A stretch of 64,000 nt of DNA, from the NCBI GenBank assembly GCA_947627955.1, contig CANQXZ010000001.1:120477-184476 (forward strand). Reading direction: 5' to 3'. Made by a program: the position numbers and the translations under genes. Source of the DNA: an uncultured Clostridia bacterium. Its GTDB lineage: Bacteria > Bacillota > Clostridia > Christensenellales > Borkfalkiaceae. Positions 1 to 64,000 of this stretch are shown here, one piece after another. Numbering within the stretch: position 1 is the stretch's first letter; each line of letters opens with the position of its first letter. The notes under the pieces are model-generated. The model saw only the letters and a program-made list of their open reading frames with translations, was not told the DNA's origin and did not search any database.

Positions 1-207
1 AACTTCGAGCCCCTCGCGGTCTTTGAGGGTGACTATCTCGAGAGTGTCGTTTTCGTGCAACTTTTCGGAAAGGTCGCACAGCTTGCCGTTGATCTTGGCT
101 GCGACGGCGTTCCTTGAAAGGCTCTCGCTGATCGCCAGCGCCGCGGCGGCGCAATCGGCTCCCTCTTCCACAAAAATGCTATCGCCGTTTTTAAGTAAAA
201 TGTTCAT
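1..207 (-). CDS. thrS: threonyl-tRNA synthetase, N-terminal fragment (TGS domain); gene runs off the left edge
   Basis: ATG at 207-205 (rc) preceded by GGAGG (rc of 212-216). My translation MNILLKNGDSIFVEEGADCAAAALAISESLSRNAVAAKINGKLCDLSEKLHENDTLEIVTLKDREGLEV fits the ThrRS TGS-domain pattern. A T-box leader lies directly upstream. Confidence 0.8.
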   Translation of the reverse strand, partial: MNILLKNGDSIFVEEGADCAAAALAISESLSRNAVAAKINGKLCDLSEKLHENDTLEIVTLKDREGLEV

Positions 208-214
208 GATTCCT

Positions 215-435
215 CCGATAAAAAAATCCTTAAACAACAGAAAATCCATTGTTTAAGGACGCAAACTCATTTTTTGCGCGGTTCCACCTTAATTGCCCTT
301 ACATATATAGTAAGGACCGCTCTTTATTGCCCGAATTTATCAAAAGCGGTTTCCCGTTACCCTCGGAAATATGCGCTCGCAGCAAACGCGCACTCTCTGA
401 AAATCCCTCGGCGGTACTTGTCTTTCTTTCAAGCC
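215..435 (-). promoter_or_regulatory. T-box leader (tRNA-sensing riboswitch) of thrS with intrinsic terminator
   Basis: Minus-strand reading of 293-276 is AATTAAGGTGGAACCGCG (T-box core). It is followed by the stem TCCTTAAACAA/TTGTTTAAGGA (259-249 with 237-227) and a T7 run (226-220). AGAGAG and AGTA-like boxes lie further 5'. GAA-ACC-G (353-346) is a tentative Thr specifier. Confidence 0.75.
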
Positions 436-440
436 CATTT

Positions 441-469
441 ATATTAATACAAAACCACAGATTTGTCAA
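441..469 (-). promoter_or_regulatory. candidate sigma-A promoter for the thrS T-box leader
   Basis: Minus strand has TTGACA (469-464), a 17-nt spacer, then TAATAT (446-441). Confidence 0.5.
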
Positions 470-499
470 CAAGTTTAAGGGCTTAGCGGCTCAAATTAT

Positions 500-528
500 T
501 TGCAATTTGCGGCGTTTGACTGTATAAT
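500..528 (+). promoter_or_regulatory. candidate sigma-A promoter for leuS (extended -10)
   Basis: TTGCAA (500-505), 17-nt spacer, TGtTATAAT (521-528). It lies 36 nt upstream of the leuS ATG. Confidence 0.6.
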
Positions 529-563
529 TAAAAGGAAACAAATTTTTTATAAGGATTTTTGTC

Positions 564-2972
564 ATGGCTTACACGGATTTTAACAGGGTCGAAAAAAAGT
601 GGATCGAATATTGGGATAAAAACAAGACTTTCCATACCGATCTGCACGACTATTCCAAACCCAAATACTACGTTTTGGACATGTTCCCCTATCCTTCTGG
701 CGCGGGTCTGCACGTCGGTCATCCCGAAGGCTACACCGCAACGGATATTCTGGCGAGAATGAAGAGAATGCAGGGCTATAACGTCCTGCACCCCATCGGG
801 TTTGACAGTTTCGGTCTTCCCGCGGAACAGTTCGCAATAAATACGGGGCGCAATCCCGAGGGCTTCACACAGGAGAATATAAAGACGTTCACCTCGCAGT
901 TGAAGATGCTCGGGCTCTCCTACGATTGGGACCAGACCGTTTCGACCTGCGACCCCTCCTACTATAAGTGGACGCAATGGATATTCAAACAGCTCTGCGA
1001 GGCGGGGCTTGCGCGCTATGTGGAAACTCCCGTAAATTGGTGCGAAGAGCTCGGCACGGTGCTCGCCAACGACGAGATAATCGACGGAAAAAGCGAGCGC
1101 GGGGGCTATCCCGTCGTCCGCAAGAACATGAAGCAATGGGTCATCGACATAAATAAATACGCCGAAAGACTGCTTGAAGGTCTCGAAGGGCTCGATTGGC
1201 CCGAATCCTCCAAAGTCGCCCAGAGAAATTGGATCGGCAAATCGGTAGGTGCGAACATAGACTTTAAGATAAGCGGTTCGGACAAGAAATTTACCGTATT
1301 CACGACGCGGTGCGACACTCTCTTCGGGGCAACCTACTGCGTGCTTGCGCCCGAGCACAAGCTCGTCGACGAAATCACCTCCGCTGACAAGAGAGCCGAA
1401 GTCGAGGCGTATAAAAAATTATGCGCGAGCAAATCAGACCTCGAACGCACCGAGCTCAGCAAGGACAAGACGGGCGTTTTCACGGGCGCATATGCGATAA
1501 ATCCCGCCAACGGCAAGGAGATACCCGTATACATTTCGGACTATGTGCTCACGTCATACGGCACGGGCGCGATAATGGCGGTTCCCGCCCACGATACGCG
1601 CGACTATGAATTCGCGAAAAAATTCGGCATACCCGTTGTGCAGGTTCTGGAAGGCGGCGATATCTCCAAAGAGGCGTACACGGGCGACGGCATCCACATA
1701 AATTCGGGATTTTTGAACGGTTTGGACAAACAGCAGGCGATAGACAAGATGTGCGCATGGCTCGCCGAACACGATTGCGGCAAAAAAACCGTGACCTACA
1801 AGCTGCGCGAATGGATATTCGCCCGCCAGAGATATTGGGGAGAACCCCTCCCCGTGGTTCACCTTGAGGACGGCGAAGTCGCCCTTTTGGACGACAGCGA
1901 GCTTCCCCTCGTCCTTCCTCATATGACCGATTACCGCGCTCACGGCGGAAACGCTCCCCTTGAAAACGCCGCCGAATGGGTCAATGTGACAATAAACGGC
2001 AAAAAGGGCAAGCGCGAAACCACAACGATGCCCGGTTCGGCGGGATCGAGCTGGTACTTTATGAGGTATTGCGATCCCCACAACGACAGCGAATTCGCAA
2101 ACTATGAGCTTTTGAAGCACTGGCTGCCCGTGGACTTCTACCTCGGCGGCAAGGAACACCTCGTCGGTCACCTTCTCTATTCCCGTTTCTGGACTAATTT
2201 CCTCTACGATAAAGGGCTTTCCCCCTATAAGGAACCCTTTAAAAAGCTCTTCCATCAGGGCATGATACTCGGCGAGGACGGCAACAAGATGTCCAAGAGC
2301 CTCGGCAACGTCATAAATCCCAACGACATCGTGCACGACTACGGCGCGGACGTCATGAGAATGTACGAAATGTTCATGGGACCCGTCGCCGACACAAAGC
2401 CCTGGAACACAGCCAACATAGAGGGCGTGAAAAAATTTATCGACAGGATATACAGGATCTATTGCGAGAGCGACGTTATTTCGCCCGCTCCAAACGCAAA
2501 TCTCGATAAGATCTATAACCAAACCGTCAAAAAGGTCACCGAGGACTACGAGGCAATGAAGATCAACACCGCCATTTCGCAGATGATGATATTCTTCAAC
2601 GCCGTCACCAAAGAGATTTCAGAGGGCAGAAACTTTCCTCTTTGCTACGCGGAAGGGCTTATCAAGTTGCTCAACCCCGTGATCCCGTTCGTGACCGAGG
2701 AGATCTGGAATACGGTTTTGGGACACAGCGGAACGATAGCCTATGAAAAGTGGCCCGAGTTCGACATTTCGAAATGCGGCGAGGACGACTTTGAATACGC
2801 CGTACAGGTGAACAGTAAAATTAAGGCAAGGATCACTCTCCCTTCCGATATGCCCGAAGACGGTATCAGAGCCGCGGTAATGTCAAACGCGGAAATAGCT
2901 CCCCTTATCGAGGGAAAGACGATAAAAAAGTTTATCATAGTTCCCAAACGTCTTATAAATATTATCATATAA
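564..2972 (+). CDS. leuS: leucyl-tRNA synthetase
   Basis: 802-aa ORF with class I HIGH-type motif ([12 protein letters not shown]) and KMSKS (NKMSKSLGN). LeuRS-like along its full length. Confidence 0.97.
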
Positions 2973-2992
2973 TGTTGTAATGCATAAAACTT

Positions 2993-3027
2993 ACCGCCGC
3001 CGTTCGAAAATTCCGAACGGCGGCGGT
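2993..3027. terminator. GC-rich hairpin, bidirectional terminator after leuS
   Basis: ACCGCCGCCGTTCG / CGAACGGCGGCGGT arms with a 7-nt loop, followed by TTTAATTT. Confidence 0.7.
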
Positions 3028-3039
3028 TTAATTTAAAAT

Positions 3040-3396
3040 TCAATCGTCAAAACTACCTATATCCATCTCATGATCTTTACATAATACAATAATATCAATT
3101 ATAATTTCAAATGGAGTCGCAAATGTGCCTACTAAAAATCCAACAATCAAACCTACAAATATCAACGCCCACCGATTATTTTGAACACTGAACTTACCTG
3201 AAGATGAGTCATAATATAAATCATACTTTGTATCGGTCTTGAACATACTTATTCCAACAAAAATCCCAAATATCAGACCGCAACCAAACAACGCTAATAT
3301 GTGCATACCCATATTATGTTGCAGAATGCTCATTATGAAAAAGTATAAACACGGCGGATAGACTATAATATTTAATATTAATCTTGCTAATCTCAT
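3040..3396 (-). CDS. hypothetical small membrane protein (low-GC cassette)
   Basis: 118-aa ORF with about three hydrophobic helices. AT-rich relative to its flanks and divergent from the XRE regulator gene. Confidence 0.5.
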   Translation of the reverse strand: MRLARLILNIIVYPPCLYFFIMSILQHNMGMHILALFGCGLIFGIFVGISMFKTDTKYDLYYDSSSGKFSVQNNRWALIFVGLIVGFLVGTFATPFEIIIDIIVLCKDHEMDIGSFDD

Positions 3397-3431
3397 TTTC
3401 TTTCTCCTTCGTATTTTATATGTTTATTATA

Positions 3432-3449
3432 TTCTAATTATAATTAGAA
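3432..3449. promoter_or_regulatory. perfect 18-bp palindrome, candidate operator of the adjacent XRE regulator
   Basis: TTCTAATTA|TAATTAGAA lies in the divergent intergenic region. A related imperfect copy CTAATTATTGTTAG sits at 3465-3478. Confidence 0.4.
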
Positions 3450-3487
3450 GTCAAGCAAAATAAACTAATTATTGTTAGAATATTTTA

Positions 3488-3709
3488 ATGAAAATGTTTA
3501 ATGCGAATTTGTTTGGTGAGCGACTGAAAATGCTCAGGACAGACAAAAATATAGGGCAAAATTTACTTGCCAAGGAATTAGGACTCAGCAACGCTTCCAT
3601 CAGTTATTGGGAGACAGGCAAACAAATGCCTACTGCCGAAGCCATTTATAAACTTGCGGTTTATTTTGACGTTTCGGCTGACTATCTTCTGGGAATTACG
3701 GACGATTAA
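3488..3709 (+). CDS. XRE-family helix-turn-helix transcriptional regulator
   Basis: 73 aa. FGERLKMLRTDKNIGQNLLAKELGLSNASISYWETGKQMPTAEAIYKLAVYFDVSADYLLG is a typical Cro/C1 HTH. Confidence 0.85.
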   Translation: MKMFNANLFGERLKMLRTDKNIGQNLLAKELGLSNASISYWETGKQMPTAEAIYKLAVYFDVSADYLLGITDD

Positions 3710-3758
3710 AGACCGCACTTTATTTTATTGATTATATATAACTTAAATAATATGAAAA

Positions 3759-3788
3759 TGCGGCGGCGCAGATATCTGCGCCGCCGCA
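3759..3788. terminator. perfect GC-rich palindrome, bidirectional terminator
   Basis: TGCGGCGGCGCAGAT|ATCTGCGCCGCCGCA lies between the convergent XRE and ACP genes. Confidence 0.65.
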
Positions 3789-3814
3789 CTCTATACAAAA
3801 ATTATATGAACGAA

Positions 3815-4036
3815 TTATAAAGATTCTATCATTGCAACAACGTCCCCGACGGTTTTAAGGTCGGCAACCTTGTCCTCGGGAATGGTCTTGCCCGTATTCT
3901 CTTCAAGCGTCATGAGGAGTTCTACGACGTCGAGCGAATCGGCGCCGAGGTCTTTCACTATATCGCTTTCGGCAGTTATTTTTGACTGCGGGATATTGAG
4001 CTGTTCCGCAAGAATTTTTGCAACTTCTTCAAACAT
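3815..4036 (-). CDS. acpP: acyl carrier protein
   Basis: 73 aa with the phosphopantetheine attachment motif DLGADSLDVVEL. Confidence 0.9.
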   Translation of the reverse strand: MFEEVAKILAEQLNIPQSKITAESDIVKDLGADSLDVVELLMTLEENTGKTIPEDKVADLKTVGDVVAMIESL

Positions 4037-4095
4037 AATTGTTTCCTCCGATAATTTACAGTAAAATTTTACATTATTGTGCGCTTTATGTCAAG

Positions 4096-6258
4096 TCAAT
4101 TGGCATGTTTTTTGACCTGCTTTAAAGACAAGCCTATCCTGTGCTTCTGCTTGTCAAGGCTGATTATGACTGCTTTGACCTGCTGCCCCACTTTTAAAAC
4201 GTCGGAAGGGTGACGAATATACCTGTCGGTAATTTCGGAAATATGAACGAGCCCGTCCTCATGGACGCCTATGTCCACGAATGCGCCGAAGTCTATGACG
4301 TTGCGGACCACGCCGTCGACTTCCATGCCAACCGCAAGGTCGTCTATCCCCAAAATATCCTTTCTGAGCTGCCGTTGGGGCAGATTGTCGCGGATATCCC
4401 TGCCCGGCTTTACGAGTTCTGAAACAATGTCGTTCATTGTGGCAACGTCAAGCCCGCATGCCTCAGCCGCAGCCTTATCTCCGTATTCATGCACCTTAGC
4501 CGGCAGTTCGGCGAGCTTGCGCTCTTTGACGTCCTTTTCCGAATAGCCGAACAATTCGAGCAATTTTTCGGCTTTTTTATACGATTCGGGGTGAACGGCT
4601 GTATTGTCCATTATGTTTTTGCCGTCGGGTATCCTTAAAAAGCCCGCGCACTGCTCATACGCTTTGGGACCGAGTTTGGGCACTTTCATAAGCTGGGCGC
4701 GCGCGGAAAACTTGCCGTTTTCTTCGCGGTAATTCACTATATTTTTCGCTATGCCGGAGTTGAGCCCCGCAACGTACTTCAAAAGGGAAGCGCTCGCCGT
4801 GTTGAGGTCTACCCCCACGCTGTTGACGCAATCCTCCAATACGCCTTCAAGAACGCTGTCGAGCCGCCTCGGATCCATGTCGTGCTGATATTGCCCCACG
4901 CCTATCGACTTGGGGTCTATTTTTATGAGTTCAGCTAAGGGATCCTGCAATCTCCTCGCTATGGATACCGCGGAGCGCTGGGTAACGTCGAAATCGGGGA
5001 ATTCTTCAACGGCTATCTTGCTTGCGGAGTACACGCTTGCGCCCGCCTCGCTCACGACGGCATAGCTGACGGAGCCGTCGAGCTCCTTTAAAAGGTCAGC
5101 CACGAATATTTCCGTCTCCTTGCTCGCCGTGCCGTTGCCTATTGAAATGACGTCCACCTTGTGCTTGGAGATCAAATTTTTCATTATCTTCTTTGCGCCC
5201 TCTATGTCGTTCTTCGGGGGAACGGGATAAATGACGGAGGTATCGAGCACCTTGCCCGTCTCGTCCACGACGGCGACTTTGCATCCAGTCCTGAATCCGG
5301 GGTCGAGCCCTAAGGTGACCTTCCCCTTTACGGGCGGCTGCAAAAGGAGCGGACGGAGGTTCACCTCAAACATCTTGATAGCCTGTTCGCTCGCCCTGTC
5401 AGTGAGGATAGCGCGCACTTCGCGTTCTATCGAAGGTTCGATAAGTCTGTCGTAGCCGTCGTCCGCCGCCTCAGTTATGAGCTGTTTGCATGCGGCGTTT
5501 CCGCCCTGCTTTAAATATTTGGCAACGCATACGCGCTTGGCTATGTCGGGGTCGAAGTAGATCTTTACTTTCAGGCACTCCTCTTTTTCCCCGCGGTTGA
5601 CGGCAAGTATGCGGTGGTTCTTGATTTCGGGAAGGATCTCGGCGTAGTCTGCGTACATGGAATAGGTGCCTTTATCGTCGTCCTTGACCATTTTTACCTG
5701 CATTTCGCCGTGATTTTCGAACATCGAGCGCAATTTTTTGCGGAGTTCGGCGTTGTCGGAGATAATTTCGGCAATTATGTCCTTTGCGCCGCTTATCGCC
5801 TCCGCCGCAGAGGATACGCCCTTCTCCCCGTCTATGTACTTTGCCGCTTCGGCATAGGGGTCGCCTTCCTGCGCGAGGATAAACGCAGCCAGATCCTGCA
5901 AGCCCTTTTCTATGGCTACGGAAGCCCTCGTCTTTTTCTTCTGCTTGTAGGGGCGGTAAATATCTTCGACTTCGGTCATCGTGGAGGCAGCGTCGATGGC
6001 TGCGCCTATCTCCTCCGTCATTTTGCCCTGTTCTGCTATCGCGGAAGCCACTTCCTCCTTGCGCTTGTTGAGGTTTTTGAGATACTCGTACCTGTCGTTG
6101 AAGGCGCGGAGCACCTGATCGTCGATTGAACCCGTCATTTCCTTTCTGTAACGGGCGATAAAGGGAATTGTATTGCCCTCGTCGAGGAGCTTTAAAATGT
6201 TTTCCGCATGATTGGGCTTCAAATTGAATTCTTCGGTGAGTTGTTGCTTGATTTCCAT
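4096..6258 (-). CDS. tex: Tex-like transcription accessory protein (YqgF/RNase H-like fold, HhH, C-terminal S1 domain)
   Basis: 720 aa. The N-terminus IPFIARYRKEMTG is typical of Tex. The C-terminal S1 region reads VDGVVRNVIDFGAFVDIGVHEDGLVHISE. Confidence 0.9.
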   Translation of the reverse strand: MEIKQQLTEEFNLKPNHAENILKLLDEGNTIPFIARYRKEMTGSIDDQVLRAFNDRYEYLKNLNKRKEEVASAIAEQGKMTEEIGAAIDAASTMTEVEDIYRPYKQKKKTRASVAIEKGLQDLAAFILAQEGDPYAEAAKYIDGEKGVSSAAEAISGAKDIIAEIISDNAELRKKLRSMFENHGEMQVKMVKDDDKGTYSMYADYAEILPEIKNHRILAVNRGEKEECLKVKIYFDPDIAKRVCVAKYLKQGGNAACKQLITEAADDGYDRLIEPSIEREVRAILTDRASEQAIKMFEVNLRPLLLQPPVKGKVTLGLDPGFRTGCKVAVVDETGKVLDTSVIYPVPPKNDIEGAKKIMKNLISKHKVDVISIGNGTASKETEIFVADLLKELDGSVSYAVVSEAGASVYSASKIAVEEFPDFDVTQRSAVSIARRLQDPLAELIKIDPKSIGVGQYQHDMDPRRLDSVLEGVLEDCVNSVGVDLNTASASLLKYVAGLNSGIAKNIVNYREENGKFSARAQLMKVPKLGPKAYEQCAGFLRIPDGKNIMDNTAVHPESYKKAEKLLELFGYSEKDVKERKLAELPAKVHEYGDKAAAEACGLDVATMNDIVSELVKPGRDIRDNLPQRQLRKDILGIDDLAVGMEVDGVVRNVIDFGAFVDIGVHEDGLVHISEITDRYIRHPSDVLKVGQQVKAVIISLDKQKHRIGLSLKQVKKHAN

Positions 6259-6938
6259 TATCTTTTAATACCCTTTAAATAATTTTTTTGGTCGTTGGTA
6301 AGCCTGTAACTCTCCAACGCCTTACTTATCGCCTTATTGTGGGTTTTCCTGTCGAGAGAATTATCGAGCAAAAATCCCCTCGCCCTTTCAAAATATTTCG
6401 CGAGCGTTTCGGCTATCAGCCACGCGACAGCCATATGTACGTAATACATGGAAGTGTCAGCCCGCTCGCAGAGCGAAAATATGGTTTCGAGATATTTCTC
6501 TTCGACATAAAAATTGAGGAGAGTCGTAAAGGCGAACCTCTGCACGAATTCCCCGTCCGACTGCGCGTACGCCCTTATCACGGGCAAAAATTCTTCCCTG
6601 TGGCTCTTTATGCACCGCGGCGCGAAGGTGTCGCACGTCGCCCAATTGTCTATAAGGTGTACGCAGCGATCCAATTTTTCCATCATTGCGCCGTAGTCCA
6701 GCAGGGAAACGGCGGCGAGCTTGATAAACGTCACTTCGTAAAACTCGTCGGGAAAAGTCAAAATCACGTCGGTCTTATCCGAATATTTGCGCGCGATCTT
6801 CCTCAAAACGGGAATTTTGACGCCCAAAACGTTGATATTTTCATTTTTTAGGAGTTTTTTATGAAATTCACGGTAAGCGGGGTCGGAAACGCTTTCAAGC
6901 TCTTCCAAAAGCCCGCGATAGAGCTCTGAACCACTCAT
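6258..6938 (-). CDS. DNA alkylation repair protein (AlkD-like HEAT-repeat family)
   Basis: Family-like motifs YREFHKKLL, GVKIPVLRKIARK and NWATCDTF. The ORF-track start at 7019 is TTG, so I prefer the ATG at 6938 (MSGSELY...). Confidence 0.7.
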   Translation of the reverse strand: MSGSELYRGLLEELESVSDPAYREFHKKLLKNENINVLGVKIPVLRKIARKYSDKTDVILTFPDEFYEVTFIKLAAVSLLDYGAMMEKLDRCVHLIDNWATCDTFAPRCIKSHREEFLPVIRAYAQSDGEFVQRFAFTTLLNFYVEEKYLETIFSLCERADTSMYYVHMAVAWLIAETLAKYFERARGFLLDNSLDRKTHNKAISKALESYRLTNDQKNYLKGIKR

Positions 6939-7380
6939 CCTTTGAAAACCTCGCGTTTGCCGGGCTGGTAGACGGCAGCCCGACGGCGGGAACGTCGGCT
7001 TCGTGACAATACCTTTCAAACAGCTCCCGCGCCTTGCCGCCGTTTAAAATTATAAGCCCGAATTTATGATTTTGCAACAGATTTGCAACGTCTGCGACCT
7101 TATAATTTTTTATTGAGGAATCGCTCGACCCCTCTATCTCGCACTCCGACACCATATCCCAGAGGGCAATTTTGTGCCTTGTGAGAAATTCTCTTTTGTC
7201 GCCTGTGGAAATTGGCGTATCCTCGTTGAAAAATTCCGAAAGGACGCGCCAGAACCTGTTCTGCGGATTGCCGTAATAGAATTCAGACGACCTGCTCTTG
7301 ACCGAGGGAAAACTCCCCAATATAAGTACTTGCGCCCCTGACGGCACAAAAGGCGCAAACCCGCGCTTGATATCGGACAT
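6895..7380 (-). CDS. UDG-superfamily DNA glycosylase (DNA-deoxyinosine/hypoxanthine glycosylase type)
   Basis: 161 aa with VLILGSFPSVKS, YYGNPQNRFW and LPSTSPAN motifs. Confidence 0.7.
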   Translation of the reverse strand: MSDIKRGFAPFVPSGAQVLILGSFPSVKSRSSEFYYGNPQNRFWRVLSEFFNEDTPISTGDKREFLTRHKIALWDMVSECEIEGSSDSSIKNYKVADVANLLQNHKFGLIILNGGKARELFERYCHEADVPAVGLPSTSPANARFSKDEWFRALSRAFGRA

Positions 7381-7400
7381 TTTACACCGCCAAAATTACT

Positions 7401-8633
7401 TTATAAGGGCTTGTCCGCCGCGCCGACGAGCGATTTTGCCATGTGGCTCTCGTCGAAATTTGAGCCTATCGCCGTCAAAACGTCGTCATACGTCACGGAA
7501 TTGAGCCTTCCGAGGCGCTTTTCAAAGTCATACACCTCGTCTTTATATAAGAGCTCCTTGCCGAACACAAGCATCTGCGAACTAGTGCTCTCACGCGAGA
7601 AAATAAGCGAAGAGACAAGCTGCTCTTTGCCCCTTTCGAATTCGTCCTTGGTTATGCCTTTTTTCTTTATCTCGTCTATACAGCCGTATATCGCCTCAGC
7701 CGATTCGAGATATCTGTCCGCGTTGACACCCGCATAGACGGAAAGCGCGCCGCACTCCTCATATGAAGTCGTGTAAGAATAAACCGTGTACGCGAGCCCG
7801 AGCTTTTCTCTCACCGTCTGGAAGAGCCGCGACGACATTCCTCCGCCCAAAACCGAATTGAGGATTTGCGTTGCGTCGAACAGCTCGTCGCCGCGCTTCA
7901 CGGAAGGATAGGCAATGCCTATATGCACCTGTTCTATATCTTTATGCTTTAAAAGCGATTGCCCCTTTAATTCGATTTTTACGGGTTTTCTGTCGCAACA
8001 ACGCCTGTTATGACACGCATAGTACTTCGCAACAAGGCTTTCTGCGAGGTCAATGTCGATATTCCCCGCCATCGCTATGACTATATTTTGCGGAGCATAG
8101 TGCTTATCCATATAATTTCCGATATCGTCGGCAGTGAATTTTTCAACGTTTTTGCGCGGTCCGAGGATATTCCTCCCATATCCGCGCTTTCCGAAATAAG
8201 CGTTTGCAAGCACGTCAAGGCAGAGATCGTCCGGGGTGTCCTCGTTCATGTTTATCTCTTCTATAACAACACCCTTCTCGCGCGCCATTTCCTCTTCTGG
8301 AAATACGCTCTCCAAAAACAGGTCGGAAAGTATTTCAAATGCCTCGGCGGCATGACCAGTTGTGGATTTGGCGTAGTAGCACGTTATGTCTTTTGCCGTA
8401 AAGGCGTTCACCTGCGCGCCGATCCTGTCCATCTCGTCTGAGATCATAAACGCCGTTCTCTTTTTTGTGCCTTTGAACATCATGTGCTCGATAAAGTGCG
8501 AGATGCCGTCCTCAGAGTCGCTCTCCTGCGACGCGCCCGTATGGACGATTATTCCCATCGATACCGAAAGAAGCGAGTCCATTTTGTTGATTATGAGCCT
8601 TAATCCGTTGTCAAATTCCTTGTAGTGTATCAT
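7401..8633 (-). CDS. M16 (pitrilysin/insulinase) family zinc peptidase
   Basis: 410 aa with the inverted zinc motif HFIEHMMFKGT. Confidence 0.9.
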   Translation of the reverse strand: MIHYKEFDNGLRLIINKMDSLLSVSMGIIVHTGASQESDSEDGISHFIEHMMFKGTKKRTAFMISDEMDRIGAQVNAFTAKDITCYYAKSTTGHAAEAFEILSDLFLESVFPEEEMAREKGVVIEEINMNEDTPDDLCLDVLANAYFGKRGYGRNILGPRKNVEKFTADDIGNYMDKHYAPQNIVIAMAGNIDIDLAESLVAKYYACHNRRCCDRKPVKIELKGQSLLKHKDIEQVHIGIAYPSVKRGDELFDATQILNSVLGGGMSSRLFQTVREKLGLAYTVYSYTTSYEECGALSVYAGVNADRYLESAEAIYGCIDEIKKKGITKDEFERGKEQLVSSLIFSRESTSSQMLVFGKELLYKDEVYDFEKRLGRLNSVTYDDVLTAIGSNFDESHMAKSLVGAADKPL

Positions 8634-9337
8634 TTTTCTCCTAAATTTTCGGAAACGGTAACGGTTTTTAAGCCGTTTTTTCCTATGTAATCTAAAATTT
8701 CGCCGAGGGCTTCAGCCGTTTCGGGTTTCGGGTGCATCAGTATGAATTCCCCGCCCTTCAAATCTTTTGTAGCCCTGCTTACGATCAGATTTTTATCCTT
8801 GTCGCGCCAATCGATAGTATCGCGGCTCCACATTATGACTTTTAAGCCGAGAGTTTCGCACGCGGATACCGTGTTGCTGTCGAACGCGCCCGAAGGCGGT
8901 GCGAAAAGGTTGATTTTATTGCCGCAGATCATCTCTACGAGCTTCACGCTGGGACGTATCTCTTCCAGATTCCCCTCATAGCCCAATTTAGAATGGTCCT
9001 TATGGAAGTATCCGTGGCTGCCGAGTTCGTGACCCGCGGAATAGATCTTCCGCACGCAGTCGATATTGTCGTCCGCCCATGCGCCGCCGATGAAAAAAGT
9101 CGCCTTTGCGCCGTAACCGTCCAATATCCCGAGTATCTTCTCCACAATCTCCGCGCCTTCGTAAACGTTGAACATGAGGCTTACGCCGCCCACCTCTTCG
9201 TCTCCGCCGTAACATACGCTGTCGCTTTCGAACGATACGGCTTCGGCTTTTCCGCCGGCTATACCCACAAGACTTACCGCAAGCACAATGACCGCGAGAA
9301 ACAGATTTATCGCGACCGTCAAAAATTTACTCTTCAA
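8630..9337 (-). CDS. polysaccharide deacetylase (NodB homology domain), membrane-anchored
   Basis: 235 aa with an N-terminal TM helix and the motifs ATFFIGGAW and GHELGSHGYFH. It overlaps the M16 gene by 4 nt. Confidence 0.85.
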   Translation of the reverse strand: MKSKFLTVAINLFLAVIVLAVSLVGIAGGKAEAVSFESDSVCYGGDEEVGGVSLMFNVYEGAEIVEKILGILDGYGAKATFFIGGAWADDNIDCVRKIYSAGHELGSHGYFHKDHSKLGYEGNLEEIRPSVKLVEMICGNKINLFAPPSGAFDSNTVSACETLGLKVIMWSRDTIDWRDKDKNLIVSRATKDLKGGEFILMHPKPETAEALGEILDYIGKNGLKTVTVSENLGEK

Positions 9338-9398
9338 TAGTTTGGTCCTAAAATAATATTACTATTTATATTATATTAGTTCCCGTGGGGATTATTGA

Positions 9399-11756
9399 CT
9401 ATCTCAGCTTTATAAAAGTAACGCCCGTTTCGCCCTCGCCGTACTTGCCGAGGCGGAAACTCGCCACGTTTTTATGCCGTTTTAAGTGTTCGTGTATGGC
9501 ATTTTTGAGTTTCCCCGTGCCTACGCCGTGTATTATCTTTATCTCTTCGAGGTTATCGGTTACGGCTTTGTCGATGAAATTGTCCACTTCGTAGAGCGCC
9601 TCTCCCACCGTCATTCCCAAAAGGTTTATCTCCAGCATGGGTTGCTCTTTTGGAATGGTTTTGACGACCTTTACCTTGCGTTCCTGCCGCTCGGCTTCGC
9701 CTACGAGCCGCAGATCTTTCAGCCCGATGTGCATTTTAAGACTGCCGCAGGCTATCTCCGCCTCTTTTTTGCCGCTGCTATACGCCGTGACAACGCCGCG
9801 TGTCTCCATGGGGACCACAAATACCTGCGCCCCGACTTTGAGGTTATCCGCCGTGGCGGGTTCAAAGTCGTTCGGAACGGACTTTTCGCCCTCCTCGTCA
9901 TACGCTATGTCGCCCAGCTTGTTCTTTATGGTCCGCGCCCTTATAAGGTCGGCTTCCGAAAGATCGCGGGTCTTGAATATCTCCTCCATTTCTGCGAGCA
10001 GCTCTTCGGCCCTCTCGGTGCGCTCGCCTATGATCCTGCGGCTCTCCACGCGCGCGCCCCTCGCTATCTTTTCCCGCTCCTTGTTGAGTTCGGCGACAGT
10101 CCTCTCGGCTTCAGACAGCTTTTTTGTGAGCTCTGTTTTGATATTTTCAGCCTCGCGCAGCACTTTTTCGGCTTTGACGCGGCTCTCTTCAGCGCGCCGC
10201 ACGATATTCTCGAAATTCTGCGCGCCCTCGGACAAAAAGCCCATCGCATCGTTCAAAATCTCCTCGTCCATGCCGAGGCGCCTCGCTATGGCAAGGGCGT
10301 TGCTTGTGCCCGGAAGCCCGATATTTATACTGTAAAGGGGCTTATACGTGGCGGCGTCGAACTCCATACTTGCGTTTTCAACGCCCTGCGTGACATAGGC
10401 ATATTCCTTCAACGGGGTGAAATGGGTCGTGACGATGCCCTTGCACCCCCTGCCGAGCAGGAACTTCAACACCGCTTTGGCTATTGCCTGCCCCTCGTCG
10501 GGATTTGTGCCCCCGCCGAGCTCGTCTATGAGTATCAGGCTTTTATCTGAAGCCGCCGTGCATATCTTTATTATGTTTTCGAGATGCGACGAAAATGTGG
10601 AAAGGCTCTCCTCAATGCTCTGGCTGTCGCCAATATCGCAGAAGACCTCGCCGAAAACCGATAGTTCGCTTCCTGCGGCGGCGGGCACAAACAGCCCGCA
10701 CTCCGCCATGAGCGTAAACAGCCCGCACATCTTGAGCGTTACTGTTTTTCCGCCCGTATTGGCGCCGCTCAAAAGTAAAAAGGCGTAGTTCTTCCCGAGG
10801 CTTACCGAAACGGGCACGACTTTTTCCATGTCAATGAGCGGATGTCTGCCCTTAACTATATTTATGACGCCACGGTCGTTCATTTCGGGCATTGCGCATT
10901 TATGCGCATAGGCATATTCAGCCAACGCAAATTTCGCGTCGAGTTCAGAGAGGATCTCCGCGTCTTGCGACAATTCTCCCGCCATTGCGCCCGCGCGCAC
11001 AGATAATTCCTTTAATATGACCTCTATCTCTTCTTTTTCGTCAATTGTAAGGGCGATCAGTTCGTTGTTGAGTTCGAGCACGTACTCCGGCTCAATGAAA
11101 AAGGTCGCGCCTGTCTTGGAGCGGTCGTGTATAAAGCCCTTAATGTGGTTTTTGTGCTCGGCTTTGACGGGGATGACATATCTGTCGTTGCGCATCGTGA
11201 CGATCGCGTCGCGGAGATACTCGGCGTTTTTGCCCGAAACGTACTCTGCAAGCTGCGCCTTTATCTTCTCGTTCAGGTTTTTGATCTTGCTCCTTATGGA
11301 AAAGAGCCTCGAACTTGCGTTGTCGCTCACAGCGTCGTCGGATAAAATTTTATCGCTAATGTCATCCTCGAGATTTTTATCGAATATGAGCTTGTTCGCG
11401 GCGGCTTTGGCATAAGTAAGACTTTCGTCATCTACCTTGCTTATGGAAGTATAAGCCGCGCGCACGGCGTGCAAAAGACGCGCCGTCTCCCTCAGCTCTG
11501 CGCAGGACAGCACGGAACCCTTCTTTGCCCTGCCGAGAGCCGCAGACATATCGGTGAACTCCTCGATCTTCCCTACCCCGTACAGATAGAGCAGTTTGTC
11601 GCATTCCGCCGTGTATGCGAGCCGCGCGCGGACCTCTTTCAAGTCGCCCGAAGGAGTAAGCGAAAGCACTTTCTCCCTTCCCCCTGCGGAACAGGCGTAC
11701 TCTGCCGCGGCGGCAAGTATTTTATTGAGTTCGAGTTTTTCCGAATTCCTATCCAT
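9399..11756 (-). CDS. mutS2: endonuclease MutS2 (MutS ATPase domain plus C-terminal Smr domain)
   Basis: 785 aa with Walker A GANTGGKTVTLK and a C-terminal Smr region IIHGVGTGKLKNAIHEHLKRH. Confidence 0.95.
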   Translation of the reverse strand: MDRNSEKLELNKILAAAAEYACSAGGREKVLSLTPSGDLKEVRARLAYTAECDKLLYLYGVGKIEEFTDMSAALGRAKKGSVLSCAELRETARLLHAVRAAYTSISKVDDESLTYAKAAANKLIFDKNLEDDISDKILSDDAVSDNASSRLFSIRSKIKNLNEKIKAQLAEYVSGKNAEYLRDAIVTMRNDRYVIPVKAEHKNHIKGFIHDRSKTGATFFIEPEYVLELNNELIALTIDEKEEIEVILKELSVRAGAMAGELSQDAEILSELDAKFALAEYAYAHKCAMPEMNDRGVINIVKGRHPLIDMEKVVPVSVSLGKNYAFLLLSGANTGGKTVTLKMCGLFTLMAECGLFVPAAAGSELSVFGEVFCDIGDSQSIEESLSTFSSHLENIIKICTAASDKSLILIDELGGGTNPDEGQAIAKAVLKFLLGRGCKGIVTTHFTPLKEYAYVTQGVENASMEFDAATYKPLYSINIGLPGTSNALAIARRLGMDEEILNDAMGFLSEGAQNFENIVRRAEESRVKAEKVLREAENIKTELTKKLSEAERTVAELNKEREKIARGARVESRRIIGERTERAEELLAEMEEIFKTRDLSEADLIRARTIKNKLGDIAYDEEGEKSVPNDFEPATADNLKVGAQVFVVPMETRGVVTAYSSGKKEAEIACGSLKMHIGLKDLRLVGEAERQERKVKVVKTIPKEQPMLEINLLGMTVGEALYEVDNFIDKAVTDNLEEIKIIHGVGTGKLKNAIHEHLKRHKNVASFRLGKYGEGETGVTFIKLR

Positions 11757-11758
11757 AA

Positions 11759-13921
11759 TTATAATACAGGGGTCTTTAAATGCCCGTAGGTGTAACTTCC
11801 GAAATACTTCTTTTGACCATCGATGTCGCGCGAAAGGGAAACCGCCCTGTCGGCGTCGCCATTAAGCGAACAGTCGATTAGCGTTCCCGTGGGCGAAACT
11901 CCGACGAGCACGGCGCAGTTATACACCTCGAAGCGGCAAACCGAAGTTTCATAACGCCTGACGGGGAATTCTCTTCCCGTTTCGTCTTTGAGAACGTACC
12001 GAAAACGTCTGTCGCAACCGCCGCATTTTCTGCCGAAAGGGCAATAGATAAGGTCCATGACCTTTAAGTCGCCGCTCGACAGCGCAAATGTATTCTTCCT
12101 CGAAAGAGGCTTGAGTTCGCTCTCCGTGAGCTCCTTTGAGAGGGCAATATAGGTAAACCCGCACCCGTCAACTGCAATTCGGTTGGAGATATTTATCCCG
12201 CAACCGCCGAAAAACGGCTTCTTTAGTTCGGCGGCGAGCTCGGCAGCCCAAACGCCGTCGCCGTATATGCCACCGAAACTTTTGATGAGCGGCAAAAACC
12301 TTTCGATCTCCTCGCCCGTCATGAACGGCGGCAAAAACAGGTATAGCCGCCCGAACGCCTCTTCGGGCTGAATATCGTAGCTGTTCGGCTTGAAAATGAC
12401 TATATCCGCACCCTTGACCTCCCGCTTTTCTGTCACAACGGCAGAAAGGCGGTTATCTTGCGCAACCGAATCGGGGAGAGCGCGCAGAGCAACTGTTTTC
12501 CCACTTCGCTCCGGCGCAAGGTCAAGGAAATACTTCGCATAGACTTCGCGCCTGAAACGGTTGAGCTCGGAGGCGGGCACAAATGCGCTATCGCACACGA
12601 TTTGCCCGAAAGTCACGTCATAGGGGTATTTATCGGTCTTTAAAAAGCAATTTTTGACGGCAAGCTCAGTGAGCGGAGCACTTTCGGCAGTCTGCAAGAC
12701 GCCGTCGCCGAAAAATTTTTTGCCGTTCAGCGTCGCTTCGGCGCGTTTGCCCGCGCAAAAATTTGCGGAAATTTCCAGCTTTATCCGCCTTTTTAACTCT
12801 GAAAGCCGCCTGTTTATGCGGGTATCGGTAGTCACAAAAACCTTATCGCCGTTTTTTAAACGAACCTGTGAACTTATGACAAAGCCGCCGCGCGCGGGCG
12901 AGACGAACTCAGCCCCGCCTATCTCGCCGCCGTCGCGCAATATCTTGAAGCCGTCGCCGACATTGAAATTCTCCGCCGACTGACAGATATATTTTCCGTT
13001 TTCAACCTTTACAACGCCCGCATACTCCCCGATATGCCCCTGAACTGCGGAAGAGATAAAATTTTTGCTCTGCCCGAACGCGAGCCCGCAGGTATAATTG
13101 CCGCGGTTGAACGTGCGCTTAAGGTCGGAAAGATCCTCCGCGGTCGCCGTGCCCGCAAGGATATTTTTATAGTATTTGACTGCCGCGGACACATATTCGG
13201 GGCGGCGCATCCTGCCCTCTATCTTAAAAGACGTCACGCCGGCGGCGGCAAGCTCGCCTATCTTCTCGCCAACGCACAGATCGGATAAAGAAAGTCTGTA
13301 AGCCAATGAGCCAAAGCCCTCCCTGTCAAGGGAATATCTCTTTCTGCAAGGCTGCTTGCATCTTCCCCTGTTTCCGCTGTTGCCGCCCGCAAAGGACGAC
13401 ATGTAGCACTGACCCGAAAAACATGTGCAGAGCGCGCCCTGAACAAACACTTCAGTCTCTATTACCGAAGCTACGGCTCTTATGTCCTCCAAAGAGGTCT
13501 CGCGGGCGAGGATCACGCGCGAAAAACCGCATTTTACGGCAAGACGTGCGCCGTAAGCGTTGCAGATACCCGCCTGCGTGGAAAGGTGCAATACGATTTG
13601 GGGATAGACGCTCTTAATATATTTACCGAGAAAGACGTCCGAAATAATTATGGCGTCTGCGCCTTCGTTCCAGACAGAGACCATGAGAGATAAAAAACTT
13701 TCAAGTTCCACGTCCTTTACGGCGGTATTCATAGCTACATAGATTTTCACGCCGAAAGCGTGGGCGTATGCGGCTATCTCTTTGAAGCCGTCGAGGTCGA
13801 AGTTATCCGCCGAATTCCTCGCGGAAAAACTCGACATGCCGAGATAGATCGCGTCTGCCCCGGCGTTTATCGCCGCAATTGCGCTCTCTTTACCGCCCGC
13901 AGGCGCCAATATTTCTGACAT
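11759..13921 (-). CDS. U32 family peptidase (long form)
   Basis: Starts MSEILAPAGG..., typical of U32. ATG at 13921, 4 nt after the stop of the upstream gene. The 27-codon extension in the ORF track was discarded. Confidence 0.85.
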   Translation of the reverse strand: MSEILAPAGGKESAIAAINAGADAIYLGMSSFSARNSADNFDLDGFKEIAAYAHAFGVKIYVAMNTAVKDVELESFLSLMVSVWNEGADAIIISDVFLGKYIKSVYPQIVLHLSTQAGICNAYGARLAVKCGFSRVILARETSLEDIRAVASVIETEVFVQGALCTCFSGQCYMSSFAGGNSGNRGRCKQPCRKRYSLDREGFGSLAYRLSLSDLCVGEKIGELAAAGVTSFKIEGRMRRPEYVSAAVKYYKNILAGTATAEDLSDLKRTFNRGNYTCGLAFGQSKNFISSAVQGHIGEYAGVVKVENGKYICQSAENFNVGDGFKILRDGGEIGGAEFVSPARGGFVISSQVRLKNGDKVFVTTDTRINRRLSELKRRIKLEISANFCAGKRAEATLNGKKFFGDGVLQTAESAPLTELAVKNCFLKTDKYPYDVTFGQIVCDSAFVPASELNRFRREVYAKYFLDLAPERSGKTVALRALPDSVAQDNRLSAVVTEKREVKGADIVIFKPNSYDIQPEEAFGRLYLFLPPFMTGEEIERFLPLIKSFGGIYGDGVWAAELAAELKKPFFGGCGINISNRIAVDGCGFTYIALSKELTESELKPLSRKNTFALSSGDLKVMDLIYCPFGRKCGGCDRRFRYVLKDETGREFPVRRYETSVCRFEVYNCAVLVGVSPTGTLIDCSLNGDADRAVSLSRDIDGQKKYFGSYTYGHLKTPVL

Positions 13922-13925
13922 AGTA

Positions 13926-14747
13926 CTATGCAAAACCAAATTTTTTGATAATTTGAGCCACTGCTCCCTCGTTATTTGTGACCGCGACGAAGTCGGCGGC
14001 ACTTTTAAGCTCTTCTTCGCCGTTCCCCACGGCGCAGCCGATCCCCGCCGCCTTTATCATGGACAAGTCGTTCAGATTATCTCCGCAGGCAACGGTCTTT
14101 TCGATGGGGATCCCGTAATGTTTAGCGAGAAATTTCAGCGCTTCGCCCTTGTTGTCGCTGAGCGGCGATACCTCAACGAGCACGGGCGCGCTGCAAGTTA
14201 TGTCGAACCTGTCTCCGAGGCGCTCCAAAAGTGCGGAATAGAGCCTGTTTCTGTCCTCTTTTTTTACAAGGCATGCCACTTTTTGGCAATTCAGTCTGTT
14301 TTGTAAGACGAAATCGGATATCTTTCCCTCAACTCCCTTCGCCTTTACCCTCACGATCTGCTCATATCTTTTCAGATATTCGTTGTCGAGCGGAATATCG
14401 GTATACATGTCGTCCGAGCTGTACACGTTTATCGGGAAGCCGAGCTCCTCGATATTCCGGCATATCTCAGCCGTCTCCTCATATCCCATGCCGCCCGTTT
14501 TGATTATCTCGCCGCTCTCGATATCGGCTATAACTGTGCCCTGATAGGCAATCACAAGCCCTTTCAAGCCGAGTTCGCGCACCTGCGGCAGTATACAGCA
14601 TGGCATTCTGCCCGTTATGACGGCGAAAATGCCCCCCGCGGACACATATTCGTCTATCGCCTCTTTTACATGGGGCGGCACATTCTGGTTGTCGTCGATA
14701 AGCGTTCCGTCAAAGTCCGAAACGATCAAGCCATAGTTGATTTTCAT
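13926..14747 (-). CDS. Cof-type HAD-IIB phosphatase
   Basis: 273 aa with the DxDGT motif (LIVSDFDGTLI) and a C-terminal GDNLNDLSM motif. Confidence 0.85.
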   Translation of the reverse strand: MKINYGLIVSDFDGTLIDDNQNVPPHVKEAIDEYVSAGGIFAVITGRMPCCILPQVRELGLKGLVIAYQGTVIADIESGEIIKTGGMGYEETAEICRNIEELGFPINVYSSDDMYTDIPLDNEYLKRYEQIVRVKAKGVEGKISDFVLQNRLNCQKVACLVKKEDRNRLYSALLERLGDRFDITCSAPVLVEVSPLSDNKGEALKFLAKHYGIPIEKTVACGDNLNDLSMIKAAGIGCAVGNGEEELKSAADFVAVTNNEGAVAQIIKKFGFA

Positions 14748-16555
14748 AGTTCGTTTTCAAGGTAATTTTTTATTCTCTGCGCAAGTTGCAGGCTTATCCC
14801 CTCGCACGCGGACAATTCCTCGACGCTCGCCGATATTATACCGTCAAGCGTTCCGAATTTTTCAAGCAAAGCCATTCTCTTCACTTTGCCTATGCCCTCT
14901 ATTTCCGACAACACGGAACTCAGATTGCGCTTCGAGTGAATGTTTCTGAAATAGGTGATCGCAAAACGGTGCGCCTCGTCGCGAATACGTTGAAGCATTT
15001 TAAGCGAATAGTCGCGGTGCGATATACGTACGCTCTCGGGCGAATCGAGGGTGAACACCTCTTCTTCCCGCTTGGCAAGCGAAATAAGTTCAATATCTGA
15101 TATCCCCTTCATGACGAATATCTCGTTGACTGCGGAGAGCTGTCCCTTACCGCCGTCGATTATAATGAGGTCGGGTTTGGGAAATTTTTCCTCTTCTTCC
15201 GTTCCCAGCTTGTCAAGCCGCCTTAAAAGCACCTCTTTAAGCGAGGCAAAGTCGTCCGCGCCCTCAACGGTCTTGATCCTGAACCGCCTGTAACTGCTCC
15301 TGTCCGCCTCGCCGTCGATAAATACCACCATCGAGGCAACTTTGTCTACCCCGCTGATATTCGAAATATCGTAGCATTCCATGCGGCGGGGATAGGCTTT
15401 GAGTCCGAGCAGCTCCTGCAAACGCCTGCATGCGTTTACGGTCATATCGTTCTTGTGGTTGATCTTATCAACGGATTTTTCGAGATATTCGTTGGCGTTC
15501 TTTTTAGCCATTTGGAGCAGACGGAACTTATCGCCCTGCTTTGCGCAGGTAATTTCCACGTTTTTACTGAATTTTTCCTTAAAATAGCTCTGCAATAGCT
15601 CTTTCTCGCAAAAATCCTCTACGATTATCTCAGAAGGCGCGTCGTGGTTGGAATAGTATTGGGAGATAAAGCTCGTCAGCGCTTCGCCGTCGCTCATATG
15701 CGCCTCGTCGAGGGCAAAATTGCTCCCGCCCTGCATTATCCCCTTCCGCGTGACCAACACATTAACAGCAGAATAGAGGTCGTTCGTGGCGTATGCGATT
15801 ATGTCGGCGTCTATCGCCTTGTTGAGGGAGGTTATTCTCTTCGCCTCCAACTTAGAGAGCATTCCGAGCTTGTTTTTGTAGTCCAATGCAAGTTCGAAAT
15901 TCTCGTTTTCAGCCGCAGAAAGCATCTTCGCCTGAAGAAGTTCTTCCGCCTCTCTGAGGTCGCCTTCAAGAAATCTGAGCGCTTTTTTTACACGCTCGGC
16001 GTACTCCCCGCGGTCCGTCTTGCCCGCGCACGGCGCAACGCATCTCCCTATGTGGTAATTGAGGCACTCCCGCTTGGGCTTGGAAGTTATGGCGGTGTGG
16101 CAGAGCCGCACGGAAAAGGTCAGCTGCACCGTATCGAGAATATCTTTACAGCTTATCCCGCCCATAAAAGGGCCGAAGTATTTACAGCCGTCCTTTTTGA
16201 TCTTGCGCGTTATATAAAAATTGGGAAATTCCTCGCGCATGTCCACTTTGATATACGGGTAAGTCTTGTCGTCTTTTAATAAAATGTTGTACTTGGGCTT
16301 GTACTTCTTAATGAGATTATTTTCAAGCGCGAGGGCGTCTATCTCCGAAGATGTGATAATATAGTTGAAATCGGCTATATTTTCGACCATCTTCATAACT
16401 TTTTCGGGTTTGGGGGTATTGTGAAAATACTGCCGCACCCTGTTTTTCAAAACGCGCGCTTTGCCCACGTAAATCACGTTCCCGTATTTATCGAGCATTA
16501 TATAAACGCCGGGATTGTCGGGCAAAAGTTTGAGTTTCTCTCTTATAACGTCCAT
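14744..16555 (-). CDS. uvrC: excinuclease ABC subunit C
   Basis: 603 aa with an N-terminal GIY-YIG domain (GVYIMLDKYGNVIYVGKA), a UvrBC-interaction region and a C-terminal HhH. Confidence 0.97.
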   Translation of the reverse strand: MDVIREKLKLLPDNPGVYIMLDKYGNVIYVGKARVLKNRVRQYFHNTPKPEKVMKMVENIADFNYIITSSEIDALALENNLIKKYKPKYNILLKDDKTYPYIKVDMREEFPNFYITRKIKKDGCKYFGPFMGGISCKDILDTVQLTFSVRLCHTAITSKPKRECLNYHIGRCVAPCAGKTDRGEYAERVKKALRFLEGDLREAEELLQAKMLSAAENENFELALDYKNKLGMLSKLEAKRITSLNKAIDADIIAYATNDLYSAVNVLVTRKGIMQGGSNFALDEAHMSDGEALTSFISQYYSNHDAPSEIIVEDFCEKELLQSYFKEKFSKNVEITCAKQGDKFRLLQMAKKNANEYLEKSVDKINHKNDMTVNACRRLQELLGLKAYPRRMECYDISNISGVDKVASMVVFIDGEADRSSYRRFRIKTVEGADDFASLKEVLLRRLDKLGTEEEEKFPKPDLIIIDGGKGQLSAVNEIFVMKGISDIELISLAKREEEVFTLDSPESVRISHRDYSLKMLQRIRDEAHRFAITYFRNIHSKRNLSSVLSEIEGIGKVKRMALLEKFGTLDGIISASVEELSACEGISLQLAQRIKNYLENEL

Positions 16556-16612
16556 AATTACAACTGTAAAATATTATACCACTTTACAAAACAATTTGCA
16601 ATATTATGCGCA

Positions 16613-16644
16613 ACAAAAAAGAGCTTGCCGCGCGACAAGCTCTT
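16613..16644 (-). terminator. rho-independent terminator after the pectate lyase gene
   Basis: Minus strand has the AAGAGCTTG/CAAGCTCTT stem followed by TTTTTTG. Confidence 0.7.
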
Positions 16645-16651
16645 ACTTTTG

Positions 16652-19384
16652 TCAATCGGACAATGCTTTGTGCACTCCCGCGCATTGCTTAATGAGTTCC
16701 GGCAACTGCGAAAGGTCGGTTATCATATTTTCAACCGCTGTGCACCTATTAAAATCGTCATAGTAGAAATTGTCGCTGCTGTTTTCGAAACTCGGGCAGA
16801 ACGCATTTTCGCTTGCGACCTCTTGGTTCCTGTCTGTCGCAACCGTTATGTTATTGTCCGTTGTATTGAGATCGTACTTGGATTTTTCCGAGCCCGTAAC
16901 CGTGTTCACGAATTCACAGTTATACAACTTTACAACGCCCTTTAATCCCACTTGCTCCTGAGTTTCGATTGGAATTTTGGCGTTTTCAAAATAGCAGTAC
17001 TCGATAAACGCATAGCCGCCCGCACGGATGGACATATTAGTCCCCGTAGAGCCCTTATAGTAGTTGTTGTACATGTGCATGTTCGCCTGTCTTGCAAGGG
17101 GCAGGCGGCTGTTGTTGTCCTCATAGAAGTTATGGTGGAAGGTTACGCACGCGGTAGTCTGCGAATCGTCGCCGCCGATAAGTCCCGTTTTATGGTTGTG
17201 ATAATAGTGATTATATGAAAGCGTGACGTATGCGTTCCGCTTGAAATCGGTGGCGCCGTCCCCCTCATGCTTATCCTGTTCGGGGCAGACATCCCAATAA
17301 TTTCTGCCTTCAAGGAAAGTATTGTTGTGGACCCAGATGTGCGTTGAATTGAACTCCTCCAAATTTTGAGGCTCTTTGCCGTTGAACTTATCCCCTTCAA
17401 AACTGCATGCGTCCTCGGGATAGTCTTCGAATGTGAGGTTTCTCACCTCGATATAGTTGCAATTTTTCCACGTAAGACCCCATTGGAAGAGCCTTGCGTC
17501 GGTGCCGACGCCCTCAAGAGTTACGTTACTTGCGTTCTTAATTATGCAGTTGTTCCATGCGGAATCATATTCCTTTTTCTCGCTGTCGTATACGGCTTTG
17601 CTGTCAAGCCCCAAAAGTTCGCTGCATCCGCCCTTTGCGGGGTCTGTGTTCAGCGTGTTGAAGCCGCCACTTATCAATTCTTCCTGTGTGATGTCCTTTC
17701 TGTCGGTGGGCAAATTATCGCCGTTAACCCCCTTCACGGCGGCTGCGGAGAGATTTCCGCCCGCGGGCTTTTCATATTTCAGCTCGTTCCACGTTGCTGC
17801 GGAGATCGTGCCCACAACTCTCACCACGAGCGGAACTTTAAAATCCGTGGCGTTTTTGAGCAAGCCGACGATACCATTATATGTTTTGCCGTTGTACGAT
17901 ACATCGTCATTTTTGTTCTCTTCGGAGAAGTAAAAGACTTCGGCGCCACTCCTTAAACCACCGTCGTAGTAATCATACGCCCCGATTTCCGCTATATTGT
18001 CTTTGTAAAAATGAGCATAACCCGAACGGTCATACGAAGCGACTGCAATGGATTCGGTAGTCGCCGTTTTCCCTGCCGCAGCTATGGTAATAGTGTAGTT
18101 TCCTGCAATCAACCCCATCAGATCGACGCGGATCTTGCCGTCGGTTTCCCTGATTATTCCGCTCTTTGAATCGAGCACGCCGCGTGACTTGCCCGAATAC
18201 GATACGGAATATTCGGACAATTCCGTAATGCCCTCAACGGGCTCGAATTCGACGAACGCGCTCTCTTCATATCCGCCGCACGCAGTGATATTTATTGGCT
18301 TGCCCGTAACGGGCGCGTCGGGCGTCCACTTGGCATAGAACTTTTTGTTGCCGATATCCGTATCGCTTATCTCGTATATCCTGTCGCCGTTGCACTCTTC
18401 GCTTTCAAACCAGCCGCCGAACGTATTTCCCTCTTTTTCAACCTGCGTAGGCAAAGTTGCGCCCACGCCGTAGGTATACCCGTTGATAGGGGTTCCCGTT
18501 ATAGCGCCGCCGAACAGTTCATACGAAATAGTGTAAGTATTTGCCAGCCAACGGGCATGCAAAGTCAGATTGCCCGTCACTCCCTGCGAAAAATTGTATT
18601 CGCTGCCGCCTGTAACGTCGGTAAACCATCCCTTGAATTCGTGCCCGGTTTTTTCGGGGTCGTTGGGCTTGGCGACCATATCGCCGCTTTTGACCTTTTT
18701 TACCTCGTCGCTCGTCCCGTTATAGTATTTGAACGTGACGTCGTAGACTGTTTCAACGGGCGGCTCGACTGCAATAGGCTGCCATTTGGCGTAGTAATTC
18801 TTGTCTCCCGTGGCGTTTGCGGGGATCTGCGTGACCGCGTTACCGTGGAAGTACTCGTTGTCATACCAGCCCTTGAACTCGGAACCGCTGAGGACCACTT
18901 CCTCCGCCGTGGGCAAATCGACCGCCGTTCCCTCTGTATAAGAGGTTATATTGGAAGCGGGATCGACAAACGCGCCGCCGTTTAAGTGCAGTGTGACAGA
19001 GTGCGTCGCGGGCGCGGGCGGCTCGGTCTTCTCTTCCTTCCATTGAGCCCAAAATTCCATGTCGCGCGTTGCGTCTACGGCATTTATCTTTATCTGGAAC
19101 GCGCCCTTGAAATCCTTATTGTCGTACCAGCCTATAAAGGAATGCGAGTCGTCCTCCCAATAGGGAACGGGCAAAATGACTTCGGAGCCTGCCTCGAAGG
19201 AAGTTATGTTGTCCTCCTCGTCGATAATGCCGCCGTTGGTATGCAATACAAGGCTGTACGTCGTTTTGGGGTTGCCTTCCGAACCTCCTTCTAAATTTGC
19301 GGCTTTGGTGCCCACGTCGCAAGCCGAAACAAACAATAGCGCCGCAGAGATCACCGTAGCGGCAAGCGCTTTTATTACCTTCAT
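16652..19384 (-). CDS. secreted lipoprotein: InlB B-repeat (Listeria-Bacteroides repeat) domains plus PL1 pectate lyase domain
   Basis: Lipobox MKVIKALAATVISAALLFVSAC, with the ATG at 19384 behind a GGGAG RBS. Four GW[YF]xxxxxxG repeats. C-terminal VTFHHNFYEDNNSRLPLARQANMHMYNNYY matches the pectate lyase R-P-R / NNYY signature. Confidence 0.8.
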   Translation of the reverse strand: MKVIKALAATVISAALLFVSACDVGTKAANLEGGSEGNPKTTYSLVLHTNGGIIDEEDNITSFEAGSEVILPVPYWEDDSHSFIGWYDNKDFKGAFQIKINAVDATRDMEFWAQWKEEKTEPPAPATHSVTLHLNGGAFVDPASNITSYTEGTAVDLPTAEEVVLSGSEFKGWYDNEYFHGNAVTQIPANATGDKNYYAKWQPIAVEPPVETVYDVTFKYYNGTSDEVKKVKSGDMVAKPNDPEKTGHEFKGWFTDVTGGSEYNFSQGVTGNLTLHARWLANTYTISYELFGGAITGTPINGYTYGVGATLPTQVEKEGNTFGGWFESEECNGDRIYEISDTDIGNKKFYAKWTPDAPVTGKPINITACGGYEESAFVEFEPVEGITELSEYSVSYSGKSRGVLDSKSGIIRETDGKIRVDLMGLIAGNYTITIAAAGKTATTESIAVASYDRSGYAHFYKDNIAEIGAYDYYDGGLRSGAEVFYFSEENKNDDVSYNGKTYNGIVGLLKNATDFKVPLVVRVVGTISAATWNELKYEKPAGGNLSAAAVKGVNGDNLPTDRKDITQEELISGGFNTLNTDPAKGGCSELLGLDSKAVYDSEKKEYDSAWNNCIIKNASNVTLEGVGTDARLFQWGLTWKNCNYIEVRNLTFEDYPEDACSFEGDKFNGKEPQNLEEFNSTHIWVHNNTFLEGRNYWDVCPEQDKHEGDGATDFKRNAYVTLSYNHYYHNHKTGLIGGDDSQTTACVTFHHNFYEDNNSRLPLARQANMHMYNNYYKGSTGTNMSIRAGGYAFIEYCYFENAKIPIETQEQVGLKGVVKLYNCEFVNTVTGSEKSKYDLNTTDNNITVATDRNQEVASENAFCPSFENSSDNFYYDDFNRCTAVENMITDLSQLPELIKQCAGVHKALSD

Positions 19385-19490
19385 TTTCAATCTCCCAAAA
19401 TCATTTTGATTACCTTTGATTTTATCACAAACCGCACGGTTTTTCAATAGAGGATAAATATTTTTATTATAAAAATGTAACTTTACGGTT

Positions 19491-19530
19491 AAAAAATTAC
19501 GGCACGGCGATATATGCTATCGCCGTGCCG
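19491..19530 (-). terminator. rho-independent terminator after the ArsR-family gene
   Basis: 13-bp stem CGGCACGGCGATA/TATCGCCGTGCCG with a 5-nt loop, then TAATTTTTT on the minus strand. Confidence 0.8.
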
Positions 19531-19547
19531 CAATTGAGCGGTTGCGT

Positions 19548-19886
19548 TCAAAACCCGAGAAATTCCACGCCTTTCAGCATAACGTCGTTGACCGTGTCGT
19601 TGACGAGGGAATAGAAGATTATCTTCCCCTGCCTTTCGCTCTTCACTATCCCGAGATTTTTCAATAGCCTGAGCTGATGCGAAACGGTGGTCTGGTTTAT
19701 GTCGAGCACGCGCGACAGGTCGGTCACGCACATCTCGGATATAGCCAGCGCGGACAGCATGCGCACCCTCGTCGGGTCCGCAAATATGGAAAAAAAGCAG
19801 ACTATCCCGTCGAGCACATCGCCGTTCGGCACGTACTCTCTCACTATTTCTTTTGTACGTCTGTCTAACAGCATTGTGTCCTGCAT
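19548..19886 (-). CDS. ArsR/SmtB-family metal-responsive transcriptional regulator
   Basis: 112 aa with the winged HTH FADPTRVRMLSAL...MCVTDLSRVLDINQTTVSHQLRLLKNLGIV. Confidence 0.85.
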   Translation of the reverse strand: MQDTMLLDRRTKEIVREYVPNGDVLDGIVCFFSIFADPTRVRMLSALAISEMCVTDLSRVLDINQTTVSHQLRLLKNLGIVKSERQGKIIFYSLVNDTVNDVMLKGVEFLGF

Positions 19887-19974
19887 ATGTCAACCTCCGA
19901 TTCCATTATACGGCTATATGCAAATATGTCAATGCGTTAAAAAAACGTATTATGTCATTAAATAGACGACTTTG

Positions 19975-22437
19975 TCACTTGACCTCAATTGCCGTGACTT
20001 TATAGCCCGCGTCGGTAACGAGATTAGTAATCTCGTCCTTGTCGACCTCTTCGCGGCTACGTATTACAGCGATGTTCTTTTTGAGTTTTACGTCCACCGA
20101 TACGACGTTTTTAGCCGTGGAAAGTTTATCCTCCACGCGCTTTGCGCAGTGTTCGCAGCACATACCCTCAATTGTAACAATTGTCTTCATAAAATTATCT
20201 TCCTTCACAAAATTTTTATTTTTATACAGCAACAGCCGCAGAGCGTTGCACACCACAAACAGCGAGCTCAGACTCATGCAGGCAGCCGCGATCATCGGAT
20301 TGAACACAAATCCGAGCGCAGAAAACGCTCCTGCGGCTACGGGGATCATTATAACGTTGTAAATGAACGTCCAAAACAGATTTTCCTTTATATTGCGCAC
20401 CGCCGCGCGGCTAAGATCGAACACGGTGTCGAGAGTGCGCAGATCTTCGCTGACCAGAACTACGCCCGCGGAATCGATGGCGACGTCCGTTCCGCCGCCC
20501 ATCGCTATGCCGACGTCCGCCTGTTTGAGCGCGGGCGAATCGTTTATACCGTCGCCGACCATGGCGACGCAGCCGCCGACCTTCTGCACGTTTTCCACTG
20601 CGCGCAACTTGTCTTCGGGCAACACTTCGGCGATATATTCGTCTATTCCAACGCTCTCCGCGACAGCCTTTGCCGTGACGGCGCTGTCCCCCGTGAGCAT
20701 TGCAAGCCTCATCTTACGCGCTTTTAAAAGGGCGATCGCCTGTTTGCTTCCCTCTTTTACGGCGTCGGCGAGGGCGATAAGCGCAAATACCTTTTTGCCG
20801 TCGGCGAGATATATTACGGTATTGCCCTTTTGCGACAGCTCTTCGGTGGCGCGCTCCGCCTCTTTTGAAATTCTGATGTCCTCGATAAACTTTGCGTTGC
20901 CGAGATACCACTTTCTGCCGTCATAAACCGCCTTTGCGCCCTTCCCGACGACATATTCGAAGTCCGTAACCTCAAACCCGTCGCCCGCATAGTCCACAAC
21001 GCACTTGGCGAGCGGGTGGTTGGAATGGCTCTCTATGCCGCTTGCAAGTTTTAAAGCCCACTCCTTTTCGCAGCCGAACGTGACGACTTCGGTAACGCGG
21101 GGCTTGCCCTCGGTTATGGTTGCCGTCTTGTCGAGAAGAACCGCGTTCACATCGCACAGGGACTGTAAGCTCTCTGCGTCTTTATAGAGTATGCCGCATG
21201 AAGCGGCTTTGCCCGTTGCCGTCATTATGGCTACGGGCGTTGCGAGCCCCAGCGCACACGGGCATGAGACAACGAGCACGCTTATGGCATACGTCACGCA
21301 GTGGGACGGCTCGAAGCCCCTGTCAACTATGAGCCAAATGACAAAAGTCAATATGGCGATCATGACGACGGCGGGGACGAAAACGCCCGCTACCTTGTCG
21401 GCGAATTTCTGGATGGGCGCCTTGCTCGCGCCCGCCTCTTTTACCATCTTTATAATCTTGGACAGAGTGGTCTCGTCGCCGACCTTTTCAGCCTTTATCT
21501 TGATAAACCCGCTCTTGACTATCGCGGCGGAAGTGACAAAGTCGCCCTCCGCAACTTCGACGGGCAGGCTCTCGCCCGTGATCGCGCACTTGTCCACAAA
21601 GGCGTTGCCGGATACAATCTTGCCGTCGACGGGGATATATTCGCCCTGCTTAACGACGAGGATATCGCCCGCCTTTACCTCTTTTACAGACGCAGTGCGC
21701 TGTTCGCCGTTCTCTTCGATAGTCACTGAATCGGGGGCAAGTTTCAACAGCTTTTCTATTTCCCCGCCCGTGCGCTTTTTGGACTTCTCTTCAAGCCATT
21801 TGCCAACGTCGACAAGCGTTAAAATCGTGGCGGCGGACTCGAAATGCAGGTTCATTGCATAGTCCATTCCCGCCATATGGTCGGAAGTGAATACGAGCAC
21901 CGTGAGCACGAGGGAATATATGAACGAGACGCCCGAGCCGAGCGCGACGAGCGTATCCATATTGGGCACACGCTTGAACACTGCCACCGCGCCGTTTTTG
22001 AAATACGCGTAGTTTACGCCGATTATGACTGCCGACAGTATGCATTGGTACAGCGCGAACCACCGCGCGTTTCCGTGCGACACGTTCATGTCCAAAAAGG
22101 GCGGGATCGGCGCGCCCAGCATGGAGCCCATGGAAACATACATCAGCGGCACAAGAATGCACACGGAAATTATAAACCTGATAAACAGCTTGCGGTCCTG
22201 CGGAACCTCTTTTACGGCGGGGAGCTCGCCCTCGGCATAAATTCCGTAGCCGAGCGACCTCACGGTCGCGAAGATCTTCTCTTCGGAGACGGCATTTTCG
22301 TCGAATACGACCCTCATGGATTTGCCCATGAGGCTCACTTCGCACAGGCTTACGCCCTCCTCTTTGCCGACCGCGCGTTCTATTCCCGACGAACATGCCG
22401 AACAGGTCATGCCCGTTATGTCATATCTCTTTTCCAA
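19975..22437 (-). CDS. copA: copper-translocating P1B-type ATPase with N- and C-terminal HMA domains
   Basis: 820 aa with a TTG start behind an AGAGG RBS. Contains HMA GMTCSACSSGIE, TM6 CPC (SCPCALG), DKTATIT, TM7 YNVIMIP (YN-x4-P) and TM8 MSLSS (M-xx-SS). A second HMA, GMCCEHCAKRVE, lies at the C-terminus. Confidence 0.92.
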   Translation of the reverse strand: MEKRYDITGMTCSACSSGIERAVGKEEGVSLCEVSLMGKSMRVVFDENAVSEEKIFATVRSLGYGIYAEGELPAVKEVPQDRKLFIRFIISVCILVPLMYVSMGSMLGAPIPPFLDMNVSHGNARWFALYQCILSAVIIGVNYAYFKNGAVAVFKRVPNMDTLVALGSGVSFIYSLVLTVLVFTSDHMAGMDYAMNLHFESAATILTLVDVGKWLEEKSKKRTGGEIEKLLKLAPDSVTIEENGEQRTASVKEVKAGDILVVKQGEYIPVDGKIVSGNAFVDKCAITGESLPVEVAEGDFVTSAAIVKSGFIKIKAEKVGDETTLSKIIKMVKEAGASKAPIQKFADKVAGVFVPAVVMIAILTFVIWLIVDRGFEPSHCVTYAISVLVVSCPCALGLATPVAIMTATGKAASCGILYKDAESLQSLCDVNAVLLDKTATITEGKPRVTEVVTFGCEKEWALKLASGIESHSNHPLAKCVVDYAGDGFEVTDFEYVVGKGAKAVYDGRKWYLGNAKFIEDIRISKEAERATEELSQKGNTVIYLADGKKVFALIALADAVKEGSKQAIALLKARKMRLAMLTGDSAVTAKAVAESVGIDEYIAEVLPEDKLRAVENVQKVGGCVAMVGDGINDSPALKQADVGIAMGGGTDVAIDSAGVVLVSEDLRTLDTVFDLSRAAVRNIKENLFWTFIYNVIMIPVAAGAFSALGFVFNPMIAAACMSLSSLFVVCNALRLLLYKNKNFVKEDNFMKTIVTIEGMCCEHCAKRVEDKLSTAKNVVSVDVKLKKNIAVIRSREEVDKDEITNLVTDAGYKVTAIEVK

Positions 22438-22454
22438 ATCCGTTGCCTCTAATA

Positions 22455-22500
22455 ACTATATAATATTATAGCCCTTAATTCCTATTTTGTCAATAGGAAT
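22455..22500 (-). promoter_or_regulatory. near-consensus copA promoter embedded in a perfect 19-bp inverted repeat (also a possible terminator for the asparaginase gene)
   Basis: Inverted repeat ATAGCCCTTAATTCCTATT (22458-22476) / AATAGGAATTAAGGGCTAT (22482-22500). Minus strand reads TTGACA (22483-22478), 17 nt, TATAAT (22460-22455). Confidence 0.6.
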
Positions 22501-22527
22501 TAAGGGCTATCACAAAGGCGAAATATG

Positions 22528-23547
22528 TCAATCGTAAATTTTTTCGAAGAAATGATTGCTCTGCAGTTCTTTTTCGATATCCTTGCCCGAGCCGAGCGCA
22601 AGCATCACCTTGACTACGGTCATCTCAAAGCTCATGTCATACGCCAGAATGCACTTATCTTTCAGCTCGAAGGCGCTCGCATACACCCGCGCCTTGCTGT
22701 CTACGGGAGACAGAACAACCGAAATGCCGATCGAACGGCAATAATCGATAAATTTCAGAACGTTCGTCTCCTCGCCCGCAGTGCACACAGTCCCGCTGTG
22801 ATAGAGTTCGATTATCACCGCGAGAGGCTTCTTATAGCCGAAATTGTAATAGCTGAAATCGAGGAAGGAACGCGCCCTTATCGTGACTATGTCGCGGCAG
22901 AGATTGTACCTCCCGTACGCCTCGCGCTTTTCGGCAAACCTCTCCTTTGCGGGCAAATATTTGCTCTTTGTATAGACAAATTTTCCGTCCACGAGCTCGC
23001 ACAGCGGCGAACCCATTACGCTGGAAAAGTGTCCGCTTATCTGCTCCGCCACGGTTATCCTGCTCGCTATGTGTATTCTTAAGTTTTCGTAGTCGTTTTT
23101 GAAGGAGACGAACACGCCGCTCAGTCCCTCGTTCTCTATAAAGGAAACGGCTCCCGCGAAATTTTCAACGCCCTTGCTCCTTGCGTCGTTCAAAGGATAC
23201 AGCGCAGAAACGAACACGACGGGCACGGGGATATTGCAGAAGATCTGGCTGAAAAGCGTAGCCGTAAAGCTGAGCGTATCGGTCCCGTGTGTGATTATTA
23301 TCCCGTCGTAGCGTGACTTGTCCACCGCTTTAAGGCAGGCGACCATGGCGTCGATGTCCTCAAACTGCACGTTTTCGCTGAGGATATCCAGAGGTCTCAG
23401 CTGGTCGAACCGAATTCCGTCGCCGTAAATTTCACGGTATCTTTCAATAAGCTCGCTCTTGTTGTCGCTGCTCAGATCGACGGTGTTACCGCTCGCGCTC
23501 GAGCCTATCGTACCGCCCGTAAAAATAACACAGATCCTGTTTTTCAT
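22528..23547 (-). CDS. L-asparaginase (type I family)
   Basis: 339 aa with the FTGGTIGS and ITHGTDTL motifs. Confidence 0.85.
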   Translation of the reverse strand: MKNRICVIFTGGTIGSSASGNTVDLSSDNKSELIERYREIYGDGIRFDQLRPLDILSENVQFEDIDAMVACLKAVDKSRYDGIIITHGTDTLSFTATLFSQIFCNIPVPVVFVSALYPLNDARSKGVENFAGAVSFIENEGLSGVFVSFKNDYENLRIHIASRITVAEQISGHFSSVMGSPLCELVDGKFVYTKSKYLPAKERFAEKREAYGRYNLCRDIVTIRARSFLDFSYYNFGYKKPLAVIIELYHSGTVCTAGEETNVLKFIDYCRSIGISVVLSPVDSKARVYASAFELKDKCILAYDMSFEMTVVKVMLALGSGKDIEKELQSNHFFEKIYD

Positions 23548-23559
23548 TATTATATAGTA

Positions 23560-24933
23560 TTATAAATTCCCAACCGTTCTGGGGAACAGCAACGTATCCC
23601 TGATATTCTGCACGCCGGTTATATACATCAGAATTCTCTCCATTCCGAGCCCGAAACCGCTGTGCGGAACGCTTCCGTACTTGCGCAGATCGAGGTATTC
23701 CCCGTACGCTTCGAGGGGCATATTGCGCTTTTTCATCGCCTCAATGAGCTTGGCGGTGTCCGCCTCGCGTTCGCTGCAACCTATTATCTCGCCGATGCCG
23801 GGAACAAGAAGATCCGTAGCCGCAACCGTCTTGCCGTCGGGATTCAGCTTCATATAGAAAGCCTTTATGTCCGCGGGGTAATCCACGACGAACACGGGCT
23901 TTTTGAAATACTCCTCGGTGAGATAGCGCTCGTGCTCGGTCTGGAGGTCGCACCCCCATTCAACGGGATATTTGAAATCCTTGCCCGATTTTTTGAGCGC
24001 TTCCACCGCGTCGGTATAGCTGATCTTGGCGAAATCGCTTGAAATCACGGCGCTGAGCTTGTCCAAAAGCCCTTTTTCGAACCGCTCGGAAAAATATGCG
24101 AGCTCGTCGGGGCAGTTGTCAACGGTATACTTGATTATATACTTTATGAACTCCTCGGCAATGCCGATTATGTCATCAAGATCGGCGAAACTTACCTCGG
24201 GCTCTATCTGCCAGAACTCTGCGGCATGCCGCGTGGTGTTACTGTGCTCCGCGCGGAAAGTGGGTCCGAAAGTATAAATCCTTCCGAGCGCCGTCGCAGC
24301 CATCTCGCCCTCGAGTTGTCCCGATACGGTCAAATTTGCCCTGTGCCCGAAGAAATCCTCCGCATAGTATTCCTCTTCGTTGCCGCATTCGGTTTTCCAC
24401 GGCATCGTGGTGACGCGGAACATTTCGCCTGCGCCCTCGCAGTCGCTGCCCGTGATTATCGGCGTATGCACATATTTATAGCCGTGCTCCTGAAAGTATT
24501 TGTGTATGGCGTAAGAGAGAGTGCTCCTTACGGCAAACACCGCTTCAAAATATTTGGTGCGGGGTCTCAAATGGGGTATAGTCCGCAAAAATTCGAGCGT
24601 ATGGTGCTTTTTTTGCAGGGGATAATCCTGCGGACAGCCGCCCAATATCTCCACCGAGGAGACAGCCATTTCATAGCCGTTCCTCTCCGAGGGGATAAAT
24701 TCGCCCTCTGCTTTAAGCGCAACGCCCACTACGAGCGCCTCCTTTAAATTCGCAAGCGGCTTATCCTTGCCGAATACGAGTTGGAGATTTTTGAAACACG
24801 TGCCGTCGTTCAACTCTATAAACGCCACGCTCTTGGAATCGCGCCAAGTCCTGACCCAGCCGCAGACCGTGACCGGGGAGCCGGAAAATTTTTGCGGATA
24901 CTTGAAAAGTTCCGATATATCGGTATGCTTCAT
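23560..24933 (-). CDS. asnS: asparaginyl-tRNA synthetase
   Basis: 457 aa class IIb synthetase with an N-terminal OB fold. Motifs FRAEHSNTTRHAAEFWQIEPE and GFGLGMERILMY. Confidence 0.95.
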   Translation of the reverse strand: MKHTDISELFKYPQKFSGSPVTVCGWVRTWRDSKSVAFIELNDGTCFKNLQLVFGKDKPLANLKEALVVGVALKAEGEFIPSERNGYEMAVSSVEILGGCPQDYPLQKKHHTLEFLRTIPHLRPRTKYFEAVFAVRSTLSYAIHKYFQEHGYKYVHTPIITGSDCEGAGEMFRVTTMPWKTECGNEEEYYAEDFFGHRANLTVSGQLEGEMAATALGRIYTFGPTFRAEHSNTTRHAAEFWQIEPEVSFADLDDIIGIAEEFIKYIIKYTVDNCPDELAYFSERFEKGLLDKLSAVISSDFAKISYTDAVEALKKSGKDFKYPVEWGCDLQTEHERYLTEEYFKKPVFVVDYPADIKAFYMKLNPDGKTVAATDLLVPGIGEIIGCSEREADTAKLIEAMKKRNMPLEAYGEYLDLRKYGSVPHSGFGLGMERILMYITGVQNIRDTLLFPRTVGNL

Positions 24934-24951
24934 ATTAGTTTACCTGCTTTT

Positions 24952-24986
24952 CACGAAAATACGGACTGCCGTTTCTGGCAGTCCGT
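24952..24986 (-). terminator. terminator after rpmF
   Basis: ACGGACTGCC/GGCAGTCCGT stem with a 6-nt loop, followed by ATTTTCGTG on the minus strand. Confidence 0.6.
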
Positions 24987-24992
24987 TCGGTC

Positions 24993-25181
24993 TTATTCTT
25001 TATTTGCGTCCTGAGAAACCACTTCGGTCTTATCGTAGTAGCCGCAATTGCCGCAAACCCTGTGAGCCTGCATTTTCTGATGGCAATGAGGGCATTCCAC
25101 AAGCGTGGGAAGCTCTGCCTTGTAATTTGCAAACCTCGAATTTGTCCTGCTCTTCGATACTTTTCCCTTGGGTACTGCCAT
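24993..25181 (-). CDS. rpmF: 50S ribosomal protein L32
   Basis: 62 aa: MAVPKGKVSKSRTNSR...CPHCHQKMQAHRVCGNCGYY. Confidence 0.95.
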   Translation of the reverse strand: MAVPKGKVSKSRTNSRFANYKAELPTLVECPHCHQKMQAHRVCGNCGYYDKTEVVSQDANKE

Positions 25182-25200
25182 AATTTACACCTCTTTTTAC

Positions 25201-25641
25201 TTAATTACTTACGTCAATACCCTTGCAACCCTCCCTGCACAACAGGATATTGGGCTGGCTTATAAGTATTGCATCGTCCACGGCGGTTCTCAAATCGATC
25301 TTCACGCCGTCGTAAATATAATGGTCGTCATCGCTGTCGGAGACGTCCTTCTCGGTAACGTCGTACAAAATTTCGGTCGTGAAAACTATTTCCTTGCGCG
25401 CAGGGGAAAGACAGTACGAGCACTTGCCCGTTATCGTGTAGACCACCGTAAGATCCACGAACACCCTTCCGTCTTCCTCTATCTCGTAACTGCCGCTCAC
25501 CTTTACCTCGCCGTCTACAGAACAAAGCGGGATAAGGCAACAGTCTGCGGGCGGAGCATAGCCGAAAGAAAAACTGCCTTTGTACTGCTTGCGCGCGTTA
25601 AGTTTTCTTACTTCAATTTCCATACCGAAGCTGACTATCAA
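25201..25641 (-). CDS. yceD: YceD/DUF177 family protein
   Basis: 146 aa in the conserved position upstream of rpmF. C-terminal LCREGCKGI motif. The exact start is uncertain. Confidence 0.8.
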   Translation of the reverse strand: MIVSFGMEIEVRKLNARKQYKGSFSFGYAPPADCCLIPLCSVDGEVKVSGSYEIEEDGRVFVDLTVVYTITGKCSYCLSPARKEIVFTTEILYDVTEKDVSDSDDDHYIYDGVKIDLRTAVDDAILISQPNILLCREGCKGIDVSN

Positions 25642-25698
25642 ATTATATTATAAGGGACTTGCTTTGTCAACTTGTTTTGCGGCTCATTGATATATTTT

Positions 25699-26895
25699 TT
25701 ATAAAAGTTCAGCCGTCTCTCTCGCTATGACGAGTTCCTCGTTCGTGGGGATAACGAGCACCTTGACTTTGGAATTTTTAGCCGAAATTTCCCTTATCGA
25801 CCCGTCGTTTTTGCCGTTATTCGCCCTCTTGTTGAGCTTTACGCCGAGGAACTGCAAGCCGTCGCATACAGCCTCGCGGACGGTGGGCGTATTTTCGCCT
25901 ATGCCCGCCGTGAATACTATGCAGTCGAGACCGCCCATTGCCGCGGCATAGGAACCGACGTATTTCTTGGTCTGGTATGCGAACATGTCGAGGGCGAGTT
26001 TGCACCTTGCATTGCCCTTCTTTGCGCCGGCGATAAGGTCTCTGAAATCGCTCGAAACGCCCGAGATCCCTGCAACGCCGCACTTCTTGTTCAGATAAGT
26101 TATCACTTCTGCGTGGGTCATGCCCTTCTTCCTTGCGAGGAATTCAACGGCGGACGCGTCTATATCGCCCGAACGGGTGCCCATGAGGATACCCGCAAGC
26201 GGTGTAAAGCCCATCGAGGTATCCACGCATTTGCCGCCGTCGACCGCGCTTATTGAAGAGCCGTTGCCGAGATGGCAGGTGACTATTTTCAGCTCTTCGG
26301 GCTTTTTGCCGAGATATTTGGCGGCTTCGGAGGAAACAAACTTGTGGCTCGTGCCGTGGAAACCGTACTTTCTCACGCCGTATTTCTTGTAATCTTCATA
26401 ATCCACGCCGTAAAGATATGCCTTTTCGGGCATCGTAGCGTGGAAAGACGTGTCGAATACGAGAGCCATGGGCGTATGGGGCATTACTTCCATGCATGCG
26501 CGCACGCCCGTCGCCGCAGCGGGATTATGCAGGGGCGCAAGTTCGAAGGTCTTCTCCTCGAGGGTCTTCATGACTTCGTCCGTGACGAGGGTCGTCTTGT
26601 TGAAGTACTCGCCGCTGGCGACCATTCTGTGACCTACCGCGTCAATCTCGTCCATCGACTTGATAACGCCTATCTCGCTGTCGGTGAGCGCCGAGAGCAC
26701 GAGCTCTATCGCCACCTTGTGGTCGGGCATATCCTTGTTGTATACCTTTTCGCCGCCGTTACCCTTGGCTTTGAGAAGAGAGCCGGGTATACCTATCCTT
26801 TCGCAGCCGCCCTTTGCGAGCACTTTTTCGGTCTCCATATCGATGAGCTGATATTTTAAGGACGAACTTCCTGCGTTTACTACCAGAATTTTCAT
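25699..26895 (-). CDS. ackA: acetate kinase
   Basis: 398 aa beginning MKILVVNAGSSSLKYQL, with FHGTSH and VFTAGIGEN motifs. Confidence 0.97.
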   Translation of the reverse strand: MKILVVNAGSSSLKYQLIDMETEKVLAKGGCERIGIPGSLLKAKGNGGEKVYNKDMPDHKVAIELVLSALTDSEIGVIKSMDEIDAVGHRMVASGEYFNKTTLVTDEVMKTLEEKTFELAPLHNPAAATGVRACMEVMPHTPMALVFDTSFHATMPEKAYLYGVDYEDYKKYGVRKYGFHGTSHKFVSSEAAKYLGKKPEELKIVTCHLGNGSSISAVDGGKCVDTSMGFTPLAGILMGTRSGDIDASAVEFLARKKGMTHAEVITYLNKKCGVAGISGVSSDFRDLIAGAKKGNARCKLALDMFAYQTKKYVGSYAAAMGGLDCIVFTAGIGENTPTVREAVCDGLQFLGVKLNKRANNGKNDGSIREISAKNSKVKVLVIPTNEELVIARETAELL

Positions 26896-26920
26896 TGTTT
26901 ATTCCCCTTTGACGTTTATT

Positions 26921-27925
26921 TTATTCTGCCTGTAATGCCGTTACCGCAACCGTGGCAACTATGTCTTCCACGTTGCATCCCCTCGAAAGGTCGTTCAGGG
27001 GCTTTGCAAAGCCCTGACATACGGGACCTATCGCCATGTATCCGCCGAAACGCTGAGCTATCTTGTAGCCTATGTTGCCTGCGTTGATATTCGGGAACAC
27101 AAATACATTCGCATGCCCTGCGACTTTGGAGCCGGGAGCTTTGAGTTCTCCGACTTCGGGAGCGACTGCGGCGTCGAACTGGAATTCGCCGTCGAGCGCA
27201 AGGTCGGGAGCCGCTTCTTTCGCGAGCGCCGTTGCCTGCTGGACCTTGGGAACGCTCTGCGTGAATTTATCGTCGTTGCCCGAGCCCTTTGTCGAGAACG
27301 AAAGCATTGCCACGCGGGGTTCGATCCCCGCAATGTCCTTTGCGGTCTTTGCGGAAGTTACGGCAATATCCGCAAGCTGTTCCGCCGTGGGTTCTATATT
27401 TATGGCGCAATCCGCGAACACGGCAACGCCGTCGGGATTGTAAGGATTTTTATTGTCGGGAGCTATCATTATAAAGCAGCTTGAAACGGTCTTGATGCCG
27501 GGAGCCGTTTTAACGACCTGCAGACCGGGGCGCAAGGTGTTTGCGGTGGAATGGCAGGCGCCGGAAACATAGCCGTCCACATCGCCCGCTTTGAGCATGA
27601 GCGCGCCGAACATAGTCCTGTCTTTGGCTTGCTTTGCGGCTTCCTCTTCGGTCATACCCTTTGCCTTTCTTGCCTCATAGAGTATGGAAGCATATTTTGC
27701 AGTCTTGTCCGAGGTGAGGGGATCGATGAGGGTTATACCCTTAAGATCCACGTGGGGAGCGACCCGTTTACATTCCTCTTCGTTGCCGATAAGCACTATT
27801 TTGGCTATTCCCTCTTTTGTTATCCGCGCCGCAGCCTCGACAACGCGCTTGTCCTCGCCTTCGCAAAGCACTATGGTCTTTTTGCGAGCCGCCGCTTTTG
27901 CCTTGATTTCATCAAGTAATGACAT
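26921..27925 (-). CDS. pta: phosphate acetyltransferase
   Basis: 334 aa with the PTA_PTB fold and the motifs VSGACHSTANTLRP and FPNINAGNIGYK. Directly upstream of ackA. Confidence 0.95.
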   Translation of the reverse strand: MSLLDEIKAKAAARKKTIVLCEGEDKRVVEAAARITKEGIAKIVLIGNEEECKRVAPHVDLKGITLIDPLTSDKTAKYASILYEARKAKGMTEEEAAKQAKDRTMFGALMLKAGDVDGYVSGACHSTANTLRPGLQVVKTAPGIKTVSSCFIMIAPDNKNPYNPDGVAVFADCAINIEPTAEQLADIAVTSAKTAKDIAGIEPRVAMLSFSTKGSGNDDKFTQSVPKVQQATALAKEAAPDLALDGEFQFDAAVAPEVGELKAPGSKVAGHANVFVFPNINAGNIGYKIAQRFGGYMAIGPVCQGFAKPLNDLSRGCNVEDIVATVAVTALQAE

Positions 27926-28039
27926 TTCCTTTCTCCTTAAAATACTTTATTTTTCCGACAAAAACATATATAATATAGGTGGTCGGATATCTGACAGCAA
28001 TAATTATATACCAGAAAAAACGGATTGTAAAGAATTAAA

Positions 28040-29203
28040 ATGAAAATTTGTGCAATAATTTGTGAATTTAACCCATTTCACAACGGACACAAATATCTTT
28101 TGGAAAGGGCTCGCGCGCTCTCGGGCTGCGACGCCGTGCTCTGCCTTATGAGCGGCAATTTCACCCAACGCGGCGACATATGCGTCATGTCAAAACGTCA
28201 GAGGGCGCGCCACGCCGTCCTCGGCGGGGCAGACGCCGTCCTCGAATTGCCCGTCCCCTTCGCCGTTGCGCCTGCCGAAATATTCGCAAGGGGGGCTGTA
28301 AAGCTCCTCTCCTCCATTCCCGAAGTCGGATGCATCGCGTTCGGCTGCGAAAACGCGGACGCCGACTTTATAAAAGCCGCCGAGATACTTCTCAATGAGA
28401 GCGAAACATTCAAACGCGTACTTAAACAGCGCCTCGAATCGGGCGACAGCTATGTAAGGAGCCGTGCGGAGGCGTTCGCGGCATGCGGAGGCGACCGCGA
28501 ACTGCTCGACCGCCCCAACAATATACTCGGCGTGGAATACGCGAGATCGGTACTTCTCGCCGGCGGGAAGATCGAACTCATGCCCGTATCGCGCCGCGGT
28601 GCGGATTTCGGCGAAGGCGCCCTTACGGGGGAATTTTCGTCGGCTAAGGCAATAAGGAACAATATCGGAAATACCGCCCTGAAAGACTGCATGCCCGCGT
28701 TCTCTTATGAAGATCTTAAAGATTTTTCAGCCGAAAACGCGCTTTTTTGGGATATTTTGCGCTATGAACTCCTGAAATCGCCGCCCGAACGCCTCGTACG
28801 TATTTTCGGATGCGGCGAGGGGCTCGAAAACAGGCTCCCCGCGCTGGCTGCCCTTCCCTATGACGAATTTATTTCCGCCGCCTGCGGGAAGAGATACACC
28901 GCCTCCCGCGTCAAAAGGATCGCGCTTTCAAACATGCTCGGTCTGTTTGCCGACGATTGCAGGCGCTATCTTGGCGGCAAACTCTATTTAAAGCCCTTAG
29001 CCGTAAATTCGGGGCGCACCGATCCTGTTCTGGGCTCCCTTTCAAGATCCTGTTTTCCGTTGCTATTGAAGGAGCGGGACGAAAATATGCTCTCCGAAGA
29101 GGGCAAAGAATGCCTAAAAAAGGACAAATACGCCTTGAAGATGCGCAATTTCATATTCGGCGAGGAAGATACCCGCGATTATCCCGCGTTCATTCAGACA
29201 TAA
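28040..29203 (+). CDS. tmcAL: tRNA(Met) cytidine acetate ligase-type nucleotidyltransferase (YlbM/UPF0348 family)
   Basis: 387 aa. The N-terminal ICEFNPFHNGHKYLL carries an HxGH nucleotidyltransferase motif. Confidence 0.8.
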   Translation: MKICAIICEFNPFHNGHKYLLERARALSGCDAVLCLMSGNFTQRGDICVMSKRQRARHAVLGGADAVLELPVPFAVAPAEIFARGAVKLLSSIPEVGCIAFGCENADADFIKAAEILLNESETFKRVLKQRLESGDSYVRSRAEAFAACGGDRELLDRPNNILGVEYARSVLLAGGKIELMPVSRRGADFGEGALTGEFSSAKAIRNNIGNTALKDCMPAFSYEDLKDFSAENALFWDILRYELLKSPPERLVRIFGCGEGLENRLPALAALPYDEFISAACGKRYTASRVKRIALSNMLGLFADDCRRYLGGKLYLKPLAVNSGRTDPVLGSLSRSCFPLLLKERDENMLSEEGKECLKKDKYALKMRNFIFGEEDTRDYPAFIQT

Positions 29204-29224
29204 TAAACCGCCGAAAAACAGATA

Positions 29225-29254
29225 AAAACGACCCGCACAATACGGGTCGTTTTT
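29225..29254. terminator. bidirectional terminator between tmcAL and rluB
   Basis: CGACCCG/CGGGTCG stem flanked by an A5 run on the left and a T5 run on the right. Confidence 0.7.
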
Positions 29255-29259
29255 ATGAT

Positions 29260-29958
29260 TTACAGCGAATTGAGGTATTCCACTTCCTGCTTTGTGAGCT
29301 TTCGGCAGGCTCCCCTGTCCAGCCCGCGGAGGGTGAGTTCGCCTATCCTGATGCGCTTTAAAAGCGTCACTTCCTTACCTATCGCCGCAAACAGCTTTCT
29401 TATTTCCCTGTTGCGCCCCTCGGTCACCGTGACATGCACTTTCGTGTACGCCTTATCCGTTTCAACAATGTGCGCCTTGCATTTTTTTGTCATCTGACCG
29501 TCGATTTCGAGACCGCTCCGTATGGGATTGAGCGCGGCTTCCGTAAGCGTGCCCTCGACCTTTACAAGGTAGGTTTTGGGAACGTCGTGCGAGGGATGGG
29601 TGAGCCTTTGTGCAAGTTCGCCGTCAGAAGTCAGAATAAGCAATCCCTCGCTGTCGTAGTCGAGCCTGCCGACGGGGAATATCCTCCCCGCATTCGAGGG
29701 CATAAGGTCCATAACGGTCTTTCTGCCCTTGTCGTCCGACACCGAACAGATATAGCCCTTGGGCTTGTTGAGCATATAGTACTCATATTTTTTGATAACG
29801 GCGCGCTGTCCGCCGACCGATACCTCGTCGGATTCGCTCACCTCTTCGCCGACGCGGGCTTGCCTGCCGTTGACGGTGACCTTGCCCTCGGATATCAATC
29901 TGTCACACTCCCTGCGCGAGGCGACGCCCGCCGCGGCGAGAAACTTGTTCAAACGCAT
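29260..29958 (-). CDS. rluB: RsuA/RluB-family pseudouridine synthase with S4 domain
   Basis: 232 aa with S4 region MRLNKFLAAAGVASRRECDRLISEGKVTVNG and catalytic motif VGRLDYDSEGLLILT. Confidence 0.9.
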   Translation of the reverse strand: MRLNKFLAAAGVASRRECDRLISEGKVTVNGRQARVGEEVSESDEVSVGGQRAVIKKYEYYMLNKPKGYICSVSDDKGRKTVMDLMPSNAGRIFPVGRLDYDSEGLLILTSDGELAQRLTHPSHDVPKTYLVKVEGTLTEAALNPIRSGLEIDGQMTKKCKAHIVETDKAYTKVHVTVTEGRNREIRKLFAAIGKEVTLLKRIRIGELTLRGLDRGACRKLTKQEVEYLNSL

Positions 29959-29980
29959 TTTATACAGTACCTTACAGTTT

Positions 29981-30997
29981 TTATCTGCAATTTATACTAT
30001 ATAAATTTTGCGATAAAATCAAGCCTTTTTGACCGTAAATTTCAAGTTTTGCCACGGCTCCGTCATTATCTTTTGCGTCGCCGCCATTCAGTGGAACCAC
30101 CTTAAAATCTATTTTTTCGTCGATTTTTACGGGAATAATGATATTTTCAGAGACTTTGCAAGGTACTATGCCAGACATAAATACCTTATTTTCGTCGATT
30201 TTTATGAGTTTATGGCTTTTAAGGCAGTAATCGAGAAGTTCCGTGCACCTGCCGTACATATCGGGGCAATCCAAAACCACGCACACCGCCTCCATTCCGT
30301 TCCTCTCGGCTGAGGCGACAAGGCATCTTCCAGCCTTAACGGTATAACCCGTCTTTACGCCCGTTGCGCCCTCGTACGAGGCGAGCAATTTATTTTTGTT
30401 TTGGAAACTTCTGAACTTGCCGACATACTTTGTAGTGGATACCACCTCTTTGAACGTCTTGTTGCGCATGGCGTAAGCCGCTATCCTGCAGAGATCCCTC
30501 GCCGTGGTGTAGTGTTCGTCGTCGGGAAGCCCGCTCGGATTTTTGAAATTGGTGTCTGCCGCCCCGATTTCAGCCGCCTTTTCGTTCATTTTTTCGGCAA
30601 ACTTTTCTATACTGCCGCTGTGGTGTATGGCGAGAGCGGCGGCGCTGTCGTTGCCCGAACGCAGCATAAGCCCGTAGAGTAAGTCCCTTACGTCGATCTC
30701 TTCGTCCTCTTTGAGATAGATACTCGAGCCGTCCGCGCCTACCGCGGCGTCGGGCACCGTTATCACCTCGTCGAGGTCGCAATCCTCTATTATTATGATC
30801 GCCGTCATGATCTTTGTGGTGCTTGCCATGGGGAGCCGCAAATCGGCGTTTTTCTCTTCGAGAACATATCCGCTCGTGAGTTCCATGGCGATCTCGGCGG
30901 CGGCGCCGCGTTCAGCCTGCGCCACCGAAGCGCCCGATACGGTAAGGCAGATCGCCGAGCAGGCGATAAAGCATGCCAATATACATTTTTTAAGCAT
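29981..30997 (-). CDS. D-alanyl-D-alanine carboxypeptidase (S11 family)
   Basis: Signal peptide MLKKCILACFIACSAICLTVSGASVAQA. Motifs SxxK (ASTTKIMT), SxN (RSGNDS) and KTG (KTGYT). The upstream extension in the ORF track was discarded. Confidence 0.85.
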   Translation of the reverse strand: MLKKCILACFIACSAICLTVSGASVAQAERGAAAEIAMELTSGYVLEEKNADLRLPMASTTKIMTAIIIIEDCDLDEVITVPDAAVGADGSSIYLKEDEEIDVRDLLYGLMLRSGNDSAAALAIHHSGSIEKFAEKMNEKAAEIGAADTNFKNPSGLPDDEHYTTARDLCRIAAYAMRNKTFKEVVSTTKYVGKFRSFQNKNKLLASYEGATGVKTGYTVKAGRCLVASAERNGMEAVCVVLDCPDMYGRCTELLDYCLKSHKLIKIDENKVFMSGIVPCKVSENIIIPVKIDEKIDFKVVPLNGGDAKDNDGAVAKLEIYGQKGLILSQNLYSINCR

Positions 30998-31364
30998 TGT
31001 CGGACAATTTTTTAACGAGCTCTCCCGTCTTTTCGACAAGGGCGTCAATTGTGCCCTCTTCCATTCTGAGGAGACGGCAGCCCGTGCCGTCGTCCACAAG
31101 AAAGCCCTTCGGCTTGACCGTGACCACAGTGCCGTTGCCGCCCGCCATTTTGAACCCGTCGCTCTCCTTATAAGTTTTGACGTCGCCGTACTCGCCGCCC
31201 CCGCTCAGGTTGACCACCGTCACCGCCGACAGCGGGATTATCTGCGTGCCGCTCGCCGTGATTATCGACTTGCCCACTACAGTATCTGCCTCGGCGACCT
31301 TTTCTATGGAAATCTGGGGCGCCTCGAATTCGTTTTTGTTGGTCTTTTTAATCTTTGTATGCAT
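30990..31364 (-). CDS. ytfJ: sporulation protein YtfJ (GerW family)
   Basis: 124 aa. The IPLSAVTVVNLSGGGEYG ... GGNGTVVTVKPKGFLV pattern is typical of YtfJ. Confidence 0.8.
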   Translation of the reverse strand: MHTKIKKTNKNEFEAPQISIEKVAEADTVVGKSIITASGTQIIPLSAVTVVNLSGGGEYGDVKTYKESDGFKMAGGNGTVVTVKPKGFLVDDGTGCRLLRMEEGTIDALVEKTGELVKKLSDNA

Positions 31365-31896
31365 TTAATTTCTCCAATAACAATATCAATAATATTTTGC
31401 CCACGACAATCGAATTGATTATCGTAACGGCTTTTAAGTAATACCTCACGTATCCGTGTTCGGCGTTTAAAACGGCATAATTTCTGAGCTTGCAATAATG
31501 CCCGTTCACCTGAATGAACTTGTATATAGCCGTAGTCAGCGCGCTCTGCGCGAGCGCCAGATGCGCGTTTTTGCTCTCCTTTACCCCATAGTCGCCGAGT
31601 TGGACTATCTTGTAAAGGCACAGACTGTTGAATATCTTATAGGCGCTTTTGCGGATATTTTTCGGGTCTGCCTTTTTGTTTTTGCCGTTTACCTGCATCT
31701 CGCCCGGTTTGCCCTCGATGGTATTCGCGTTGTAAAACGCAAATATCCTATATGCGCAGACGTTTATCCCTGCAAACTTTTTTTCGGTGTCGATAAACAC
31801 GTAGTTGAATATGTGTACGGGAAAAACAGCGAGGGCGAAACCGATAGCCGACAGATAGACCATCGCTTCGTCCATACGATTATTATTTGTAAACAT
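31348..31896 (-). CDS. DUF2953-like membrane protein (YtfI-like position)
   Basis: 182 aa with an N-terminal TM helix. It overlaps and precedes ytfJ, as in other spore formers. Confidence 0.5.
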   Translation of the reverse strand: MFTNNNRMDEAMVYLSAIGFALAVFPVHIFNYVFIDTEKKFAGINVCAYRIFAFYNANTIEGKPGEMQVNGKNKKADPKNIRKSAYKIFNSLCLYKIVQLGDYGVKESKNAHLALAQSALTTAIYKFIQVNGHYCKLRNYAVLNAEHGYVRYYLKAVTIINSIVVGKILLILLLEKLNAYKD

Positions 31897-31940
31897 AATT
31901 TTTATATACTTTACTTACGGCAAATAGCTCGGGCGAGGGC

Positions 31941-31974
31941 AAACAAAGATCCGCCCGGCTTGAAGTCGGGCGGA
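31941..31974 (-). terminator. terminator after scpB
   Basis: TCCGCCCG/CGGGCGGA stem followed by TCTTTGTTT on the minus strand. Confidence 0.65.
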
Positions 31975-32009
31975 CGTTAAAAATTTTATCAAACTGCAAA
32001 ATGCGAAAT

Positions 32010-32732
32010 TCAGCCTATCTTTATGATCTCGTCGTCGTCATCATCTATAAAATCGGGCAACTCGTAGCCGTCCTCGGTAGTGCGCGGCGCGGGCTTTTCC
32101 TCTTTTTTGTCCGCGACGCCGCCCTCTTCAACCGAGGGCTCTTCCACATACTCCTCCTTTTTATAGAGATAGTTCGCGTCTTCCTCTTCCTCCTCGTTGA
32201 GAGACGCCCGCATTTCCGCTATCTGGGACATCAGCGAGTTGTAATCTGGCAACTCCTTTATCGAATTGAGCTTGAACCGCCTTAAAAAGTTATCCGTCGT
32301 GGCATAGAGAATGGGTTTGCCCACCGCGTCTTTTCTGCCGTAGGGATATATCATGTCATGTTCAAGAAGCGTATGTATCGCATAATCGCAGCTCACCTGC
32401 CGTATCTCCTCTATCTCGGGCTTTGTGATGGGCTGTTTATAGGCTATTATAGCCGCACACTCGAGCAGCGCTTTGCTAAGTTCCTTTTCCTTGACGGGTT
32501 TAAGCACCTCGGCTATCTGCCCGCTGTACTTGGGATTGGAGGCAAATTGGAGCTTCCCGTTGAAGGTTATCAGAACTATGCCGTTGTCCTCCCCGTAACG
32601 CTCTTTGAGCTCGGTTATCGCGGCATTTACCTCTTTTAAGGTGCATCCCAGCTTTTCAACTATGTATTTTACGGGAACTTCCGCGCCCGAGGCGAAGACT
32701 ATCCCCTCAATTATATTCGTCAAATTGTTCAT
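32010..32732 (-). CDS. scpB: segregation and condensation protein B
   Basis: 240 aa with N-terminal IIEGIVFASGAEV, tandem winged helices and an acidic tail. Confidence 0.9.
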   Translation of the reverse strand: MNNLTNIIEGIVFASGAEVPVKYIVEKLGCTLKEVNAAITELKERYGEDNGIVLITFNGKLQFASNPKYSGQIAEVLKPVKEKELSKALLECAAIIAYKQPITKPEIEEIRQVSCDYAIHTLLEHDMIYPYGRKDAVGKPILYATTDNFLRRFKLNSIKELPDYNSLMSQIAEMRASLNEEEEEDANYLYKKEEYVEEPSVEEGGVADKKEEKPAPRTTEDGYELPDFIDDDDDEIIKIG

Positions 32733-33528
32733 CGGTTATTTCCTTCTGGTCCCATTCGGGATTGAGTTTTATTGTGATCGCGCCGAAGTTATCGGTCTGC
32801 TCGACCATTACGAATTGGTGTTTGAGCATTTCGAGCAGGGCTTGGAACGTCGTAATGACTTCACTGCGCGAAAAGGCGGAAAACAGGCTCTCAAACTCGA
32901 CTTCCTTGTCCGAAATAAGCCTTTCGCGGATATAGTTTACCTTTTCTTCTACGGTATAGCTATCCTTGGGGATCTCCTTAATCTTCTCCTTTTCGCGCAT
33001 CATGCTCTCGTTTCTAAGCATCATGTTAGCAAACGCTCGAAGGAGCCCGTCTACGGTGAAATCCTTATAGACTACATTCACCCCTTCCAGATCTTTGTCG
33101 GGCTCTTTGAAGTAATAGCCCACCGTTTCCATGTCCTTCAATTTGGGAGTTTCCTTCATTATCAGCTCGTACTCCCTGCGCTTGAGTTCTTCTATCAGCG
33201 CCTGCTTTTCCTCTTCCGCGCCGCCTATTTCCTCGCCGAGGACCTCCACGACGGGCACTATGCTCTTAGACTTGATGTAGACTATCTGCGCGGCGAGCGC
33301 GAGATACTCGCTCTCTTTATCCACGTCGCGCCGCGGGAGGGTCTTCATGTACTCTATATAGTCGAGAAACTGGTCTGTGACCTTTGACACGAACACGTCC
33401 TCGATCCTTATTTTCGAAATGTTGATAAGGTGAAGCAAGAGGTCCAACGGACCTTCGAAATCGTCGAGGACGGTGTTATAATCGACTATCGATTCAAAAT
33501 CATCGTATTTTTCAGCCATAAAAACCAC
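32707..33528 (-). CDS. scpA: segregation and condensation protein A
   Basis: 273 aa with the FEGPLDLLLHLI motif. It overlaps scpB. Confidence 0.9.
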   Translation of the reverse strand: MVFMAEKYDDFESIVDYNTVLDDFEGPLDLLLHLINISKIRIEDVFVSKVTDQFLDYIEYMKTLPRRDVDKESEYLALAAQIVYIKSKSIVPVVEVLGEEIGGAEEEKQALIEELKRREYELIMKETPKLKDMETVGYYFKEPDKDLEGVNVVYKDFTVDGLLRAFANMMLRNESMMREKEKIKEIPKDSYTVEEKVNYIRERLISDKEVEFESLFSAFSRSEVITTFQALLEMLKHQFVMVEQTDNFGAITIKLNPEWDQKEITDEQFDEYN

Positions 33529-33534
33529 CCTTGC

Positions 33535-34263
33535 TCAATACCAACCCAAAGTCGGCAGCCCATAACCGAACACTGCGTACCACACAAGTTTTATGGGATA
33601 CCCGAGTATTTCGGTAGCGAACCAATGTACATAGCCCAAAATATCGAAGTATTTCGCGTAATAGAGTACGGTATACCTCTCTATTACCGAACAGAGAAAA
33701 CTCTCCACCACCAACGCTATCAGAATGTATCTTCCGTAGTTTTTCAGAAATCTGTGCACGGGATTCACTTCCCTCGTAAGCGACTCCACTATCCTGAACC
33801 CGTCGAGAGGGTATAGCGGCAGCAAATTGAACACAAAAACGCTGAGGCTGTAACTGTATATGAGCCAAAATGTCATCCATAAGAAATATTTTACATAGAC
33901 GCCGTATCCCGTACCCGAAGGGAAAAATTGCAATATCAAAAGATACAGGGCAAACGAAATGAAAGCTATGATGTAGTTCACGACCACGCCGGCGATGGAA
34001 GTCAGAAACATACCGCGGCGATAGTTATGGAAATTGTACGGATTGACGGGAACGGGTTTAGCCCAGCCGAATCCCGTGAGAACGCAGAGCACAAAACCGT
34101 ACGGGTCGAGGTGCCTCAGCGGATTCAGGCTCATCCTCCCCCGCATCTTCGCCGTCGGATCGCCGCACTTATAGGCGACGTACGCGTGCGCGTACTCGTG
34201 CGGGGCAAAAATGAAAATTATTGCGACGAGAGCCGCCACATAATAGATAATATCAGAAATCAT
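33535..34263 (-). CDS. site-2 protease (M50) family membrane metalloprotease
   Basis: HExxH motif (HEYAHAYVAYKCGD) in a polytopic protein. The ATG at 34263 overlaps the lysA stop (ATGA). The longer ORF-track start was discarded. Confidence 0.8.
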   Translation of the reverse strand: MISDIIYYVAALVAIIFIFAPHEYAHAYVAYKCGDPTAKMRGRMSLNPLRHLDPYGFVLCVLTGFGWAKPVPVNPYNFHNYRRGMFLTSIAGVVVNYIIAFISFALYLLILQFFPSGTGYGVYVKYFLWMTFWLIYSYSLSVFVFNLLPLYPLDGFRIVESLTREVNPVHRFLKNYGRYILIALVVESFLCSVIERYTVLYYAKYFDILGYVHWFATEILGYPIKLVWYAVFGYGLPTLGWY

Positions 34264-35573
34264 CACTTTAACCTTTCGGGAATCGCGTCGTTGCGGATCA
34301 TATCCTCGTATGTCTGGGGCTTGACTATATAATCGGCTTCGCCATCGCATACAAGCACCGCGGGCGGCACGGGATTGCGGTTGTAGTTGCTCGCCATCGA
34401 ATAGTTATAAGCCCCCGTCGTGAGCACCGCCATAATGTCGCCCGTCATCGCCTCGGGCAAGGGCGCGTCAACGGCGATAATGTCGCCGCTCTCGCAGCAT
34501 TTCCCTGCGACGGTCACCTTTTCGGTGCACTTCTCGCCCGCCCTGCCGGCAAGCAGAACGGTATATTTTGACTTATAGAGGGCGTAACGGGGATTTTCGA
34601 ACATGCCACCGTCCACCGCAACGTACTTTCTTATGCCCGGGATCTCCTTTATTGCGCCGACGGTATACAGCGTAGTACCCGCCTCGCCCACTATCGACCG
34701 CCCCGGCTCCAATTCGAGATAGGGCAGTTTCAAGCCGAGTTCCCCGCATTTGCGCTTTATCTCGTCGGTCACGGTCTTTATAAATGCCTCGTAATCGGAA
34801 GCGCCGAGCTCGGGGTCGTCGGAGTTGTACCACACTCCGAAACCGCCGCCGAGATTCAAAACTTCGGCTTCATAACCTGCGTGCTTTGCGATCGCCATGA
34901 AGTCCAAAACCTTAGAAGCCGCCGCGGCAAAGGACTGCTTTTCGAAGATCTGGGAACCTATATGGCAGTGATAGCCCATAAAACGCAAACTGTTCTTCCC
35001 GGCAACGTGCGCCGTCATGCGCAGCGCGGCGCCGTCCGAGACGGAGAACCCGAATTTACTGTCCGTCTTTGCCGTCTGCACATATTCGTGGGTATGCGCC
35101 TCCACTCCCGGATTGATCCTTATAAGCACGTCCTGAACGATATTTCTTTCAGCCGCGAGGACGTCCAAAACGTCCGCCTCGATTTGAGAATCGAGTACAA
35201 CCGTGCCGATTTTATTGTCAAGGGCATATTTCAATTCTTCTAAAGTCTTGTTGTTGCCGTGCATGCACACGTCGCAAGCGGGAAATCCCGCCGAAACGGC
35301 GGTGTAAAATTCCCCTCCCGAGACCACGTCGGCGCCCAATCCTTCAGACTGCGCTATTTTGTACATCGCAAGACAGGAAAACGCCTTCGAGGCGTACAGC
35401 ACTTTGCCGTGACCGCCGTATTCGCGGTCAAGAGCGCTTTTGTAGACGCGCATCATGTTTCTGATACGCGCCTCGTCAAAGACGTAAAGCGGAGTGCCGA
35501 ACCGCTTTGCAAGCTCCACGGCGTCCGCCCCGCCGATCATGAGATGTCCTCTTCCGTTAACGTCGATCTTCAT
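34263..35573 (-). CDS. lysA: diaminopimelate decarboxylase
   Basis: 436 aa fold-III PLP decarboxylase. YASKAF carries the PLP lysine. Also has GGGFG and CESGD motifs. Confidence 0.95.
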   Translation of the reverse strand: MKIDVNGRGHLMIGGADAVELAKRFGTPLYVFDEARIRNMMRVYKSALDREYGGHGKVLYASKAFSCLAMYKIAQSEGLGADVVSGGEFYTAVSAGFPACDVCMHGNNKTLEELKYALDNKIGTVVLDSQIEADVLDVLAAERNIVQDVLIRINPGVEAHTHEYVQTAKTDSKFGFSVSDGAALRMTAHVAGKNSLRFMGYHCHIGSQIFEKQSFAAAASKVLDFMAIAKHAGYEAEVLNLGGGFGVWYNSDDPELGASDYEAFIKTVTDEIKRKCGELGLKLPYLELEPGRSIVGEAGTTLYTVGAIKEIPGIRKYVAVDGGMFENPRYALYKSKYTVLLAGRAGEKCTEKVTVAGKCCESGDIIAVDAPLPEAMTGDIMAVLTTGAYNYSMASNYNRNPVPPAVLVCDGEADYIVKPQTYEDMIRNDAIPERLK

Positions 35574-35603
35574 ATGTTTGTCCTGCCGAATATGTACTTT
35601 AAT

Positions 35604-35633
35604 ATTCTAACAAAGGCAAAACCCCGTTGTCAA
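35604..35633 (-). promoter_or_regulatory. candidate sigma-A promoter for lysA
   Basis: Minus strand has TTGACA (35633-35628), an 18-nt spacer, then TAGAAT (35609-35604). Confidence 0.4.
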
Positions 35634-35663
35634 ATATTTTAAATACATTATTATATAAATGCA

Positions 35664-35694
35664 CAAAATAAGGCGCGCGATATAACGCGCGCCT
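35664..35694 (-). terminator. terminator after the second D,D-carboxypeptidase gene
   Basis: AGGCGCGCG/CGCGCGCCT stem with a 6-nt loop, then TTATTTTG on the minus strand. Confidence 0.7.
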
Positions 35695-35712
35695 CTACAT
35701 ATTGTAATTTTT

Positions 35713-36873
35713 TCACAGAGCCCAATTTTCGCCCGCGAGTCTGAAGTAATCGCCGAAATTTGCTCTTTCCACCGATTCAGCGGCGACCACGTTCACCCTG
35801 TCGGCAAGCACGCCGTCGCGGTATACCTCGATTTCGCCCACCACCTGACCTTCTGCAACGGGAGCCTTTACTTTAAAGGGCTTTACGGTGTGACTGATCT
35901 CCGGCGACTTGTCGACCGCGGAAAAGACATAGCTGTTGCGCTCGGGTCTCACTGCGACCGAACCCTTCTTTCCGCCTGCAACCGCAAATTCGTCGTTTAA
36001 GGTAACATCCTTGTCGAGAACAATGCGGTTTCTGTAATTTGCGAAGCCGTACTCGAACATCTTCACGGTAGAATCGAAGCGGTTATCGCTCGAATCGGCG
36101 CCGAGCACCGCAGAAATAAGGCGCATATTGCCCTTCTTTGCCGTACATGCGAGGCAGTAACCCGCTTCATTGGTAAAGCCTGTCTTCCCGCCGTCGCAAT
36201 AGCCGTACCGCCTTATCAGCTTATTCGTGTTGGTCATCGTCGTCTTTCTGTCGCCGGGATGGATAAAATCTTCCAGCCAGATCTTGCTGTACTCAAAATA
36301 ACCGACATGCGAAATGAGCCCGCTGTACATCAACGCCACGTCTTTCGCACAGGAATACTGCGTTTCGCGCGGCAGACCCGTGCAGTTTGCAAAGAGCGTA
36401 TCGTTACAGCCAAGCTCCTTGGCTTTTTTGTTCATCCGCGAGACAAACTCTTCCTCGCTTCCGCACAGTTTTTCGGCAAGCGCGACGCAGCTGTCGTTTG
36501 CAGAGCATACGATTATCGATTTGACGAGCTGACCTGCTTCATAGGTCGCGCCGCTCTCGAGAAATACCTGCGATCCCCCCATTCCCGCGGCTTTGCGGCT
36601 GACAGTAACGCTGTCGGAAAGCGATAGCGCGCCGTCTGCCACGGCGTCGAAGCACAGTGTCAGCGTCATCACCTTGCACACGCTCGCTATCGGCATGTGC
36701 GCCGTTTCGTTTTCACTGTATATGCATTTTTTCGAGTCGTAATCCATCAAATATGCCGACTTACAGCCTTCGGTAAGTTTGTCGGCGGCAGGCTTCAAAT
36801 CGGCAAACCCGCCTGAAATCCCTGCCGAAACAGCCATGCACGAGGCAAGCAGCATTCCCAATAATCCGTTCAT
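35713..36873 (-). CDS. D-alanyl-D-alanine carboxypeptidase (S11 family, DacF/DacB-like)
   Basis: 386 aa with SxxK (ASVCKVMT), SxN (CSANDS), KTG (KTGFT) and a C-terminal PBP5-type beta domain. Confidence 0.85.
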   Translation of the reverse strand: MNGLLGMLLASCMAVSAGISGGFADLKPAADKLTEGCKSAYLMDYDSKKCIYSENETAHMPIASVCKVMTLTLCFDAVADGALSLSDSVTVSRKAAGMGGSQVFLESGATYEAGQLVKSIIVCSANDSCVALAEKLCGSEEEFVSRMNKKAKELGCNDTLFANCTGLPRETQYSCAKDVALMYSGLISHVGYFEYSKIWLEDFIHPGDRKTTMTNTNKLIRRYGYCDGGKTGFTNEAGYCLACTAKKGNMRLISAVLGADSSDNRFDSTVKMFEYGFANYRNRIVLDKDVTLNDEFAVAGGKKGSVAVRPERNSYVFSAVDKSPEISHTVKPFKVKAPVAEGQVVGEIEVYRDGVLADRVNVVAAESVERANFGDYFRLAGENWAL

Positions 36874-36901
36874 GCTTTAAGTATGCGGAGCATGCGCATT
36901 T

Positions 36902-37441
36902 TTATACTATAATTATCACTACCCTGAAGAGGGCGTTTATCAAAACCGCATACACCGCGCAATCGGCGACTGCAAGGGCGAGCGGGACGAAAAAGCAAAA
37001 TCTTCTGTCTATGCCCCTGCAAAACTCGGCGACGAGAAAACAAAGCGCAAGGGACATCAAAGCGGCGGGAATGAACACGAACACCGCCACGACGAGCCCG
37101 CCGAAGGAATTTATCCCTATCAGAATTACCGAGTATATCCCCAAAAACAGCCCGCGCAAAAAGACGAAAATTAGCGTAAGATACTTGAATTTGGTAAAAT
37201 ATGAAATACAAAAAATTACGTAGAGGTAAACGATGTCGCTTAAAATATGCGTAAGAAGAAGCGGCGAATTTTTAAAATTATATACGTTGTAGACGTAATC
37301 CGAGGCAAAATCCCTCAGATATGGGTTCATAGTAACAGGTTTGTAGAGTACTATGCCACATATAATAGCGCAAATCAGAGTAATTGCGAACGCCAATAAA
37401 AATTTTTTATCGGGTTTTGAGCAACAAATAAAATTCCTCAT
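36902..37441 (-). CDS. polytopic membrane protein, possibly stage II sporulation protein M-like
   Basis: About 5 TM helices. FLRGLFLGIYSV...GGLVVAVFVFIPAALMSLALCFLVA resembles the SpoIIM core, judged from memory. The ORF-track start at 37447 is TTG, and the ATG at 37441 seems more likely. Confidence 0.45.
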   Translation of the reverse strand: MRNFICCSKPDKKFLLAFAITLICAIICGIVLYKPVTMNPYLRDFASDYVYNVYNFKNSPLLLTHILSDIVYLYVIFCISYFTKFKYLTLIFVFLRGLFLGIYSVILIGINSFGGLVVAVFVFIPAALMSLALCFLVAEFCRGIDRRFCFFVPLALAVADCAVYAVLINALFRVVIIIV

Positions 37442-37677
37442 ATACAATTATATGAGGAACCGCCCGTCAATATGAACCGAGCATTTTGTCTATTCCTATT
37501 CCGTATCCGCGCGTAGGGTCGTTTATGAATACGTGAGTAAATGTCAATAAGTTATAGGCGATTTTTTAAGTTTTTTTTGTCGAGCGGCATAGAAATCTGT
37601 CACATTTTCAGCTCCAGACTACAAACTTGATGACATTTACCTCGTTGCCGTAATTGAAAGAGGTAAAATTACGATAT

Positions 37678-38001
37678 TCAATAACTGTTTGCAATCAGCA
37701 ATCTTTTTCCGTTGCTTCTTAAATACTCTATATACTCAAATAATTGTTTAATGTTTCGTGTCATCCTATCAGAACTGGATGTAATAACTGCTTCCCACTT
37801 TGCGGTCTTACTGTCCTCCATCAATTGTGCCAATGTTATACGTTTGGTGGTTTTTCCCAATTCCTCTTTCTCAATGTAGGTCTTAACTACTGTCAAACCA
37901 TTTTCTTTTGCAAATTTTTGACATATGAAGATTTGTTTATCAATGGCTTCCTGTAATTGATAGTCCCCCCTTACTCGGATATATAATGCTGCTTCTTTCA
38001 T
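37678..38001 (-). CDS. stand-alone resolvase-catalytic-domain-like protein lacking the serine nucleophile
   Basis: 107 aa behind a perfect AGGAGG RBS. AALYIRVRGDYQ aligns with the AxYxRxSxxxQ motif of the two neighbours (YLRLSREDGD / YLRLSKEDGD), but the Ser position is Arg-Gly. SSSDRMTRN aligns with the DLSRFGRN motif. No DNA-binding domain is present. Confidence 0.6.
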   Translation of the reverse strand: MKEAALYIRVRGDYQLQEAIDKQIFICQKFAKENGLTVVKTYIEKEELGKTTKRITLAQLMEDSKTAKWEAVITSSSDRMTRNIKQLFEYIEYLRSNGKRLLIANSY

Positions 38002-38010
38002 TTTATCCTC

Positions 38011-39723
38011 CTAAATTGATTTAAATTTAGCTACGGTTTCAATATCCGTATAACTCTCTACAATCTTTACTGCTCTCGCAAATTCATCATGGAAATTAAA
38101 TTTAATACTTACTCCGCCGTCGTTGTAAATGTAGATCATTTCAACAAGGTCCACGATAACGGCTCGACTTAATGTTGTAATATTTTCGTATTTCTTAAGA
38201 TCCATAAATAAGTTATTCTTATTAATGCATTCAAGACTGGACTCCTCTATCTTCTCCTGAAGCATCTTAATGCGAGCATCCAATATAGATATTTTTTCAG
38301 TATATTCACGCTTAAAAATCATGTACTGCTCACGCGATATCATTTCACTTTTTAAGTCTATATATAATTCATTTTGAAATTTTAATGCTTGTTCCCGCTG
38401 TTTCTCACATTCCGCTATCTCTCTTCTTAGTTCAATGACTGCAATATTATCGAATTTTTTATCCTTTATCGTTTGTAAAATGCTCTCAAGTTCCAAACCA
38501 AGCGAAACATACTTTTTTATAGCCTCTAAAACAATTTCATTTAGTTTTTTTACGCGAATTGCATGACGAGAACATTCTTTCCATTGCAAATAAGATCCAC
38601 AAACAAAATAGTAAAGTGGATTATTTTTATCCATACACCCAGTACGTTGCATGGCTCTACCGCATTCATGGCATCTAATATAGCCAACATATATAGCTCC
38701 AGTTTCTAAGTCATTTTTAACTTGTTCGCCAAGTCCCTTATGTTGCCACGTATCATGCTTAAATCTTTCCTGAACCTTATCAAATGTTTCATTATCAATG
38801 ATAGGTTCGTGTGTTCCCTCCTTTATAATATAGTTCTCTTTAGGAACTGCAATGCACTTTCGAACCTTGTGACTTATGGTTTGGTGCGTTCCCTGAACCA
38901 TTGTCCCAATATACATCGGATTTTTCAGCATTCGTCTAATAGTTTGAGTTGACCAACCAGTATTTTCTCTTTTAAATTTTAGTTTATTATTGTTGTTGAT
39001 CCCTTTGCTTGTTTTGTAATCAGTTGGGTTCAATATACCCAACTCTTTTAATTTAAGAGCGATATTATAGATGCTGAGACCATCCAAAAACAGTCGAAAA
39101 ATAAGTCTCACATTCTCAGCAGCCTCTTCATCAATAATAAGTTTATGATGATCATTGGGATCTTTAAGGTATCCATATAACGCAACTGAGCCAATATAAT
39201 CACCGTGTTTCCTTTTAGCATTAAAAGAGCTTCGAATCTTTGAAGATATGTCTCGTGCGTATTCGTCATTCATAACATTTTTAAATGACACGGTGGAGTT
39301 TTTAATTGATTGCGGATTTGAATAACTATCAATATTATCGTTTACAGAAATAAAACGCAGTTTGAGCAACGGGAATACTACTTCAAGGTAGCGTCCCGTT
39401 TCATGATAATTACGTCCGAACCGCGATAAATCTTTTACAATTAGACAATTAACTTTTCTACTTTTTATATCCTCTAATAGCCTCGTCATATTCGGACGAT
39501 TAAAATTTGTTCCCGTGTATCCATCATCAATGTAAGTGTCATATATTTCGAGTTCCGGATACTTCTCAAGATATCGATCAATGATTTTGCGTTGATTTGC
39601 AATACTATCACTTTCCAACTTATCTCCGTCTTCACGGGACAATCTCAGGTATATTCCACATTGCCACGATATTTGATTGGCTACACTTCTTTCCACATAT
39701 TTGCTTACTCTACCTAAACTCAT
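38011..39723 (-). CDS. large serine recombinase
   Basis: 570 aa with IYLRLSREDGD (39654-39622), VKDLSRFGRN, a recombinase domain, a Zn-ribbon (CHECGRAM...CGSY) and a coiled coil. The ATG overlaps the upstream stop (ATGA). Confidence 0.93.
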   Translation of the reverse strand: MSLGRVSKYVERSVANQISWQCGIYLRLSREDGDKLESDSIANQRKIIDRYLEKYPELEIYDTYIDDGYTGTNFNRPNMTRLLEDIKSRKVNCLIVKDLSRFGRNYHETGRYLEVVFPLLKLRFISVNDNIDSYSNPQSIKNSTVSFKNVMNDEYARDISSKIRSSFNAKRKHGDYIGSVALYGYLKDPNDHHKLIIDEEAAENVRLIFRLFLDGLSIYNIALKLKELGILNPTDYKTSKGINNNNKLKFKRENTGWSTQTIRRMLKNPMYIGTMVQGTHQTISHKVRKCIAVPKENYIIKEGTHEPIIDNETFDKVQERFKHDTWQHKGLGEQVKNDLETGAIYVGYIRCHECGRAMQRTGCMDKNNPLYYFVCGSYLQWKECSRHAIRVKKLNEIVLEAIKKYVSLGLELESILQTIKDKKFDNIAVIELRREIAECEKQREQALKFQNELYIDLKSEMISREQYMIFKREYTEKISILDARIKMLQEKIEESSLECINKNNLFMDLKKYENITTLSRAVIVDLVEMIYIYNDGGVSIKFNFHDEFARAVKIVESYTDIETVAKFKSI

Positions 39724-41468
39724 ACAACTACTCCTCCCTCATACTTGCGAGCATCTATTTCTTGATAGATAGCGCGACAGTGTTCATTAAGCAATGCGAT
39801 ATTGATATTTACATAATCAATTGCACGTTTGAACGAATCGTGGAACTTTAATTTGATGTCAATTGTTCCGTCATTGTGAATTTCGATAACGTCTACGAGA
39901 GAAATTAATATTCCTCGTGTCAGCTTCTCGAAATTTCTGTATTTTTTGAAATTGTGAATGAATTCATTAGAACCGTCAATGCCATGTCTTTCACGCTCCA
40001 AAGTGGTACGGAGCACTTTAATATTTTGATTTACGGTATTTAATTCAGCCTCATATTTCTCTTTTAAAAGAAGATATTGCGATTTCGAAATTAGTTCCCT
40101 CTTGAAGTCTGGATACAGATCCAATAGAATACTTTCGAGCTTAGTTTTTTCTTTTTCTTTGTCATGCAGCAATATTTCAATTTTTGATGTCGCAAGCTTT
40201 TTACGAGGCGAACTATTTATTTGATTAAGGAATTCTTCGATATTAACTGCAATGTTGACATAGTTTGAAATCACAGAGAATACGACTTGCTCAAGAACAT
40301 CAGAACGTATTGTGTGTCTGGTACAACCTGATTTTGTCATAAAATCATAAGTGCCGCAAATGTAGTAGTGATATTTCTCTCGTGCGGATTTTCTACTCGC
40401 ATTTTTCTTTACCATTTGCCGACCACAATCCGCACACCGTAAAAAGCCTGCAAACAATGCAAGTTCCTTTGTCTTCTGAGAAATTCGTAAATCACGATTT
40501 ATCAGTTCTTGAATGCTGAAAAACAAGGTTTTATCGACAATGGCTTCATGATGGTTTTCAATGATGACCCATTTGTCTTCACTTAATTTCCTTATCTTTT
40601 TAACCTTATGATTAACTTTTTCGTATTTACCTTGTACTAAATCCCCGGTATACATTCTGTTTTGAAGTATATTCTTGACGGTTTGTATGCTCCAAAGTCC
40701 GCCATTGTTGTTAGGATGATGGTAATTGGGATACTTAAGCCTCTTATATGTTGTCGGATTCGGGACACCCATTTCATTCAACTTGAATGTAATCATTCTA
40801 TATGATAAACCTTCGGTAAACCACTGAAAAATCTGCCGCACAACGTCGGCTGAATCCGGATCAATTAAGAGTTGCCCACGATTTGATTTATCTCGAACAT
40901 ATCCGTATAGAGCAAAGCCGCAAATGTATTCTCCATTTTCACGTTTTGCAACAAACGTACTGCGAATTTTGTTAGATATATCTCGACAATACTCTTCATT
41001 CATTACGTTCTTAAAGGAAACGGAAATGTTGTTCATTGAACTTGGATACAAGTAACTGTCGATATTATCTACAACCGAAATGAAACGGATGTCCATGACA
41101 GGGAAAAAGACATCGAGATACTGTCCCGCTTCGAGGTAATTTCGCCCAAATCTCGATAGATCTTTTACAATTACGCAATTTATGTGTCCTAACCTGATAT
41201 CTTCCAGCATTCTTTGGAATTCGGGTCTATTGAAATTTGTACCAGTATATCCATCATCCGAATATTCTGAAACAATTTGAATATCCGGATTTTCCAATAG
41301 AAAGTCCTCCATGATGAGCCGCTGGCTATTTATACTGTCACTTTCAGGTTTGCTCTCGTCATCTTTGTCGCCGTCTTCTTTCGAAAGACGTAAATAAAGC
41401 CCTGCCTTCCACGTTATAGTGGATGGCATGGCTTTGTCCCTATTAACATATTTACTTGTACGTGCCAT
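39720..41468 (-). CDS. large serine recombinase
   Basis: 582 aa with LYLRLSKEDGD (41399-41367), VKDLSRFGRN, a Zn-ribbon (CADCGRQM...CGTY) and a C-terminal coiled coil. Confidence 0.93.
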   Translation of the reverse strand: MARTSKYVNRDKAMPSTITWKAGLYLRLSKEDGDKDDESKPESDSINSQRLIMEDFLLENPDIQIVSEYSDDGYTGTNFNRPEFQRMLEDIRLGHINCVIVKDLSRFGRNYLEAGQYLDVFFPVMDIRFISVVDNIDSYLYPSSMNNISVSFKNVMNEEYCRDISNKIRSTFVAKRENGEYICGFALYGYVRDKSNRGQLLIDPDSADVVRQIFQWFTEGLSYRMITFKLNEMGVPNPTTYKRLKYPNYHHPNNNGGLWSIQTVKNILQNRMYTGDLVQGKYEKVNHKVKKIRKLSEDKWVIIENHHEAIVDKTLFFSIQELINRDLRISQKTKELALFAGFLRCADCGRQMVKKNASRKSAREKYHYYICGTYDFMTKSGCTRHTIRSDVLEQVVFSVISNYVNIAVNIEEFLNQINSSPRKKLATSKIEILLHDKEKEKTKLESILLDLYPDFKRELISKSQYLLLKEKYEAELNTVNQNIKVLRTTLERERHGIDGSNEFIHNFKKYRNFEKLTRGILISLVDVIEIHNDGTIDIKLKFHDSFKRAIDYVNINIALLNEHCRAIYQEIDARKYEGGVVV

Positions 41469-41557
41469 AACTCTATCCCCAAATTTACTTGGCGATAGCT
41501 AAGACACTTTTAACACATTCAAATTATAGCACCTCGTCAAATAAATATCAAGCTGTT

Positions 41558-41812
41558 TTATATATTTTTAGTGAAAAATGTTTCCAAACACTTCTGTAGG
41601 GAAGGACCATCCTCGTTAAAATCAACCTTTACCGGCGTGGTACCGACCTTGAACAGATATGGATTCTTTATTTGTGCCATAAACGATAAGACTCGTTCAA
41701 GAACCGGTCTTGATGTGTCTATATGAACGGTTCTTATGTCAACAAGATCATCTATTTGAATATCGCCAATGTCGAGCGACTTATAATATTCCAGTTTCCC
41801 ACTATCAATCAT
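41558..41812 (-). CDS. small conserved hypothetical protein often found next to serine recombinases (DUF6870-like, from memory)
   Basis: 84-aa ORF containing IKNPYLFKVGTTPVKVDF. The assignment rests on recollection only. Confidence 0.45.
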   Translation of the reverse strand: MIDSGKLEYYKSLDIGDIQIDDLVDIRTVHIDTSRPVLERVLSFMAQIKNPYLFKVGTTPVKVDFNEDGPSLQKCLETFFTKNI

Positions 41813-41862
41813 TAATTAAATTTTCGACTTTTTCAAAAAAAATAAACTTAAAGTTTACCTTT

Positions 41863-42468
41863 TTATTTGTCGTCTCCCACAATAGAAATCAATTCAAGCC
41901 AAAACTCAATATCTTTATTCGGTGCAGACCAAAGCCGGATAGAAAGTATATTTATAGCCTGCTCTCTGAGCCTGTAATAATGTCGTGAGGACAGATTTAA
42001 TCGGTATAGCAGCTCGTTATGGTTTAATGATTCGGGAGCGATGTATGTTAAATAGATAAGCTCGTAAAGACGTTCTCCCTCTTCCGGCTTCTTTTTTAAG
42101 ACGGTAAGCGCCTCGTTGACTCGGTCCAAAATCAATCTGGTTTTACGAATGCTTTCCATGCGGCTTTCGATTTTGCGATTTCCAAAAGTCATTTCAATAT
42201 CTAATCGCTCAATCATTTCATCAATGCCCTCGAATGGCTGTTCAAGCTCCTCAGCGACCGTTTCAGGGAAACACTCAATCATCCAAGCAATGTTTTTATA
42301 ATGTTTTAAAAGCAACTCGGTGTTATGAAACATGGTTTGCTGCTTCTTCATCTGAGCATCCCTTGCTTTTTTATCTTTTATATTTTTATCTGCCAGCATT
42401 CCTTGCTTGGTAAATAGCTGTAAAATCATTTCCTGTTGTGATATGTGTTGCTGAATCTCTTTGCCCAT
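41863..42468 (-). CDS. putative sigma region-4-like/ArpU-like HTH regulator
   Basis: 201 aa. The C-terminal ERLYELIYLTYI...LSSRHYYRLREQAINILSIRL resembles a sigma-70 region 4 HTH. Confidence 0.35.
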   Translation of the reverse strand: MGKEIQQHISQQEMILQLFTKQGMLADKNIKDKKARDAQMKKQQTMFHNTELLLKHYKNIAWMIECFPETVAEELEQPFEGIDEMIERLDIEMTFGNRKIESRMESIRKTRLILDRVNEALTVLKKKPEEGERLYELIYLTYIAPESLNHNELLYRLNLSSRHYYRLREQAINILSIRLWSAPNKDIEFWLELISIVGDDK

Positions 42469-42563
42469 AATACTGACTCCTTAAATTGTGGTTTCAAATG
42501 TAAAAACGAACTTATTTCTCTGCATCTAATTGCAAAGACAAAGGTAGTCAAATTACGACAAAT

Positions 42564-42755
42564 TCATATCTTAAATTTTGAGATGTTCTTGATGATATGC
42601 ATTAAGATGTGCTGTCGTAAGTCCTCATCAAGAACACCATTTATGCGAGAACTGCAATTTATAAGCGGTGCATACATTTTCAATATTTTCTCTATTGCAG
42701 AATGATCGCCATAGACAGCTTTCTCTAGAATCATCCTGAATTGCTGTTCGTTCAT
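42564..42755 (-). CDS. conjugative-transposon HTH protein (Tn916 orf8-like, HTH_16 type)
   Basis: Starts MNEQQFRMILEKAVYGDHSAIEKILKMYAPLI at the ATG at 42755, one nt after the sigma gene stop. The longer ORF-track start was discarded. Confidence 0.6.
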   Translation of the reverse strand: MNEQQFRMILEKAVYGDHSAIEKILKMYAPLINCSSRINGVLDEDLRQHILMHIIKNISKFKI

Positions 42756-42756
42756 T

Positions 42757-43146
42757 TTACAAATCCCCGCCAAACTTGTTTTTGAGTTCTTTAATTGCAA
42801 GAGAACGCAAATTATATACATGCTGGATTGAGCAATTCAACTCTTCAGCAACCTCATCGGGTGTCATATTATGTACGAACAGCAACTCCAATAATCTGCG
42901 GCGTTGTGGGGCGAGCTTTTTGAAGGCTGACGACAAAGTATGGTTATCGAACTGAAAGCCCTTTTGGAGGCTCTCAATGCCCGCAGGCGGCTCGCACACA
43001 AGCTTATCAGTTATTCGCTCGTCTTCAATTGAAACCTCGTTAGAATGCCTGTTAATCTGTCTGATGTAATCGATCTTGGCTCTCTTCACCACTACTTTCA
43101 TCCATGCCGTAAATCTGCACCGCAATGCATCACTGTTAAAGTCCAT
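42757..43146 (-). CDS. sigma-70 family (ECF-like, Tn916 orf7-like) sigma factor
   Basis: ATG at 43146 behind an AAGGAG RBS. Region 4 reads LAPQRRRLLELLFVHNMTPDEVAEELNCSIQHVYNLRSLAIKELK. Confidence 0.75.
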   Translation of the reverse strand: MDFNSDALRCRFTAWMKVVVKRAKIDYIRQINRHSNEVSIEDERITDKLVCEPPAGIESLQKGFQFDNHTLSSAFKKLAPQRRRLLELLFVHNMTPDEVAEELNCSIQHVYNLRSLAIKELKNKFGGDL

Positions 43147-43234
43147 ATTGATTGCTCCTTTTGGCGTAAATGCCGTCGGAAGCAATCTATTTATGAATTT
43201 GTGTGACTTCCGCCGGTTGCGGCCAAGTCAAAAA

Positions 43235-43297
43235 GGGCAAAAAAAGAGTTTGAGCATACGGAATAAGCCCCTTAAGGCTTAGCCCTGCTCAAACTCA
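43235..43297 (-). terminator. long branched hairpin plus T-run: intrinsic terminator or attenuator upstream of the sigma gene
   Basis: Minus strand has GAGTTTGAGCA ... TGCTCAAACTC (43297-43287 with 43256-43246) enclosing an inner AAGCC/GGCTT hairpin. It is followed by TTTTTTTGCCCTTTTTG. Confidence 0.65.
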
Positions 43298-43513
43298 TAC
43301 TCGTCGATTCACGGTTTCAGATCATATTGCAGATAGTTTATTTAATTTTTCGTATGTCGTATGTCTTAACTTATGTACACACACTCCTTATCCAGTCTTT
43401 CATGGCTTATGATTGTGCCTAAATATACTCAGCAATATCCGAGCGCATATGCACATCATACATGATTTATAATGACGAATTTTTAAATGCTTTGTAAGAT
43501 AAAAGCTTTTAAT

Positions 43514-43540
43514 GTAAAAAAGAGCACAATCCAGTGCTCT
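43514..43540 (-). terminator. rho-independent terminator ending the cargo operon
   Basis: AGAGCAC/GTGCTCT stem abutting the stop codon at 43541-43543, followed by TTTTTTAC on the minus strand. Confidence 0.75.
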
Positions 43541-43735
43541 TCATTCTTCATCCTTTGCTTTGCTGATAAGCTTTATGGTAACGCTACCATCTTGTATATT
43601 TAATAAATATCGCCTATGACATTTATCACATTTAATTACACCATCTACGATCACGGCTGCATGTATAAGCAATTTATCACATTTTGGGCAGTGTATATAA
43701 CTCTTGTCATCTGAAGGTGCAATAATGTGTTCCAA
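43541..43735 (-). CDS. cysteine-rich KTR-type zinc-ribbon protein (Tn916 orf6-like)
   Basis: 64 aa with CPKCDK...CDKCHRRY (two CxxC pairs), like the small KTR proteins next to tet(M) in Tn916-family elements. Confidence 0.65.
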   Translation of the reverse strand: MEHIIAPSDDKSYIHCPKCDKLLIHAAVIVDGVIKCDKCHRRYLLNIQDGSVTIKLISKAKDEE

Positions 43736-43778
43736 TTAAATATCCTCTTGTGTTTTATAATTATATTTCATTATTTAA

Positions 43779-44699
43779 CTATTTTGATAATATAAACCTC
43801 ATTAGCATTGCTATTAATATAAAAATGAAGTTAGTAATAACCATAATGGGGAATAATATAACTAGCAGTAAAAATATAACACAACTGAAGATTATCGCTA
43901 CAGTCATTAACCCAATAATAGATAAATATAAAAAATACCTTTGAATTGAAAATAAGCGATATCCTCCAGCCATGCCAATATTGCTTTTCCCTAATGCAAA
44001 GTTCTCTGCCCATATACCATTAATGTATGACACAATCGTGGTCAAGTATCCTTTCATAGCCAGTGGGAATTCTGATAGTTTGGCAGTCATAGAAAAATCA
44101 AAGCTACAAAAAATGTTTGGTTTGCCAGAAAACGCCACTTTAAGATTCCTTATTGTTGCAACGATACCATAAAGAAGACAAACCAACAACATAAGCACAC
44201 AAAATAGCAGAATTAATAAAAAAGCCGTCCCAAAAAATGCAAGTAGTAACCCACCTTGAATAATAATGATAGCAAAAATAAGTGCTGTACCAAAGATAAG
44301 AGTTGCTGGTGCAACCATAAGCCACATCCATTTGCGGAACGATAATATTCGATAGCTGTGCGACTTAGTTACTGCATTACGTGCAATAACGAAGTTATCC
44401 AAAAATGCGTTTCTTGATGTCTCTTTATACAATGTAAACCATTTTAATAGAATTGTTGCAAAAACATTCCTTGCTGTTACTGTACCCAACCCTTTTGCTG
44501 CCGAAACAAAACTTTTAATATAGATGTAAATCGAATATGCTAATCCGACTGCAGCACCTATACTTAAAAAAATGATAAGACCTATATATCCGACATAAAA
44601 GAAAATTACAGCAAAAAAAGCGGCAAAAATAAGGAAAATAAGAAAACTTCCCAACACATCCACCATCGTTACTGCATACCCAGGTCTTCTCCAAATCAT
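43779..44699 (-). CDS. polytopic membrane protein, unknown function
   Basis: 306 aa with about 7 hydrophobic helices and no recognisable motif. Confidence 0.6.
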   Translation of the reverse strand: MIWRRPGYAVTMVDVLGSFLIFLIFAAFFAVIFFYVGYIGLIIFLSIGAAVGLAYSIYIYIKSFVSAAKGLGTVTARNVFATILLKWFTLYKETSRNAFLDNFVIARNAVTKSHSYRILSFRKWMWLMVAPATLIFGTALIFAIIIIQGGLLLAFFGTAFLLILLFCVLMLLVCLLYGIVATIRNLKVAFSGKPNIFCSFDFSMTAKLSEFPLAMKGYLTTIVSYINGIWAENFALGKSNIGMAGGYRLFSIQRYFLYLSIIGLMTVAIIFSCVIFLLLVILFPIMVITNFIFILIAMLMRFILSK

Positions 44700-44722
44700 A
44701 AGTTAACCTACCTTTGTGAAAA

Positions 44723-45067
44723 CTAAAATAGTGCTTTTAAAATGCATTGATATTCGTCCACATCCACATTAATTAACGACTTTTTGCCATCCGTAAATTC
44801 AATTGAAATCATATATCGTTTGACTGTAGAGCTCGAAGAAACAGACGCAAACATCCCAACTGCCCCAAAAACAGCACCGCCGACCGCTCCTTTTAAAAGA
44901 GTCTTCCAAAATGGATGTGTTTCAATATCGTTAATGATTTCGTAATTAGCAATGTTTGTTTTATTGACTGCAATTCTTTTTAGGTGATGCATAAAAAAGA
45001 GTTTGTTTCTATATGCTATTACGTCATAATTTACATAGTCACCCGCTATAACTTTACTTTTGCTCAT
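44723..45067 (-). CDS. small protein with a glycine-zipper TM segment, unknown function
   Basis: 114 aa with a central GAVGGAVFGAVGMFASV segment. Confidence 0.5.
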   Translation of the reverse strand: MSKSKVIAGDYVNYDVIAYRNKLFFMHHLKRIAVNKTNIANYEIINDIETHPFWKTLLKGAVGGAVFGAVGMFASVSSSSTVKRYMISIEFTDGKKSLINVDVDEYQCILKALF

Positions 45068-45083
45068 TAATGTGCCCCAATAT

Positions 45084-46091
45084 CTACCAACATATAAAAA
45101 CCATCTTATCCTTTATTGAAATGGACATCTGCAATGATTTATCTGTTGCATTCAATACCATCTTGCAAGCATTACTAATGCTTTGCATTAACTCACTATC
45201 ATTTATTGGAATATGCGAATAAAAATTAAAAGAATGCTTATCTGCAATAATACTAGCCTTCAGCTCATGTTTGAATTCATACAGCGATGATATCGTTTTT
45301 TCGGTGTGAAGGCTATCAATATTGCTGGCTTGCATTTGTTGAGAGCAATGGCTCCAAGTAGAATCGCAACGTGGCGTAGTTTTTCTGTCCCATTGGTGAT
45401 TAACCGCAATCTCTTCGTCAGTATAATTTAAATACAAATAGCTAAATGGTTTATACTTTTTTAAGTTTGCACCGAGCATAAAAGTTGCATCAAGATGATA
45501 AGTTTTATTATCTATCCATACTATATTCCAAGAATGAGGTCCACTCATCCCAGTATTATTATCAGTTGCCTCGCCATTAACAACTATAGATTCAATTCCT
45601 ATCCAACTAAGAACTAGCTTAACGGCCTTTGCAATACCACTACATTGACCTTTATTACTAGCAAGAACCGATGCGGCATTCTGATTATATTGATTATTAA
45701 TTTCATAGGTTGTATGTTGAAGCACATAGTCACAAACGGTACACACCTTTTTATAGTCACTTACACCTTTGGGTATATATGTGATTATTTCTGATTTTAC
45801 CCTGTCAATTTCCGTATTAATATTCCTAATTTGAAGTCGGTTATAAATATTATGTATGATTAACTCTGTGCAAAAACCTTGTAACCCGAAGTGTTGTGAG
45901 ATTTGCGGATTGAAAGGTATATGATAAAGTTCAGGATGGTCATTGTTTATAGCGACATAGATTTCAGATATTTCATGCGGAGCAAGACCATTGCAAAATA
46001 CGTGCTCTTTATATTTAGAGAATGCCTCACACATGTTCTCGTAATATTTCCTCTGATTGAGCGTTAATTTCATTTTCCAATATTCTTGCAT
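45084..46091 (-). CDS. transglutaminase-like cysteine protease superfamily protein
   Basis: 335 aa. The Cys-His-Asp arrangement is GQCSGIAKAV, GPHSWNIVWI and YHLDATF. Confidence 0.75.
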   Translation of the reverse strand: MQEYWKMKLTLNQRKYYENMCEAFSKYKEHVFCNGLAPHEISEIYVAINNDHPELYHIPFNPQISQHFGLQGFCTELIIHNIYNRLQIRNINTEIDRVKSEIITYIPKGVSDYKKVCTVCDYVLQHTTYEINNQYNQNAASVLASNKGQCSGIAKAVKLVLSWIGIESIVVNGEATDNNTGMSGPHSWNIVWIDNKTYHLDATFMLGANLKKYKPFSYLYLNYTDEEIAVNHQWDRKTTPRCDSTWSHCSQQMQASNIDSLHTEKTISSLYEFKHELKASIIADKHSFNFYSHIPINDSELMQSISNACKMVLNATDKSLQMSISIKDKMVFICW

Positions 46092-46163
46092 ATATTATTC
46101 TCCAATGCGCCAAACAAATTAATTTTTTAAGTAAAGGAATAATCCACCCAACTTGCTAATTGA

Positions 46164-47576
46164 CTATATTTTCCTGCCCCACTTGTTTTTTAAATTAATT
46201 GATGCACTGGCTTTATCAATAACCCATAGAATTGGATCCTCAACACCTACTGGCTTAAATGGACTTCCATCAGCCACATGGCCTAACGCACTACAGGTGA
46301 AGAACTGCATGCTTTTAAATTTTGATTTTAAACCATTTAAAAAGTTTTCCTCTTCATAATTAATTAAGAATTGTTCACAAACTCTATTTGTTGCTTCATA
46401 CGCAGAACTTATATGATTTAGTTGCATATAGTTTCGCACGGCAGTAGCACCAATTATTTCATCAAGTCCAGGTATATCGCATTTTGTAAATACTATAGCG
46501 ACATCAGCCTTAACAATGTTTTTGGATGTTAGGCAATGCATATTTTCAAGAGTTGTTATAAGTATACTTAATATATCGTCTAATTCATTTTCACTTGCAC
46601 CGTATTTAGAAAGATTTATTTTACGTTTTATTTCATTCCGATATTTGCGCACTGAAAGCGGATCAATAACTATTAAAAATGCATTCGCATATTTATATCC
46701 AATTTGTGAACCAATCTCTTTCAAGCTACCATAAGCTTCACCAGCTATATCGCATAACGAAATTAGATTATTTAACTTTTGCCCAGGTGGAGTTAAATAA
46801 AACTGATAATATTTTAATCTTAAATCTGCTGTTTTTATTGGCAATAAGCCTTTAGACATATTTAATTTAATATCATGAAAATCGTCATCGACTATTGTTG
46901 GATAACTAAAATCTAAACCATTAGGTTTTGAGGTTTTTTCAATTTGTGAAATAGCCATTCCAATAAAGCATGTCTTGCCAGCTTTTGCTCCTCCTATAAT
47001 TGGAATTAAAATTTCTTTATGTTTACCTCCATCTTTGAGTTTGGTTGAGCATTCAGGACAAATTGCAGTTAATTTTTGACGTCCGTTAAAAAAAGTTGTT
47101 GGAATTTTAGTCCCACATTGACATTTTCTTAGCAAAACGCCATATTTACTCGGACTTAAATTGCTATGAATTACCCCACATTTAGGACACGAATATGCCG
47201 GAAGGTTTAGTTTGCGTTGGCAAATTGGGCAAAATGACTCAATACCTATAGCTTTGCAATAAATTAAATCAACTAAATGCAAGATTAGACTTGCTAAAAT
47301 TGTGAATAGAGAGGCAACTGCTCCCCCTAATAAAGTAATTGAAAAAAAACTTATAAAGATTACTAGCAAAAATAGTGTTATTATAGAAAAAACTGGGATA
47401 TCACAAATTATTGATAAAATTACAATAAACGCATTATCACTAAATGTATCCTTAAATCTATTTACTTCATTTACAAATGGTTTAAATATTTTTTCTAATG
47501 ATAATTTAATTTTATTGTATGTATTAATGTAAAAATCACCAAGGAAATAATTATTATGCGCCGGTTGTATTTTCAT
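46164..47576 (-). CDS. membrane-anchored double-zinc-ribbon P-loop GTPase (paralog 2)
   Basis: 470 aa with N-terminal TM helices and CPICQRK..CPKCG..CQCG..CPECS ribbons. G1 is GGAKAGKT (46997-46968 region), G3 DIAGE, G4 TKCD and G5 CSALG. Confidence 0.75.
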   Translation of the reverse strand: MKIQPAHNNYFLGDFYINTYNKIKLSLEKIFKPFVNEVNRFKDTFSDNAFIVILSIICDIPVFSIITLFLLVIFISFFSITLLGGAVASLFTILASLILHLVDLIYCKAIGIESFCPICQRKLNLPAYSCPKCGVIHSNLSPSKYGVLLRKCQCGTKIPTTFFNGRQKLTAICPECSTKLKDGGKHKEILIPIIGGAKAGKTCFIGMAISQIEKTSKPNGLDFSYPTIVDDDFHDIKLNMSKGLLPIKTADLRLKYYQFYLTPPGQKLNNLISLCDIAGEAYGSLKEIGSQIGYKYANAFLIVIDPLSVRKYRNEIKRKINLSKYGASENELDDILSILITTLENMHCLTSKNIVKADVAIVFTKCDIPGLDEIIGATAVRNYMQLNHISSAYEATNRVCEQFLINYEEENFLNGLKSKFKSMQFFTCSALGHVADGSPFKPVGVEDPILWVIDKASASINLKNKWGRKI

Positions 47577-47586
47577 ATATCACCCA

Positions 47587-49032
47587 CTAATACTTTTTCT
47601 TTACACTAATAATATAATTAATCACACCGTAAGCAATAAGGGATAGAACAATAGCCCCTAAAATAATCCATACCCAAATCATTGTATCGAAAATTTCTAA
47701 ACTGCTAGAAAAATATGGTGTAGGATACCCATGTGATGTATCTTTCCAATTTGCAAAAGATTTTGGTAAATCAGTGCTAGTTACATTCTGCTCAGGCAAG
47801 GTATATATCCCTTCTACTTCGTTTGAATTATTGCCAATAATATTGCAACTGCTAGGCACTATATAGCAGTCGCTGAACTGAGCGGAATCAACAAAAGCAG
47901 TTAACTCCCCAACATACCTTAAACATTTGCCGTTTGATATTCCGGAGCATTCAGCATATACTAAACATGAATTAATAGTTGAATTTTTTACTCTACCAAC
48001 CAAGCCTCCTATTACTTGAAATGGTGTTCCACAGAGAGATGTTTTGGTTAAATCTGATTGTACTCTGCTTCCATAGGTGACACAGTTCTCAATTATTCCA
48101 TCCTCAGAATATCCAACAATACCACCACACAATGTTCCAAATGCACTTTTACCTGATACCCCATCCCCAAAAACGCTAAATCTATTTTTTAAGTAAATAG
48201 ATTGATCTATTATCGAATTATCAATTCCATTGTAATATTCACAACCAGAAATTAAACCTCCTTTATTTAGCCCAACAAGTCCACCAATATAAATATTGCT
48301 AACTGACCTATTACCTCCCATTACTATATCTTCTCGGATACCGGCATTCCATGCTTGATAACAATTTATAATGCTACAATTTAAAATCTCATTATAGTTA
48401 TAGCCAGCAATTATTCCAAAAGCGTTCGTTGAGCTGTTGGAAAAATTGAATTCACAAGATTCAAATCGCAAATTACAAATTTTTCCGTAATTGGAGCCAA
48501 CCAAGCCAAAACCCGAACTAGAATCTTTAACATTTGAAATTTTAAGATTTTTTATTGTATGTCCGTTGCCATCAAAAGTCCCATAATAATTCTGCAATTG
48601 TCCTAACCACGTGGGATTTTGCCCTTCAAAATCAATGTCGCTTTCTAAACAGTAATCTAATTTATCAGCATACGGTAAATTGCAAATTACATTAAATTCT
48701 TGAGAAGACTTAATATAAATTGTCCGCTTAGGAATTGTAGTTAAGCATATTATCATCATTGCAATAGCTATTAGAGTCAAAACTATAGTTGAGATAAACA
48801 TTATGATTTCTACTATGCCTTCACGGTCACTTGTATCCGGGAAAAAAGTAGCGGATAAATAAAATATAACCATACCAATAATCAATACAACACTTACTGG
48901 TATGAATATCCCTAAGATTCCACCAAAATGAATGCCTCCAAAAATTAGCGCAGGGCGAACCAAAGCAATTGCCATAACTATTATCATAGCAATAGGTGGA
49001 ATTAAAAATAGTTCTTTAATAGTCTTGATCAT
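47587..49032 (-). CDS. membrane protein with GLUG-repeat ectodomain
   Basis: 481 aa with about 3 N-terminal TM helices and one C-terminal TM helix. Five GLUG-like repeats: GLVGSNYGKICN, GIIAGYNYNEILNC, GGLVGLNKGGLISGC, GGIVGYSEDGIIENC and GGLVGRVKNSTINSC. Confidence 0.7.
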   Translation of the reverse strand: MIKTIKELFLIPPIAMIIVMAIALVRPALIFGGIHFGGILGIFIPVSVVLIIGMVIFYLSATFFPDTSDREGIVEIIMFISTIVLTLIAIAMMIICLTTIPKRTIYIKSSQEFNVICNLPYADKLDYCLESDIDFEGQNPTWLGQLQNYYGTFDGNGHTIKNLKISNVKDSSSGFGLVGSNYGKICNLRFESCEFNFSNSSTNAFGIIAGYNYNEILNCSIINCYQAWNAGIREDIVMGGNRSVSNIYIGGLVGLNKGGLISGCEYYNGIDNSIIDQSIYLKNRFSVFGDGVSGKSAFGTLCGGIVGYSEDGIIENCVTYGSRVQSDLTKTSLCGTPFQVIGGLVGRVKNSTINSCLVYAECSGISNGKCLRYVGELTAFVDSAQFSDCYIVPSSCNIIGNNSNEVEGIYTLPEQNVTSTDLPKSFANWKDTSHGYPTPYFSSSLEIFDTMIWVWIILGAIVLSLIAYGVINYIISVKKKY

Positions 49033-49055
49033 ATATTTTTCTTATGGATTGTTAG

Positions 49056-50531
49056 TTATATTTTTCTGCCCCACTTCTTTTTTAGATCAATAGAAGCACT
49101 TGCTTTATCAATAAGCCACAATGCTGGCTCTTCAACACCATCAGGATTAAATTGACTGCCATTTTCAACGTGACCTAGCGCACTGCATGTAAAAAATTGA
49201 ATACTTTTAAATTTAGACTTTAAGCTATTTAAGAAGTTATCCTCCTCATATTCAATCAAAAACTGCTCACAAACTTTATTTATGGCCTCATACTTTGATT
49301 TCATATTATGAATTTGCATATACTTGCGTATAGCTTCATTACCGATTTTTTCATCAAGCCCAGGAATATCGCATTTTGTAAATACAACAGCAACATCTGT
49401 CTTAATCATGTTCTTTGGCGTTAGGCAATTCATATTTTCTAGCGTTTTAATAAGTACATCAAGTACTTCATCCATTCCGCGTTCGCTAGCGCCATATTTA
49501 GATAAACTAATTTTACTTTCAACTTCATCTCTATACCTTCTTAAAGAAAGCGGATCTACGACCATAAGGAAGGCATTTGCATATTTATAACCGATTTGTT
49601 TTCCAATCTCGCTATTGCTTTCATAGGCTTCACCTGCGACATCGCAAATAGATATTAAATTTTTTACCTTTTCTCCGTGGGGTGTAAGATAAAACTGATA
49701 ATATCTCATTCTTGTATCGTTAGTTTTTTCAGGTAGTCTACCGTCACCCATATTACGTTTATTGTTCTCATAATCATCACCTAAAGCCAAATTAGGTTTA
49801 TACTCAAAGTCCAACCCATTTTCGGAAGCATTTTTTTCGATTTGAGAAATTGCCATGCTAATATAACACGTTTTCCCGGCACTTGGTCCCCCAACAACAG
49901 GAATGGGAATATCTACTTGAAGCGGACCACCGAGCTCATATCCACACTTTGGACATACCCATTTACCAGATTGTTTGTGCCTGCCATTAAAAAATGTAGT
50001 TTTAAGTTTGCGACCACATTCACATTCACGCCTTAAAACTCCATATCTGCTAGGAGCAAGTAAAGAATGTTTTGCGCCACAAGTGCATATGTATGCTGGC
50101 AAAGCATATCTTTCTTGACAATTAGGACAACTTGTCGAAATTTTTTTAATACTTCTGTAAATCCAATCAAAAAACGCAATGATTAAGTATAAAATATAAA
50201 ATATTGTCATGAAAATCAGCAACACAATAGCTTGTACAACAGAAATAATTGCACAAGGAACTGGTGTTAAGATAGTGCTTAACAATAGCCAACCGAAGGA
50301 TAGCCCAAACATAAACATGGCCGCAACAGCTTTAAAAAAGCTAGCGAAAGGTTCATATAATGTGACAACATTTTTTACATTTCTTCCTAGTTTTCTTAGA
50401 GCTGATAAAACTGAATATGCACTTTTACTGATTATTCTGCCACACTGGATAAAAGTATTTGCAATTGTCTTTCCAAATTCTATATATCCATCTCTAAAGA
50501 AATAATTAATTTTTGCTGGCTGCTTTTCCAT
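49056..50531 (-). CDS. membrane-anchored double-zinc-ribbon P-loop GTPase (paralog 1)
   Basis: 491 aa with N-terminal TM helices and CPNCQER..CTCG..CECG..CPKCG ribbons. G1 is GGPSAGKT (49895-49866), G3 DVAGE, G4 TKCD and G5 CSALG. Confidence 0.75.
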   Translation of the reverse strand: MEKQPAKINYFFRDGYIEFGKTIANTFIQCGRIISKSAYSVLSALRKLGRNVKNVVTLYEPFASFFKAVAAMFMFGLSFGWLLLSTILTPVPCAIISVVQAIVLLIFMTIFYILYLIIAFFDWIYRSIKKISTSCPNCQERYALPAYICTCGAKHSLLAPSRYGVLRRECECGRKLKTTFFNGRHKQSGKWVCPKCGYELGGPLQVDIPIPVVGGPSAGKTCYISMAISQIEKNASENGLDFEYKPNLALGDDYENNKRNMGDGRLPEKTNDTRMRYYQFYLTPHGEKVKNLISICDVAGEAYESNSEIGKQIGYKYANAFLMVVDPLSLRRYRDEVESKISLSKYGASERGMDEVLDVLIKTLENMNCLTPKNMIKTDVAVVFTKCDIPGLDEKIGNEAIRKYMQIHNMKSKYEAINKVCEQFLIEYEEDNFLNSLKSKFKSIQFFTCSALGHVENGSQFNPDGVEEPALWLIDKASASIDLKKKWGRKI

Positions 50532-50550
50532 TATTAATTCCTCATATGTC

Positions 50551-50862
50551 TTATATGTACATTAAAACTAGTCTGTAAATTTCGTAAGCAACAGGGGCAA
50601 TAATTGCCAAAACAACTAACCCTATCACAATAAATAAGGCTACTTTCATATAAATATTACTTACGCTATGATTAATTCCAACCACACTATTTTTAATGGC
50701 GGAAACTAATCCGACAAAAATGCTTATAAACAAACCTATTACAAGTGATCCAACAAAAACCACTACTACGGTTGCAATTAGTATTGCTAATATTTGCAAC
50801 CCTAAGTACAGGAAGAATAATCCTCCTAGACAGCTACCTACTCCATCATCATCATCTGACAT
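50551..50862 (-). CDS. small three-TM membrane protein with acidic N-terminus
   Basis: 103 aa, MSDDDDG followed by three hydrophobic helices. Its start lies 5 nt downstream of the stop of the 894-aa gene. Confidence 0.5.
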   Translation of the reverse strand: MSDDDDGVGSCLGGLFFLYLGLQILAILIATVVVVFVGSLVIGLFISIFVGLVSAIKNSVVGINHSVSNIYMKVALFIVIGLVVLAIIAPVAYEIYRLVLMYI

Positions 50863-50867
50863 AATTT

Positions 50868-53552
50868 TTACTCCTTATTATTTTTATTAAATATTTTTTC
50901 AAAGAAACTCATATGTTCCTTTAAATATTTATCAATGAAATTTTTTACTTTAGGCAAATCCGGTTCTGATATTAGTTCACATATCTTTTTAAAAAGCTTC
51001 TTATAATCTCCTCTACTTAAAGTATCTACATATTTTGAAACAAAAAATATAAGATTACTTGCTAATCTATCGTTCACATTAAAGGCATACGCAAAAATAT
51101 CAGCTAAAATTTCGTAATATTCTTTGTTGCTTAGCTTTTCAAGTGGATTTAATATTGCCGCTATTGAACCATTAAGATATGATATCGGCCTTTCAAAAGT
51201 AGCTCTTAATAGTGTGTTGCTCTTGTATCCTTTTTCCTTATATTCGCAATACAGTTGCAATATATCAATAAAATAATTTGAAATGAACTGTTCCAATTGA
51301 AAATCATTAAGCCAAGAATACAGAGTATTCTGTTTTATACAATTGGTTAACAGATCTTCACCCAATTTTCCTCTTACAAGTAATATTGTCCGTAAGATAG
51401 AATAATTGTCTGGAATCTTAAAATGTGCATCACGCAACCTTACGTTTAACTCATTTATGCTACGTAAATAAGTAGGAGCATAATTAATTAGCTCTTCCAT
51501 TGATAATGAAAAAATCTCCTGATTTAAGTAATCTAAAATCAAAATCATATCAGCAAAAGAATTCTCAAAATCTTTTAATTGATCGTAGAATTTTATACTT
51601 TCGGCTATTTTATCTTTTCCTTTAAGATTACCAAGATATAATTTTATTTTTTGTATATATATGCCACTATCATATCCAGTTCGATAATATTTATTAAAGT
51701 AGCTATCTAATGAGCGGAAATTAACCTTTGTTGCGGTTTTAAAAACATAAGCTTCTTTCCGGAATAAGAAATCTCTAAAATCATTCTTTTCTTTATTAAG
51801 GTTCTCTACACTTTCAAATAAGCTCTTATATATGTCTGAATACTTTATATATAAATCCATGAAATTTGCATTTCGCATATTATTGCTGATAAATGTAGTT
51901 ATCAAGTGTGTCTTTTCTTGTTCATTTTCTAGTGAACATATAACGCTGAAAGCAAATTCCATCGACTTTACATCTGAAATTTGGCATTTTACAAAATCGC
52001 CTAAAGCGTTCATAATTAACCAATTTAATGCTTTGTCGCCTAACTGTTTAGCGCAATTCAAATATAATTTGAATTCTTCCAAGGATCTATGAGTAATGGA
52101 TTTTCGAATTATTTTATCCATTAACATATATGCTTTATTGTTTTCCGCTTCACTCAAATTTAATGCAATCGAATTTACCAATGCATCAAAGACATAATAT
52201 AGTTCATTTGTGCCGTTTCGAGCCTCAATGTATCTTTCCCATTCAGAATTGTTTACAACCATTAAGGAATAATCATTCCAAGGGAACGGAGCCTTATTCT
52301 TAATTTCAGCTAAGCTTGATTGTGGAGTGCCCGAATATATATTTACGCCAAAAAGCGTCAACTCGGAAAAATAACGATTCATTATTGAATCTTTTATATA
52401 TCGGTCGGAAAAATCGTAAGTAAATTTTATGAGCGAGAGAATTTCATTCCCTTTACCCCACTTCCCAGAAATGATTACTTCATTATAAAGATTAAAAGCA
52501 ATTTCTTTTTCATTAATATAATGATATTTCAAAGCAATTTCTAAAGCTGATGAATATTCCGACGCACCTGTGAACCACCTGAAGTTTTTCTGATTTAAAT
52601 AATAAACCGCCAATGCTATATCAATATGGCATTGTGTCATTGCTATTATATTGTTTACCGACTCTATTTTCTTTAAAATGGCAAATAAAGTCGATGACTC
52701 AAGTGACTGCATAACATCGTTTATATATCTACCTAATACTAATTTTGAACATATTTTCTTTTCAAAATTAAAAACAATGTTTCCTGCCGCAAGTTCATCT
52801 TGGTAGTTAAATGTTGAACCAATCATGCTTGCAAATATATTTCGAATTTTAATGGGCGGCATGCCTGTAGTTGTTAGGGTATAATCCAGCTGAGTAGAAT
52901 ACTGCGTACAAAAAGTTGCATCATTAAAATAACTTGCAGGCAAAAGTGTACCTATAATGGCATAGAGTAGTCTGATATTTTCTTCCGTGTCATTAAAAGT
53001 AATCCTATCTAATGAACCATGTGTATTTATCACCGCTTGCAATAAAGATGCTATATCTTGTTTATATCCACCAAAAGCAAGTTTTTTAATTGCTTCTTCA
53101 CTTGCAATACTTTGTGTATTTAATTCAATAGGTGGAAGCGATGCGGGAGCAGGATCATCGTGCCATTCTTTATATGAGAGACTTGATTTAAATGCTTTAT
53201 GTTCAAAAATGCAATAAGGATTAAACCCTTGTAATTCATCAAATATAAAAGCGTGAATGATGAAGTTTCCGTTACGGCTATCTTGATCGCTATAAACTTT
53301 GCCAATATAGCTTGATTGCGCGACACAACGTCTCCCAGACGAAAGAATAAAATAGGCATACTTCTTTGGGAAAAAGGCCTTAATTTCCTCATCTGTTGGT
53401 TCATATGGCGCATTTGGAGCCTTTTTATAGGACATAAGTTTGATAATTTCATCACATTCTGATTTTGTGACATTGTCAGATTTTGCCCATACACTAAATG
53501 CTCCGGATTTATCTTTTCCACAAGCCGTATAAATCATTTGATAGGCTAACAT
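50868..53552 (-). CDS. large all-helical protein, N-terminus resembling GTPase-associated protein 1 (GAP1)
   Basis: 894 aa behind an AAGGAG RBS. MLAYQMIYTACGKDKSGAFSVWAKS follows the QxxYTSxxxGxxGxxGFQxxAxS-type opening I associate with GAP1-N domains. This comes from memory of a motif, not a search. It lies directly downstream of a Zn-ribbon GTPase. Confidence 0.45.
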   Translation of the reverse strand: MLAYQMIYTACGKDKSGAFSVWAKSDNVTKSECDEIIKLMSYKKAPNAPYEPTDEEIKAFFPKKYAYFILSSGRRCVAQSSYIGKVYSDQDSRNGNFIIHAFIFDELQGFNPYCIFEHKAFKSSLSYKEWHDDPAPASLPPIELNTQSIASEEAIKKLAFGGYKQDIASLLQAVINTHGSLDRITFNDTEENIRLLYAIIGTLLPASYFNDATFCTQYSTQLDYTLTTTGMPPIKIRNIFASMIGSTFNYQDELAAGNIVFNFEKKICSKLVLGRYINDVMQSLESSTLFAILKKIESVNNIIAMTQCHIDIALAVYYLNQKNFRWFTGASEYSSALEIALKYHYINEKEIAFNLYNEVIISGKWGKGNEILSLIKFTYDFSDRYIKDSIMNRYFSELTLFGVNIYSGTPQSSLAEIKNKAPFPWNDYSLMVVNNSEWERYIEARNGTNELYYVFDALVNSIALNLSEAENNKAYMLMDKIIRKSITHRSLEEFKLYLNCAKQLGDKALNWLIMNALGDFVKCQISDVKSMEFAFSVICSLENEQEKTHLITTFISNNMRNANFMDLYIKYSDIYKSLFESVENLNKEKNDFRDFLFRKEAYVFKTATKVNFRSLDSYFNKYYRTGYDSGIYIQKIKLYLGNLKGKDKIAESIKFYDQLKDFENSFADMILILDYLNQEIFSLSMEELINYAPTYLRSINELNVRLRDAHFKIPDNYSILRTILLVRGKLGEDLLTNCIKQNTLYSWLNDFQLEQFISNYFIDILQLYCEYKEKGYKSNTLLRATFERPISYLNGSIAAILNPLEKLSNKEYYEILADIFAYAFNVNDRLASNLIFFVSKYVDTLSRGDYKKLFKKICELISEPDLPKVKNFIDKYLKEHMSFFEKIFNKNNKE

Positions 53553-53600
53553 ATCATCATACTCCTTAAATTAAGATTTAGATTAATTTTTATAATTAGT

Positions 53601-54716
53601 TTATTTTTTAACTGTCTGAATATAGTGATTTTCCGCTAATAACCATAAAAGCGGATCCAGAACGCGCCTAGGATTAATCTTGTTACCTGATAGCTTTGTC
53701 CCATTAGGAACACCTCCTAGTGCCGTCAAGCCAAAGAACGCATATTTTTCAAACTGCTTCATTTGCTGCACAAGCTCGGCATCCAGCCAGTTTTCCAAAA
53801 GATCTTGCATTTCAATATTGACGCTCTCGAAATCTGTTTCAACAAATACCCCACGCGCAAGATGTTCTGATTCCGAATGTAAACAACTATCTTCCTTTAA
53901 AAGATTGTACTGTTCCAACGCATCTATTTTTGTGAATGCCAAAGCAAGAGGAATCTTAATGGTTCCTCGTATATTCTTTACATCTCTGATATTTTGGACT
54001 ATTCGACTCAGAACTTCAACAACATCTGTATTTTGTGGAGGAAGCGACATTTTACCCTGAAGCTTCTCTCTAATTGTTGATACTTGCAAAGGATCAAGCA
54101 ACAAAATGATACCATCAGCATTAGGAATATAACGATTATTGACTAGCATATCATCGGTGGAGTCAAGATTTTCACCTGCAGTATCATAAAAGGACAATGC
54201 TGCCACTTTTTTAATATGATTATTTTTGTCCATAAAGCGCAAAGGAAAAATCAACGGAGGGACGTCATCTTGACTTGTGGCGTCAACTACAGAACCGTGT
54301 TTAAAAAGCGGCTCATAATAGTGGTCATTATAATACTGCCGAGACTCCTCACTACTAGCTAAACTTAAGGTACAATTAAAACTAGACGTCATCTTTCGCT
54401 TAATTTCGTTGATAAGTACGCCTATGTAATTGGACTTGCCGGAAGCCTTCGCACCAAGTAGCGCAACAGACAAGCTCTCTTCATTAAGAAAATCAGATGG
54501 AATTTCTTTATTAACAACACTGCAAAATACTGACTTTCGAGCATCTTTGCATTTCATGCATTTTTGCTTATCTTTATTTGGAATCCAGCCAGCTGCATCT
54601 TTGACTACGGTTGAAATACACTTATCGGGTTTCCCGGGAACATTATATGAGCATTTCAAACCACTGGAAATAATGTCATGCTTACCGTAACAATATGGAC
54701 ACGTAAATTTTTTCAT
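53601..54716 (-). CDS. soluble zinc-ribbon P-loop GTPase (TRAFAC-like motif order)
   Basis: 371 aa with CPYC...C...C...CMKC ribbons. G1 is GAKASGKS (54455-54432), G3 YDTAGE, G4 TKID and G5 LTALGG. Confidence 0.8.
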   Translation of the reverse strand: MKKFTCPYCYGKHDIISSGLKCSYNVPGKPDKCISTVVKDAAGWIPNKDKQKCMKCKDARKSVFCSVVNKEIPSDFLNEESLSVALLGAKASGKSNYIGVLINEIKRKMTSSFNCTLSLASSEESRQYYNDHYYEPLFKHGSVVDATSQDDVPPLIFPLRFMDKNNHIKKVAALSFYDTAGENLDSTDDMLVNNRYIPNADGIILLLDPLQVSTIREKLQGKMSLPPQNTDVVEVLSRIVQNIRDVKNIRGTIKIPLALAFTKIDALEQYNLLKEDSCLHSESEHLARGVFVETDFESVNIEMQDLLENWLDAELVQQMKQFEKYAFFGLTALGGVPNGTKLSGNKINPRRVLDPLLWLLAENHYIQTVKK

Positions 54717-54738
54717 TATGTAACCTGCCTATTATATA

Positions 54739-55479
54739 TTATCGATTAACTGATTGGACCCATTGACGATCTCGCTTATTTTCTTCATCTTGTGCCTGAA
54801 TTTCTTCTTCAGTAGCACCTCTTTCTCTCATACTTTCGATTTTTTTATCTCCCTGATATTTAATCAAGTCAATCTCATCTTGCTTCACTTGCTTTGTATA
54901 TTTCTCTGAAGCAATTCTATCTTCATCACTGATACTTTTGCCTTTGGCTTCACGTTCCGCTAATTTTTCATTGATTTTATTTCGCATATCAATGTCATGC
55001 GATTGCAAATCAACTTTTTCTTGATGAACAGTATCTCGAAATTCAATCCCTTCTTCCTTCATCTGATAGCTTAGCTGCTCTTGTGATGCAATATTTTTTT
55101 CATATTGCGCTCTTAATGAGTCAAATGTCTTTGAATCACCACGTTCAACAGCTTTTGCCATATCTCTAGAAATAGCCTCATTTTTTGCATCAAGCTGCTC
55201 ATAAGCCTGCTTTTTTTGTTCGCCGAAAAATTGAAGCCTTTGCTGATTATTCATATCCCACATCTTACTTTTTTGTTCATCAATCGCCATTTCAGCTTTT
55301 TCGTAATCGCGGGAATTGGGGTCTATTTTTTTTAGTTCCTCTTCCTGTGCCTCAATATTTTTTTTATAATCTTGAGTGGCCGCATATGCTTCCGGAGCAT
55401 TACGGCTAGCCATGGCAGAGTTCCAACGTCTCTCATATATTTCGGAATATTTCTGATATTCTTTCATCTTATTTGTCAT
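54739..55479 (-). CDS. highly charged coiled-coil protein, unknown function
   Basis: 246 aa, rich in K, E, Q and D throughout. No TM helices or enzymatic motifs. Confidence 0.6.
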   Translation of the reverse strand: MTNKMKEYQKYSEIYERRWNSAMASRNAPEAYAATQDYKKNIEAQEEELKKIDPNSRDYEKAEMAIDEQKSKMWDMNNQQRLQFFGEQKKQAYEQLDAKNEAISRDMAKAVERGDSKTFDSLRAQYEKNIASQEQLSYQMKEEGIEFRDTVHQEKVDLQSHDIDMRNKINEKLAEREAKGKSISDEDRIASEKYTKQVKQDEIDLIKYQGDKKIESMRERGATEEEIQAQDEENKRDRQWVQSVNR

Positions 55480-55491
55480 ACAACAATCTCC

Positions 55492-56691
55492 TTAAAATAC
55501 ATTTAATCTAGTATGCTCGTTCGTCTTCTTTGAATAATAAATTGCCTGATTTTCCGGAAGTTGCGCAAATACATCGGGTAAATATACACGTTCCTTCTCA
55601 GTTGTAATCGATGTACTACTTTGCTTACTAGCACCACCTCTTCCATTTAAGCGATCCCAAAATGTTGGATTACTTACTCCTTTTGTTACAGTTTCTTTTT
55701 GTCTTTCATATGTACCAAAAAATTCTGAACAAAATTCCTTATTCTTGTTAGAGTTCTGTTTAAAGAAAAAATAACTGTCGGCATACTCGATCCACTCATT
55801 AGACTGTTCAATTAAGTTACTCAAATCTTGTATAGTATATAAAACATTGCAACTCTTTCCACCCTTTATAAGCTTCTGTATCCCAGAAGCAATTAATATA
55901 TCATTAGGTGTTCCATCAACAAGCACATTAACACTAGACACACTTGACGTGGCAACATTAAAACGCCCTATTGCATCTATAATAGCTGACATAATAAGAA
56001 TGGACTCCTCATGTTTTGCAGAAAAGTCTAAGCTTATTTCTATAATTGGTTTGCTCTTAAAAATCTGTTCTAAGCTCTTGTTTCCTGATAATACATAGCC
56101 AGAAACATTATTTGCAAAATCATAGAAATATGCCTCAAGTTCTCGAATTTCAGCCCTAATGCTATTTAAGAACCGATCATTTCTAGCCTGCTCAACACCA
56201 GTACTATATTTCATATTAAGATCTTCAATTTCTTCAATAGGAAAATCCAACAAATTATTTATTTTAACTGTTTTACCAGCTTTTTTAGCAAGATTTCTAA
56301 GAAGTGATATATAATTCTGAAAGCTCATTCTTTTGCTTTTATCAACTTCGTTATACATATCAAAAAGCTTGATAATATAAGCATTAATATCTGTATCAGT
56401 CATACCTGAGAAAATATCAATTTGCTCAGTTGTACTATTATCTGTGCAATCAACATCAAATATTAATCTGCTTGATGTTGTAATTGAAGGATATGATGAA
56501 AGCCCTGCTACTTGATCACGAAATATAATTACACCATATCCTCTGTTTATAGAGTCAATAGCATAATTTCTCATAATAACTTCTGCCCCTTGTTTTGAAG
56601 CGCCAGAAATTAATACATTTCCTAATGATGCATCAAGTGAAATTGTTCGACTACTTTTTGTAGCACCTCTAATAAAGTTTAATAATCCCAT
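55492..56691 (-). CDS. TraD/VirD4-like (FtsK-HerA superfamily) paralog with degenerate Walker motifs
   Basis: 399 aa, alignable by eye with the upstream ATPase. VLISGASKQGAE replaces LIGGIGSGKT and VLVDGTPND replaces FVCDEFKLLP. The C-terminal YTIQDLSNLIEQ region is conserved. Confidence 0.55.
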   Translation of the reverse strand: MGLLNFIRGATKSSRTISLDASLGNVLISGASKQGAEVIMRNYAIDSINRGYGVIIFRDQVAGLSSYPSITTSSRLIFDVDCTDNSTTEQIDIFSGMTDTDINAYIIKLFDMYNEVDKSKRMSFQNYISLLRNLAKKAGKTVKINNLLDFPIEEIEDLNMKYSTGVEQARNDRFLNSIRAEIRELEAYFYDFANNVSGYVLSGNKSLEQIFKSKPIIEISLDFSAKHEESILIMSAIIDAIGRFNVATSSVSSVNVLVDGTPNDILIASGIQKLIKGGKSCNVLYTIQDLSNLIEQSNEWIEYADSYFFFKQNSNKNKEFCSEFFGTYERQKETVTKGVSNPTFWDRLNGRGGASKQSSTSITTEKERVYLPDVFAQLPENQAIYYSKKTNEHTRLNVF

Positions 56692-56709
56692 GCTTCCACC
56701 GTTTTGTAC

Positions 56710-58053
56710 TTATTTACGTGATTTAAATTCGCTAAAACCAAATTTAAATGGTTCAGCACTATTAATTGAAATTATAGCTTCACCAAGTTTTAGGTTGGCA
56801 ACATCCCAGTCTTCGACAACATGTGCTGTCGCAATAGTTTCTTGTACTGTTGTTGACTTATATGTAGTACATTTTCGATTTTCGCCTGACCGCTCTTTAA
56901 TGTAATTGCGAGTCGAATAATCACTAACCTTAAAAGCAAATAAATTTAGAAATCCAGAGAAAATGTTTTTTGCCATGTTTTCTCCATAAATTTCAATTAT
57001 TTGATCAACATTCTGGACACCTATCATGAATTTAATGCCTAAACTTCTACCAAAATTAACAGCATCATCAATATGTTGCAAGTTGGGTAGAAGTTTAAAT
57101 TCATCACATACGAAAAACACATTGCCATCGCTTTTTGAGCGGCATAAGGCTTCTTTTATTGCCAAATCAAATAATAAACTGTAAATAGGTGTCAACATAC
57201 CGCCAATGCCAATGTCATATTCAATAAATATTTTTTTACCACCCTTATTCCGTACTAATTCACGAATTGAAAGAGTCCCTCTTTTTGCAAAATTTCCCAC
57301 AAAAACAGACCTAACCACTTGCTGAAGTTCTGCTAAAACGCCAAGTGCTTGCCCCATTGCATCCAATGGTATATAGCTCTTCATTGCAGCGAAATTATTG
57401 TACATACTAAGAATACTATGATACCACTGAATATTCTCTTTCTTCATAGCTTCAGAAATAGTATAATTATCGCTTTGTACTGTTCCTCTCCCTTTCATCA
57501 ATACAAAATGATATAGTATAGCGGACATTATGTCTTTAGCTGCTTGAGGGAAAAAAGCATTATCGCCTGCTTTTTTCAATTTGTCGGCAAATAATGAATT
57601 TGATATCTCGATTACATCTTCTTTTAAACCAACAGAGCTATCCAGCTCATTAATGATGTTCCAATAATCAGTTCCAGTGCTACCACATGCAGAGGAATCG
57701 TTGCTAATCACTACGTCGCCTGGTCTATAGAACTCTTTATAAAAGTCTCCTTTAGTATCGAAAATAATCATTACATCACTAGATGACAATTGCGGTACTA
57801 TATTTTGAAGTATTTGATTGAATGTATTAGTTTTACCTGAGCCTATCCCTCCAATAAGCATAAGATGTTGACTTAAAAGTTTTTCAGTCAAAACAAATCT
57901 ATCATTAGCACCATTTCCATTCTTTCCATTAAAAACGATATTGATTGGATGTGGGCATTGCGGTGATGACTGTTGCATAGTTTGCGCCGCTAACGGGACA
58001 TTCAAATTAAGTTCCTGTCCTTCACATACTCGCACTGTCGTCTGGGCCATCAT
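56710..58053 (-). CDS. TraD/VirD4 (type IV coupling protein)-like P-loop ATPase without TM anchor
   Basis: 447 aa with Walker A GGIGSGKT (57852-57829), IIFDTKGDFYKEFY, Walker B FFVCDEF and GVQNVDQIIEIYGENMAKNI. Confidence 0.75.
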   Translation of the reverse strand: MMAQTTVRVCEGQELNLNVPLAAQTMQQSSPQCPHPINIVFNGKNGNGANDRFVLTEKLLSQHLMLIGGIGSGKTNTFNQILQNIVPQLSSSDVMIIFDTKGDFYKEFYRPGDVVISNDSSACGSTGTDYWNIINELDSSVGLKEDVIEISNSLFADKLKKAGDNAFFPQAAKDIMSAILYHFVLMKGRGTVQSDNYTISEAMKKENIQWYHSILSMYNNFAAMKSYIPLDAMGQALGVLAELQQVVRSVFVGNFAKRGTLSIRELVRNKGGKKIFIEYDIGIGGMLTPIYSLLFDLAIKEALCRSKSDGNVFFVCDEFKLLPNLQHIDDAVNFGRSLGIKFMIGVQNVDQIIEIYGENMAKNIFSGFLNLFAFKVSDYSTRNYIKERSGENRKCTTYKSTTVQETIATAHVVEDWDVANLKLGEAIISINSAEPFKFGFSEFKSRK

Positions 58054-58829
58054 GATCTTTTGATTCCCCCTGAATTGTTTTGTCCACTTAGTTCATTAGA
58101 TTTTGACACACCATTCAATCCAATATCCTGCATATTGACATTGTTTCTATTTTGATTCTGTAATTTAGCATAATCTTCAGAAACTTGTTTATCAATGTCT
58201 TTTGATGGCGAAGCAGTATAATGAAATCTTTCATTAGCCTGTTTATCGTAAAGTTCTATGTATTTTACTTCTTCCTCAGAATTTACTATACCTTTGGCAC
58301 CAACATATACTGATGTACACTCCATCACATTGCCTGTGTTGGGATTTTTAATTCCATTAAATTTTTCATAAAGTTCTGGACGATCCATTTTCTTTACTTC
58401 TTTAATTTCTGTATAGAACTCTCTTTTCAACTTTCTATCGTCCATATACATACTTCCGGGAATTCGGGTTCTTTCAGTTCCTGCCCTCATATTGTAATTT
58501 TCTCTTATAACGTTTGCACGCTTTTCCCGCAAGTCATCATGCGCTTGCGATAAAATATCATCATAAGATGTTCCCTTATATGAACAAGCATAATCTCCAT
58601 GCTTGTCTTCAAAATCCATCCCTACAATCTGTCTGTTCTTGTTGTCATCATAAATCCATACTCTCGTAGCCGTGAGTACACCATCCTTGCCTGGACGAGG
58701 ATCTCTAATTGTTGTATCAATATGACCATTAGCACTCTCTATGATATTTTCATGTGAAGAACCAATGCCATTATAACTATAACAACCCATTTCGGAATCG
58801 GATAATGGTGATTCATAATAATAAGCCAT
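58050..58829 (-). CDS. hypothetical protein, translationally coupled to the TraD-like ATPase
   Basis: 259 aa with no recognisable motif. Its stop overlaps the downstream ATG (ATGA at 58050-58053). Confidence 0.6.
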   Translation of the reverse strand: MAYYYESPLSDSEMGCYSYNGIGSSHENIIESANGHIDTTIRDPRPGKDGVLTATRVWIYDDNKNRQIVGMDFEDKHGDYACSYKGTSYDDILSQAHDDLREKRANVIRENYNMRAGTERTRIPGSMYMDDRKLKREFYTEIKEVKKMDRPELYEKFNGIKNPNTGNVMECTSVYVGAKGIVNSEEEVKYIELYDKQANERFHYTASPSKDIDKQVSEDYAKLQNQNRNNVNMQDIGLNGVSKSNELSGQNNSGGIKRS

Positions 58830-58869
58830 TGCTATCCCCCTTTTTTTAATTATAAATTATAAAGAACCT

Positions 58870-61800
58870 CTACAGTTTTACCACTTCTTTAAGATGAACT
58901 AAATTTGTTTCCTCATTTAGAAATAGAGCATATTTCATATTGGCAGCAGCTGGATTTACCATTATTGAGACTTTTGCTGTATATTTTTTTGATAATAATC
59001 CTTTTTTTAAAACTATTTTATCAATACGCTCACATAGCTTACCAGCATTTTTGTTCATAGGGCGTGGATAACCTTGCATAATAAGAAGTTTTGGAATCTC
59101 AGTTGCTTTATCAGATTCGAATGTGATATTAATCTTAAATGGTTTAATTGTTGATACTACATAATCAATGCTATATAATACCGTAATAGCCTCTCTATAA
59201 TCAATTGGCGGTTCAAGCTTAATTGCAGGCGAATAAGAAATGTTCCCATCTTCTTTGAATGCAACGAAAATGGTTATATAATTTACGGTATCTGTTTTAA
59301 GCTTGATTTCAAATTTACCACTTTTAGAAAAATCTTCGACCTTATAAGAGAATTTCTCTCCACCCCCATCGATATTTTCTATGTATCGATCATGCCCAAT
59401 TCTAACAATAATAGATTGTGCCTTGGGGTGTAGTGCGCCACTTACGGTAACTGTTCCATTATTAATGGAATGCGTTAGCTTTTTAATTCCCTCAATTGTG
59501 TTAATAAGGCGCGGTGGAGATACAACAAAAAGTTGCTCTGTACTTACAATAGGATAAACATAAAATATATTGCCAGCCGATAATGAAAAAATTATTTCGC
59601 CATTCGCATTAGCTGAAGATTCTATTTGAGCCAATCCCTTGCAAATTGAGTTGAAATCTAAATACTTGAGTGGTGTATTTGTAGGAATTGATAGTTTCTT
59701 GTTAGAAACATATAACTTCACTTTCCCAGCATAACCTGTAGCGCAGGTGAATACATATCTATTTGATTCAATTGGCTCTATCCTTACATCTTCAAGTGGA
59801 GTGGCTTTTTCGTAAGGCTTAAATACCGCGCAAATTCCGCGCGACTGGACAAGTTTACCCTTTAAATCATAATTACAAATAACAAGATATGCACTTTGTC
59901 CGTCGCATTTATTATCGGTAAAACCATTTAAAGAACATTCAACCCGAACACCTTCGCCTGAACGAGTAGGTGCTATTGTGCCGCTGTTTTTCCATACATC
60001 AATTGATTTTACATTTTGAGGAGCTTCCCAAATAACCTTAATACCACCGTCAACAACTTCCTGTTGCATGTTTGAAACATCAGCAAAAATAATCGCTGAT
60101 TCGCTTGTGACTGCAATTGAAGATTTTACCCCGTACCGCTCAACAAAAACAGCATAATAATACGGTGTAGCAGATACAATATTTACATCTTCAAAAAATT
60201 TAACTGAAAGACCACAATCTACAAGGGCACCATCTTCAGCAGAGATTGGAGCAACACCTATTTTCTTGATTATAGTGTAAGAAATAAATTCCTGTTTTGC
60301 ATTATCATCCCACTCTAAACGTACCTTTCCTTTTTCAGTAGTAATACGAAGGTTGGTTACTGCTTGGGGTGGGATCTTCTGCATTATTTGGCGAGCATCA
60401 GCATTATCATCACAGATATCAATTGCTTTTGCTGCAGTTGAAATTGCAAGCGATATATTACCTTGAGCCAAATACTGTTTTGCGGCATCAACTTGTCGTT
60501 GAGCATTTTGTACAACGGCAGAAATATCTGACACCAATTTGCGTGAATTATCAATATTGTAAGTGCTATATTTTACATTTAATGATTTAGCAATAGCTAG
60601 AGCTGATTGATAACAACGCTTAGCTATCATTTGTTGAATCTTTGAAACGTCTTCTTTATACTTAGCGCCTGTCGTTTCCTCTTGTCGTACTCTTGACTGA
60701 ATAACACTCTCATATTCTGCAACTTTTTTTGCTACGGTTGAATCAGCATGAGTAGCGTAATTGGGAACAACGTTTTTTACCTCCAAAAATACCGATTGTA
60801 AATCGCTTATCTCTACCATCGGGCGACTTAAAAGTTTATCAATTTTTTCGCAACACTGATTAAACATATCGTGGGCACGATGTGTTGCACCACAAGTAGG
60901 GCAGCCTTTATCCTCTTTGGTAAAAGGTGTCTTCTGTTTGCAGTTCCAACAAATGACTTCCAAAGGTTTCCCACAATGAGGACAACTCTTTGCACCCTTT
61001 ATATATAATTTTCCGCAATCCGGATAAGGACAAAATTCAAAGTTATTACCCTCCGTTTTCCCAACAATGGTGATTTGAAAGTATTTGCATCCTATGGCGA
61101 GAATTCTTTCCGCCTCATCAATTTGAACCTTTAAAAGTGCTATAACCGTGGAAGTATAATTTTTATACTCATCCATGGTCATTTCTTTAATGCCAAAAGA
61201 CTTCCTTTTCTCAAAATCACTCCACACGTCGTTTTTGAGAACAAGATATTGATCATAAGTTCTGCGTGCCTCCTTGCTATCCAAAAGTAATTTTTTTGCT
61301 GTAGCGCAAAGTTGACTAATAGCCTGTTTCCGCTTAAGGTCATTCGTCTTACTGCTGTCGCTATACATTTTATCTGAGGCTGCTTGTATTTCAGAATTAG
61401 ACGATGTGGATTGTACTCCTAAAAAATCATATAAATCTTTTTTCCCAAGAGTATCTAATCTCTTTTCTGTCTGTTGATAATCCGAGAATGGTATACTCGC
61501 ATCAATATTATCTATAATCTTAACACCCAACCCACTTAAATAGGAAATTGCATTTAACAGTTCTGCCTCAGAAAAAAAGATTATAGGCTTATTCGCTGTA
61601 TTGCAGATATCAATTACTTCACTTTTTAAAAGGGTTTTTCTTGTTTGACAAAGAATCTCAATTACACCAACGGCTTCTTTAAGTTTATATGCTTTGGCAT
61701 CCGCAGCTTCTTTGGCGCGCCCGCCTCGCTCAGGAATGTATTTTCCTGTGGCGGCATCATAAACGGAATCATTGCACATGATTTCGATGGCGTCTGTTTT

Positions 61801-61977
61801 TAGCTCAATCAGCCTTCGAGTCAATATGTCCCCCTTGGGACTCCCGGTAACTGTTTTTATTTTTGCATCAATTTTATTCTTGTCTGTTTCAGACAGATCA
61901 ATCTTAAAAGCAATGAAATAATTATATTCGGGATTTTTCAGCTCTTCTGCAGTTCTAAAGGGGCTAACCTGTGCCAT
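58870..61977 (-). CDS. 1035-aa multidomain protein: J-domain-like segment without HPD, double zinc ribbon, helical repeat, FN3/Ig-like beta domains
   Basis: KDLYDFLGV (61440-61414) ... EARRTYDQYL follows the J-domain helix I-IV pattern, but no HPD is visible. Also CPYPDCG..CPHCG..CWNCK..CPTCG ribbons, a TPR-like AKQYLAQGNISLAIS segment, and repeated V.L.W...... segments. Confidence 0.6.
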   Translation of the reverse strand: MAQVSPFRTAEELKNPEYNYFIAFKIDLSETDKNKIDAKIKTVTGSPKGDILTRRLIELKTDAIEIMCNDSVYDAATGKYIPERGGRAKEAADAKAYKLKEAVGVIEILCQTRKTLLKSEVIDICNTANKPIIFFSEAELLNAISYLSGLGVKIIDNIDASIPFSDYQQTEKRLDTLGKKDLYDFLGVQSTSSNSEIQAASDKMYSDSSKTNDLKRKQAISQLCATAKKLLLDSKEARRTYDQYLVLKNDVWSDFEKRKSFGIKEMTMDEYKNYTSTVIALLKVQIDEAERILAIGCKYFQITIVGKTEGNNFEFCPYPDCGKLYIKGAKSCPHCGKPLEVICWNCKQKTPFTKEDKGCPTCGATHRAHDMFNQCCEKIDKLLSRPMVEISDLQSVFLEVKNVVPNYATHADSTVAKKVAEYESVIQSRVRQEETTGAKYKEDVSKIQQMIAKRCYQSALAIAKSLNVKYSTYNIDNSRKLVSDISAVVQNAQRQVDAAKQYLAQGNISLAISTAAKAIDICDDNADARQIMQKIPPQAVTNLRITTEKGKVRLEWDDNAKQEFISYTIIKKIGVAPISAEDGALVDCGLSVKFFEDVNIVSATPYYYAVFVERYGVKSSIAVTSESAIIFADVSNMQQEVVDGGIKVIWEAPQNVKSIDVWKNSGTIAPTRSGEGVRVECSLNGFTDNKCDGQSAYLVICNYDLKGKLVQSRGICAVFKPYEKATPLEDVRIEPIESNRYVFTCATGYAGKVKLYVSNKKLSIPTNTPLKYLDFNSICKGLAQIESSANANGEIIFSLSAGNIFYVYPIVSTEQLFVVSPPRLINTIEGIKKLTHSINNGTVTVSGALHPKAQSIIVRIGHDRYIENIDGGGEKFSYKVEDFSKSGKFEIKLKTDTVNYITIFVAFKEDGNISYSPAIKLEPPIDYREAITVLYSIDYVVSTIKPFKINITFESDKATEIPKLLIMQGYPRPMNKNAGKLCERIDKIVLKKGLLSKKYTAKVSIMVNPAAANMKYALFLNEETNLVHLKEVVKL

Positions 61978-62005
61978 AATATACTCCTGTTTTATTGATT
62001 AGATT

Positions 62006-64000
62006 TTACTTTAAAGAATTGCCAACGACTTCTGTCGCAATAGATGATGCCACTTCTTTAAATGTGGCAGAAAGTTGACTCAAATCAACTTTCTTCCCTT
62101 TCCCACTGGAAATGCGACTGAGAAATGCCTCATCTGCATCACCAATGCCAATACCATAAATAATAATCCCGTCAGCTTTAGCTCGATCTGCAGCGGTTTC
62201 CTCTGTTGATTGATCATTCCAATATCCATCAGTAAGAACGACAATGACTCTTGGACAATCGCGTGTAAATTTCTTGTAATTATTGTTTATTGGCGTTTCT
62301 GCATTGCAATATCCAACATCATTAACATCAACGTCATCAATTGCATGATATAAGCGTCTCTCATCATTCTCCCATTTGCATTTATATTGTGAACGATCGG
62401 CAAAACTGATAACAGAAATGAAGACTCTGTTTAAGTCAAACTCCTTCACAAAATCCTTTGCTGCGCGTCGCGCTTCTCTAATTCTATTACCACTCATACT
62501 GCCAGAAGTATCTATCATTAGCATAATCTCAATTCTGCTTTTACGTTTTGCCTCCTCCTCTGCTTCTTTCTTTTCGCGCTCTAAACGTGCTATAATCTCG
62601 CTCATAGTTTCATTAGTATTCTCACGAGTAGATGATAAAACTATGCCATTATCCAAGCAAGCATTAACTTCAACAACACCATTTGAGTTATATAAAAAAT
62701 TAACTTTAATCTTGCTCTTATTGTCTTTTGGCATGCCAGTGATTGAATAAGCACCAATAATATCACACTCGTAAGGATCGCGAGCTTCTCCTTGCAAAAC
62801 ATACACTTGCAACTTCTCGCCTGAAAAAGTATATTCCCTACTAAACGGTTCATTGACCTTACTATTTTTTCTTATAATAATACTATTAATGTAGCTTTTT
62901 TCATCGCTTGCAAGCGCAAGCATGCCGAGACTATGTGCAGTAATATCTTGAATATCGCTATTGTGAATTGTAAGCGTAATCGGAGCCGTGGGCATAGAGG
63001 TACCGCTCGACTTGGCTGAATTGGCGGATGCAGAGCTTGCAACGGTTAACGTAATGGAATTACTCACGCAGAGTTCTGCTTGCATAGCTGCGCCTGTTGC
63101 TACTATCGTATCGACATTAATATCTTTTGTAATGGGCGGACGACCATATTCTTTGATTATCATGTCCTTGACTTGAGGCATTCTTGTTGAACCACCTACC
63201 AAAACGACTTCATCAATATTATTCCACCCAAATGGACGATTCTGGGCTTCACTAATTTCATCAAAGCAACTTTTTATCAACAGAATTGTTTCATATAGAA
63301 GACTATAGGTTTGATCATTAAAATCCTCTCGGGTAACAGTATATTTACCAAGATACCCATCGCATTGGATCGTAATAATAGTTGAAGCGACTGAGGAAAG
63401 TAACTTCTTGGCTTCCTCACACTTCACCTGTAATTCTTTAAGATCTTCTTCGTGGTCATCAATACTGACACCAAATTCAGAATAAAATTTCTCTTTAACT
63501 TGATTGATAAGCGTTTCGTCCCAGTCCTTTCCGCCCAATTGATGATTTCCGTTTGTTGCAAGAACATCAATTCGTGTTCCATTTACATTAGCAACTGTTA
63601 CATCAAATGTGCCACCACCGAGATCGTAGACAAGAACATTCTTTTCCTTACCACCTGTCAAGCCATATGCGATGATTGCCGAAGTAGGTTCATTGATTAT
63701 CTTTAAGACTTTTAACCCAGCCTTCTGACCGGCCCGAATTGTTGCTTCGCGTTGTTTATCATTAAAATAGGCAGGCACTGTAATAACCGCCCCATCAATA
63801 TCAATGCTATTGGTACTCTTTATGTCTTGAATAAGGTGTGCAAGATAAAGTCCCGACAACTCCTCAGCAGAATACTCCTGCCCATTTATGAAAGCACTCC
63901 AATTAGAATCGCCCATCATACTTTTATAAAAGGCAGCTGTATTAACATTGCCTGATTTTTGTTCATTCTTTGCATCTTCACCGACCATAATGCTTCCATT
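62006..64000 (-). CDS. Hsp70 (NBD plus SBD-beta) fused to a C-terminal vWA domain; N-terminus beyond the right edge
   Basis: AVITVPAYFNDKQREAT, IINEPTSAIIAYG, VYDLGGGTFDVT (about 63635-63601) and VVLVGGSTRMPQV. An SBD-like QVYVLQGEA segment, then vWA MIDAS MIDTSGSMSG (62518-62489). The reading frame stays open (NGSI) upstream of the listed Met. Confidence 0.9.
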   Translation of the reverse strand, partial: NGSIMVGEDAKNEQKSGNVNTAAFYKSMMGDSNWSAFINGQEYSAEELSGLYLAHLIQDIKSTNSIDIDGAVITVPAYFNDKQREATIRAGQKAGLKVLKIINEPTSAIIAYGLTGGKEKNVLVYDLGGGTFDVTVANVNGTRIDVLATNGNHQLGGKDWDETLINQVKEKFYSEFGVSIDDHEEDLKELQVKCEEAKKLLSSVASTIITIQCDGYLGKYTVTREDFNDQTYSLLYETILLIKSCFDEISEAQNRPFGWNNIDEVVLVGGSTRMPQVKDMIIKEYGRPPITKDINVDTIVATGAAMQAELCVSNSITLTVASSASANSAKSSGTSMPTAPITLTIHNSDIQDITAHSLGMLALASDEKSYINSIIIRKNSKVNEPFSREYTFSGEKLQVYVLQGEARDPYECDIIGAYSITGMPKDNKSKIKVNFLYNSNGVVEVNACLDNGIVLSSTRENTNETMSEIIARLEREKKEAEEEAKRKSRIEIMLMIDTSGSMSGNRIREARRAAKDFVKEFDLNRVFISVISFADRSQYKCKWENDERRLYHAIDDVDVNDVGYCNAETPINNNYKKFTRDCPRVIVVLTDGYWNDQSTEETAADRAKADGIIIYGIGIGDADEAFLSRISSGKGKKVDLSQLSATFKEVASSIATEVVGNSLK

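Follow-up and report, generated by a model that had tools for sequence, protein, structure and literature searches.

A predicted GAP1-N2/DO-GTPase conflict operon of the Hsp70/GrpE theme with a cassette of TrwB-fold ATPases, beside the recombinases of a low-GC element

The low-GC end of the window (the whole stretch of 64,000 nt analysed here) carries a dense array of NTPase and membrane protein genes, which raises the question of whether they form one system and what that system serves. From position 43541 to the window end, 16 open reading frames (ORFs) lie on the minus strand, and the successive gaps between them, counted from the Hsp70-vWA gene onwards, are 28, 40, -4, 18, 12, 22, 48, 5, 19, 23, 10, 72, 16, 23 and 43 nt, which matches exactly the 16 ORFs and the spacing of -4 to 72 nt in a first-pass annotation of this DNA. 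The clean terminator placed there at the end of the array is also real, as a hairpin and T-run lie directly 3' of the last stop codon (minus strand, 43542-43519), while terminator-like sites within the array (12 versus 10.1 expected in shuffled sequence) show no excess. The count of sixteen genes, by contrast, has to be read as a lower bound, as the window cuts the operon within the Hsp70-vWA gene, whose frame is still open at base 64000, where it reads NGSIMVGEDAK; the ATG at 63988 is therefore internal. A GrpE-like gene and a second Hsp70 gene precede Hsp70-vWA in all 22 related loci whose upstream sequence extends far enough, so the operon should exceed 16 genes, and these two first genes would lie past the window end. 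The features are:

62006..64000, minus strand: Hsp70-vWA fusion, 5' end cut (Pfam HSP70 3.7e-86, VWA 1.8e-19)
58870..61977, minus strand: 1035-aa giant, putative scaffold or sensor (Pfam DZR 4.5e-05, AlphaFold, Foldseek)
58050..58829, minus strand: 259-aa protein of unknown fold, in a variable slot between the giant and O04 (without Pfam or PADLOC match)
56710..58053, minus strand: O04, soluble TrwB/VirD4-like P-loop ATPase (Pfam TrwB_AAD_bind 1.7e-39, T4SS-DNA_transf 1.7e-16, TraG-D_C 1.5e-15)
55492..56691, minus strand: second TrwB-fold protein, without Walker A lysine (AlphaFold pLDDT 85.5, pTM 0.81)
54739..55479, minus strand: 246-aa K/E-rich charged protein, last gene of an optional cassette (without family match)
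53601..54716, minus strand: DO-GTPase A, soluble, TRAFAC GTPase domain preceded by two zinc ribbons at the N-terminus (Pfam DO-GTPase2 9e-09)
50868..53552, minus strand: GAP1-N2 protein, 894 aa (Pfam GAP1-N2 1.5e-15)
50551..50862, minus strand: 103-aa small membrane protein, two long hydrophobic stretches
49056..50531, minus strand: DO-GTPase B, N-terminal transmembrane (TM) segments, zinc ribbons and GTPase domain (Pfam DO-GTPase2 1.7e-14)
47587..49032, minus strand: 481-aa variable surface protein, TM at 4-102 and 444-478
46164..47576, minus strand: DO-GTPase C, membrane-anchored paralogue of DO-GTPase B (Pfam DO-GTPase2 1.4e-10)
45084..46091, minus strand: transglutaminase-core protein of papain-like thiol peptidase fold (Pfam Transglut_core 1.7e-09)
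44723..45067, minus strand: 114-aa protein, glycine-rich hydrophobic stretch (GAVGGAVFGAVGMFASV) read directly from the sequence
43779..44699, minus strand: 306-aa polytopic membrane protein, hydrophobic blocks 6-61, 124-186 and 254-306
43541..43735, minus strand: 64-aa four-cysteine zinc-ribbon ORF (weak sub-threshold Pfam zinc-ribbon matches only)
43519..43542, minus strand: intrinsic terminator closing the operon (stem of 7-9 bp including 4 G-C pairs, 6-nt loop, T-run)
38011-39723: large serine recombinase gene, just downstream of the operon
39720-41468: large serine recombinase gene, just downstream of the operon

The GC content is 0.30-0.39 over 38-64 kb versus 0.47-0.54 in the host part of the window, as low relative to the host as had been claimed. 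A resolvase fragment accompanies the two recombinase genes, and serine recombinases also adjoin the related loci L003 and L004. The earlier placement inside a serine-recombinase element thus holds as far as two recombinases adjoin the operon, but "inside" itself cannot be established, as the window stops short of the far boundary. The visible 26 kb of the element contain no relaxase or other T4SS gene.

The three zinc-ribbon GTPases and the GAP1-like protein proposed earlier are three DO-GTPase2 proteins and one GAP1-N2 protein, all above the Pfam cut-offs. DO-GTPase A (35.8 bits versus a cut-off of 27) contains the motifs GAKASGKS, DTAGE and TKID together with CxxC pairs, and is 51-85% identical between loci. 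DO-GTPase B has TM segments at residues 65-125 and the motifs GGPSAGKT, DVAGE and TKCD, while DO-GTPase C (TM 45-108) shares 51% identity with it over the full length. The GAP1-N2 protein scores 57.9 bits versus a cut-off of 24 and is represented by 65 homologue clusters, where residues 1-140 average 65% identity and the fast-diverging remainder 27-37%; no relative was found in the PDB.

The Hsp70-vWA protein, whose full-length homologues in related loci measure ~700 aa, consists of a nucleotide-binding domain, a beta substrate-binding domain, a linker and a vWA domain with intact MIDAS motif, and contains the motifs DLGGGT and DTSGS, so that both its Hsp70 and its vWA/MIDAS parts were correctly recognised in the first pass. 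The giant (AlphaFold pLDDT 89.2) comprises, from the N- to the C-terminus, a helical region, a J-like domain (~181-242), a double zinc ribbon (~316-363), a TPR-like helical region and, arrayed over residues 541-1031, ~5 FNIII-like beta-sandwiches, with fibronectin FnIII arrays (3t1w, E 1.5e-10, and 1fnf) as its best Foldseek matches. Its reading as J-like stands in so far as the Pfam DnaJ profile aligns in full (1-63 of 63), at E 0.003 and below the cut-off; however, this diverged domain lacks the HPD motif, which is needed for canonical Hsp70 stimulation by J domains. In this clade the FNIII array shows no marked excess of variation over the remainder of the giant, which weakens a sensor role for it, and in some relatives LRR/BspA repeats replace the FNIII half.

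O04 matches TrwB in the PDB (5.8e-11), has intact Walker A and B motifs (GGIGSGKT and VFFVCDE) and shows no TM segment by hydropathy. The TrwB relationship of the second protein, which is undetected by sequence comparison, emerges from Foldseek, where its model aligns with TrwB 1e9s over its full length (412 columns, E 1.4e-11), further matches being Cag-beta, DndH-C, HerA and VirB4. This protein contains no G....GK[ST] motif, the family consensus at that place being GNSxxGxE, and is predicted to be the inactive partner of O04; it has 111 homologue clusters, and every locus inspected lies within this system. The pair of one intact and one degenerate TraD-like protein described in the first pass is thereby borne out, by Pfam for O04 and by structure for the dead copy. 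The 246-aa protein, which probably forms a coiled coil, is kept (36-50% identity) only in loci with the full cassette, while the 259-aa protein shows just 31-36% identity in related loci and its slot is occupied in L021 by genes for SUKH immunity and for a Tox-GHH nuclease. The TrwB-like pair is present in ~14 loci and missing from ~26 (about a third carry it), with both states within one clade, and this cassette of an active and a Walker-A-dead TrwB/VirD4-fold ATPase is likely to be a new part.

Hydropathy gives five membrane proteins in the operon, where four or five had been counted. Homologues of the 103-aa protein occupy the equivalent position in L001, L003, L008 and L025. The 481-aa protein carries a repeat-rich, GLUG-like ectodomain between three N-terminal and one C-terminal TM segments; the GLUG assignment made earlier agrees with its GGLVG-type repeats, but the Pfam Glug match is sub-threshold (E 0.095), and PPC-domain proteins fill this position in L001, L004 and L005. 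The gene of the transglutaminase-like protease, whose earlier identification is upheld by Pfam, is kept near the operon 3' end in most loci at 27-52% identity, homologues of the 114-aa protein come after it in L011, L013 and L016, and the conserved part of L011, L012, L013 and L016 ends with homologues of the 306-aa protein, a candidate terminal membrane effector. No homologue of the 64-aa zinc-ribbon ORF was detected in related loci, and it is uncertain whether it belongs to the system. The window's locus contains no domain recognisable as a nuclease, NADase or pore-forming effector.

Gene order is kept in gut Clostridia across ~40 loci, whose GAP1 identity falls from 55% to 26%: GrpE-like protein, Hsp70, Hsp70-vWA, J-like/zinc-ribbon/FNIII giant, soluble zinc-ribbon GTPase and GAP1-N2, followed by the small membrane protein, membrane-anchored GTPase(s) and variable surface proteins, and at the 3' end by the transglutaminase-like peptidase, the small glycine-rich protein and the polytopic membrane protein. 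The co-occurrence proposed as a check in the first pass is therefore found, and the locus is one conserved multi-NTPase operon, no chance juxtaposition; this synteny, the tiny gaps, the single terminator and the lack of internal terminator excess argue that it is a functional unit.

The locus may best be explained, with a rough probability of 60%, as a GAP1-N2-type DO-GTPase system that follows the Hsp70/GrpE theme, one of the predicted NTP-gated conflict systems, and that is carried by a low-GC integrative element at the end where the recombinases lie. The assignment to this theme follows from the three DO-GTPase2 proteins, GAP1-N2, FNIII array, J-like domain and Hsp70, together with the upstream GrpE and Hsp70 genes of relatives. 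A conflict role is suggested by the patchy distribution (a pattern-limited scan of 185,579 species genomes gave 11 loci), flanking housekeeping genes that differ from genome to genome, recombinase neighbours, the fast GAP1 body, surface proteins swapped among related loci, and toxin/immunity pairs embedded in some relatives (Imm33 with GH-E, SUKH with Tox-GHH). As the literature searched yielded no experiment on a DO-GTPase/GAP1 system, defence, which the operon would serve, rests on comparative inference. PADLOC finds no known defence system in the region, only O04 giving weak HerA/mad8 model matches, and this agrees with the absence of a named system reported in the first pass. Points that weigh against the conflict reading are this PADLOC result, the lack of a recognised effector domain, housekeeping flanks in seven loci, the J-like domain without HPD, and a GrpE and second Hsp70 placed by analogy with relatives.

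Mechanistically, a complex could be tethered at the membrane by the TM-anchored GTPases and surface proteins, where an invader or envelope perturbation would be sensed by a non-enzymatic module (FNIII array, fast-evolving GAP1 body or ectodomain proteins). The GTPase/GAP1 pair may act as a threshold switch, upon which the Hsp70/GrpE/J-like/vWA module would remodel or release a client with ATP, and the infected cell would be damaged by the peptidase and membrane proteins, or in some relatives by embedded HNH toxins. The TrwB-like heteromer might add a sensing or effector arm by binding or pumping a protein client or DNA that enters the cell.

An accessory remodelling machine outside conflict, envelope- or cytoskeleton-like and horizontally spread, in which GTPase switches together with their own Hsp70 chaperone set would serve, for example, cell-surface assembly, aggregation or differentiation, is unlikely. 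It would account for the many membrane and surface proteins, the classical effector missing from the window, and the upstream flanks of seven loci, which are housekeeping genes and not defence islands, as well as the position of L021 beside YggS and the cell-division genes SepF and YggT. It sits poorly with the very patchy distribution and a genomic position that differs in every genome, the low GC and recombinase linkage here (the latter also in L003 and L004), the rapid GAP1 divergence, the wholesale swapping of surface and repeat modules, and the toxin/immunity pairs of relatives.

An apparatus for inter-bacterial antagonism or export is quite improbable. The TrwB-like pair would then be a substrate-recruiting motor comparable to VirD4 (X-T4SS toxins) or EssC (type VII secretion), passing toxins or surface proteins to a membrane conduit of polytopic and TM-anchored parts, with Hsp70/GrpE keeping substrates unfolded and GTPases gating firing, as may be suggested by the coupling-protein fold of both ATPases, the HNH-type polymorphic-toxin domains with cognate immunity in related operons (once directly upstream of the TrwB-like gene), the several membrane and variable ectodomain proteins, and the envelope-proximal role stressed by Kaur et al. 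(eLife 2020, PMC7159879). However, ~2/3 of the loci lack the pair yet retain everything else, and export by such a motor thus cannot be the core function; moreover, neither ATPase has a TM anchor, a Pfam search of the window found no VirB4, VirB6, EssB or WXG100-type components, the toxins embedded in relatives stand alone as short domains to which no trafficking domain is joined, and the window's own locus contains no recognisable toxin.

That O04 is merely the coupling protein of the surrounding element, used in its own transfer or mobilisation and accompanied by unrelated cargo, is close to refuted: its strong Pfam matches to T4SS coupling-protein families, the sigma/HTH and serine recombinase genes that border the locus, a set typical of integrative elements in clostridia, and plasmid tblastn matches mostly in conjugative plasmids are outweighed by its mid-operon position (gaps of -4 and 18 nt), kept without mobile-element context as in L021, by its missing N-terminal TM domain, by its constant pairing with a dead paralogue known, in the loci inspected, only from this system, and by the lack of a relaxase or other T4SS gene in the visible element.

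Among known systems, both cassette proteins share the fold of the TrwB/VirD4/TraD/Cag-beta coupling proteins, O04 also having Walker A/B and the TraG-D_C region. Unlike type IV coupling proteins, they have no N-terminal TM anchor and no relaxase or T4SS channel genes nearby, form an active and dead pair inside a GTPase/Hsp70 operon, and are only 25-34% identical to the best plasmid homologues. As for HerA-containing anti-phage systems (Sir2-HerA, DUF4297-HerA), O04 matches HerA models weakly and PADLOC mad8 at E 4.2e-17, which shows that soluble ATPases of the FtsK-HerA superfamily have a place in defence, known or candidate; all the genes that partner them there are absent here, and the fold match is nearer to TrwB than to HerA. 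The predicted MoxR-vWA defence operons, likened at the domain level alone, likewise combine a chaperone ATPase with vWA/MIDAS as predicted switch and have an FtsK-HerA-superfamily pumping ATPase as optional insert beside vWA genes, but with MoxR instead of Hsp70, with EssC, VirB4 or SpoVK instead of a TrwB-like protein, and with McrBC, HEPN and TerY-P components absent here.

The closest kinship is with the GTPase-centric conflict family predicted computationally by Kaur et al. in 2020 (PMC7159879), a link made in the first pass and now supported by matches above curated cut-offs to DO-GTPase2 and GAP1-N2, Pfam families that bear the names used in the paper. The paper names zinc ribbons at the N-terminus and the Walker-B glutamate (DxxGE) as hallmarks of the GTPases and emphasises an envelope-proximal role; its section 29 describes a "second theme", which makes up ~14% of the GAP1-N2 neighbourhoods, in Firmicutes and Actinobacteria, and in which HSP70 and GrpE occur together with another, truncated HSP70 and with a protein that joins FNIII repeats to DnaJ or TPR. 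With this theme the locus shares zinc-ribbon DO-GTPases with the Walker-B glutamate (one soluble, the others TM-anchored), a GAP1 with N2 domain encoded beside a GTPase, an FNIII-repeat protein fused to DnaJ-like and TPR-like regions, an Hsp70 with a second, truncated Hsp70 and GrpE (here seen in relatives), many TM components and a Firmicute host. The coupling of Hsp70 and J-like proteins to the GTPase core, regarded in the first pass as undescribed, is therefore already published in section 29. Judged on the text and legends of the paper, though Figure 6B may depict some of these differences, the locus departs from the theme in a second Hsp70 whose beta substrate-binding domain is retained and which carries vWA/MIDAS as a fused domain, in a J-like domain without HPD, in a conserved extra 3' module (transglutaminase-like peptidase, 114-aa protein and polytopic membrane protein), and in surface proteins of GLUG-like or PPC type that are exchanged between loci. 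The cassette of active and inactive TrwB/VirD4-fold ATPases, unmentioned in that text and those legends, looks like a genuine addition to the published GAP1-N2 theme.

The operon at 43541-64000 (minus strand) is most probably a GAP1-N2 system of the Hsp70/GrpE theme among the GTPase-centric conflict systems predicted by Kaur et al. (eLife 2020; PMC7159879), with the other features of that theme found here or in its immediate relatives and the DnaJ match lying below threshold. ORF calling lists the sixteen minus-strand ORFs claimed in the first-pass annotation, and the computed gaps between them (28, 40, -4, 18, 12, 22, 48, 5, 19, 23, 10, 72, 16, 23 and 43 nt) fall in the range given there. The clean terminator described at the end of the array is a hairpin with a T-run directly 3' of the last stop codon, while terminator-like sites inside the operon are not commoner than chance (12 observed vs 10.1 expected from shuffled sequence). 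The low GC content is likewise borne out, being 0.30-0.39 from 38 kb through the window end vs ~0.5 before 38 kb. An Rfam search of the window returned no match.

The operon was also said to be a sixteen-gene array inside a serine-recombinase-bearing element; it does adjoin serine recombinase genes, but its first gene, encoding the Hsp70-vWA protein (62006..64000), is not complete at the 5' end. The ORF is called from ATG 63988; its frame runs on without a stop to base 64000, and the alignment with the Hsp70 profile begins at position 88 of the profile; thus the gene is cut by the window and the operon extends beyond it, with ~45-50 codons of Hsp70-vWA and at least two upstream genes missing from the window. 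The other flank contains the following features.

Directly downstream of the operon: sigma-70 region 4 and HTH_16 genes
Directly downstream of the operon, same flank: DUF6870 gene
39720-41468: large serine recombinase gene 2, full-length, with a 4-nt overlap with gene 1
38011-39723: large serine recombinase gene 1, full-length, downstream of the operon
37678-38001: resolvase N-terminal fragment (107 aa), next to the two recombinase genes, at the GC shift from ~0.35 to 0.5
Beyond the resolvase fragment: host genes for a PBP5-type carboxypeptidase and a diaminopimelate decarboxylase-like protein

The recombinase block (37678-41468) is probably the element's left end, and the 107-aa fragment may have been left by a third recombinase. 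A further, longer inverted repeat (GAGTTTGAGCA ... TGCTCAAACTC; 43239-43296, minus strand), which contains an inner AAGCC/GGCTT hairpin, precedes a run of seven T. It is found ~220 nt past the operon terminator, and the sigma-70 region 4 gene comes ~55 nt after it. It was missed by the terminator scan because its loop is long, and is a candidate tandem terminator or leader.

GTPases A (53601..54716), B (49056..50531) and C (46164..47576) match Pfam DO-GTPase2 with 35.8, 54.5 and 41.7 bits, respectively (cut-off 27), and contain the motifs GxxxxGK[ST], DTAGE/DVAGE/DIAGE (DxxGE, with the Walker-B glutamate) and TKxD together with CxxC pairs. The GAP1 gene (50868..53552) begins 48 nt after GTPase A, and its product matches GAP1-N2 with 57.9 bits (cut-off 24); mean identity among relatives is 65% in the N-domain and 27-37% in the remainder. 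No solved structure was found for GAP1 or DO-GTPases in the structure databases searched. Hsp70-vWA matches Pfam HSP70 and VWA and retains an intact DxSxS MIDAS motif, and one further product matches Transglut_core. GTPases B and C contain N-terminal TM segments; a C-terminal TM helix, known from some members of the family, is absent. Three more products are membrane proteins, one of which has an ectodomain between flanking TM segments; this ectodomain had been annotated as GLUG-repeat, and the TM-flanked ectodomain stands, whereas GLUG is a sub-threshold Pfam match only.

The giant protein (1035 aa, 58870..61977) has a double zinc ribbon as its sole match in a whole-protein Pfam search, below the curated cut-off. 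On the segment of residues 165-262 the DnaJ profile aligns over its full length, weakly (E 0.003, 18 bits vs cut-off 27.8), and the HPD motif is replaced (MYSDSSKTND) in this J-like domain across the family. TPR matches are also weak, and fn3 was undetected by Pfam even when the protein was split into segments. The AlphaFold model (47 homologues, pLDDT 89.2) falls into four parts: the N-terminal half is helical, and the others are zinc ribbons, a region of helical repeats and a beta-sandwich array (541-1031). Foldseek ranks multi-FNIII fragments first, from fibronectin and LAR (3t1w, E 1.5e-10; 1fnf; 6tpw), and the model supports an FNIII-repeat array in this protein. Four variants (P0257, P0261, P0262 and P0263) align with the query over 41-46% of its length, retaining its N-terminal J-like and zinc-ribbon region, and carry BspA-type LRR, LRR_8 and Listeria-Bacteroides (Flg_new) repeats in place of the FNIII half, which suggests an exchangeable binding module in the C-terminal half. 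Several loci also encode an extra 240-500-aa homologue of the N-terminal part directly upstream of the full-length gene, and this protein looks like a helper or adaptor that arose by duplication.

L005, 1692-2417: extra N-terminal giant homologue
L012, 6224-7150: extra N-terminal giant homologue
L027, L040 and L043: extra N-terminal giant homologue upstream of the giant gene

Between the giant and GTPase A lies a cassette of four genes, encoding a 259-aa protein, a TrwB/VirD4-like ATPase (O04; 56710-58053), a second TrwB-fold protein (O05; 55492-56691) and a 246-aa protein. O04 matches TrwB_AAD_bind, T4SS-DNA_transf and TraG-D_C in Pfam. Sequence methods related O05 (399 aa) to no other protein family: neither pairwise comparison by BLAST and hhalign nor profile searches of the PDB linked it to O04 or TrwB. 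Its relation to TrwB was resolved by structure prediction alone: the model from 51 homologues (pLDDT 85.5, pTM 0.81) matches TrwB in Foldseek over ~410 columns with E 1.4e-11, followed by Cag-beta, DndH-C, HerA and VirB4. The Walker A lysine is absent from O05, whose family consensus is GNSxxGxE. The first-pass annotation was therefore right to describe an intact and a degenerate ATPase of coupling-protein type. O04 is 66-82% identical across loci whose GAP1 is just 27-42% identical, and the most distant O05 homologue inspected (43% identity) lies beside a TrwB-like gene inside this GTPase/Hsp70 system. The cassette is present in ~14 independent loci, about a third of relatives, and absent from ~26, both states occurring within one clade; in a rough heuristic cross-check, 8 of the 23 contigs of 40 kb or more that carry the giant have the same length as a contig with a dead-ATPase (O05) homologue.

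Neither O04 nor O05 contains a TM anchor, Pfam searches of 37.6-64 kb found no relaxase or other T4SS family, and the operon was not assigned to a type IV secretion or conjugation system. The nearest plasmid homologues of O04 (34% identity, >90% coverage) are on Paenibacillus pART37 (L022) and Curtobacterium pS16 (L023), megaplasmids of ~545 kb labelled "non-mobilizable", where SSB, HNH and NlpC/P60 genes neighbour them amid dense runs of small hypothetical genes. Neither lies in a GAP1 context or a GTPase system, and no functional lead came from them.

Homologue clusters were traced to contigs for GAP1 (65), the dead ATPase (111) and the giant (87), and further loci came from species genomes (11, all gut Clostridia MAGs) and metagenomes (33). 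The common order is GrpE-like, Hsp70, Hsp70-vWA, giant, GTPase A, GAP1, small TM protein and GTPase B, followed by variable surface proteins with extra GTPases, a transglutaminase-like peptidase, a 114-aa protein and a polytopic membrane protein. GrpE-like and Hsp70 genes lie upstream in 22/22 related loci with room, the GrpE-domain protein being the first conserved gene and the stand-alone Hsp70 (~545 aa) being present in all of them; conservation ends upstream of this GrpE-like gene, and each genome has different housekeeping genes as flanks. The first-pass annotation had proposed co-occurrence across homologous loci as a check, and the gene order is indeed shared with the cassette optional, so that mere juxtaposition of the genes is rejected on synteny; the anatomy of the operon and its co-inheritance are observed directly in these loci. 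In a divergent clade of JGI metagenome contigs (L026-L045 and L052), the giant is ~35% identical, the order is GTPase A, GTPase B, GAP1 vs GTPase A, GAP1, GTPase B elsewhere, and the TrwB-like pair, when present, lacks the 259-aa and 246-aa genes.

PPC-domain proteins take the place of the surface proteins in other loci, and the window copy and L003/L004 adjoin serine recombinases. IMG/VR viral contigs scanned with the GAP1 profile contained no relative, so that this is not a phage-borne system. In two relatives, HNH-type toxin domains accompanied by Imm33 or SUKH immunity genes are embedded in the operon; one pair follows the transglutaminase gene, and the other fills the slot that precedes the TrwB-like gene. 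Stand-alone HNH/EndoVII-fold toxin domains (GH-E, Tox-GHH) with a preceding immunity gene (Imm33, SUKH) are located as follows.

L005, 16993-17695
L006, 15326-16028
L021, 6509-7580

GAP1 divergence, swapped surface and giant modules, embedded toxins and recombinase neighbours are signs of conflict-type evolution.

Following the logic of Kaur et al., we infer a membrane-associated complex in which non-enzymatic binding modules would sense an invader or envelope event, the GTPase/GAP1 pair would set the threshold, the Hsp70/GrpE/J-like/vWA set would perform ATP-driven remodelling, and the peptidase and membrane proteins would provide the output; the TrwB-like heteromer plausibly would engage a DNA or protein client. 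In a more specific reading, to which a probability of about one in five is given, the active/dead heteromer would be a coupling protein repurposed for immunity, docked on the membrane-anchored GTPases, capturing DNA or pilot proteins from a phage or conjugation channel or loading the embedded HNH toxins, and then signalling to the GTPase/GAP1 switch and the Hsp70-vWA machine. Rival explanations are an apparatus exporting toxins or surface proteins and an envelope machine serving no conflict. A TraD-like gene serving transfer of the element is nearly excluded, and was rejected on the mid-operon position, the missing TM anchor and the missing partner genes. If the repurposed coupling protein is real, a conjugation motor would for the first time be seen to sense invaders, and the DO-GTPase systems would gain their first functional handle.

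The locus is a compact, mobile-element-borne and fully syntenic gut-Clostridia example with a defined parts list, and it offers a natural on/off comparison because the cassette occurs in only part of its relatives. Three questions thus become directly testable: whether such systems give protection from phages or plasmids, which roles the dedicated Hsp70, GrpE, J-like and vWA parts have, and what a conjugation-type motor contributes. If the function is defence, chaperone-driven, GTPase-gated immunity would join the bacterial repertoire; if not, a widely cited prediction would be corrected.

A run against PADLOC-DB v2.0.0 found no complete known system, as had been expected, with isolated matches of HerA/mad8/DndH type on O04 and a weak CARF-labelled one on GTPase A. 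A literature search on the MADS/mad8 model gave unrelated papers only, and the literature searched held neither other papers on the DO-GTPase/GAP1 families beyond Kaur et al. nor experimental work on any such system. In the text of that article (PMC7159879), GTPase-centric systems are defined by GAP1 and by one or two paralogous DO-GTPases (TRAFAC clade) with a Walker-B glutamate and usually N-terminal zinc ribbons, and Table 1 counts them in ~1,150 organisms as of 2020. GAP1 with the N2-type N-terminal domain is encoded beside a DO-GTPase gene, and the N2 type adds an FNIII-repeat protein. Many membrane components are a further defining feature, membrane proximity being ascribed to one GTPase with N-terminal TM helices and other TM components. 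The link to these systems drawn in the first-pass annotation holds on each of these counts, as the operon has three DO-GTPase2 proteins above the Pfam cut-off, GAP1-N2 directly after GTPase A, the FNIII protein, and five proteins with TM segments, GTPases B and C among them. The "second theme" of the article comprises HSP70, GrpE and DnaJ or TPR fused to the FNIII protein in Firmicutes and Actinobacteria, with a second, truncated HSP70 in a subset; here Hsp70-vWA is in the window and a second Hsp70 lies upstream in relatives. As the window ends inside Hsp70-vWA, it shows neither GrpE nor the stand-alone Hsp70. The Hsp70/J-like/GTPase/GAP1 combination, initially put forward as part of a candidate undescribed system, is therefore already known as a published prediction. 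Probably new, judged against the text of Kaur et al. (the supplementary text contains no neighbourhood tables), in which they do not appear, are the pair of TrwB-like proteins, the fusion of Hsp70 to vWA and the module conserved at the 3' end. An analogous arrangement to the TrwB-like cassette is found in CoCoNuT operons, in which FtsK/HerA/VirB4-type ATPases are inserted beside vWA genes.

Follow-up and report, generated by a model that had tools for sequence, protein, structure and literature searches.

The operon that encodes the two membrane GTPases and the GLUG surface protein of the window (the whole stretch of 64,000 nucleotides analysed here) belongs to the HSP70/J-domain theme of GAP1-N2 GTPase-centric conflict systems (Kaur et al., 2020), and its surface protein comes from a large interchangeable set united by a conserved membrane anchor. 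The operon is assigned to this family because each of the three GTPases matches Pfam DO-GTPase2 (PF19993) above threshold, as the 894-aa protein does PF20013, and because an HSP70-vWA fusion and a J-domain protein are present; it matches the HSP70-theme GAP1-N2 system in sections 27–29 of that study (PMC7159879). GTPase-based conflict systems were predicted computationally (Kaur et al., 2020), and as we found no experimental work on any DO-GTPase system in the literature, a role in defence or conflict is likewise predicted. No PADLOC model matched the GTPases, GAP1 or the proteins of the variable slot. mGTPa, the GLUG protein and mGTPb are members of a single, tightly packed operon of about 20 kb and 15 genes, which runs on the minus strand from 43779 to at least 63988, with nine intergenic gaps of 10–72 nt each from TM103 (50551) to TM306. 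The features are as follows:

62006–63988, minus strand: HSP70 ATPase-vWA fusion, first gene of the operon, N-terminus truncated by the window end
58870–61977, minus strand: J-like/zinc-ribbon protein, 1035 aa (profile search against PDB, Pfam DZR)
54739–58829, minus strand: optional inserted module of four proteins (PF10412, 136 bits; PADLOC mad8, 4e-17)
53601–54716, minus strand: sGTP, soluble core DO-GTPase2, 371 aa (PF19993, 35.8 bits)
50868–53552, minus strand: GAP1 (GTPase-associated protein 1) with GAP1-N2 N-terminal domain, 894 aa (PF20013, 57.9 bits, cutoff 24 bits)
50551–50862, minus strand: TM103, small polytopic membrane protein directly before mGTPa, 103 aa (hydropathy)
49056–50531, minus strand: mGTPa, core membrane-anchored DO-GTPase2, 491 aa (PF19993, 54.5 bits, cutoff 27 bits)
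47587–49032, minus strand: GLUG protein in the variable slot, 481 aa (AF2 model, Foldseek, repeat count)
47590–47679, minus strand: NY anchor of the GLUG protein, residues 452–481, ...WVWIILGAIVLSLIAYGVINYIISVKKKY
46164–47576, minus strand: mGTPb, accessory membrane-anchored DO-GTPase2 paralog, 470 aa (PF19993, 41.7 bits)
45084–46091, minus strand: transglutaminase-like thiol enzyme, cytoplasmic, 335 aa (PF01841, 38.3 bits)
44723–45067, minus strand: uncharacterised conserved protein, 114 aa (homologs at the same position in related loci)
43779–44699, minus strand: TM306, polytopic membrane protein and candidate membrane effector, last gene of the operon, 306 aa (hydropathy)
37678–41468, minus strand: three tandem serine-recombinase genes (ORFs, Pfam Resolvase)

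Near 38 kb the GC content drops from ~0.50 to ~0.35, and the serine recombinases lie at the edge of the low-GC island. This serine-recombinase island, in a genome of the gut Clostridia type, carries the operon as cargo. A recombinase is likewise found downstream of the system in three related loci (L003, L004, and L041).

Both membrane GTPase genes are present at the coordinates given by the preliminary description, on the minus strand, and the architecture proposed for them holds. mGTPa and mGTPb have in common a two-helix membrane hairpin, four Cys pairs apiece that form two zinc ribbons, and a GTPase domain of the TRAFAC class in which the G motifs are intact, namely G1 (GGPSAGKT at 214 in mGTPa, GGAKAGKT at 195 in mGTPb), Walker B/G3 (DVAGE at 297, DIAGE at 276), G4 (TKCD at 385 and 364), and CSALG (at 449 and 428). 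Exactly 47 of their last 59 residues are identical, as had been counted, and pairwise alignment gave 57% identity over the full length, compared to 25% between sGTP and mGTPa. By hydropathy and an AF2 model (pLDDT 82) mGTPa has a single TM hairpin (helices 61–88 and 90–128) preceded by an amphipathic helix. Its N-terminus carries a conserved QPAxxNYFF peptide, D122 is the sole invariant residue of the hairpin region (residues ~61–128), and the zinc ribbons (C135–C196) are followed by a TRAFAC G domain (residues ~205–491) whose closest solved folds are Ras, Rab, and EF-Tu at 10–15% identity. mGTPa is not a chance feature, because it has 320 homologs at E ≤ 1e-5 and its family comprises 2762 representatives at 50% clustering. 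Both proteins are membrane-tethered with zinc ribbons and G domains in the cytoplasm, again as proposed. The third paralog, sGTP, has two N-terminal zinc ribbons and is soluble as predicted, but it is more than the "cytoplasmic member" of the set: its gene lies directly upstream of GAP1 and it is the core GTPase before GAP1 in essentially every locus. sGTP and mGTPa are a conserved "double GTPase" pair on either side of GAP1. mGTPb forms a separate clade with ~470-aa orthologs from L001, L007, L011, L015, and L018; this accessory paralog is ancient and moves together with the contents of the variable slot. G motifs and Cys pairs are retained family-wide. The preliminary description had named a strain-specific duplication with one decaying copy as a refutation; this objection fails, since the two copies arose long ago and neither has lost its integrity.

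The remaining components are conserved to different degrees. Homologs of the HSP70-vWA protein (PF00012, 290 bits, matched from profile position 88; PF00092, 71 bits) are 696–716 aa long and stand first in the operon in most of the loci that contain the gene, e.g., L008 and L011. The 1035-aa protein has a J-like domain without HPD (residues 176–243; E 1.6e-4 to J-domains in a profile search of PDB) and a double zinc ribbon (residues ~316–362), followed by a helical region; its C-terminal half is beta-rich and FNIII-like and matches FN3-like chains at E ~0.1 only. The optional module consists of a 259-aa protein, a soluble TrwB/VirD4-like ATPase (56710–58053), a degenerate 399-aa paralog of this ATPase, and a 246-aa charged protein; it is present in L003–L006, L016, L021, L038, L039, L041, L043, and L044 and absent from L001, L007–L014, and others. 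Residues C150, H186, and D201 of the transglutaminase-like enzyme are conserved in at least 90% of 22 homologs. The 114-aa protein has homologs at the same position in L005–L008, L013, L021, L038, L042, and L043, and homologs of TM306 terminate the operon in most loci.

Among about 40 related loci, in which ORFs were called crudely as longest ORFs, gene order is conserved around a hypervariable slot. In nearly all of them mGTPa is preceded by GAP1 and then a small TM gene (TM103 homologs of 86–99 aa occupy the same position in many), then come 0–8 slot genes, and the conserved gene of the transglutaminase-like enzyme closes the slot. The membrane proteins encoded in the slot have ectodomains that are unrelated to one another: in the window a GLUG beta-helix, in other loci PPC repeats, C-type lectins and others. 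The GTPase-ectodomain-GTPase sandwich does not represent the conserved unit, as many loci have mGTPa only and others have adjacent GTPases, three GTPases, or 1–8 ectodomain genes. The functional link between membrane GTPase and ectodomain protein that had been proposed is supported by neighbourhood and fusions, but the self-contained three-gene signalling unit is not, the genes being parts of a ~20 kb operon. In each of the 11 loci examined, an mGTPb-type paralog adjoins a membrane-anchored ectodomain protein (GLUG, PPC, or C-type lectin). A membrane-anchored variable protein of at least 300 aa lies beside the mGTPb-type gene in 7/7 loci, compared with 1/11 of the loci that have mGTPa only (Fisher p = 2.5e-4, treating loci as independent and ignoring phylogenetic non-independence). 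All four of the loci fetched later (L042–L045) fit the association, and L045 carries a stand-alone PPC-mGTPb-4TM cassette among housekeeping genes. In four relatives (P0229, P0246, P0287, and P0270) a TM helix links the GTPase itself to a fused beta-helix, PEGA, CBM96, or SH3 domain (a Rosetta stone).

The middle protein has TM helices at both ends and GLUG repeats as described, with three helices at the N-terminus (2–25, 37–63, and 70–98) and one at the C-terminus (445–479), although six repeats (G[GF][LI][VI]G...C) rather than five were counted. Between the helices lies a GLUG-type right-handed beta-helix (104–440; AF2 pLDDT 77.6), matched by Foldseek to the GLUG beta-helices of IgA1 proteases, 3n6z (E 3e-7) and 7uvl. 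The match to Pfam Glug is below threshold (13.6 bits, cutoff 20.5); remote homologs carry PF07581, which supports the identity, and only 3 close homologs were found among 5.8e9 proteins. By hydropathy, analogy and the positive-inside rule, an extracellular location of the GLUG domain is most likely, as had been proposed. Domains of the GLUG, PPC, and lectin types are characteristic of secreted proteins; in the PPC analogs, Sec signal peptides with AxA sites are combined with an identical type of C-terminal anchor, and the topology of the GLUG protein agrees with that of 4-TM relatives in L018 and L023. The basic segment KRTIYIK right after TM3 is a weak argument against this location.

The anchor common to slot proteins with unrelated ectodomains, here called the NY anchor, reads W-x14-G-x2-N-Y followed by basic residues, the TM helix ending in G-x-[IV]-N-Y-[IV] before Lys/Arg (G-V-I-N-Y-I and KKK in the GLUG protein). 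Thirty-four instances in a TM context were found among variable proteins of related loci, with 3.3 K+R and 0.3 D+E in the residues that follow, and the bitopic class shows no variation at W, G, N, and Y. The motif, derived from L001–L034, is present in every bitopic (two-ended) slot protein of the later L042–L045 and in some multi-TM ones. The neighbours of mGTPb always include membrane proteins with this anchor. It is also contained in the 61–65 aa equivalents of TM103 in L008, L012, and L030, and a search with nothing but the anchor profile retrieved a protein that is encoded in another DO-GTPase/GAP1 operon.

Outside-in sensing by membrane GTPase and ectodomain protein is plausible because mGTPb always lies beside ectodomain proteins and relatives fuse the GTPase to extracellular domains. 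We give an even chance to a scheme in which swappable ectodomain inputs signal via the membrane GTPases to an sGTP-GAP1 switch and an output arm. The ectodomains would be interchangeable receptor modules outside the membrane, and the NY anchor of each would dock onto the TM hairpin of a membrane GTPase; D122 would lie at the same depth on the cytoplasmic face as the N-Y pair, and it is tempting to speculate that the two pair. A ligand at the envelope (phage, foreign cell-surface material, or wall damage) may then change the nucleotide state of mGTPb or mGTPa, and the signal would pass to the sGTP-GAP1 switch and free the HSP70-vWA/J-protein assembly, the transglutaminase-like enzyme, and TM306. 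The output would probably restrict spread of the invader at a cost to the cell. The ectodomain module is dispensable for the core because many loci lack both slot protein and mGTPb, which fits an accessory input and, just as well, an accessory output. Detection of phage adsorption or of a mating pair, as suggested by the preliminary description, would be one candidate function, the data being compatible with sensor, effector, and display roles alike.

It is unlikely, though conceivable, that the locus is a machine for sorting and display of surface proteins without any sensing, where W-TM-GxxNY-KKK is a C-terminal sorting signal, tripartite like LPXTG or PEP-CTERM signals, and the GTPases, HSP70/J chaperones, and transglutaminase-like enzyme insert, position, process, or cross-link a shifting set of adhesin-like proteins. 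Many ectodomains unrelated to each other indeed have one anchor in common, and several of them come with Sec signal peptides and a TCxxCG stalk; chaperone components are encoded in the operon, the gene at the end of the slot in most loci encodes a conserved thiol enzyme whose C/H/D triad is intact, and the Lys-rich tails and invariant Gln (Q4) in the GTPase N-terminus might suit a transglutaminase. On the other hand the whole machine including this enzyme occurs without an anchored substrate nearby in L006, L008, L012, L014, L020, and L021, the enzyme has neither signal peptide nor TM helix, a membrane sortase-like protein is absent, multi-TM slot proteins have the motif in TM1 and not at the C-terminus, and relatives with an ectodomain-GTPase fusion require no sorting.

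Similarly improbable is that the ectodomain proteins are outputs, sensing being cytoplasmic, e.g., by the FNIII/J protein or the TrwB-like ATPase, and the membrane GTPases deploying or rearranging surface proteins that mask receptors, block adsorption, or mediate exclusion. Sensing has been placed in the FNIII component, with variable TM components as likely effectors (Kaur et al., 2020; PMC7159879), slot variability is typical of effectors, and exclusion would fit a mobile element. However, GLUG, PPC, and lectin domains are binding modules without enzymatic or pore-forming features, the SH3, PEGA, and CBM domains on fused GTPases are more receptor-like than weapon-like, and conserved candidate effectors are already there (the transglutaminase-like enzyme and TM306).

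Self/non-self (kin) recognition, in which polymorphic ectodomains bind surface molecules of neighbour cells and signal via the GTPases in social rather than anti-phage conflict, has a low probability. GAP1-N2 systems are strongly enriched in multicellular or aggregating organisms (Table 1, PMC7159879), and lectin-like, PPC, and beta-helix ectodomains differ among close strains; yet the hosts are gut Clostridia metagenome-assembled genomes for which a multicellular habit is not known, the element is horizontally mobile across phyla (Treponema, Fibrimonas, Anaeroplasma, gammaproteobacteria), and a toxin/immunity pair is not evident. That the locus is a conjugation or mating-pair apparatus, with the ATPase (TrwB_AAD_bind/T4SS-DNA_transf) as coupling protein and the surface proteins as mating adhesins, is suggested by this ATPase within an operon on a serine-recombinase island but is very improbable, as the ATPase lacks a TM anchor, falls far short of every NCBIfam coupling-protein cutoff (86 vs 521 bits, and similar) and is missing from L001, L007–L014, and other loci, the operon has no relaxase, VirB4, or other T4SS genes, and mGTPb cassettes also occur among housekeeping genes (L045).

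With regard to rates of change, sGTP and TrwB are 77–86% identical in closer related loci, sGTP being among the slowest-evolving components. GAP1, the transglutaminase-like enzyme, and the TM proteins are 31–61% identical between loci (GAP1, conserved in position in all loci, 34–55%), and slot contents are swapped outright. Slow sGTP and TrwB against fast GAP1 and TM proteins and replaced slot contents may be the signature of an arms race. The near-identical strains L003 and L004 differ in repeat number.

The genes around the two membrane GTPases have, as predicted from their products, the composition of a GTPase-centric system of the GAP1-N2 type with an HSP70 theme. Kaur, Burroughs, Iyer and Aravind (eLife 2020; PMC7159879) defined this theme by computation and predicted that DO-GTPase/GAP1 systems are immune-like conflict systems. 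The DO-GTPase/GAP1 family is already known in silico, and a literature search found no experimental studies of these systems. The genes of the operon are as follows.

62006-63988: HSP70 (PF00012, 290 bits) fused to a vWA domain, the gene being cut by the window end
58870-61977: 1035-aa J/zinc-ribbon protein
54739-58829: inserted module with a TrwB/VirD4-like ATPase
53601-54716: soluble DO-GTPase2 paralog, sGTP, 371 aa
50868-53552: 894-aa GAP1-N2 protein, GAP1
50551-50862: small TM gene, 103 aa
49056-50531, minus strand: membrane GTPase mGTPa, 491 aa
47587-49032, minus strand: GLUG protein, 481 aa
46164-47576, minus strand: membrane GTPase mGTPb, 470 aa
45084-46091: transglutaminase-like thiol enzyme, followed downstream by a 114-aa protein and a 306-aa polytopic membrane protein

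The nine intergenic gaps from the 103-aa TM gene to the 306-aa gene measure 10-72 nt each, so that these genes form a single operon running from 43779 to at least 63988. The unit put forward in the preliminary description, i.e., two membrane GTPases and the ectodomain protein between them, was drawn too small; the operon is larger.

The window has in common with the GAP1-N2/HSP70 theme the paralogous TRAFAC GTPases with a Walker B Glu and N-terminal zinc ribbons, the GAP1-N2 protein directly 3' of a GTPase, the HSP70 gene, the J-domain fused to a large beta-rich protein, the variable TM-containing components and the mobile, patchy distribution. It differs in having three GTPases, an HSP70 fused to vWA, a J-domain without HPD, no GrpE that could be found, and ectodomains that are separate proteins with a common anchor. 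GrpE was absent from the window proteins and from the Pfam lists of the related loci, the window itself ending within HSP70-vWA. GAP1 matches GAP1-N2 (PF20013) at 57.9 bits (cutoff 24) and lies immediately downstream of sGTP, an order kept in essentially all related loci. The J-like domain, residues 176-243 of the 1035-aa protein (61249-61452), matches DNAJA3, Sis1 and DnaJ in a profile search (E 1.6e-4 to 5e-3) and lacks the HPD tripeptide in the window sequence and the 14-sequence family consensus alike, which makes canonical stimulation of the partner HSP70-vWA ATPase doubtful. In the published theme the corresponding component is a protein of rapidly evolving FNIII repeats fused to a DnaJ domain or TPR. 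The 1035-aa protein carries a double zinc ribbon, and its C-terminal half is beta-rich, with Pfam fn3 absent and a weak FN3-chain match (E~0.1) to the 14-sequence profile. The thiol enzyme, whose C150/H186/D201 triad is kept in at least 90% of 22 homologs, the 306-aa membrane protein and the optional TrwB-like pair belong to the window system, and PMC7159879, as far as searched, makes no mention of them for such systems. No NCBIfam model matched the GTPases, GAP1 or the GLUG protein; likewise no PADLOC model matched the GTPases, GAP1 or slot proteins, the TrwB-like ATPase alone matching the mad8 and HerA models.

All three GTPases belong to the DO-GTPase2 family (Pfam PF19993, cutoff 27), with 54.5 bits for mGTPa, 41.7 for mGTPb and 35.8 for sGTP. 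The membrane paralogs are 57% identical to each other, and sGTP is 25% identical to mGTPa. The reported identity of 47 of the 59 C-terminal residues between mGTPa and mGTPb was reproduced exactly, and GxxxxGKT, D[VI]AGE, TKCD, CSALG and the four Cys pairs are present in both. Across the three proteins the Walker B Glu motif reads DVAGE, DIAGE and DTAGE, with G1 as GxxxxGK[ST] and G4 as TKCD and TKID; among the DO-GTPase2 family members checked, DxxGE is retained in 41/42 and G1 in 40/42. The eight zinc-ribbon cysteines (C135, C138, C149, C151, C170, C172, C193 and C196) are invariant (n=30 sequences), and D122 is the sole invariant TM residue of the hairpin. In the AF2 model of mGTPa (pLDDT 82) an amphipathic helix precedes a TM hairpin (helices 61-88 and 90-128), after which come small zinc-ribbon units of beta structure and the G domain. 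Among solved folds, Rho, Rab, Ras, EF-Tu and G-alpha come closest (10-15% identity); the fold search with this model returned only generic small GTPases and EF-Tu and no closer solved structure, and a PDB sequence search with mGTPa found no relatives. At E<=1e-5 mGTPa has 320 homologs, and the family has 2762 representatives at 50% clustering. The homologs come mainly from herbivore-gut Clostridia metagenome-assembled genomes and further from Treponema, Fibrimonas, Anaeroplasma and gammaproteobacteria. A scan of viral contigs with the GTPase alignment found no relatives, and there is thus no evidence of a phage-borne system.

Gene order was compared in about 40 related loci. The conserved order is HSP70-vWA, J/zinc-ribbon protein, optional TrwB module, sGTP, GAP1, small TM protein and mGTPa, followed by a variable slot of zero to eight genes, the transglutaminase-like enzyme, the 114-aa protein (some loci) and the 306-aa membrane protein. 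The arrangement of two GTPases bracketing a surface protein, first thought to be the functional unit, is also found in L001 (with three PPC proteins between mGTPa and mGTPb), L007, L018 and L043. The two GTPases are adjacent in L011 and L022, three GTPases are found in L017 and L043, an extra GTPase lies 3' of the last operon gene in L038 and L043, and cassettes occur without a nearby GAP1 operon in L015, L023 and L045. A fixed sandwich is rejected on this variation, and the layout in the window is, judged from gene order, incidental. In the region L043:16925-21004 the extra gene encodes a third membrane GTPase of 461 aa; the 1359-aa protein after it combines a double zinc ribbon with LRR repeats and Flg_new domains and is in part 52% identical to the J/zinc-ribbon protein. 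The orphan cassettes in L015 and L023 occur in genomes that bear the core operon on another contig (L009, L014). The L045 cassette (8081-13577) has feoB, leu and ilv housekeeping genes around it and no GAP1 close by, and consists of a signal-peptide PPC protein with the common anchor, an mGTPb-type GTPase and a 4-TM 697-aa protein with N-Y in TM1.

It is mGTPb that is linked to the slot proteins. Genes of the mGTPb type adjoin membrane-anchored variable proteins in 7/7 loci, as against 1/11 mGTPa-only loci (Fisher p=2.5e-4, a value uncorrected for phylogeny), and four loci retrieved afterwards (L042-L045) fit this association. Orthologs of mGTPb, about 470 aa long, form a separate clade in the GTPase tree and keep the G motifs and Cys pairs, so the duplication is old and has been maintained. 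A strain-specific duplication with one decaying copy, which would have spoken against the preliminary description, is contradicted by the tree and the motif integrity and is rejected. Two loci were matched in a metagenome scan with mGTPb.

The slot partners belong to mutually unrelated families, namely bitopic proteins with a Sec signal peptide and PPC repeats, bitopic C-type lectin proteins, multi-TM GLUG-type proteins (the window protein, six paralogs in L018 and two in L023), 4-TM proteins with a C-terminal domain of about 550 aa, and multi-TM proteins of about 206-231 aa. In the AF2 model of the window GLUG protein (pLDDT 77.6) three TM helices lead into a beta-helix at 104-440, and a further TM helix closes the C-terminus. 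GLUG-type repeats are indeed present between the GTPases, their number being six GLUG-like repeats rather than the five first counted. Pfam Glug (PF07581) is below threshold on this protein (13.6 bits vs 20.5, E 0.095) and is carried by its remote homologs (E 1e-8 to 1e-4). A PDB sequence search found no relatives, and Foldseek placed the model with IgA1-protease beta-helices at probability 1.00 (3n6z, E 3e-7; 7uvl; 7uvk). These share the right-handed beta-helix, the GG[LI]VG...N/C repeats and an extracellular setting, whereas the window protein is embedded in the membrane at both ends, has no protease domain and is 17-18% identical. Among viral structures, GLUG-type beta-helices were found in giant viruses and siphoviruses, which decides nothing about a decoy or receptor role. 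In the PPC analogs the signal peptides look cleavable, which places their ectodomains outside and their Lys-rich tails inside, and the homologous orientation of the anchor would then place the window GLUG domain outside as well. From hydropathy and this analogy we infer that the domain is probably extracytoplasmic; the basic N-terminus of the window protein and the one extra N-terminal helix with N-Y in 4-TM relatives are consistent with this.

Most slot proteins, i.e., all bitopic and many multi-TM ones, share a TM helix that ends on its cytoplasmic side in G-x-[IVF]-N-Y-[IV] followed by Lys/Arg, here called the NY anchor. In the window GLUG protein it occupies residues 452-481 (47590-47679) and reads ...YGVINYIISVKKKY. 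The anchor was seen 34 times in a TM context, the following residues holding on average 3.3 K+R vs 0.3 D+E. Bitopic proteins without exception keep W, G, N and Y (W-x14-G-x2-N-Y) and usually have a TCxxCG stalk before the helix, and in multi-TM slot proteins the motif is in TM1 with the same out-to-in orientation. The motif occurs in L001, L004, L007, L011, L015, L018, L023, L026, L027 and L042-L046; having been defined on L001-L034, it was recovered in all bitopic and some multi-TM slot proteins of L042-L045. A 62-aa anchor-region profile gave at least three short matches among 5.8e9 proteins in a search that was limited by its word index and is not a census, and one protein found by this profile alone lies in another operon of sGTP, GAP1, membrane GTPase and transglutaminase, followed by lectin and PPC genes. 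Matches outside TM helices are almost confined to the QPAxxNYFF N-terminus of the membrane GTPases and the N-terminus of the J/zinc-ribbon protein. The former peptide is nearly invariant (residues 1-12; 50496-50531 in mGTPa and 47541-47576 in mGTPb). In the latter, N19-Y20 (NYFIAFK) is invariant (window 61906-61977, residues 1-24). The sequence and distribution of the NY anchor suggest that its use is universal, for docking or for sorting.

The membrane GTPases of the window have one two-helix hairpin each and end in a soluble KWGRKI tail without a C-terminal TM helix, whereas PMC7159879 describes, for systems with two GTPases, four N-terminal TM helices and one C-terminal in one of the pair. 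More distant family members, P0229 among others, do possess the C-terminal helix. Up to the G domain they are built alike, with the N-terminal xPAxxSYFF peptide, hairpin and zinc ribbons, and they continue with the C-terminal TM helix and an extracytoplasmic domain, which is a right-handed beta-helix in P0229, PEGA in P0246 and P0254, CBM96 in P0287 and SH3 in P0270. This agrees with the fusions of membrane DO-GTPases to SH3, PEGA and beta-sandwich domains described in PMC7159879. In the window lineage, by contrast, the ectodomain and its TM helix are encoded apart from the GTPase and carry a conserved anchor of their own, so that one GTPase can have several interchangeable partners. The arrangement has the appearance of a split fusion, the ectodomain having moved to an exchangeable gene of its own.

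On the reading that we favour, with about even odds, the ectodomains would be exchangeable extracellular inputs, each docking through the NY anchor on the hairpin of a membrane GTPase, where D122 would lie at the same membrane depth as N-Y. Signals would pass to the sGTP-GAP1 switch and on to the outputs, i.e., HSP70-vWA/J, the thiol enzyme and the membrane protein. It is tempting to speculate further, with less confidence, that the operon encodes a modular receptor-to-G-protein system, in which GLUG, PPC, C-type lectin and other receptors share mGTPb as their dedicated GTPase through the universal NY anchor. Binding outside the cell would then change the nucleotide state inside, and this would gate the GAP1/HSP70/thiol-enzyme response. 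New specificities would come from exchange or duplication of the anchored ectodomain genes. Eukaryotic receptor-to-Ras/G-alpha signalling likewise links a binding domain outside the cell, by one TM pass, to a TRAFAC GTPase switch tethered to the membrane. This is an analogy only, at 10-15% G-domain identity; the window GTPase is anchored by its own TM hairpin, and no GEF or GAP homologs are recognisable. The idea of envelope-associated sensing in the preliminary description agrees with the published prediction and, as far as sequence comparison goes, with the new comparative evidence.

Secreted proteins that are otherwise unrelated may carry a C-terminal signature, a hydrophobic helix and a basic tail, as in the LPXTG/sortase, PEP-CTERM/exosortase and GlyGly-CTERM/rhombosortase systems. 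The NY anchor resembles such sorting signals in its tripartite C-terminal layout, its occurrence on many unrelated secreted proteins and its clustering with a dedicated system, and the operon might thus serve to sort or display NY-anchored proteins of the surface. We consider this rather unlikely. The N-Y signature lies at the cytoplasmic end of the helix and not, as in sorting signals, at the outer end; it is also found in TM1 of multi-TM proteins; and a sortase-type membrane enzyme is lacking, there being no match to sortase, exosortase or rhombosortase in the operon, where the sole thiol enzyme is cytoplasmic.

If the anchor couples ectodomains to the GTPase switch, as in the receptor-to-G-protein reading, this would be a new principle of bacterial transmembrane signalling and a plug-in route to recognition specificities; if it is a sorting signal, gut Firmicutes would have a surface-protein display system of a new class. 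Either way, a large set of genes now called 'hypothetical' on the mobile islands of gut Clostridia would gain a function. DO-GTPase/GAP1 systems are widespread, as the 2762 membrane-GTPase representatives at 50% identity attest, and the window is a compact, intact example whose comparison makes the 2020 prediction experimentally tractable. It names an accessory GTPase (mGTPb), a short anchor motif (W-x14-G-x2-N-Y-basic), natural swap variants and natural fusions, from which contact partners and orientation can be predicted. The mGTPb lineage, the NY anchor on swappable ectodomains and the tail of thiol enzyme and membrane protein are, as far as searched, absent from the published description.

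The components of the operon differ greatly in their rate of divergence.

Identity of operon components in related loci to their counterparts in the window
sGTP: 77-86% in closer loci (64% in L008)
TrwB-like ATPase: 82-86%
mGTPa: 56-77%
306-aa membrane protein: 33-61%
GAP1: 34-55%
Thiol enzyme: 31-52%
Slot contents: entirely replaced

Ectodomains in such a slot might also be outputs or exclusion factors instead of inputs, which we likewise regard as improbable. Kin recognition, as another role for variable surface proteins, seems less probable still. The variability pattern and the island location are circumstantial with regard to the predicted conflict or defence role of the GAP1-N2 system. 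Arrays of 4-9 NY-anchored genes of C-type lectin, GLUG-like and PPC types follow the thiol enzyme in L044 (13451-21364) and L046 (7928-16887), some being fragmentary (80-177 aa), including lectin genes in L046. Diversity-generating retroelements classically target C-type lectin folds, and no reverse transcriptase was found in the retrieved flanks of these arrays. The near-identical strains L003 and L004, with identical mGTPa, differ by about 281 bp inside the 381-bp tandem repeats of a PPC slot gene (L003:11464-13153 vs L004:11464-13434), which splits the PPC ORF in L003; either repeat number in the slot varies between strains or the gene is decaying.

A part in conjugation, to which the TrwB/VirD4-like ATPase could point (ATPase-domain Pfam, 136 bits), is very improbable and a conjugation-apparatus reading is rejected, since the gene is optional among loci and falls far below the cutoff of every NCBIfam coupling-protein equivalog (best 86 vs 521). 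The module that carries it lies between the J/zinc-ribbon gene and sGTP, and occurs in about a third of related loci with 82-86% conservation. It comprises the soluble ATPase, with an intact Walker A and no TM helix evident on reading of the sequence, a 399-aa degenerate ATPase paralog and charged proteins of 246 and 259 aa. In loci without the module a divergent soluble GTPase-like gene of 345 aa, 24% identical to sGTP, is found between sGTP and GAP1 (L001:5944-6981).

The operon lies in a low-GC block (0.30-0.39 vs about 0.50) that starts near 38 kb beside three serine-recombinase genes. These are in tandem at 37678-41468 (107, 570 and 582 aa), the block being at least 26 kb long, and genes for a sigma-70 region-4 protein, DUF6870 and small zinc ribbons lie between them and the operon (41558-43735). 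The recombinase edge looks like one end of an integrated mobile element whose other end is beyond the window. The identical locus is found in three metagenome assemblies.

Follow-up and report, generated by a model that had tools for sequence, protein, structure and literature searches.

A soluble zinc-binding GTPase and GAP1 (GTPase-associated protein 1), encoded by adjacent genes in the 64,000-nucleotide stretch of DNA analysed here (the window), very likely form the constant core of a GAP1-N2-type DO-GTPase conflict system of the HSP70/GrpE theme. In this MAG of a gut Clostridia bacterium, the pair lies within a ~26-kb, 20-gene operon, on a mobile low-GC island acquired by horizontal transfer. 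DO-GTPase and GAP1 are the constant pair of the GTPase-centric conflict systems, a computational prediction of 2020 (Kaur, Burroughs, Iyer, Aravind, eLife 2020; PMC7159879), and this paper is indeed the source to which the initial annotation had pointed. The coordinates given there for the two ORFs, 371 and 894 aa on the minus strand, are exact (Table 1).

Table 1. Features of the GTPase-GAP1 operon, in window positions
Feature	Position	Strand	Evidence
Hsp70-vWA fusion, 712 aa (start 144 nt past window end)	62006..64000	minus	Pfam HSP70 7.4e-99, VWA 2.2e-19 (full protein)
J-like/double Zn-ribbon/FN3-type component, 1035 aa	58870..61977	minus	Pfam DZR 4.5e-05; weak DnaJ 0.19, residues 181-242
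Optional module: 259-aa protein, VirD4/TrwB-like ATPase (447 aa), degenerate paralogue (399 aa), coiled-coil protein (246 aa)	54739..58829	minus	Pfam TrwB_AAD_bind 1.7e-39
Soluble Zn-binding DO-GTPase, 371 aa	53601..54716	minus	Pfam DO-GTPase2 9e-09, motifs, no TM segment
Cys/His-rich Zn module of soluble GTPase (predicted), residues 1-66	54519..54716	minus	Eight invariant ligands, 19 sequences
GTPase domain, residues 82-360: G1 GAKASGKS, G3 DTAGE, G4 TKID, G5 TALG	53637..54473	minus	Pfam, motifs, conservation
GAP1, N2 type, 894 aa	50868..53552	minus	Pfam GAP1-N2, homologues, AF2 model
GAP1-N2 domain, residues 1-135, predicted longin-like ββαβββα, RxGN motif	53148..53552	minus	Pfam, AF2 model
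GAP1-M-equivalent α/β domain, residues 151-270, DENN-core-like (predicted)	52743..53102	minus	Secondary structure, homologue Pfam matches, Foldseek
α-Solenoid tail of GAP1, residues 275-890 (predicted)	50883..52730	minus	AF2 model, Foldseek, conservation
Small membrane protein, 103 aa, after GAP1	50551..50862	minus	Hydrophobic segments; 7/20 related loci
Membrane-anchored Zn-ribbon DO-GTPase 1, 491 aa	49056..50531	minus	Pfam DO-GTPase2 1.7e-14; TM segments, residues 65-128
Variable membrane/surface protein, 481 aa, between membrane GTPases	47587..49032	minus	TM segments at both ends
Membrane-anchored Zn-ribbon DO-GTPase 2, 470 aa	46164..47576	minus	51% identical to GTPase 1; Pfam
Transglutaminase-like protein, 335 aa	45084..46091	minus	Pfam Transglut_core 1.7e-09
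114-aa protein and 306-aa multi-TM protein, operon end	43779..45067	minus	Several loci; TM segments
Terminator-like hairpin, only strong one downstream of operon	43519..43542	minus	Hairpin

The soluble DO-GTPase

The sequence identifies the 371-aa protein as a TRAFAC-type, soluble member of the DO-GTPase family; its N-terminus carries a two-zinc module, for which metal binding is predicted. It matches Pfam DO-GTPase2 (PF19993) over residues 84-307 with 35.8 bits, above the cut-off of 27. The G motifs listed in the initial annotation are all present in G1-G5 order, with GAKASGKS starting at residue 88, DTAGE at 178, TKID at 262 and TALG at 331. The N-terminal Cys pairs, also pointed out there, are CxxC pairs at residues 6-9 and 53-56, and C6, C9, H13, C22, C33, C53, C56 and C65 are invariant among 19 aligned soluble-GTPase sequences, so that the eight Cys/His ligands (residues 6-65) leave room for two zinc sites. 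One or two N-terminal zinc ribbons are found in 60% of DO-GTPases, and two in the N2 type (PMC7159879). The DTAGE motif, including the conserved Walker-B glutamate that is a hallmark of DO-GTPases (Kaur et al., eLife 2020; PMC7159879), is invariant in 19 orthologues, and overall identity to 18 orthologues is 48-85%. Since the protein has no hydrophobic segment, we consider it to be soluble.

That the protein is instead an ordinary ribosome-assembly or housekeeping GTPase of the Era, Der or YqeH type, standing by chance next to an unrelated helical protein, has a negligible probability. A weak match to MMR_HSR1 (17.3 bits) would speak for it, but this score is below the Pfam cut-off of 21.9, whereas that to DO-GTPase2 is above cut-off, and no NCBIfam model, those for Era, Der and YqeH included, is matched. 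In addition, its own 97%-complete genome contains no relatives beyond the two other GTPases of the operon, the gene is missing in same-genus genomes, and its adjacency to GAP1 is fixed. An Era/Der/YqeH-type identity, and with it any grouping with the housekeeping GTPases that the initial annotation had wished to see checked, is thus ruled out by profile scores, genome distribution and the fixed neighbour.

Domain architecture of GAP1

The N-terminus of the 894-aa protein reads MLAYQMIYTACGKDKSGAFSVWAKS and had been recognized by eye as GAP1-type. The Pfam search bears this out, since GAP1-N2 (PF20013) matches residues 5-129 with an E-value of 1.5e-15 and 57.9 bits, against a curated cut-off of 24. 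The same domain is found in all 65 full-length GAP1 homologues and in 48 of the 48 that were aligned. GAP1-M (PF20014) gave no direct match to the window GAP1, even at E 10, and was recovered at the equivalent residues of full-length homologues (P0060, 1.7e-06; P0064, 2.4e-05; L024, 7.5e-11). No match to a GAP1-C model was obtained for the window GAP1 and the 48 homologues, with a library that may not include this model. On its sequence, we assign the protein as a GAP1 with an N2-type head. The head family comprises 1301 clusters at 50% identity; with about 1,300 such clusters, DO-GTPase/GAP1 systems are widespread.

The AF2 models have pLDDT values of 90 (GAP1) and 86. The initial annotation took the remainder of GAP1 to be all-helical, which is correct from about residue 275 onwards and incorrect for residues 151-270, modelled as a compact α/β domain. 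A confident AlphaFold model showing that GAP1 is not all-helical is new. The following solenoid (residues 275-890) is all-helical in the model, with a pLDDT of about 90 and HEAT/TPR-type Foldseek matches. The model thus suggests a three-part GAP1, in which a longin-like domain and a DENN-core-like α/β domain are followed by a long α-solenoid. Conservation is highest in the head and lowest in the solenoid, the fastest-evolving part, and within the RxGN motif of the head, the frequencies among 181 family representatives are 0.99 for R93 and 1.00 for N96.

Judging from the modelled fold, GAP1 probably serves the GTPases as a platform and as their GAP or GEF, and R93 and N96 are candidates for the catalytic residues. 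It is conceivable, if somewhat unlikely, that GAP1 is a passive scaffold or effector-adaptor that reads the GTPase state, and that the GTPase hydrolyses GTP via its own Walker-B glutamate. The invariant DTAGE glutamate could provide catalysis from within the GTPase, an α-solenoid of scaffolding type makes up two thirds of GAP1, GAP1-like proteins also occur without GTPases, and the DENN fold match described below is marginal. However, it is the head and not the scaffold that is most conserved, and near-universal polar residues such as R93 and N96 would rather be expected at a site of catalysis or specific contact.

Pairing of the two genes across loci

An AAGGAG ribosome-binding site precedes the GAP1 start, which lies 48 nt past the GTPase stop. 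This arrangement was checked in 22 related loci, comprising 20 (L003-L022) and two more distant ones (L033 and L034). In all 22, 2-52 nt separate the end of the DO-GTPase gene from the GAP1 gene downstream of it, and the gene order is shared by the 20 loci as well as by L033 and L034. GTPase and GAP1 are thus always adjacent and in the same order in related loci, and the co-occurrence check proposed in the initial annotation speaks in its favour. Soluble and membrane GTPases are reciprocally monophyletic across the loci, and both lineages are present in most loci whose contig extends downstream of GAP1. No PADLOC model matches the GTPase-GAP1 pair.

The GAP1-N2 domain alone is, however, no proof of a GTPase partner. 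In a sample of 401 genomes of the same class, most GAP1-N2 proteins adjoin genes other than GTPases; the GTPase-free GAP1-N2(+M) genes in Clostridia neighbour ABC exporters or PilB, or lie in between a flavodiiron protein and Lon. Since these proteins have no neighbouring GTPase, their head may dock on other NTPases, or on none.

The operon and its mobile island

The operon opens with GrpE (2.2e-07), Hsp70, an NBD-only Hsp70 and the Hsp70-vWA fusion. A full-length homologue (~1020-1040 aa) of the 1035-aa component is present in 17 of the 20 loci, with the upstream sequence of L007, L017 and L022 being too short to judge. Kaur et al. named this type of protein the FNIII component (PMC7159879); the FN3 repeats of the window copy are putative, and faint fn3 matches occur in L033 and L034. 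Downstream of GAP1, two membrane-anchored GTPases bring the DO-GTPase copies in the operon to three. They match DO-GTPase2 with 54.5 and 41.7 bits and carry DVAGE and DIAGE as Walker B; membrane GTPase 1 is 23% identical to the soluble GTPase. The transglutaminase-like gene is present in 14 of the 20 loci (L003-L022), and several other contigs end before its position. The island has a GC content of 34%, compared with about 50% in its surroundings, has recombinases on its flanks, and is missing from three same-genus genomes. Its recombinases number one of the tyrosine and two of the serine type.

These features agree with theme 2 of the GAP1-N2 systems, the HSP70 theme, which comprises Hsp70 and GrpE, an optional NBD-only Hsp70 and an FNIII-repeat protein with a DnaJ domain (PMC7159879). 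As in those systems, the window DO-GTPase has an N-terminal zinc module and the Walker-B glutamate, a GAP1 with an N2 head follows directly downstream, a further GTPase is membrane-anchored, an FNIII-type protein carries a J-like domain, Hsp70, GrpE and NBD-only Hsp70 are in the operon, and the host is a Firmicutes with the genes in a mobile neighbourhood. In contrast to the systems of Kaur et al., which have one or two GTPases, there are three in the window operon; the membrane GTPases are without the C-terminal TM helix of the N2 systems, one Hsp70 is fused to vWA, and GAP1 shows no GAP1-C model match. The VirD4-like ATPase pair, the transglutaminase-like protein and a Tox-HNH-HHH/SUKH-2 pair are extras absent from the main text of PMC7159879 for such systems.

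Some of these extras bear on what the system is for. The Tox-HNH-HHH nuclease and its SUKH-2 immunity protein are inserted in the window operon, and L005 carries a GH-E/Imm33 toxin/immunity pair in its operon. Such polymorphic-toxin-type pairs, the VirD4-like coupling ATPase, and the pairing of the membrane GTPases with swappable surface proteins (the GLUG-like 481-aa protein here; PPC-domain proteins instead in L003 and L005) would fit a system in which the GTPase-GAP1 switch serves interbacterial competition or a cell-surface structure, for example the export or display of toxins or surface proteins, rather than intracellular phage or plasmid defence. We consider this unlikely, as the toxins are small, stand-alone, without recognizable trafficking domains and confined to few loci, the operon has no secretion channel genes, and Kaur et al. 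did not observe secretion features in GTPase-centric systems (PMC7159879).

Far less probable still is that the mobile element uses the pair for its own transfer or maintenance, with the VirD4-like coupling ATPase as partner in DNA transfer. The recombinases of the island and the TrwB/VirD4-like ATPase are in line with it, but the operon lacks relaxase, VirB4 and channel genes, and no GAP1 relative was found among 72,556 plasmids or 50,697 phages. Moreover, the VirD4-like module, which lies upstream of the GTPase, is found at least in part in the window and in five of the 20 loci (L004, L005, L012, L016 and L022), whereas the other 15 (within L003-L022), together with L033 and L034, have kept the pair and the Hsp70 module without it. 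These loci largely rule out a role of the pair in DNA transfer.

Predicted resemblance of the GAP1 head to longin-DENN regulators

When the predicted GAP1 structure was searched with Foldseek, as the initial annotation had proposed, the top PDB matches of the head were DENND10 (prob 0.97), FLCN-FNIP2 chains and TagF, all at marginal scores. DENND10 and FLCN-FNIP2 were the best matches for whole GAP1 as well as for the head alone, and nothing exceeded prob 0.2 in a viral structure library. The DENN/longin resemblance is numerically weak (E 8.7e-4, TM 0.32-0.37), and TM-scores against these regulators are 0.2-0.37. Like these eukaryotic longin-DENN regulators (module defined in PMC3521125), GAP1 has a predicted longin-like ββαβββα order followed by an α/β sandwich, and its gene adjoins and is co-inherited with a GTPase gene. 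Unlike them, its partner is a TRAFAC DO-GTPase and not Rab, Arf or Rag, a 600-residue α-solenoid stands in place of d-DENN, and sequence similarity is undetectable; homology and GAP/GEF activity are hypothetical for GAP1. Since the TM values are ≤0.37, no sequence-level link of GAP1 to any solved structure was detected and no d-DENN equivalent was identified in it, we do not file GAP1 under the longin-DENN module.

Our tentative proposal, which we hold to be rather less probable than its negation, is that the longin-DENN module of eukaryotes has true homologues in bacteria, the N2 and M domains, which act as GAP/GEF for the pair of soluble and membrane DO-GTPases and place Arg93 and Asn96 at the nucleotide pocket. 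In 2012, eukaryotes were described as the only organisms known to have DENN-type GTPase regulation. If the proposal is true, this regulation would have a prokaryotic precursor, which resides in mobile conflict systems and, in Clostridia, has been re-used with other NTPases (ABC exporters, pilus motors), and homology rather than convergence would bear on the origin of eukaryotic GTPase regulators. In any case, the predicted longin/DENN-like head offers the first concrete, mutable hypothesis (R93, N96) for GAP1-GTPase communication.

Two bacterial proteins may be compared with GAP1. TagF, a post-translational repressor of type VI secretion (PDB 6iz8), is the third-best fold match of the GAP1 head. 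It differs in being a small single secretion-system protein, and the match scores are low (E 5e-3, TM 0.24-0.30). We know of no GTPase-regulator role or GTPase partner for TagF. In MglA-MglB, similarly to the present pair, a prokaryotic GTPase is co-encoded with a dedicated longin/roadblock-class regulator (PMC3521125). MglB, however, is a small roadblock dimer to which no GAP1 match was found, and MglA is a small Ras-like GTPase without the zinc module of the soluble DO-GTPase.

A possible mode of action

DO-GTPase/GAP1 systems have been predicted to be threshold-setting immune switches (PMC7159879). When the initial annotation called the two genes a regulatory core, the constancy of the pair agreed with that paper, while the regulatory part corresponds to what Kaur et al. 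proposed for it. Since a literature search found no published experiments on any DO-GTPase/GAP1 system, we infer every functional step below, the docking, control and recruitment steps from the predicted fold, and the sensing, assembly, threshold and effector steps from Kaur et al. 2020 and gene content.

The GAP1 head would most likely dock on the soluble GTPase, or on the soluble and membrane GTPase pair, and may control the nucleotide state as GAP or GEF; Arg93 and Asn96 of the RxGN motif are candidates for the residues of catalysis or contact. Recruitment of the remaining components would fall to the fast-evolving solenoid. The FN3 protein and the surface proteins may act as sensors of an invader or an envelope insult, assembly would be controlled by the Hsp70/GrpE/J-like module, and the GTPase-GAP1 switch would set the threshold. 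Effectors would be released last, the candidates being the transglutaminase-like enzyme and the VirD4-like ATPase pair. In the window copy, the Tox-HNH-HHH nuclease is a further candidate, presumably held by the SUKH-2 immunity protein; since this locus is complete, compact and in one operon, with a clear candidate effector and immunity protein, it is usable as a test case.

Identity of the GTPase–GAP1 gene pair

Both ORFs called in the initial annotation, a soluble GTPase and the 894-aa protein downstream of it, are present (see the table). The GTPase carries the four motifs that had been named, in the expected order (GAKASGKS at residue 88, DTAGE at 178, TKID at 262 and TALG at 331), its N-terminal Cys pairs are CxxC motifs at residues 6 and 53, and the opening quoted for the 894-aa protein is exact. 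The gene of the latter starts 48 nt past the GTPase stop, with an AAGGAG ribosome-binding site in front. By Pfam, the 371-aa protein is a DO-GTPase2 (PF19993; 9e-09, 35.8 bits, cut-off 27), and the suspected GAP1-type N-terminus of its partner is matched by GAP1-N2 over residues 5-129 (PF20013; 1.5e-15, 57.9 bits, cut-off 24). The 491-aa and 470-aa proteins of the same operon (membrane GTPases 1 and 2) are DO-GTPase2 proteins too, with N-terminal membrane segments and zinc ribbons.

We have also considered the rival explanation that the GTPase is a housekeeping enzyme grouping with Era, Der or YqeH, which the initial annotation had itself raised. This explanation is refuted on every count, since the GTPase scores below the cut-off of the generic Pfam MMR_HSR1 model, neither it nor GAP1 matches any NCBIfam model, including those for Era, Der and YqeH, and its relatives in the 97%-complete host genome are its two operon paralogues only (next best E 0.006). 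Sequence searches against solved structures gave nothing meaningful for the GTPase, alone or as a 19-sequence profile, and a profile search with the GAP1 head gave nothing meaningful either.

The eLife 2020 source named in the initial annotation is Kaur, Burroughs, Iyer and Aravind (PMC7159879), in which DO-GTPases are a family of TRAFAC GTPases marked by a glutamate in Walker B and often preceded by one or two N-terminal zinc ribbons. The same paper describes a GAP1-N2 theme that includes Hsp70, GrpE, an NBD-only Hsp70 and a DnaJ-fused FNIII protein. The pair is thus a new member of a kind known from computational catalogues. No experimental study of a DO-GTPase/GAP1 pair was found in the literature; a preprint of 2026 describes the DO-GTPase clade as 'recently characterized', and its passages considered here report no experiment.

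Conservation across related loci

GAP1 has 65 full-length homologues of 29-56% identity, all unnamed and all with PF20013. We have read 22 related loci, comprising three metagenome contigs, 17 GTDB genomes (gut Clostridia MAGs from rabbit, goat, deer and buffalo, together with one Treponema and one termite Fibrimonas) and two more distant loci. The co-occurrence that the initial annotation had proposed to check is borne out, since a DO-GTPase gene lies directly upstream of GAP1 in 22/22 loci; where measured (20 loci), the gap is 2-52 nt, and the upstream gene is of the soluble type in 18 and of the membrane type in two. The common order is GrpE, Hsp70, (Hsp70-vWA), Zn-ribbon/FN3 protein, soluble GTPase, GAP1, (small TM protein), one to three membrane GTPases, variable surface proteins and transglutaminase. 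GAP1 relatives were absent from the plasmid and phage collections.

Across the loci, the GTPases fall into a soluble and a membrane group that are reciprocally monophyletic, so that in this branch the 'double GTPase' is an old pair of one soluble and one membrane enzyme. The soluble GTPase is far more conserved (48-85% identity) than GAP1 (23-56%), and within GAP1 the head is conserved and the tail variable.

GAP1-N2 proteins without GTPases

In an even sample of 401 genomes from the same class, the scoring of PF19993 covered 7 of the 30-110 P-loop candidates per genome, a coverage at which absences mean little, and the neighbourhoods of all PF20013 matches were therefore read directly instead. 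PF20013 was found above its cut-off in 11 of the 401 genomes, and only the host genome and one other (G213) have an adjacent DO-GTPase. The latter holds a tubulin-theme system, alike in gene order to theme 1 of PMC7159879. Its locus (G213:C18:14000-30000) reads Tubulin_2 protein (1116 aa), 638-aa protein, membrane DO-GTPase (492 aa), GAP1 (913 aa) and F5/8-type-C surface protein.

In five genomes of one Clostridia family (loci L023, L025, L026, L029 and L030), a heterodimeric ABC exporter pair and CTP synthase are followed directly by the gene of a GAP1-N2 protein of about 710 aa (E about 1e-20), and no GTPase lies nearby. Three further loci (L024:1203-3788, L028:1685-4348 and L031:4519-7278) encode proteins of 860-920 aa with both GAP1-N2 and GAP1-M in what look like housekeeping contexts, two of them between a flavodiiron-like protein and Lon protease and one between PilB (T2SSE) and UvrC. 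In the eleventh genome (G324, locus L027), the contig reaches about 680 nt beyond the start of the GAP1 gene and ends before the upstream neighbour. Since most GAP1-N2 proteins in the sample have no GTPase beside them, a GAP1-N2 match alone is no proof of a GTPase-centric system, and the case for the host system comes from the fixed GTPase-GAP1 adjacency.

Predicted structure of GAP1

An AlphaFold2 model of GAP1, built from a 48-sequence alignment, reached a mean pLDDT of 90. In this model, residues 1-135 form strands 2-10 and 19-24, helix 30-40, a short helix 54-60, strands 64-69, 75-85 and 94-104, and helix 127-132. The predicted segment follows the ββαβββα order, which is that of the longin domain (see also PMC3521125). 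Residues 151-270, at the position where Pfam GAP1-M matches the homologues, are modelled as an α/β sandwich of helices alternating with short strands, and residues 275-890 as an α-solenoid of about 35 helices.

When the whole model was used in Foldseek, HEAT/TPR-type solenoids dominated the matches, with an FLCN-FNIP2 chain at rank 6 and DENND10 at rank 50 (prob 0.98). We have also modelled residues 1-290 separately (pLDDT 86, pTM 0.87), and the top match of this head was DENND10 (8p0v_M; E 8.7e-4, prob 0.97, TM 0.37/0.32), with chains of the FLCN-FNIP2 complex (6ulg_N, 6nzd_H and 8dhb_J) and TagF of Pseudomonas aeruginosa (6iz8) also among the top matches; the viral structure library gave nothing above prob 0.2 for the same query. 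Since the scores are marginal and no sequence link to a solved structure was found, the model points to a marginal fold resemblance between the GAP1 head and longin/DENN proteins, not to DENN/longin membership. The words longin, DENN and roadblock are not used in PMC7159879, and no literature on TagF as DENN-like was found. The profile search of 1.84 billion proteins concerns the best 150 matches only, and a weak tail with any eukaryotic DENN would lie outside this view.

Among 181 family representatives, polar residues are best conserved at R93 (0.99) and N96 (1.00), which belong to an RxGN(F/Y)(I/L)IHA motif where the last longin strand begins. Cys11, together with His100, was considered as a catalytic thiol and rejected, since divergent members have Trp or Gly-Asn in place of the Cys.

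Operon content and the mobile island

The window has a GC content of about 50% over bases 1-38,000 and of about 34% over 38,000-64,000, with a sharp break, and every long ORF of the low-GC part is on the minus strand. The window corresponds to C1 120477-184476 of the host genome (1.65 Mb in 74 contigs), and as the operon starts outside it, the contig was followed to its end.

Genes of the operon and the preceding integrase, numbered in transcription order (positions in the window)
No.	Product	Length (aa)	Position (strand)	Remark
0	Tyrosine integrase	330		Upstream of operon
1	GrpE-like	337
2	Hsp70	549
3	SUKH-2/Syd immunity-type protein	180
4	Tox-HNH-HHH nuclease	207		Pfam 3.5e-43
5	NBD-only Hsp70	369
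6	Hsp70-vWA	712		Start outside window
7	J-like / Zn-ribbon protein	1035
8	Protein without assigned function	259
9	TrwB/VirD4-like ATPase	447	56710-58053 (-)	Pfam 1.7e-39
10	Degenerate paralogue of VirD4-like ATPase	399
11	Coiled-coil protein	246
12	Soluble GTPase	371	53601-54716 (-)
13	GAP1	894	50868-53552 (-)
14	Membrane protein	103
15	Membrane GTPase 1	491
16	Membrane/surface protein	481
17	Membrane GTPase 2	470
18	Transglutaminase-like protein	335
19	Protein without assigned function	114
20	Multi-TM protein	306

The sole strong terminator-like hairpin on the minus strand lies at 43519-43542, past the last cluster gene, and a sigma-70 region-4 protein and two large serine recombinases follow downstream of the operon. 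Beside these recombinases the low-GC island begins (about 37.6-38 kb, window 37500-38000), and it extends beyond the tyrosine integrase to the contig end (C1 192263), its far boundary falling outside the assembly. Three other genomes from the same genus, and one from the same family, do not contain GAP1-N2. From the low GC, the flanking recombinases and this absence in close genomes, it follows that the cluster is the cargo of a recently acquired mobile element. The rival explanation that the genes are part of the transfer machinery of that element is largely refuted, because many loci lack VirD4 and because channel and relaxase genes are absent.

Compared with the systems in the main text of PMC7159879, which is silent on these features, this copy has three GTPases, an Hsp70-vWA fusion, a VirD4-like ATPase pair, a transglutaminase-like protein and a nuclease/immunity insert. 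PADLOC has no model for the GTPase-GAP1 pair; the VirD4-like ATPase, matching mad8 of the MADS defence system (4.2e-17) and HerA models, is the only operon protein with a match of note, and one further match, to CARF, is at chance level.

Proposed working of the system

The domain identities, the fixed gene order, the two GTPase lineages and the mobility of the island are shown by the data above, and the most likely working scheme is inferred. The GAP1 head would bind the GTPase, or the soluble and membrane GTPase pair, and set its nucleotide state, and R93 and N96 would provide an arginine finger or asparagine thumb, or else key contacts; the rival explanation is that GAP1 is a pure scaffold. 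The α-solenoid would recruit the variable partners, and the membrane GTPases would tether the complex to the membrane beside swappable surface proteins. Following Kaur et al. (PMC7159879), the FN3 protein may sense the trigger, the Hsp70/GrpE/J-like module may govern assembly, and the GTPase-GAP1 switch would license the effectors, the candidates being the transglutaminase-like enzyme, the VirD4-like ATPase pair and the HNH nuclease, which SUKH-2 would keep in check. Such a system would serve defence inside the cell; the rival explanation is that it serves competition between bacteria or surface assembly.

Variable modules

The nuclease/immunity pair lies just past the window end (L002:3446-4611, C1 185845-187010), followed by the NBD-only Hsp70, and the three genes form an insert that separates the first Hsp70 from the Hsp70-vWA gene. 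This insert occurs at that place in 0/20 related loci, and is unique to this copy among those. Another toxin/immunity pair, Imm33 with a GH-E HNH-type nuclease, is found in the tail of an otherwise syntenic operon (L005, 16993-17695), which suggests that these systems exchange their nuclease cassettes.

The VirD4-like module is present, whole or in part, in five of the 20 loci. It is missing from the closest relative of the operon (L003, GAP1 55% identical), where a GTPase paralogue of 345 aa that lacks a P-loop separates the soluble GTPase from GAP1 (L003:8928-9965). In one of the two more distant loci, the VirD4-like pair is replaced by a HerA/DUF87-type ATPase of 1048 aa, encoded downstream of the membrane GTPase (L033:11964-15110), and this other member of the FtsK-HerA superfamily may fill its role.
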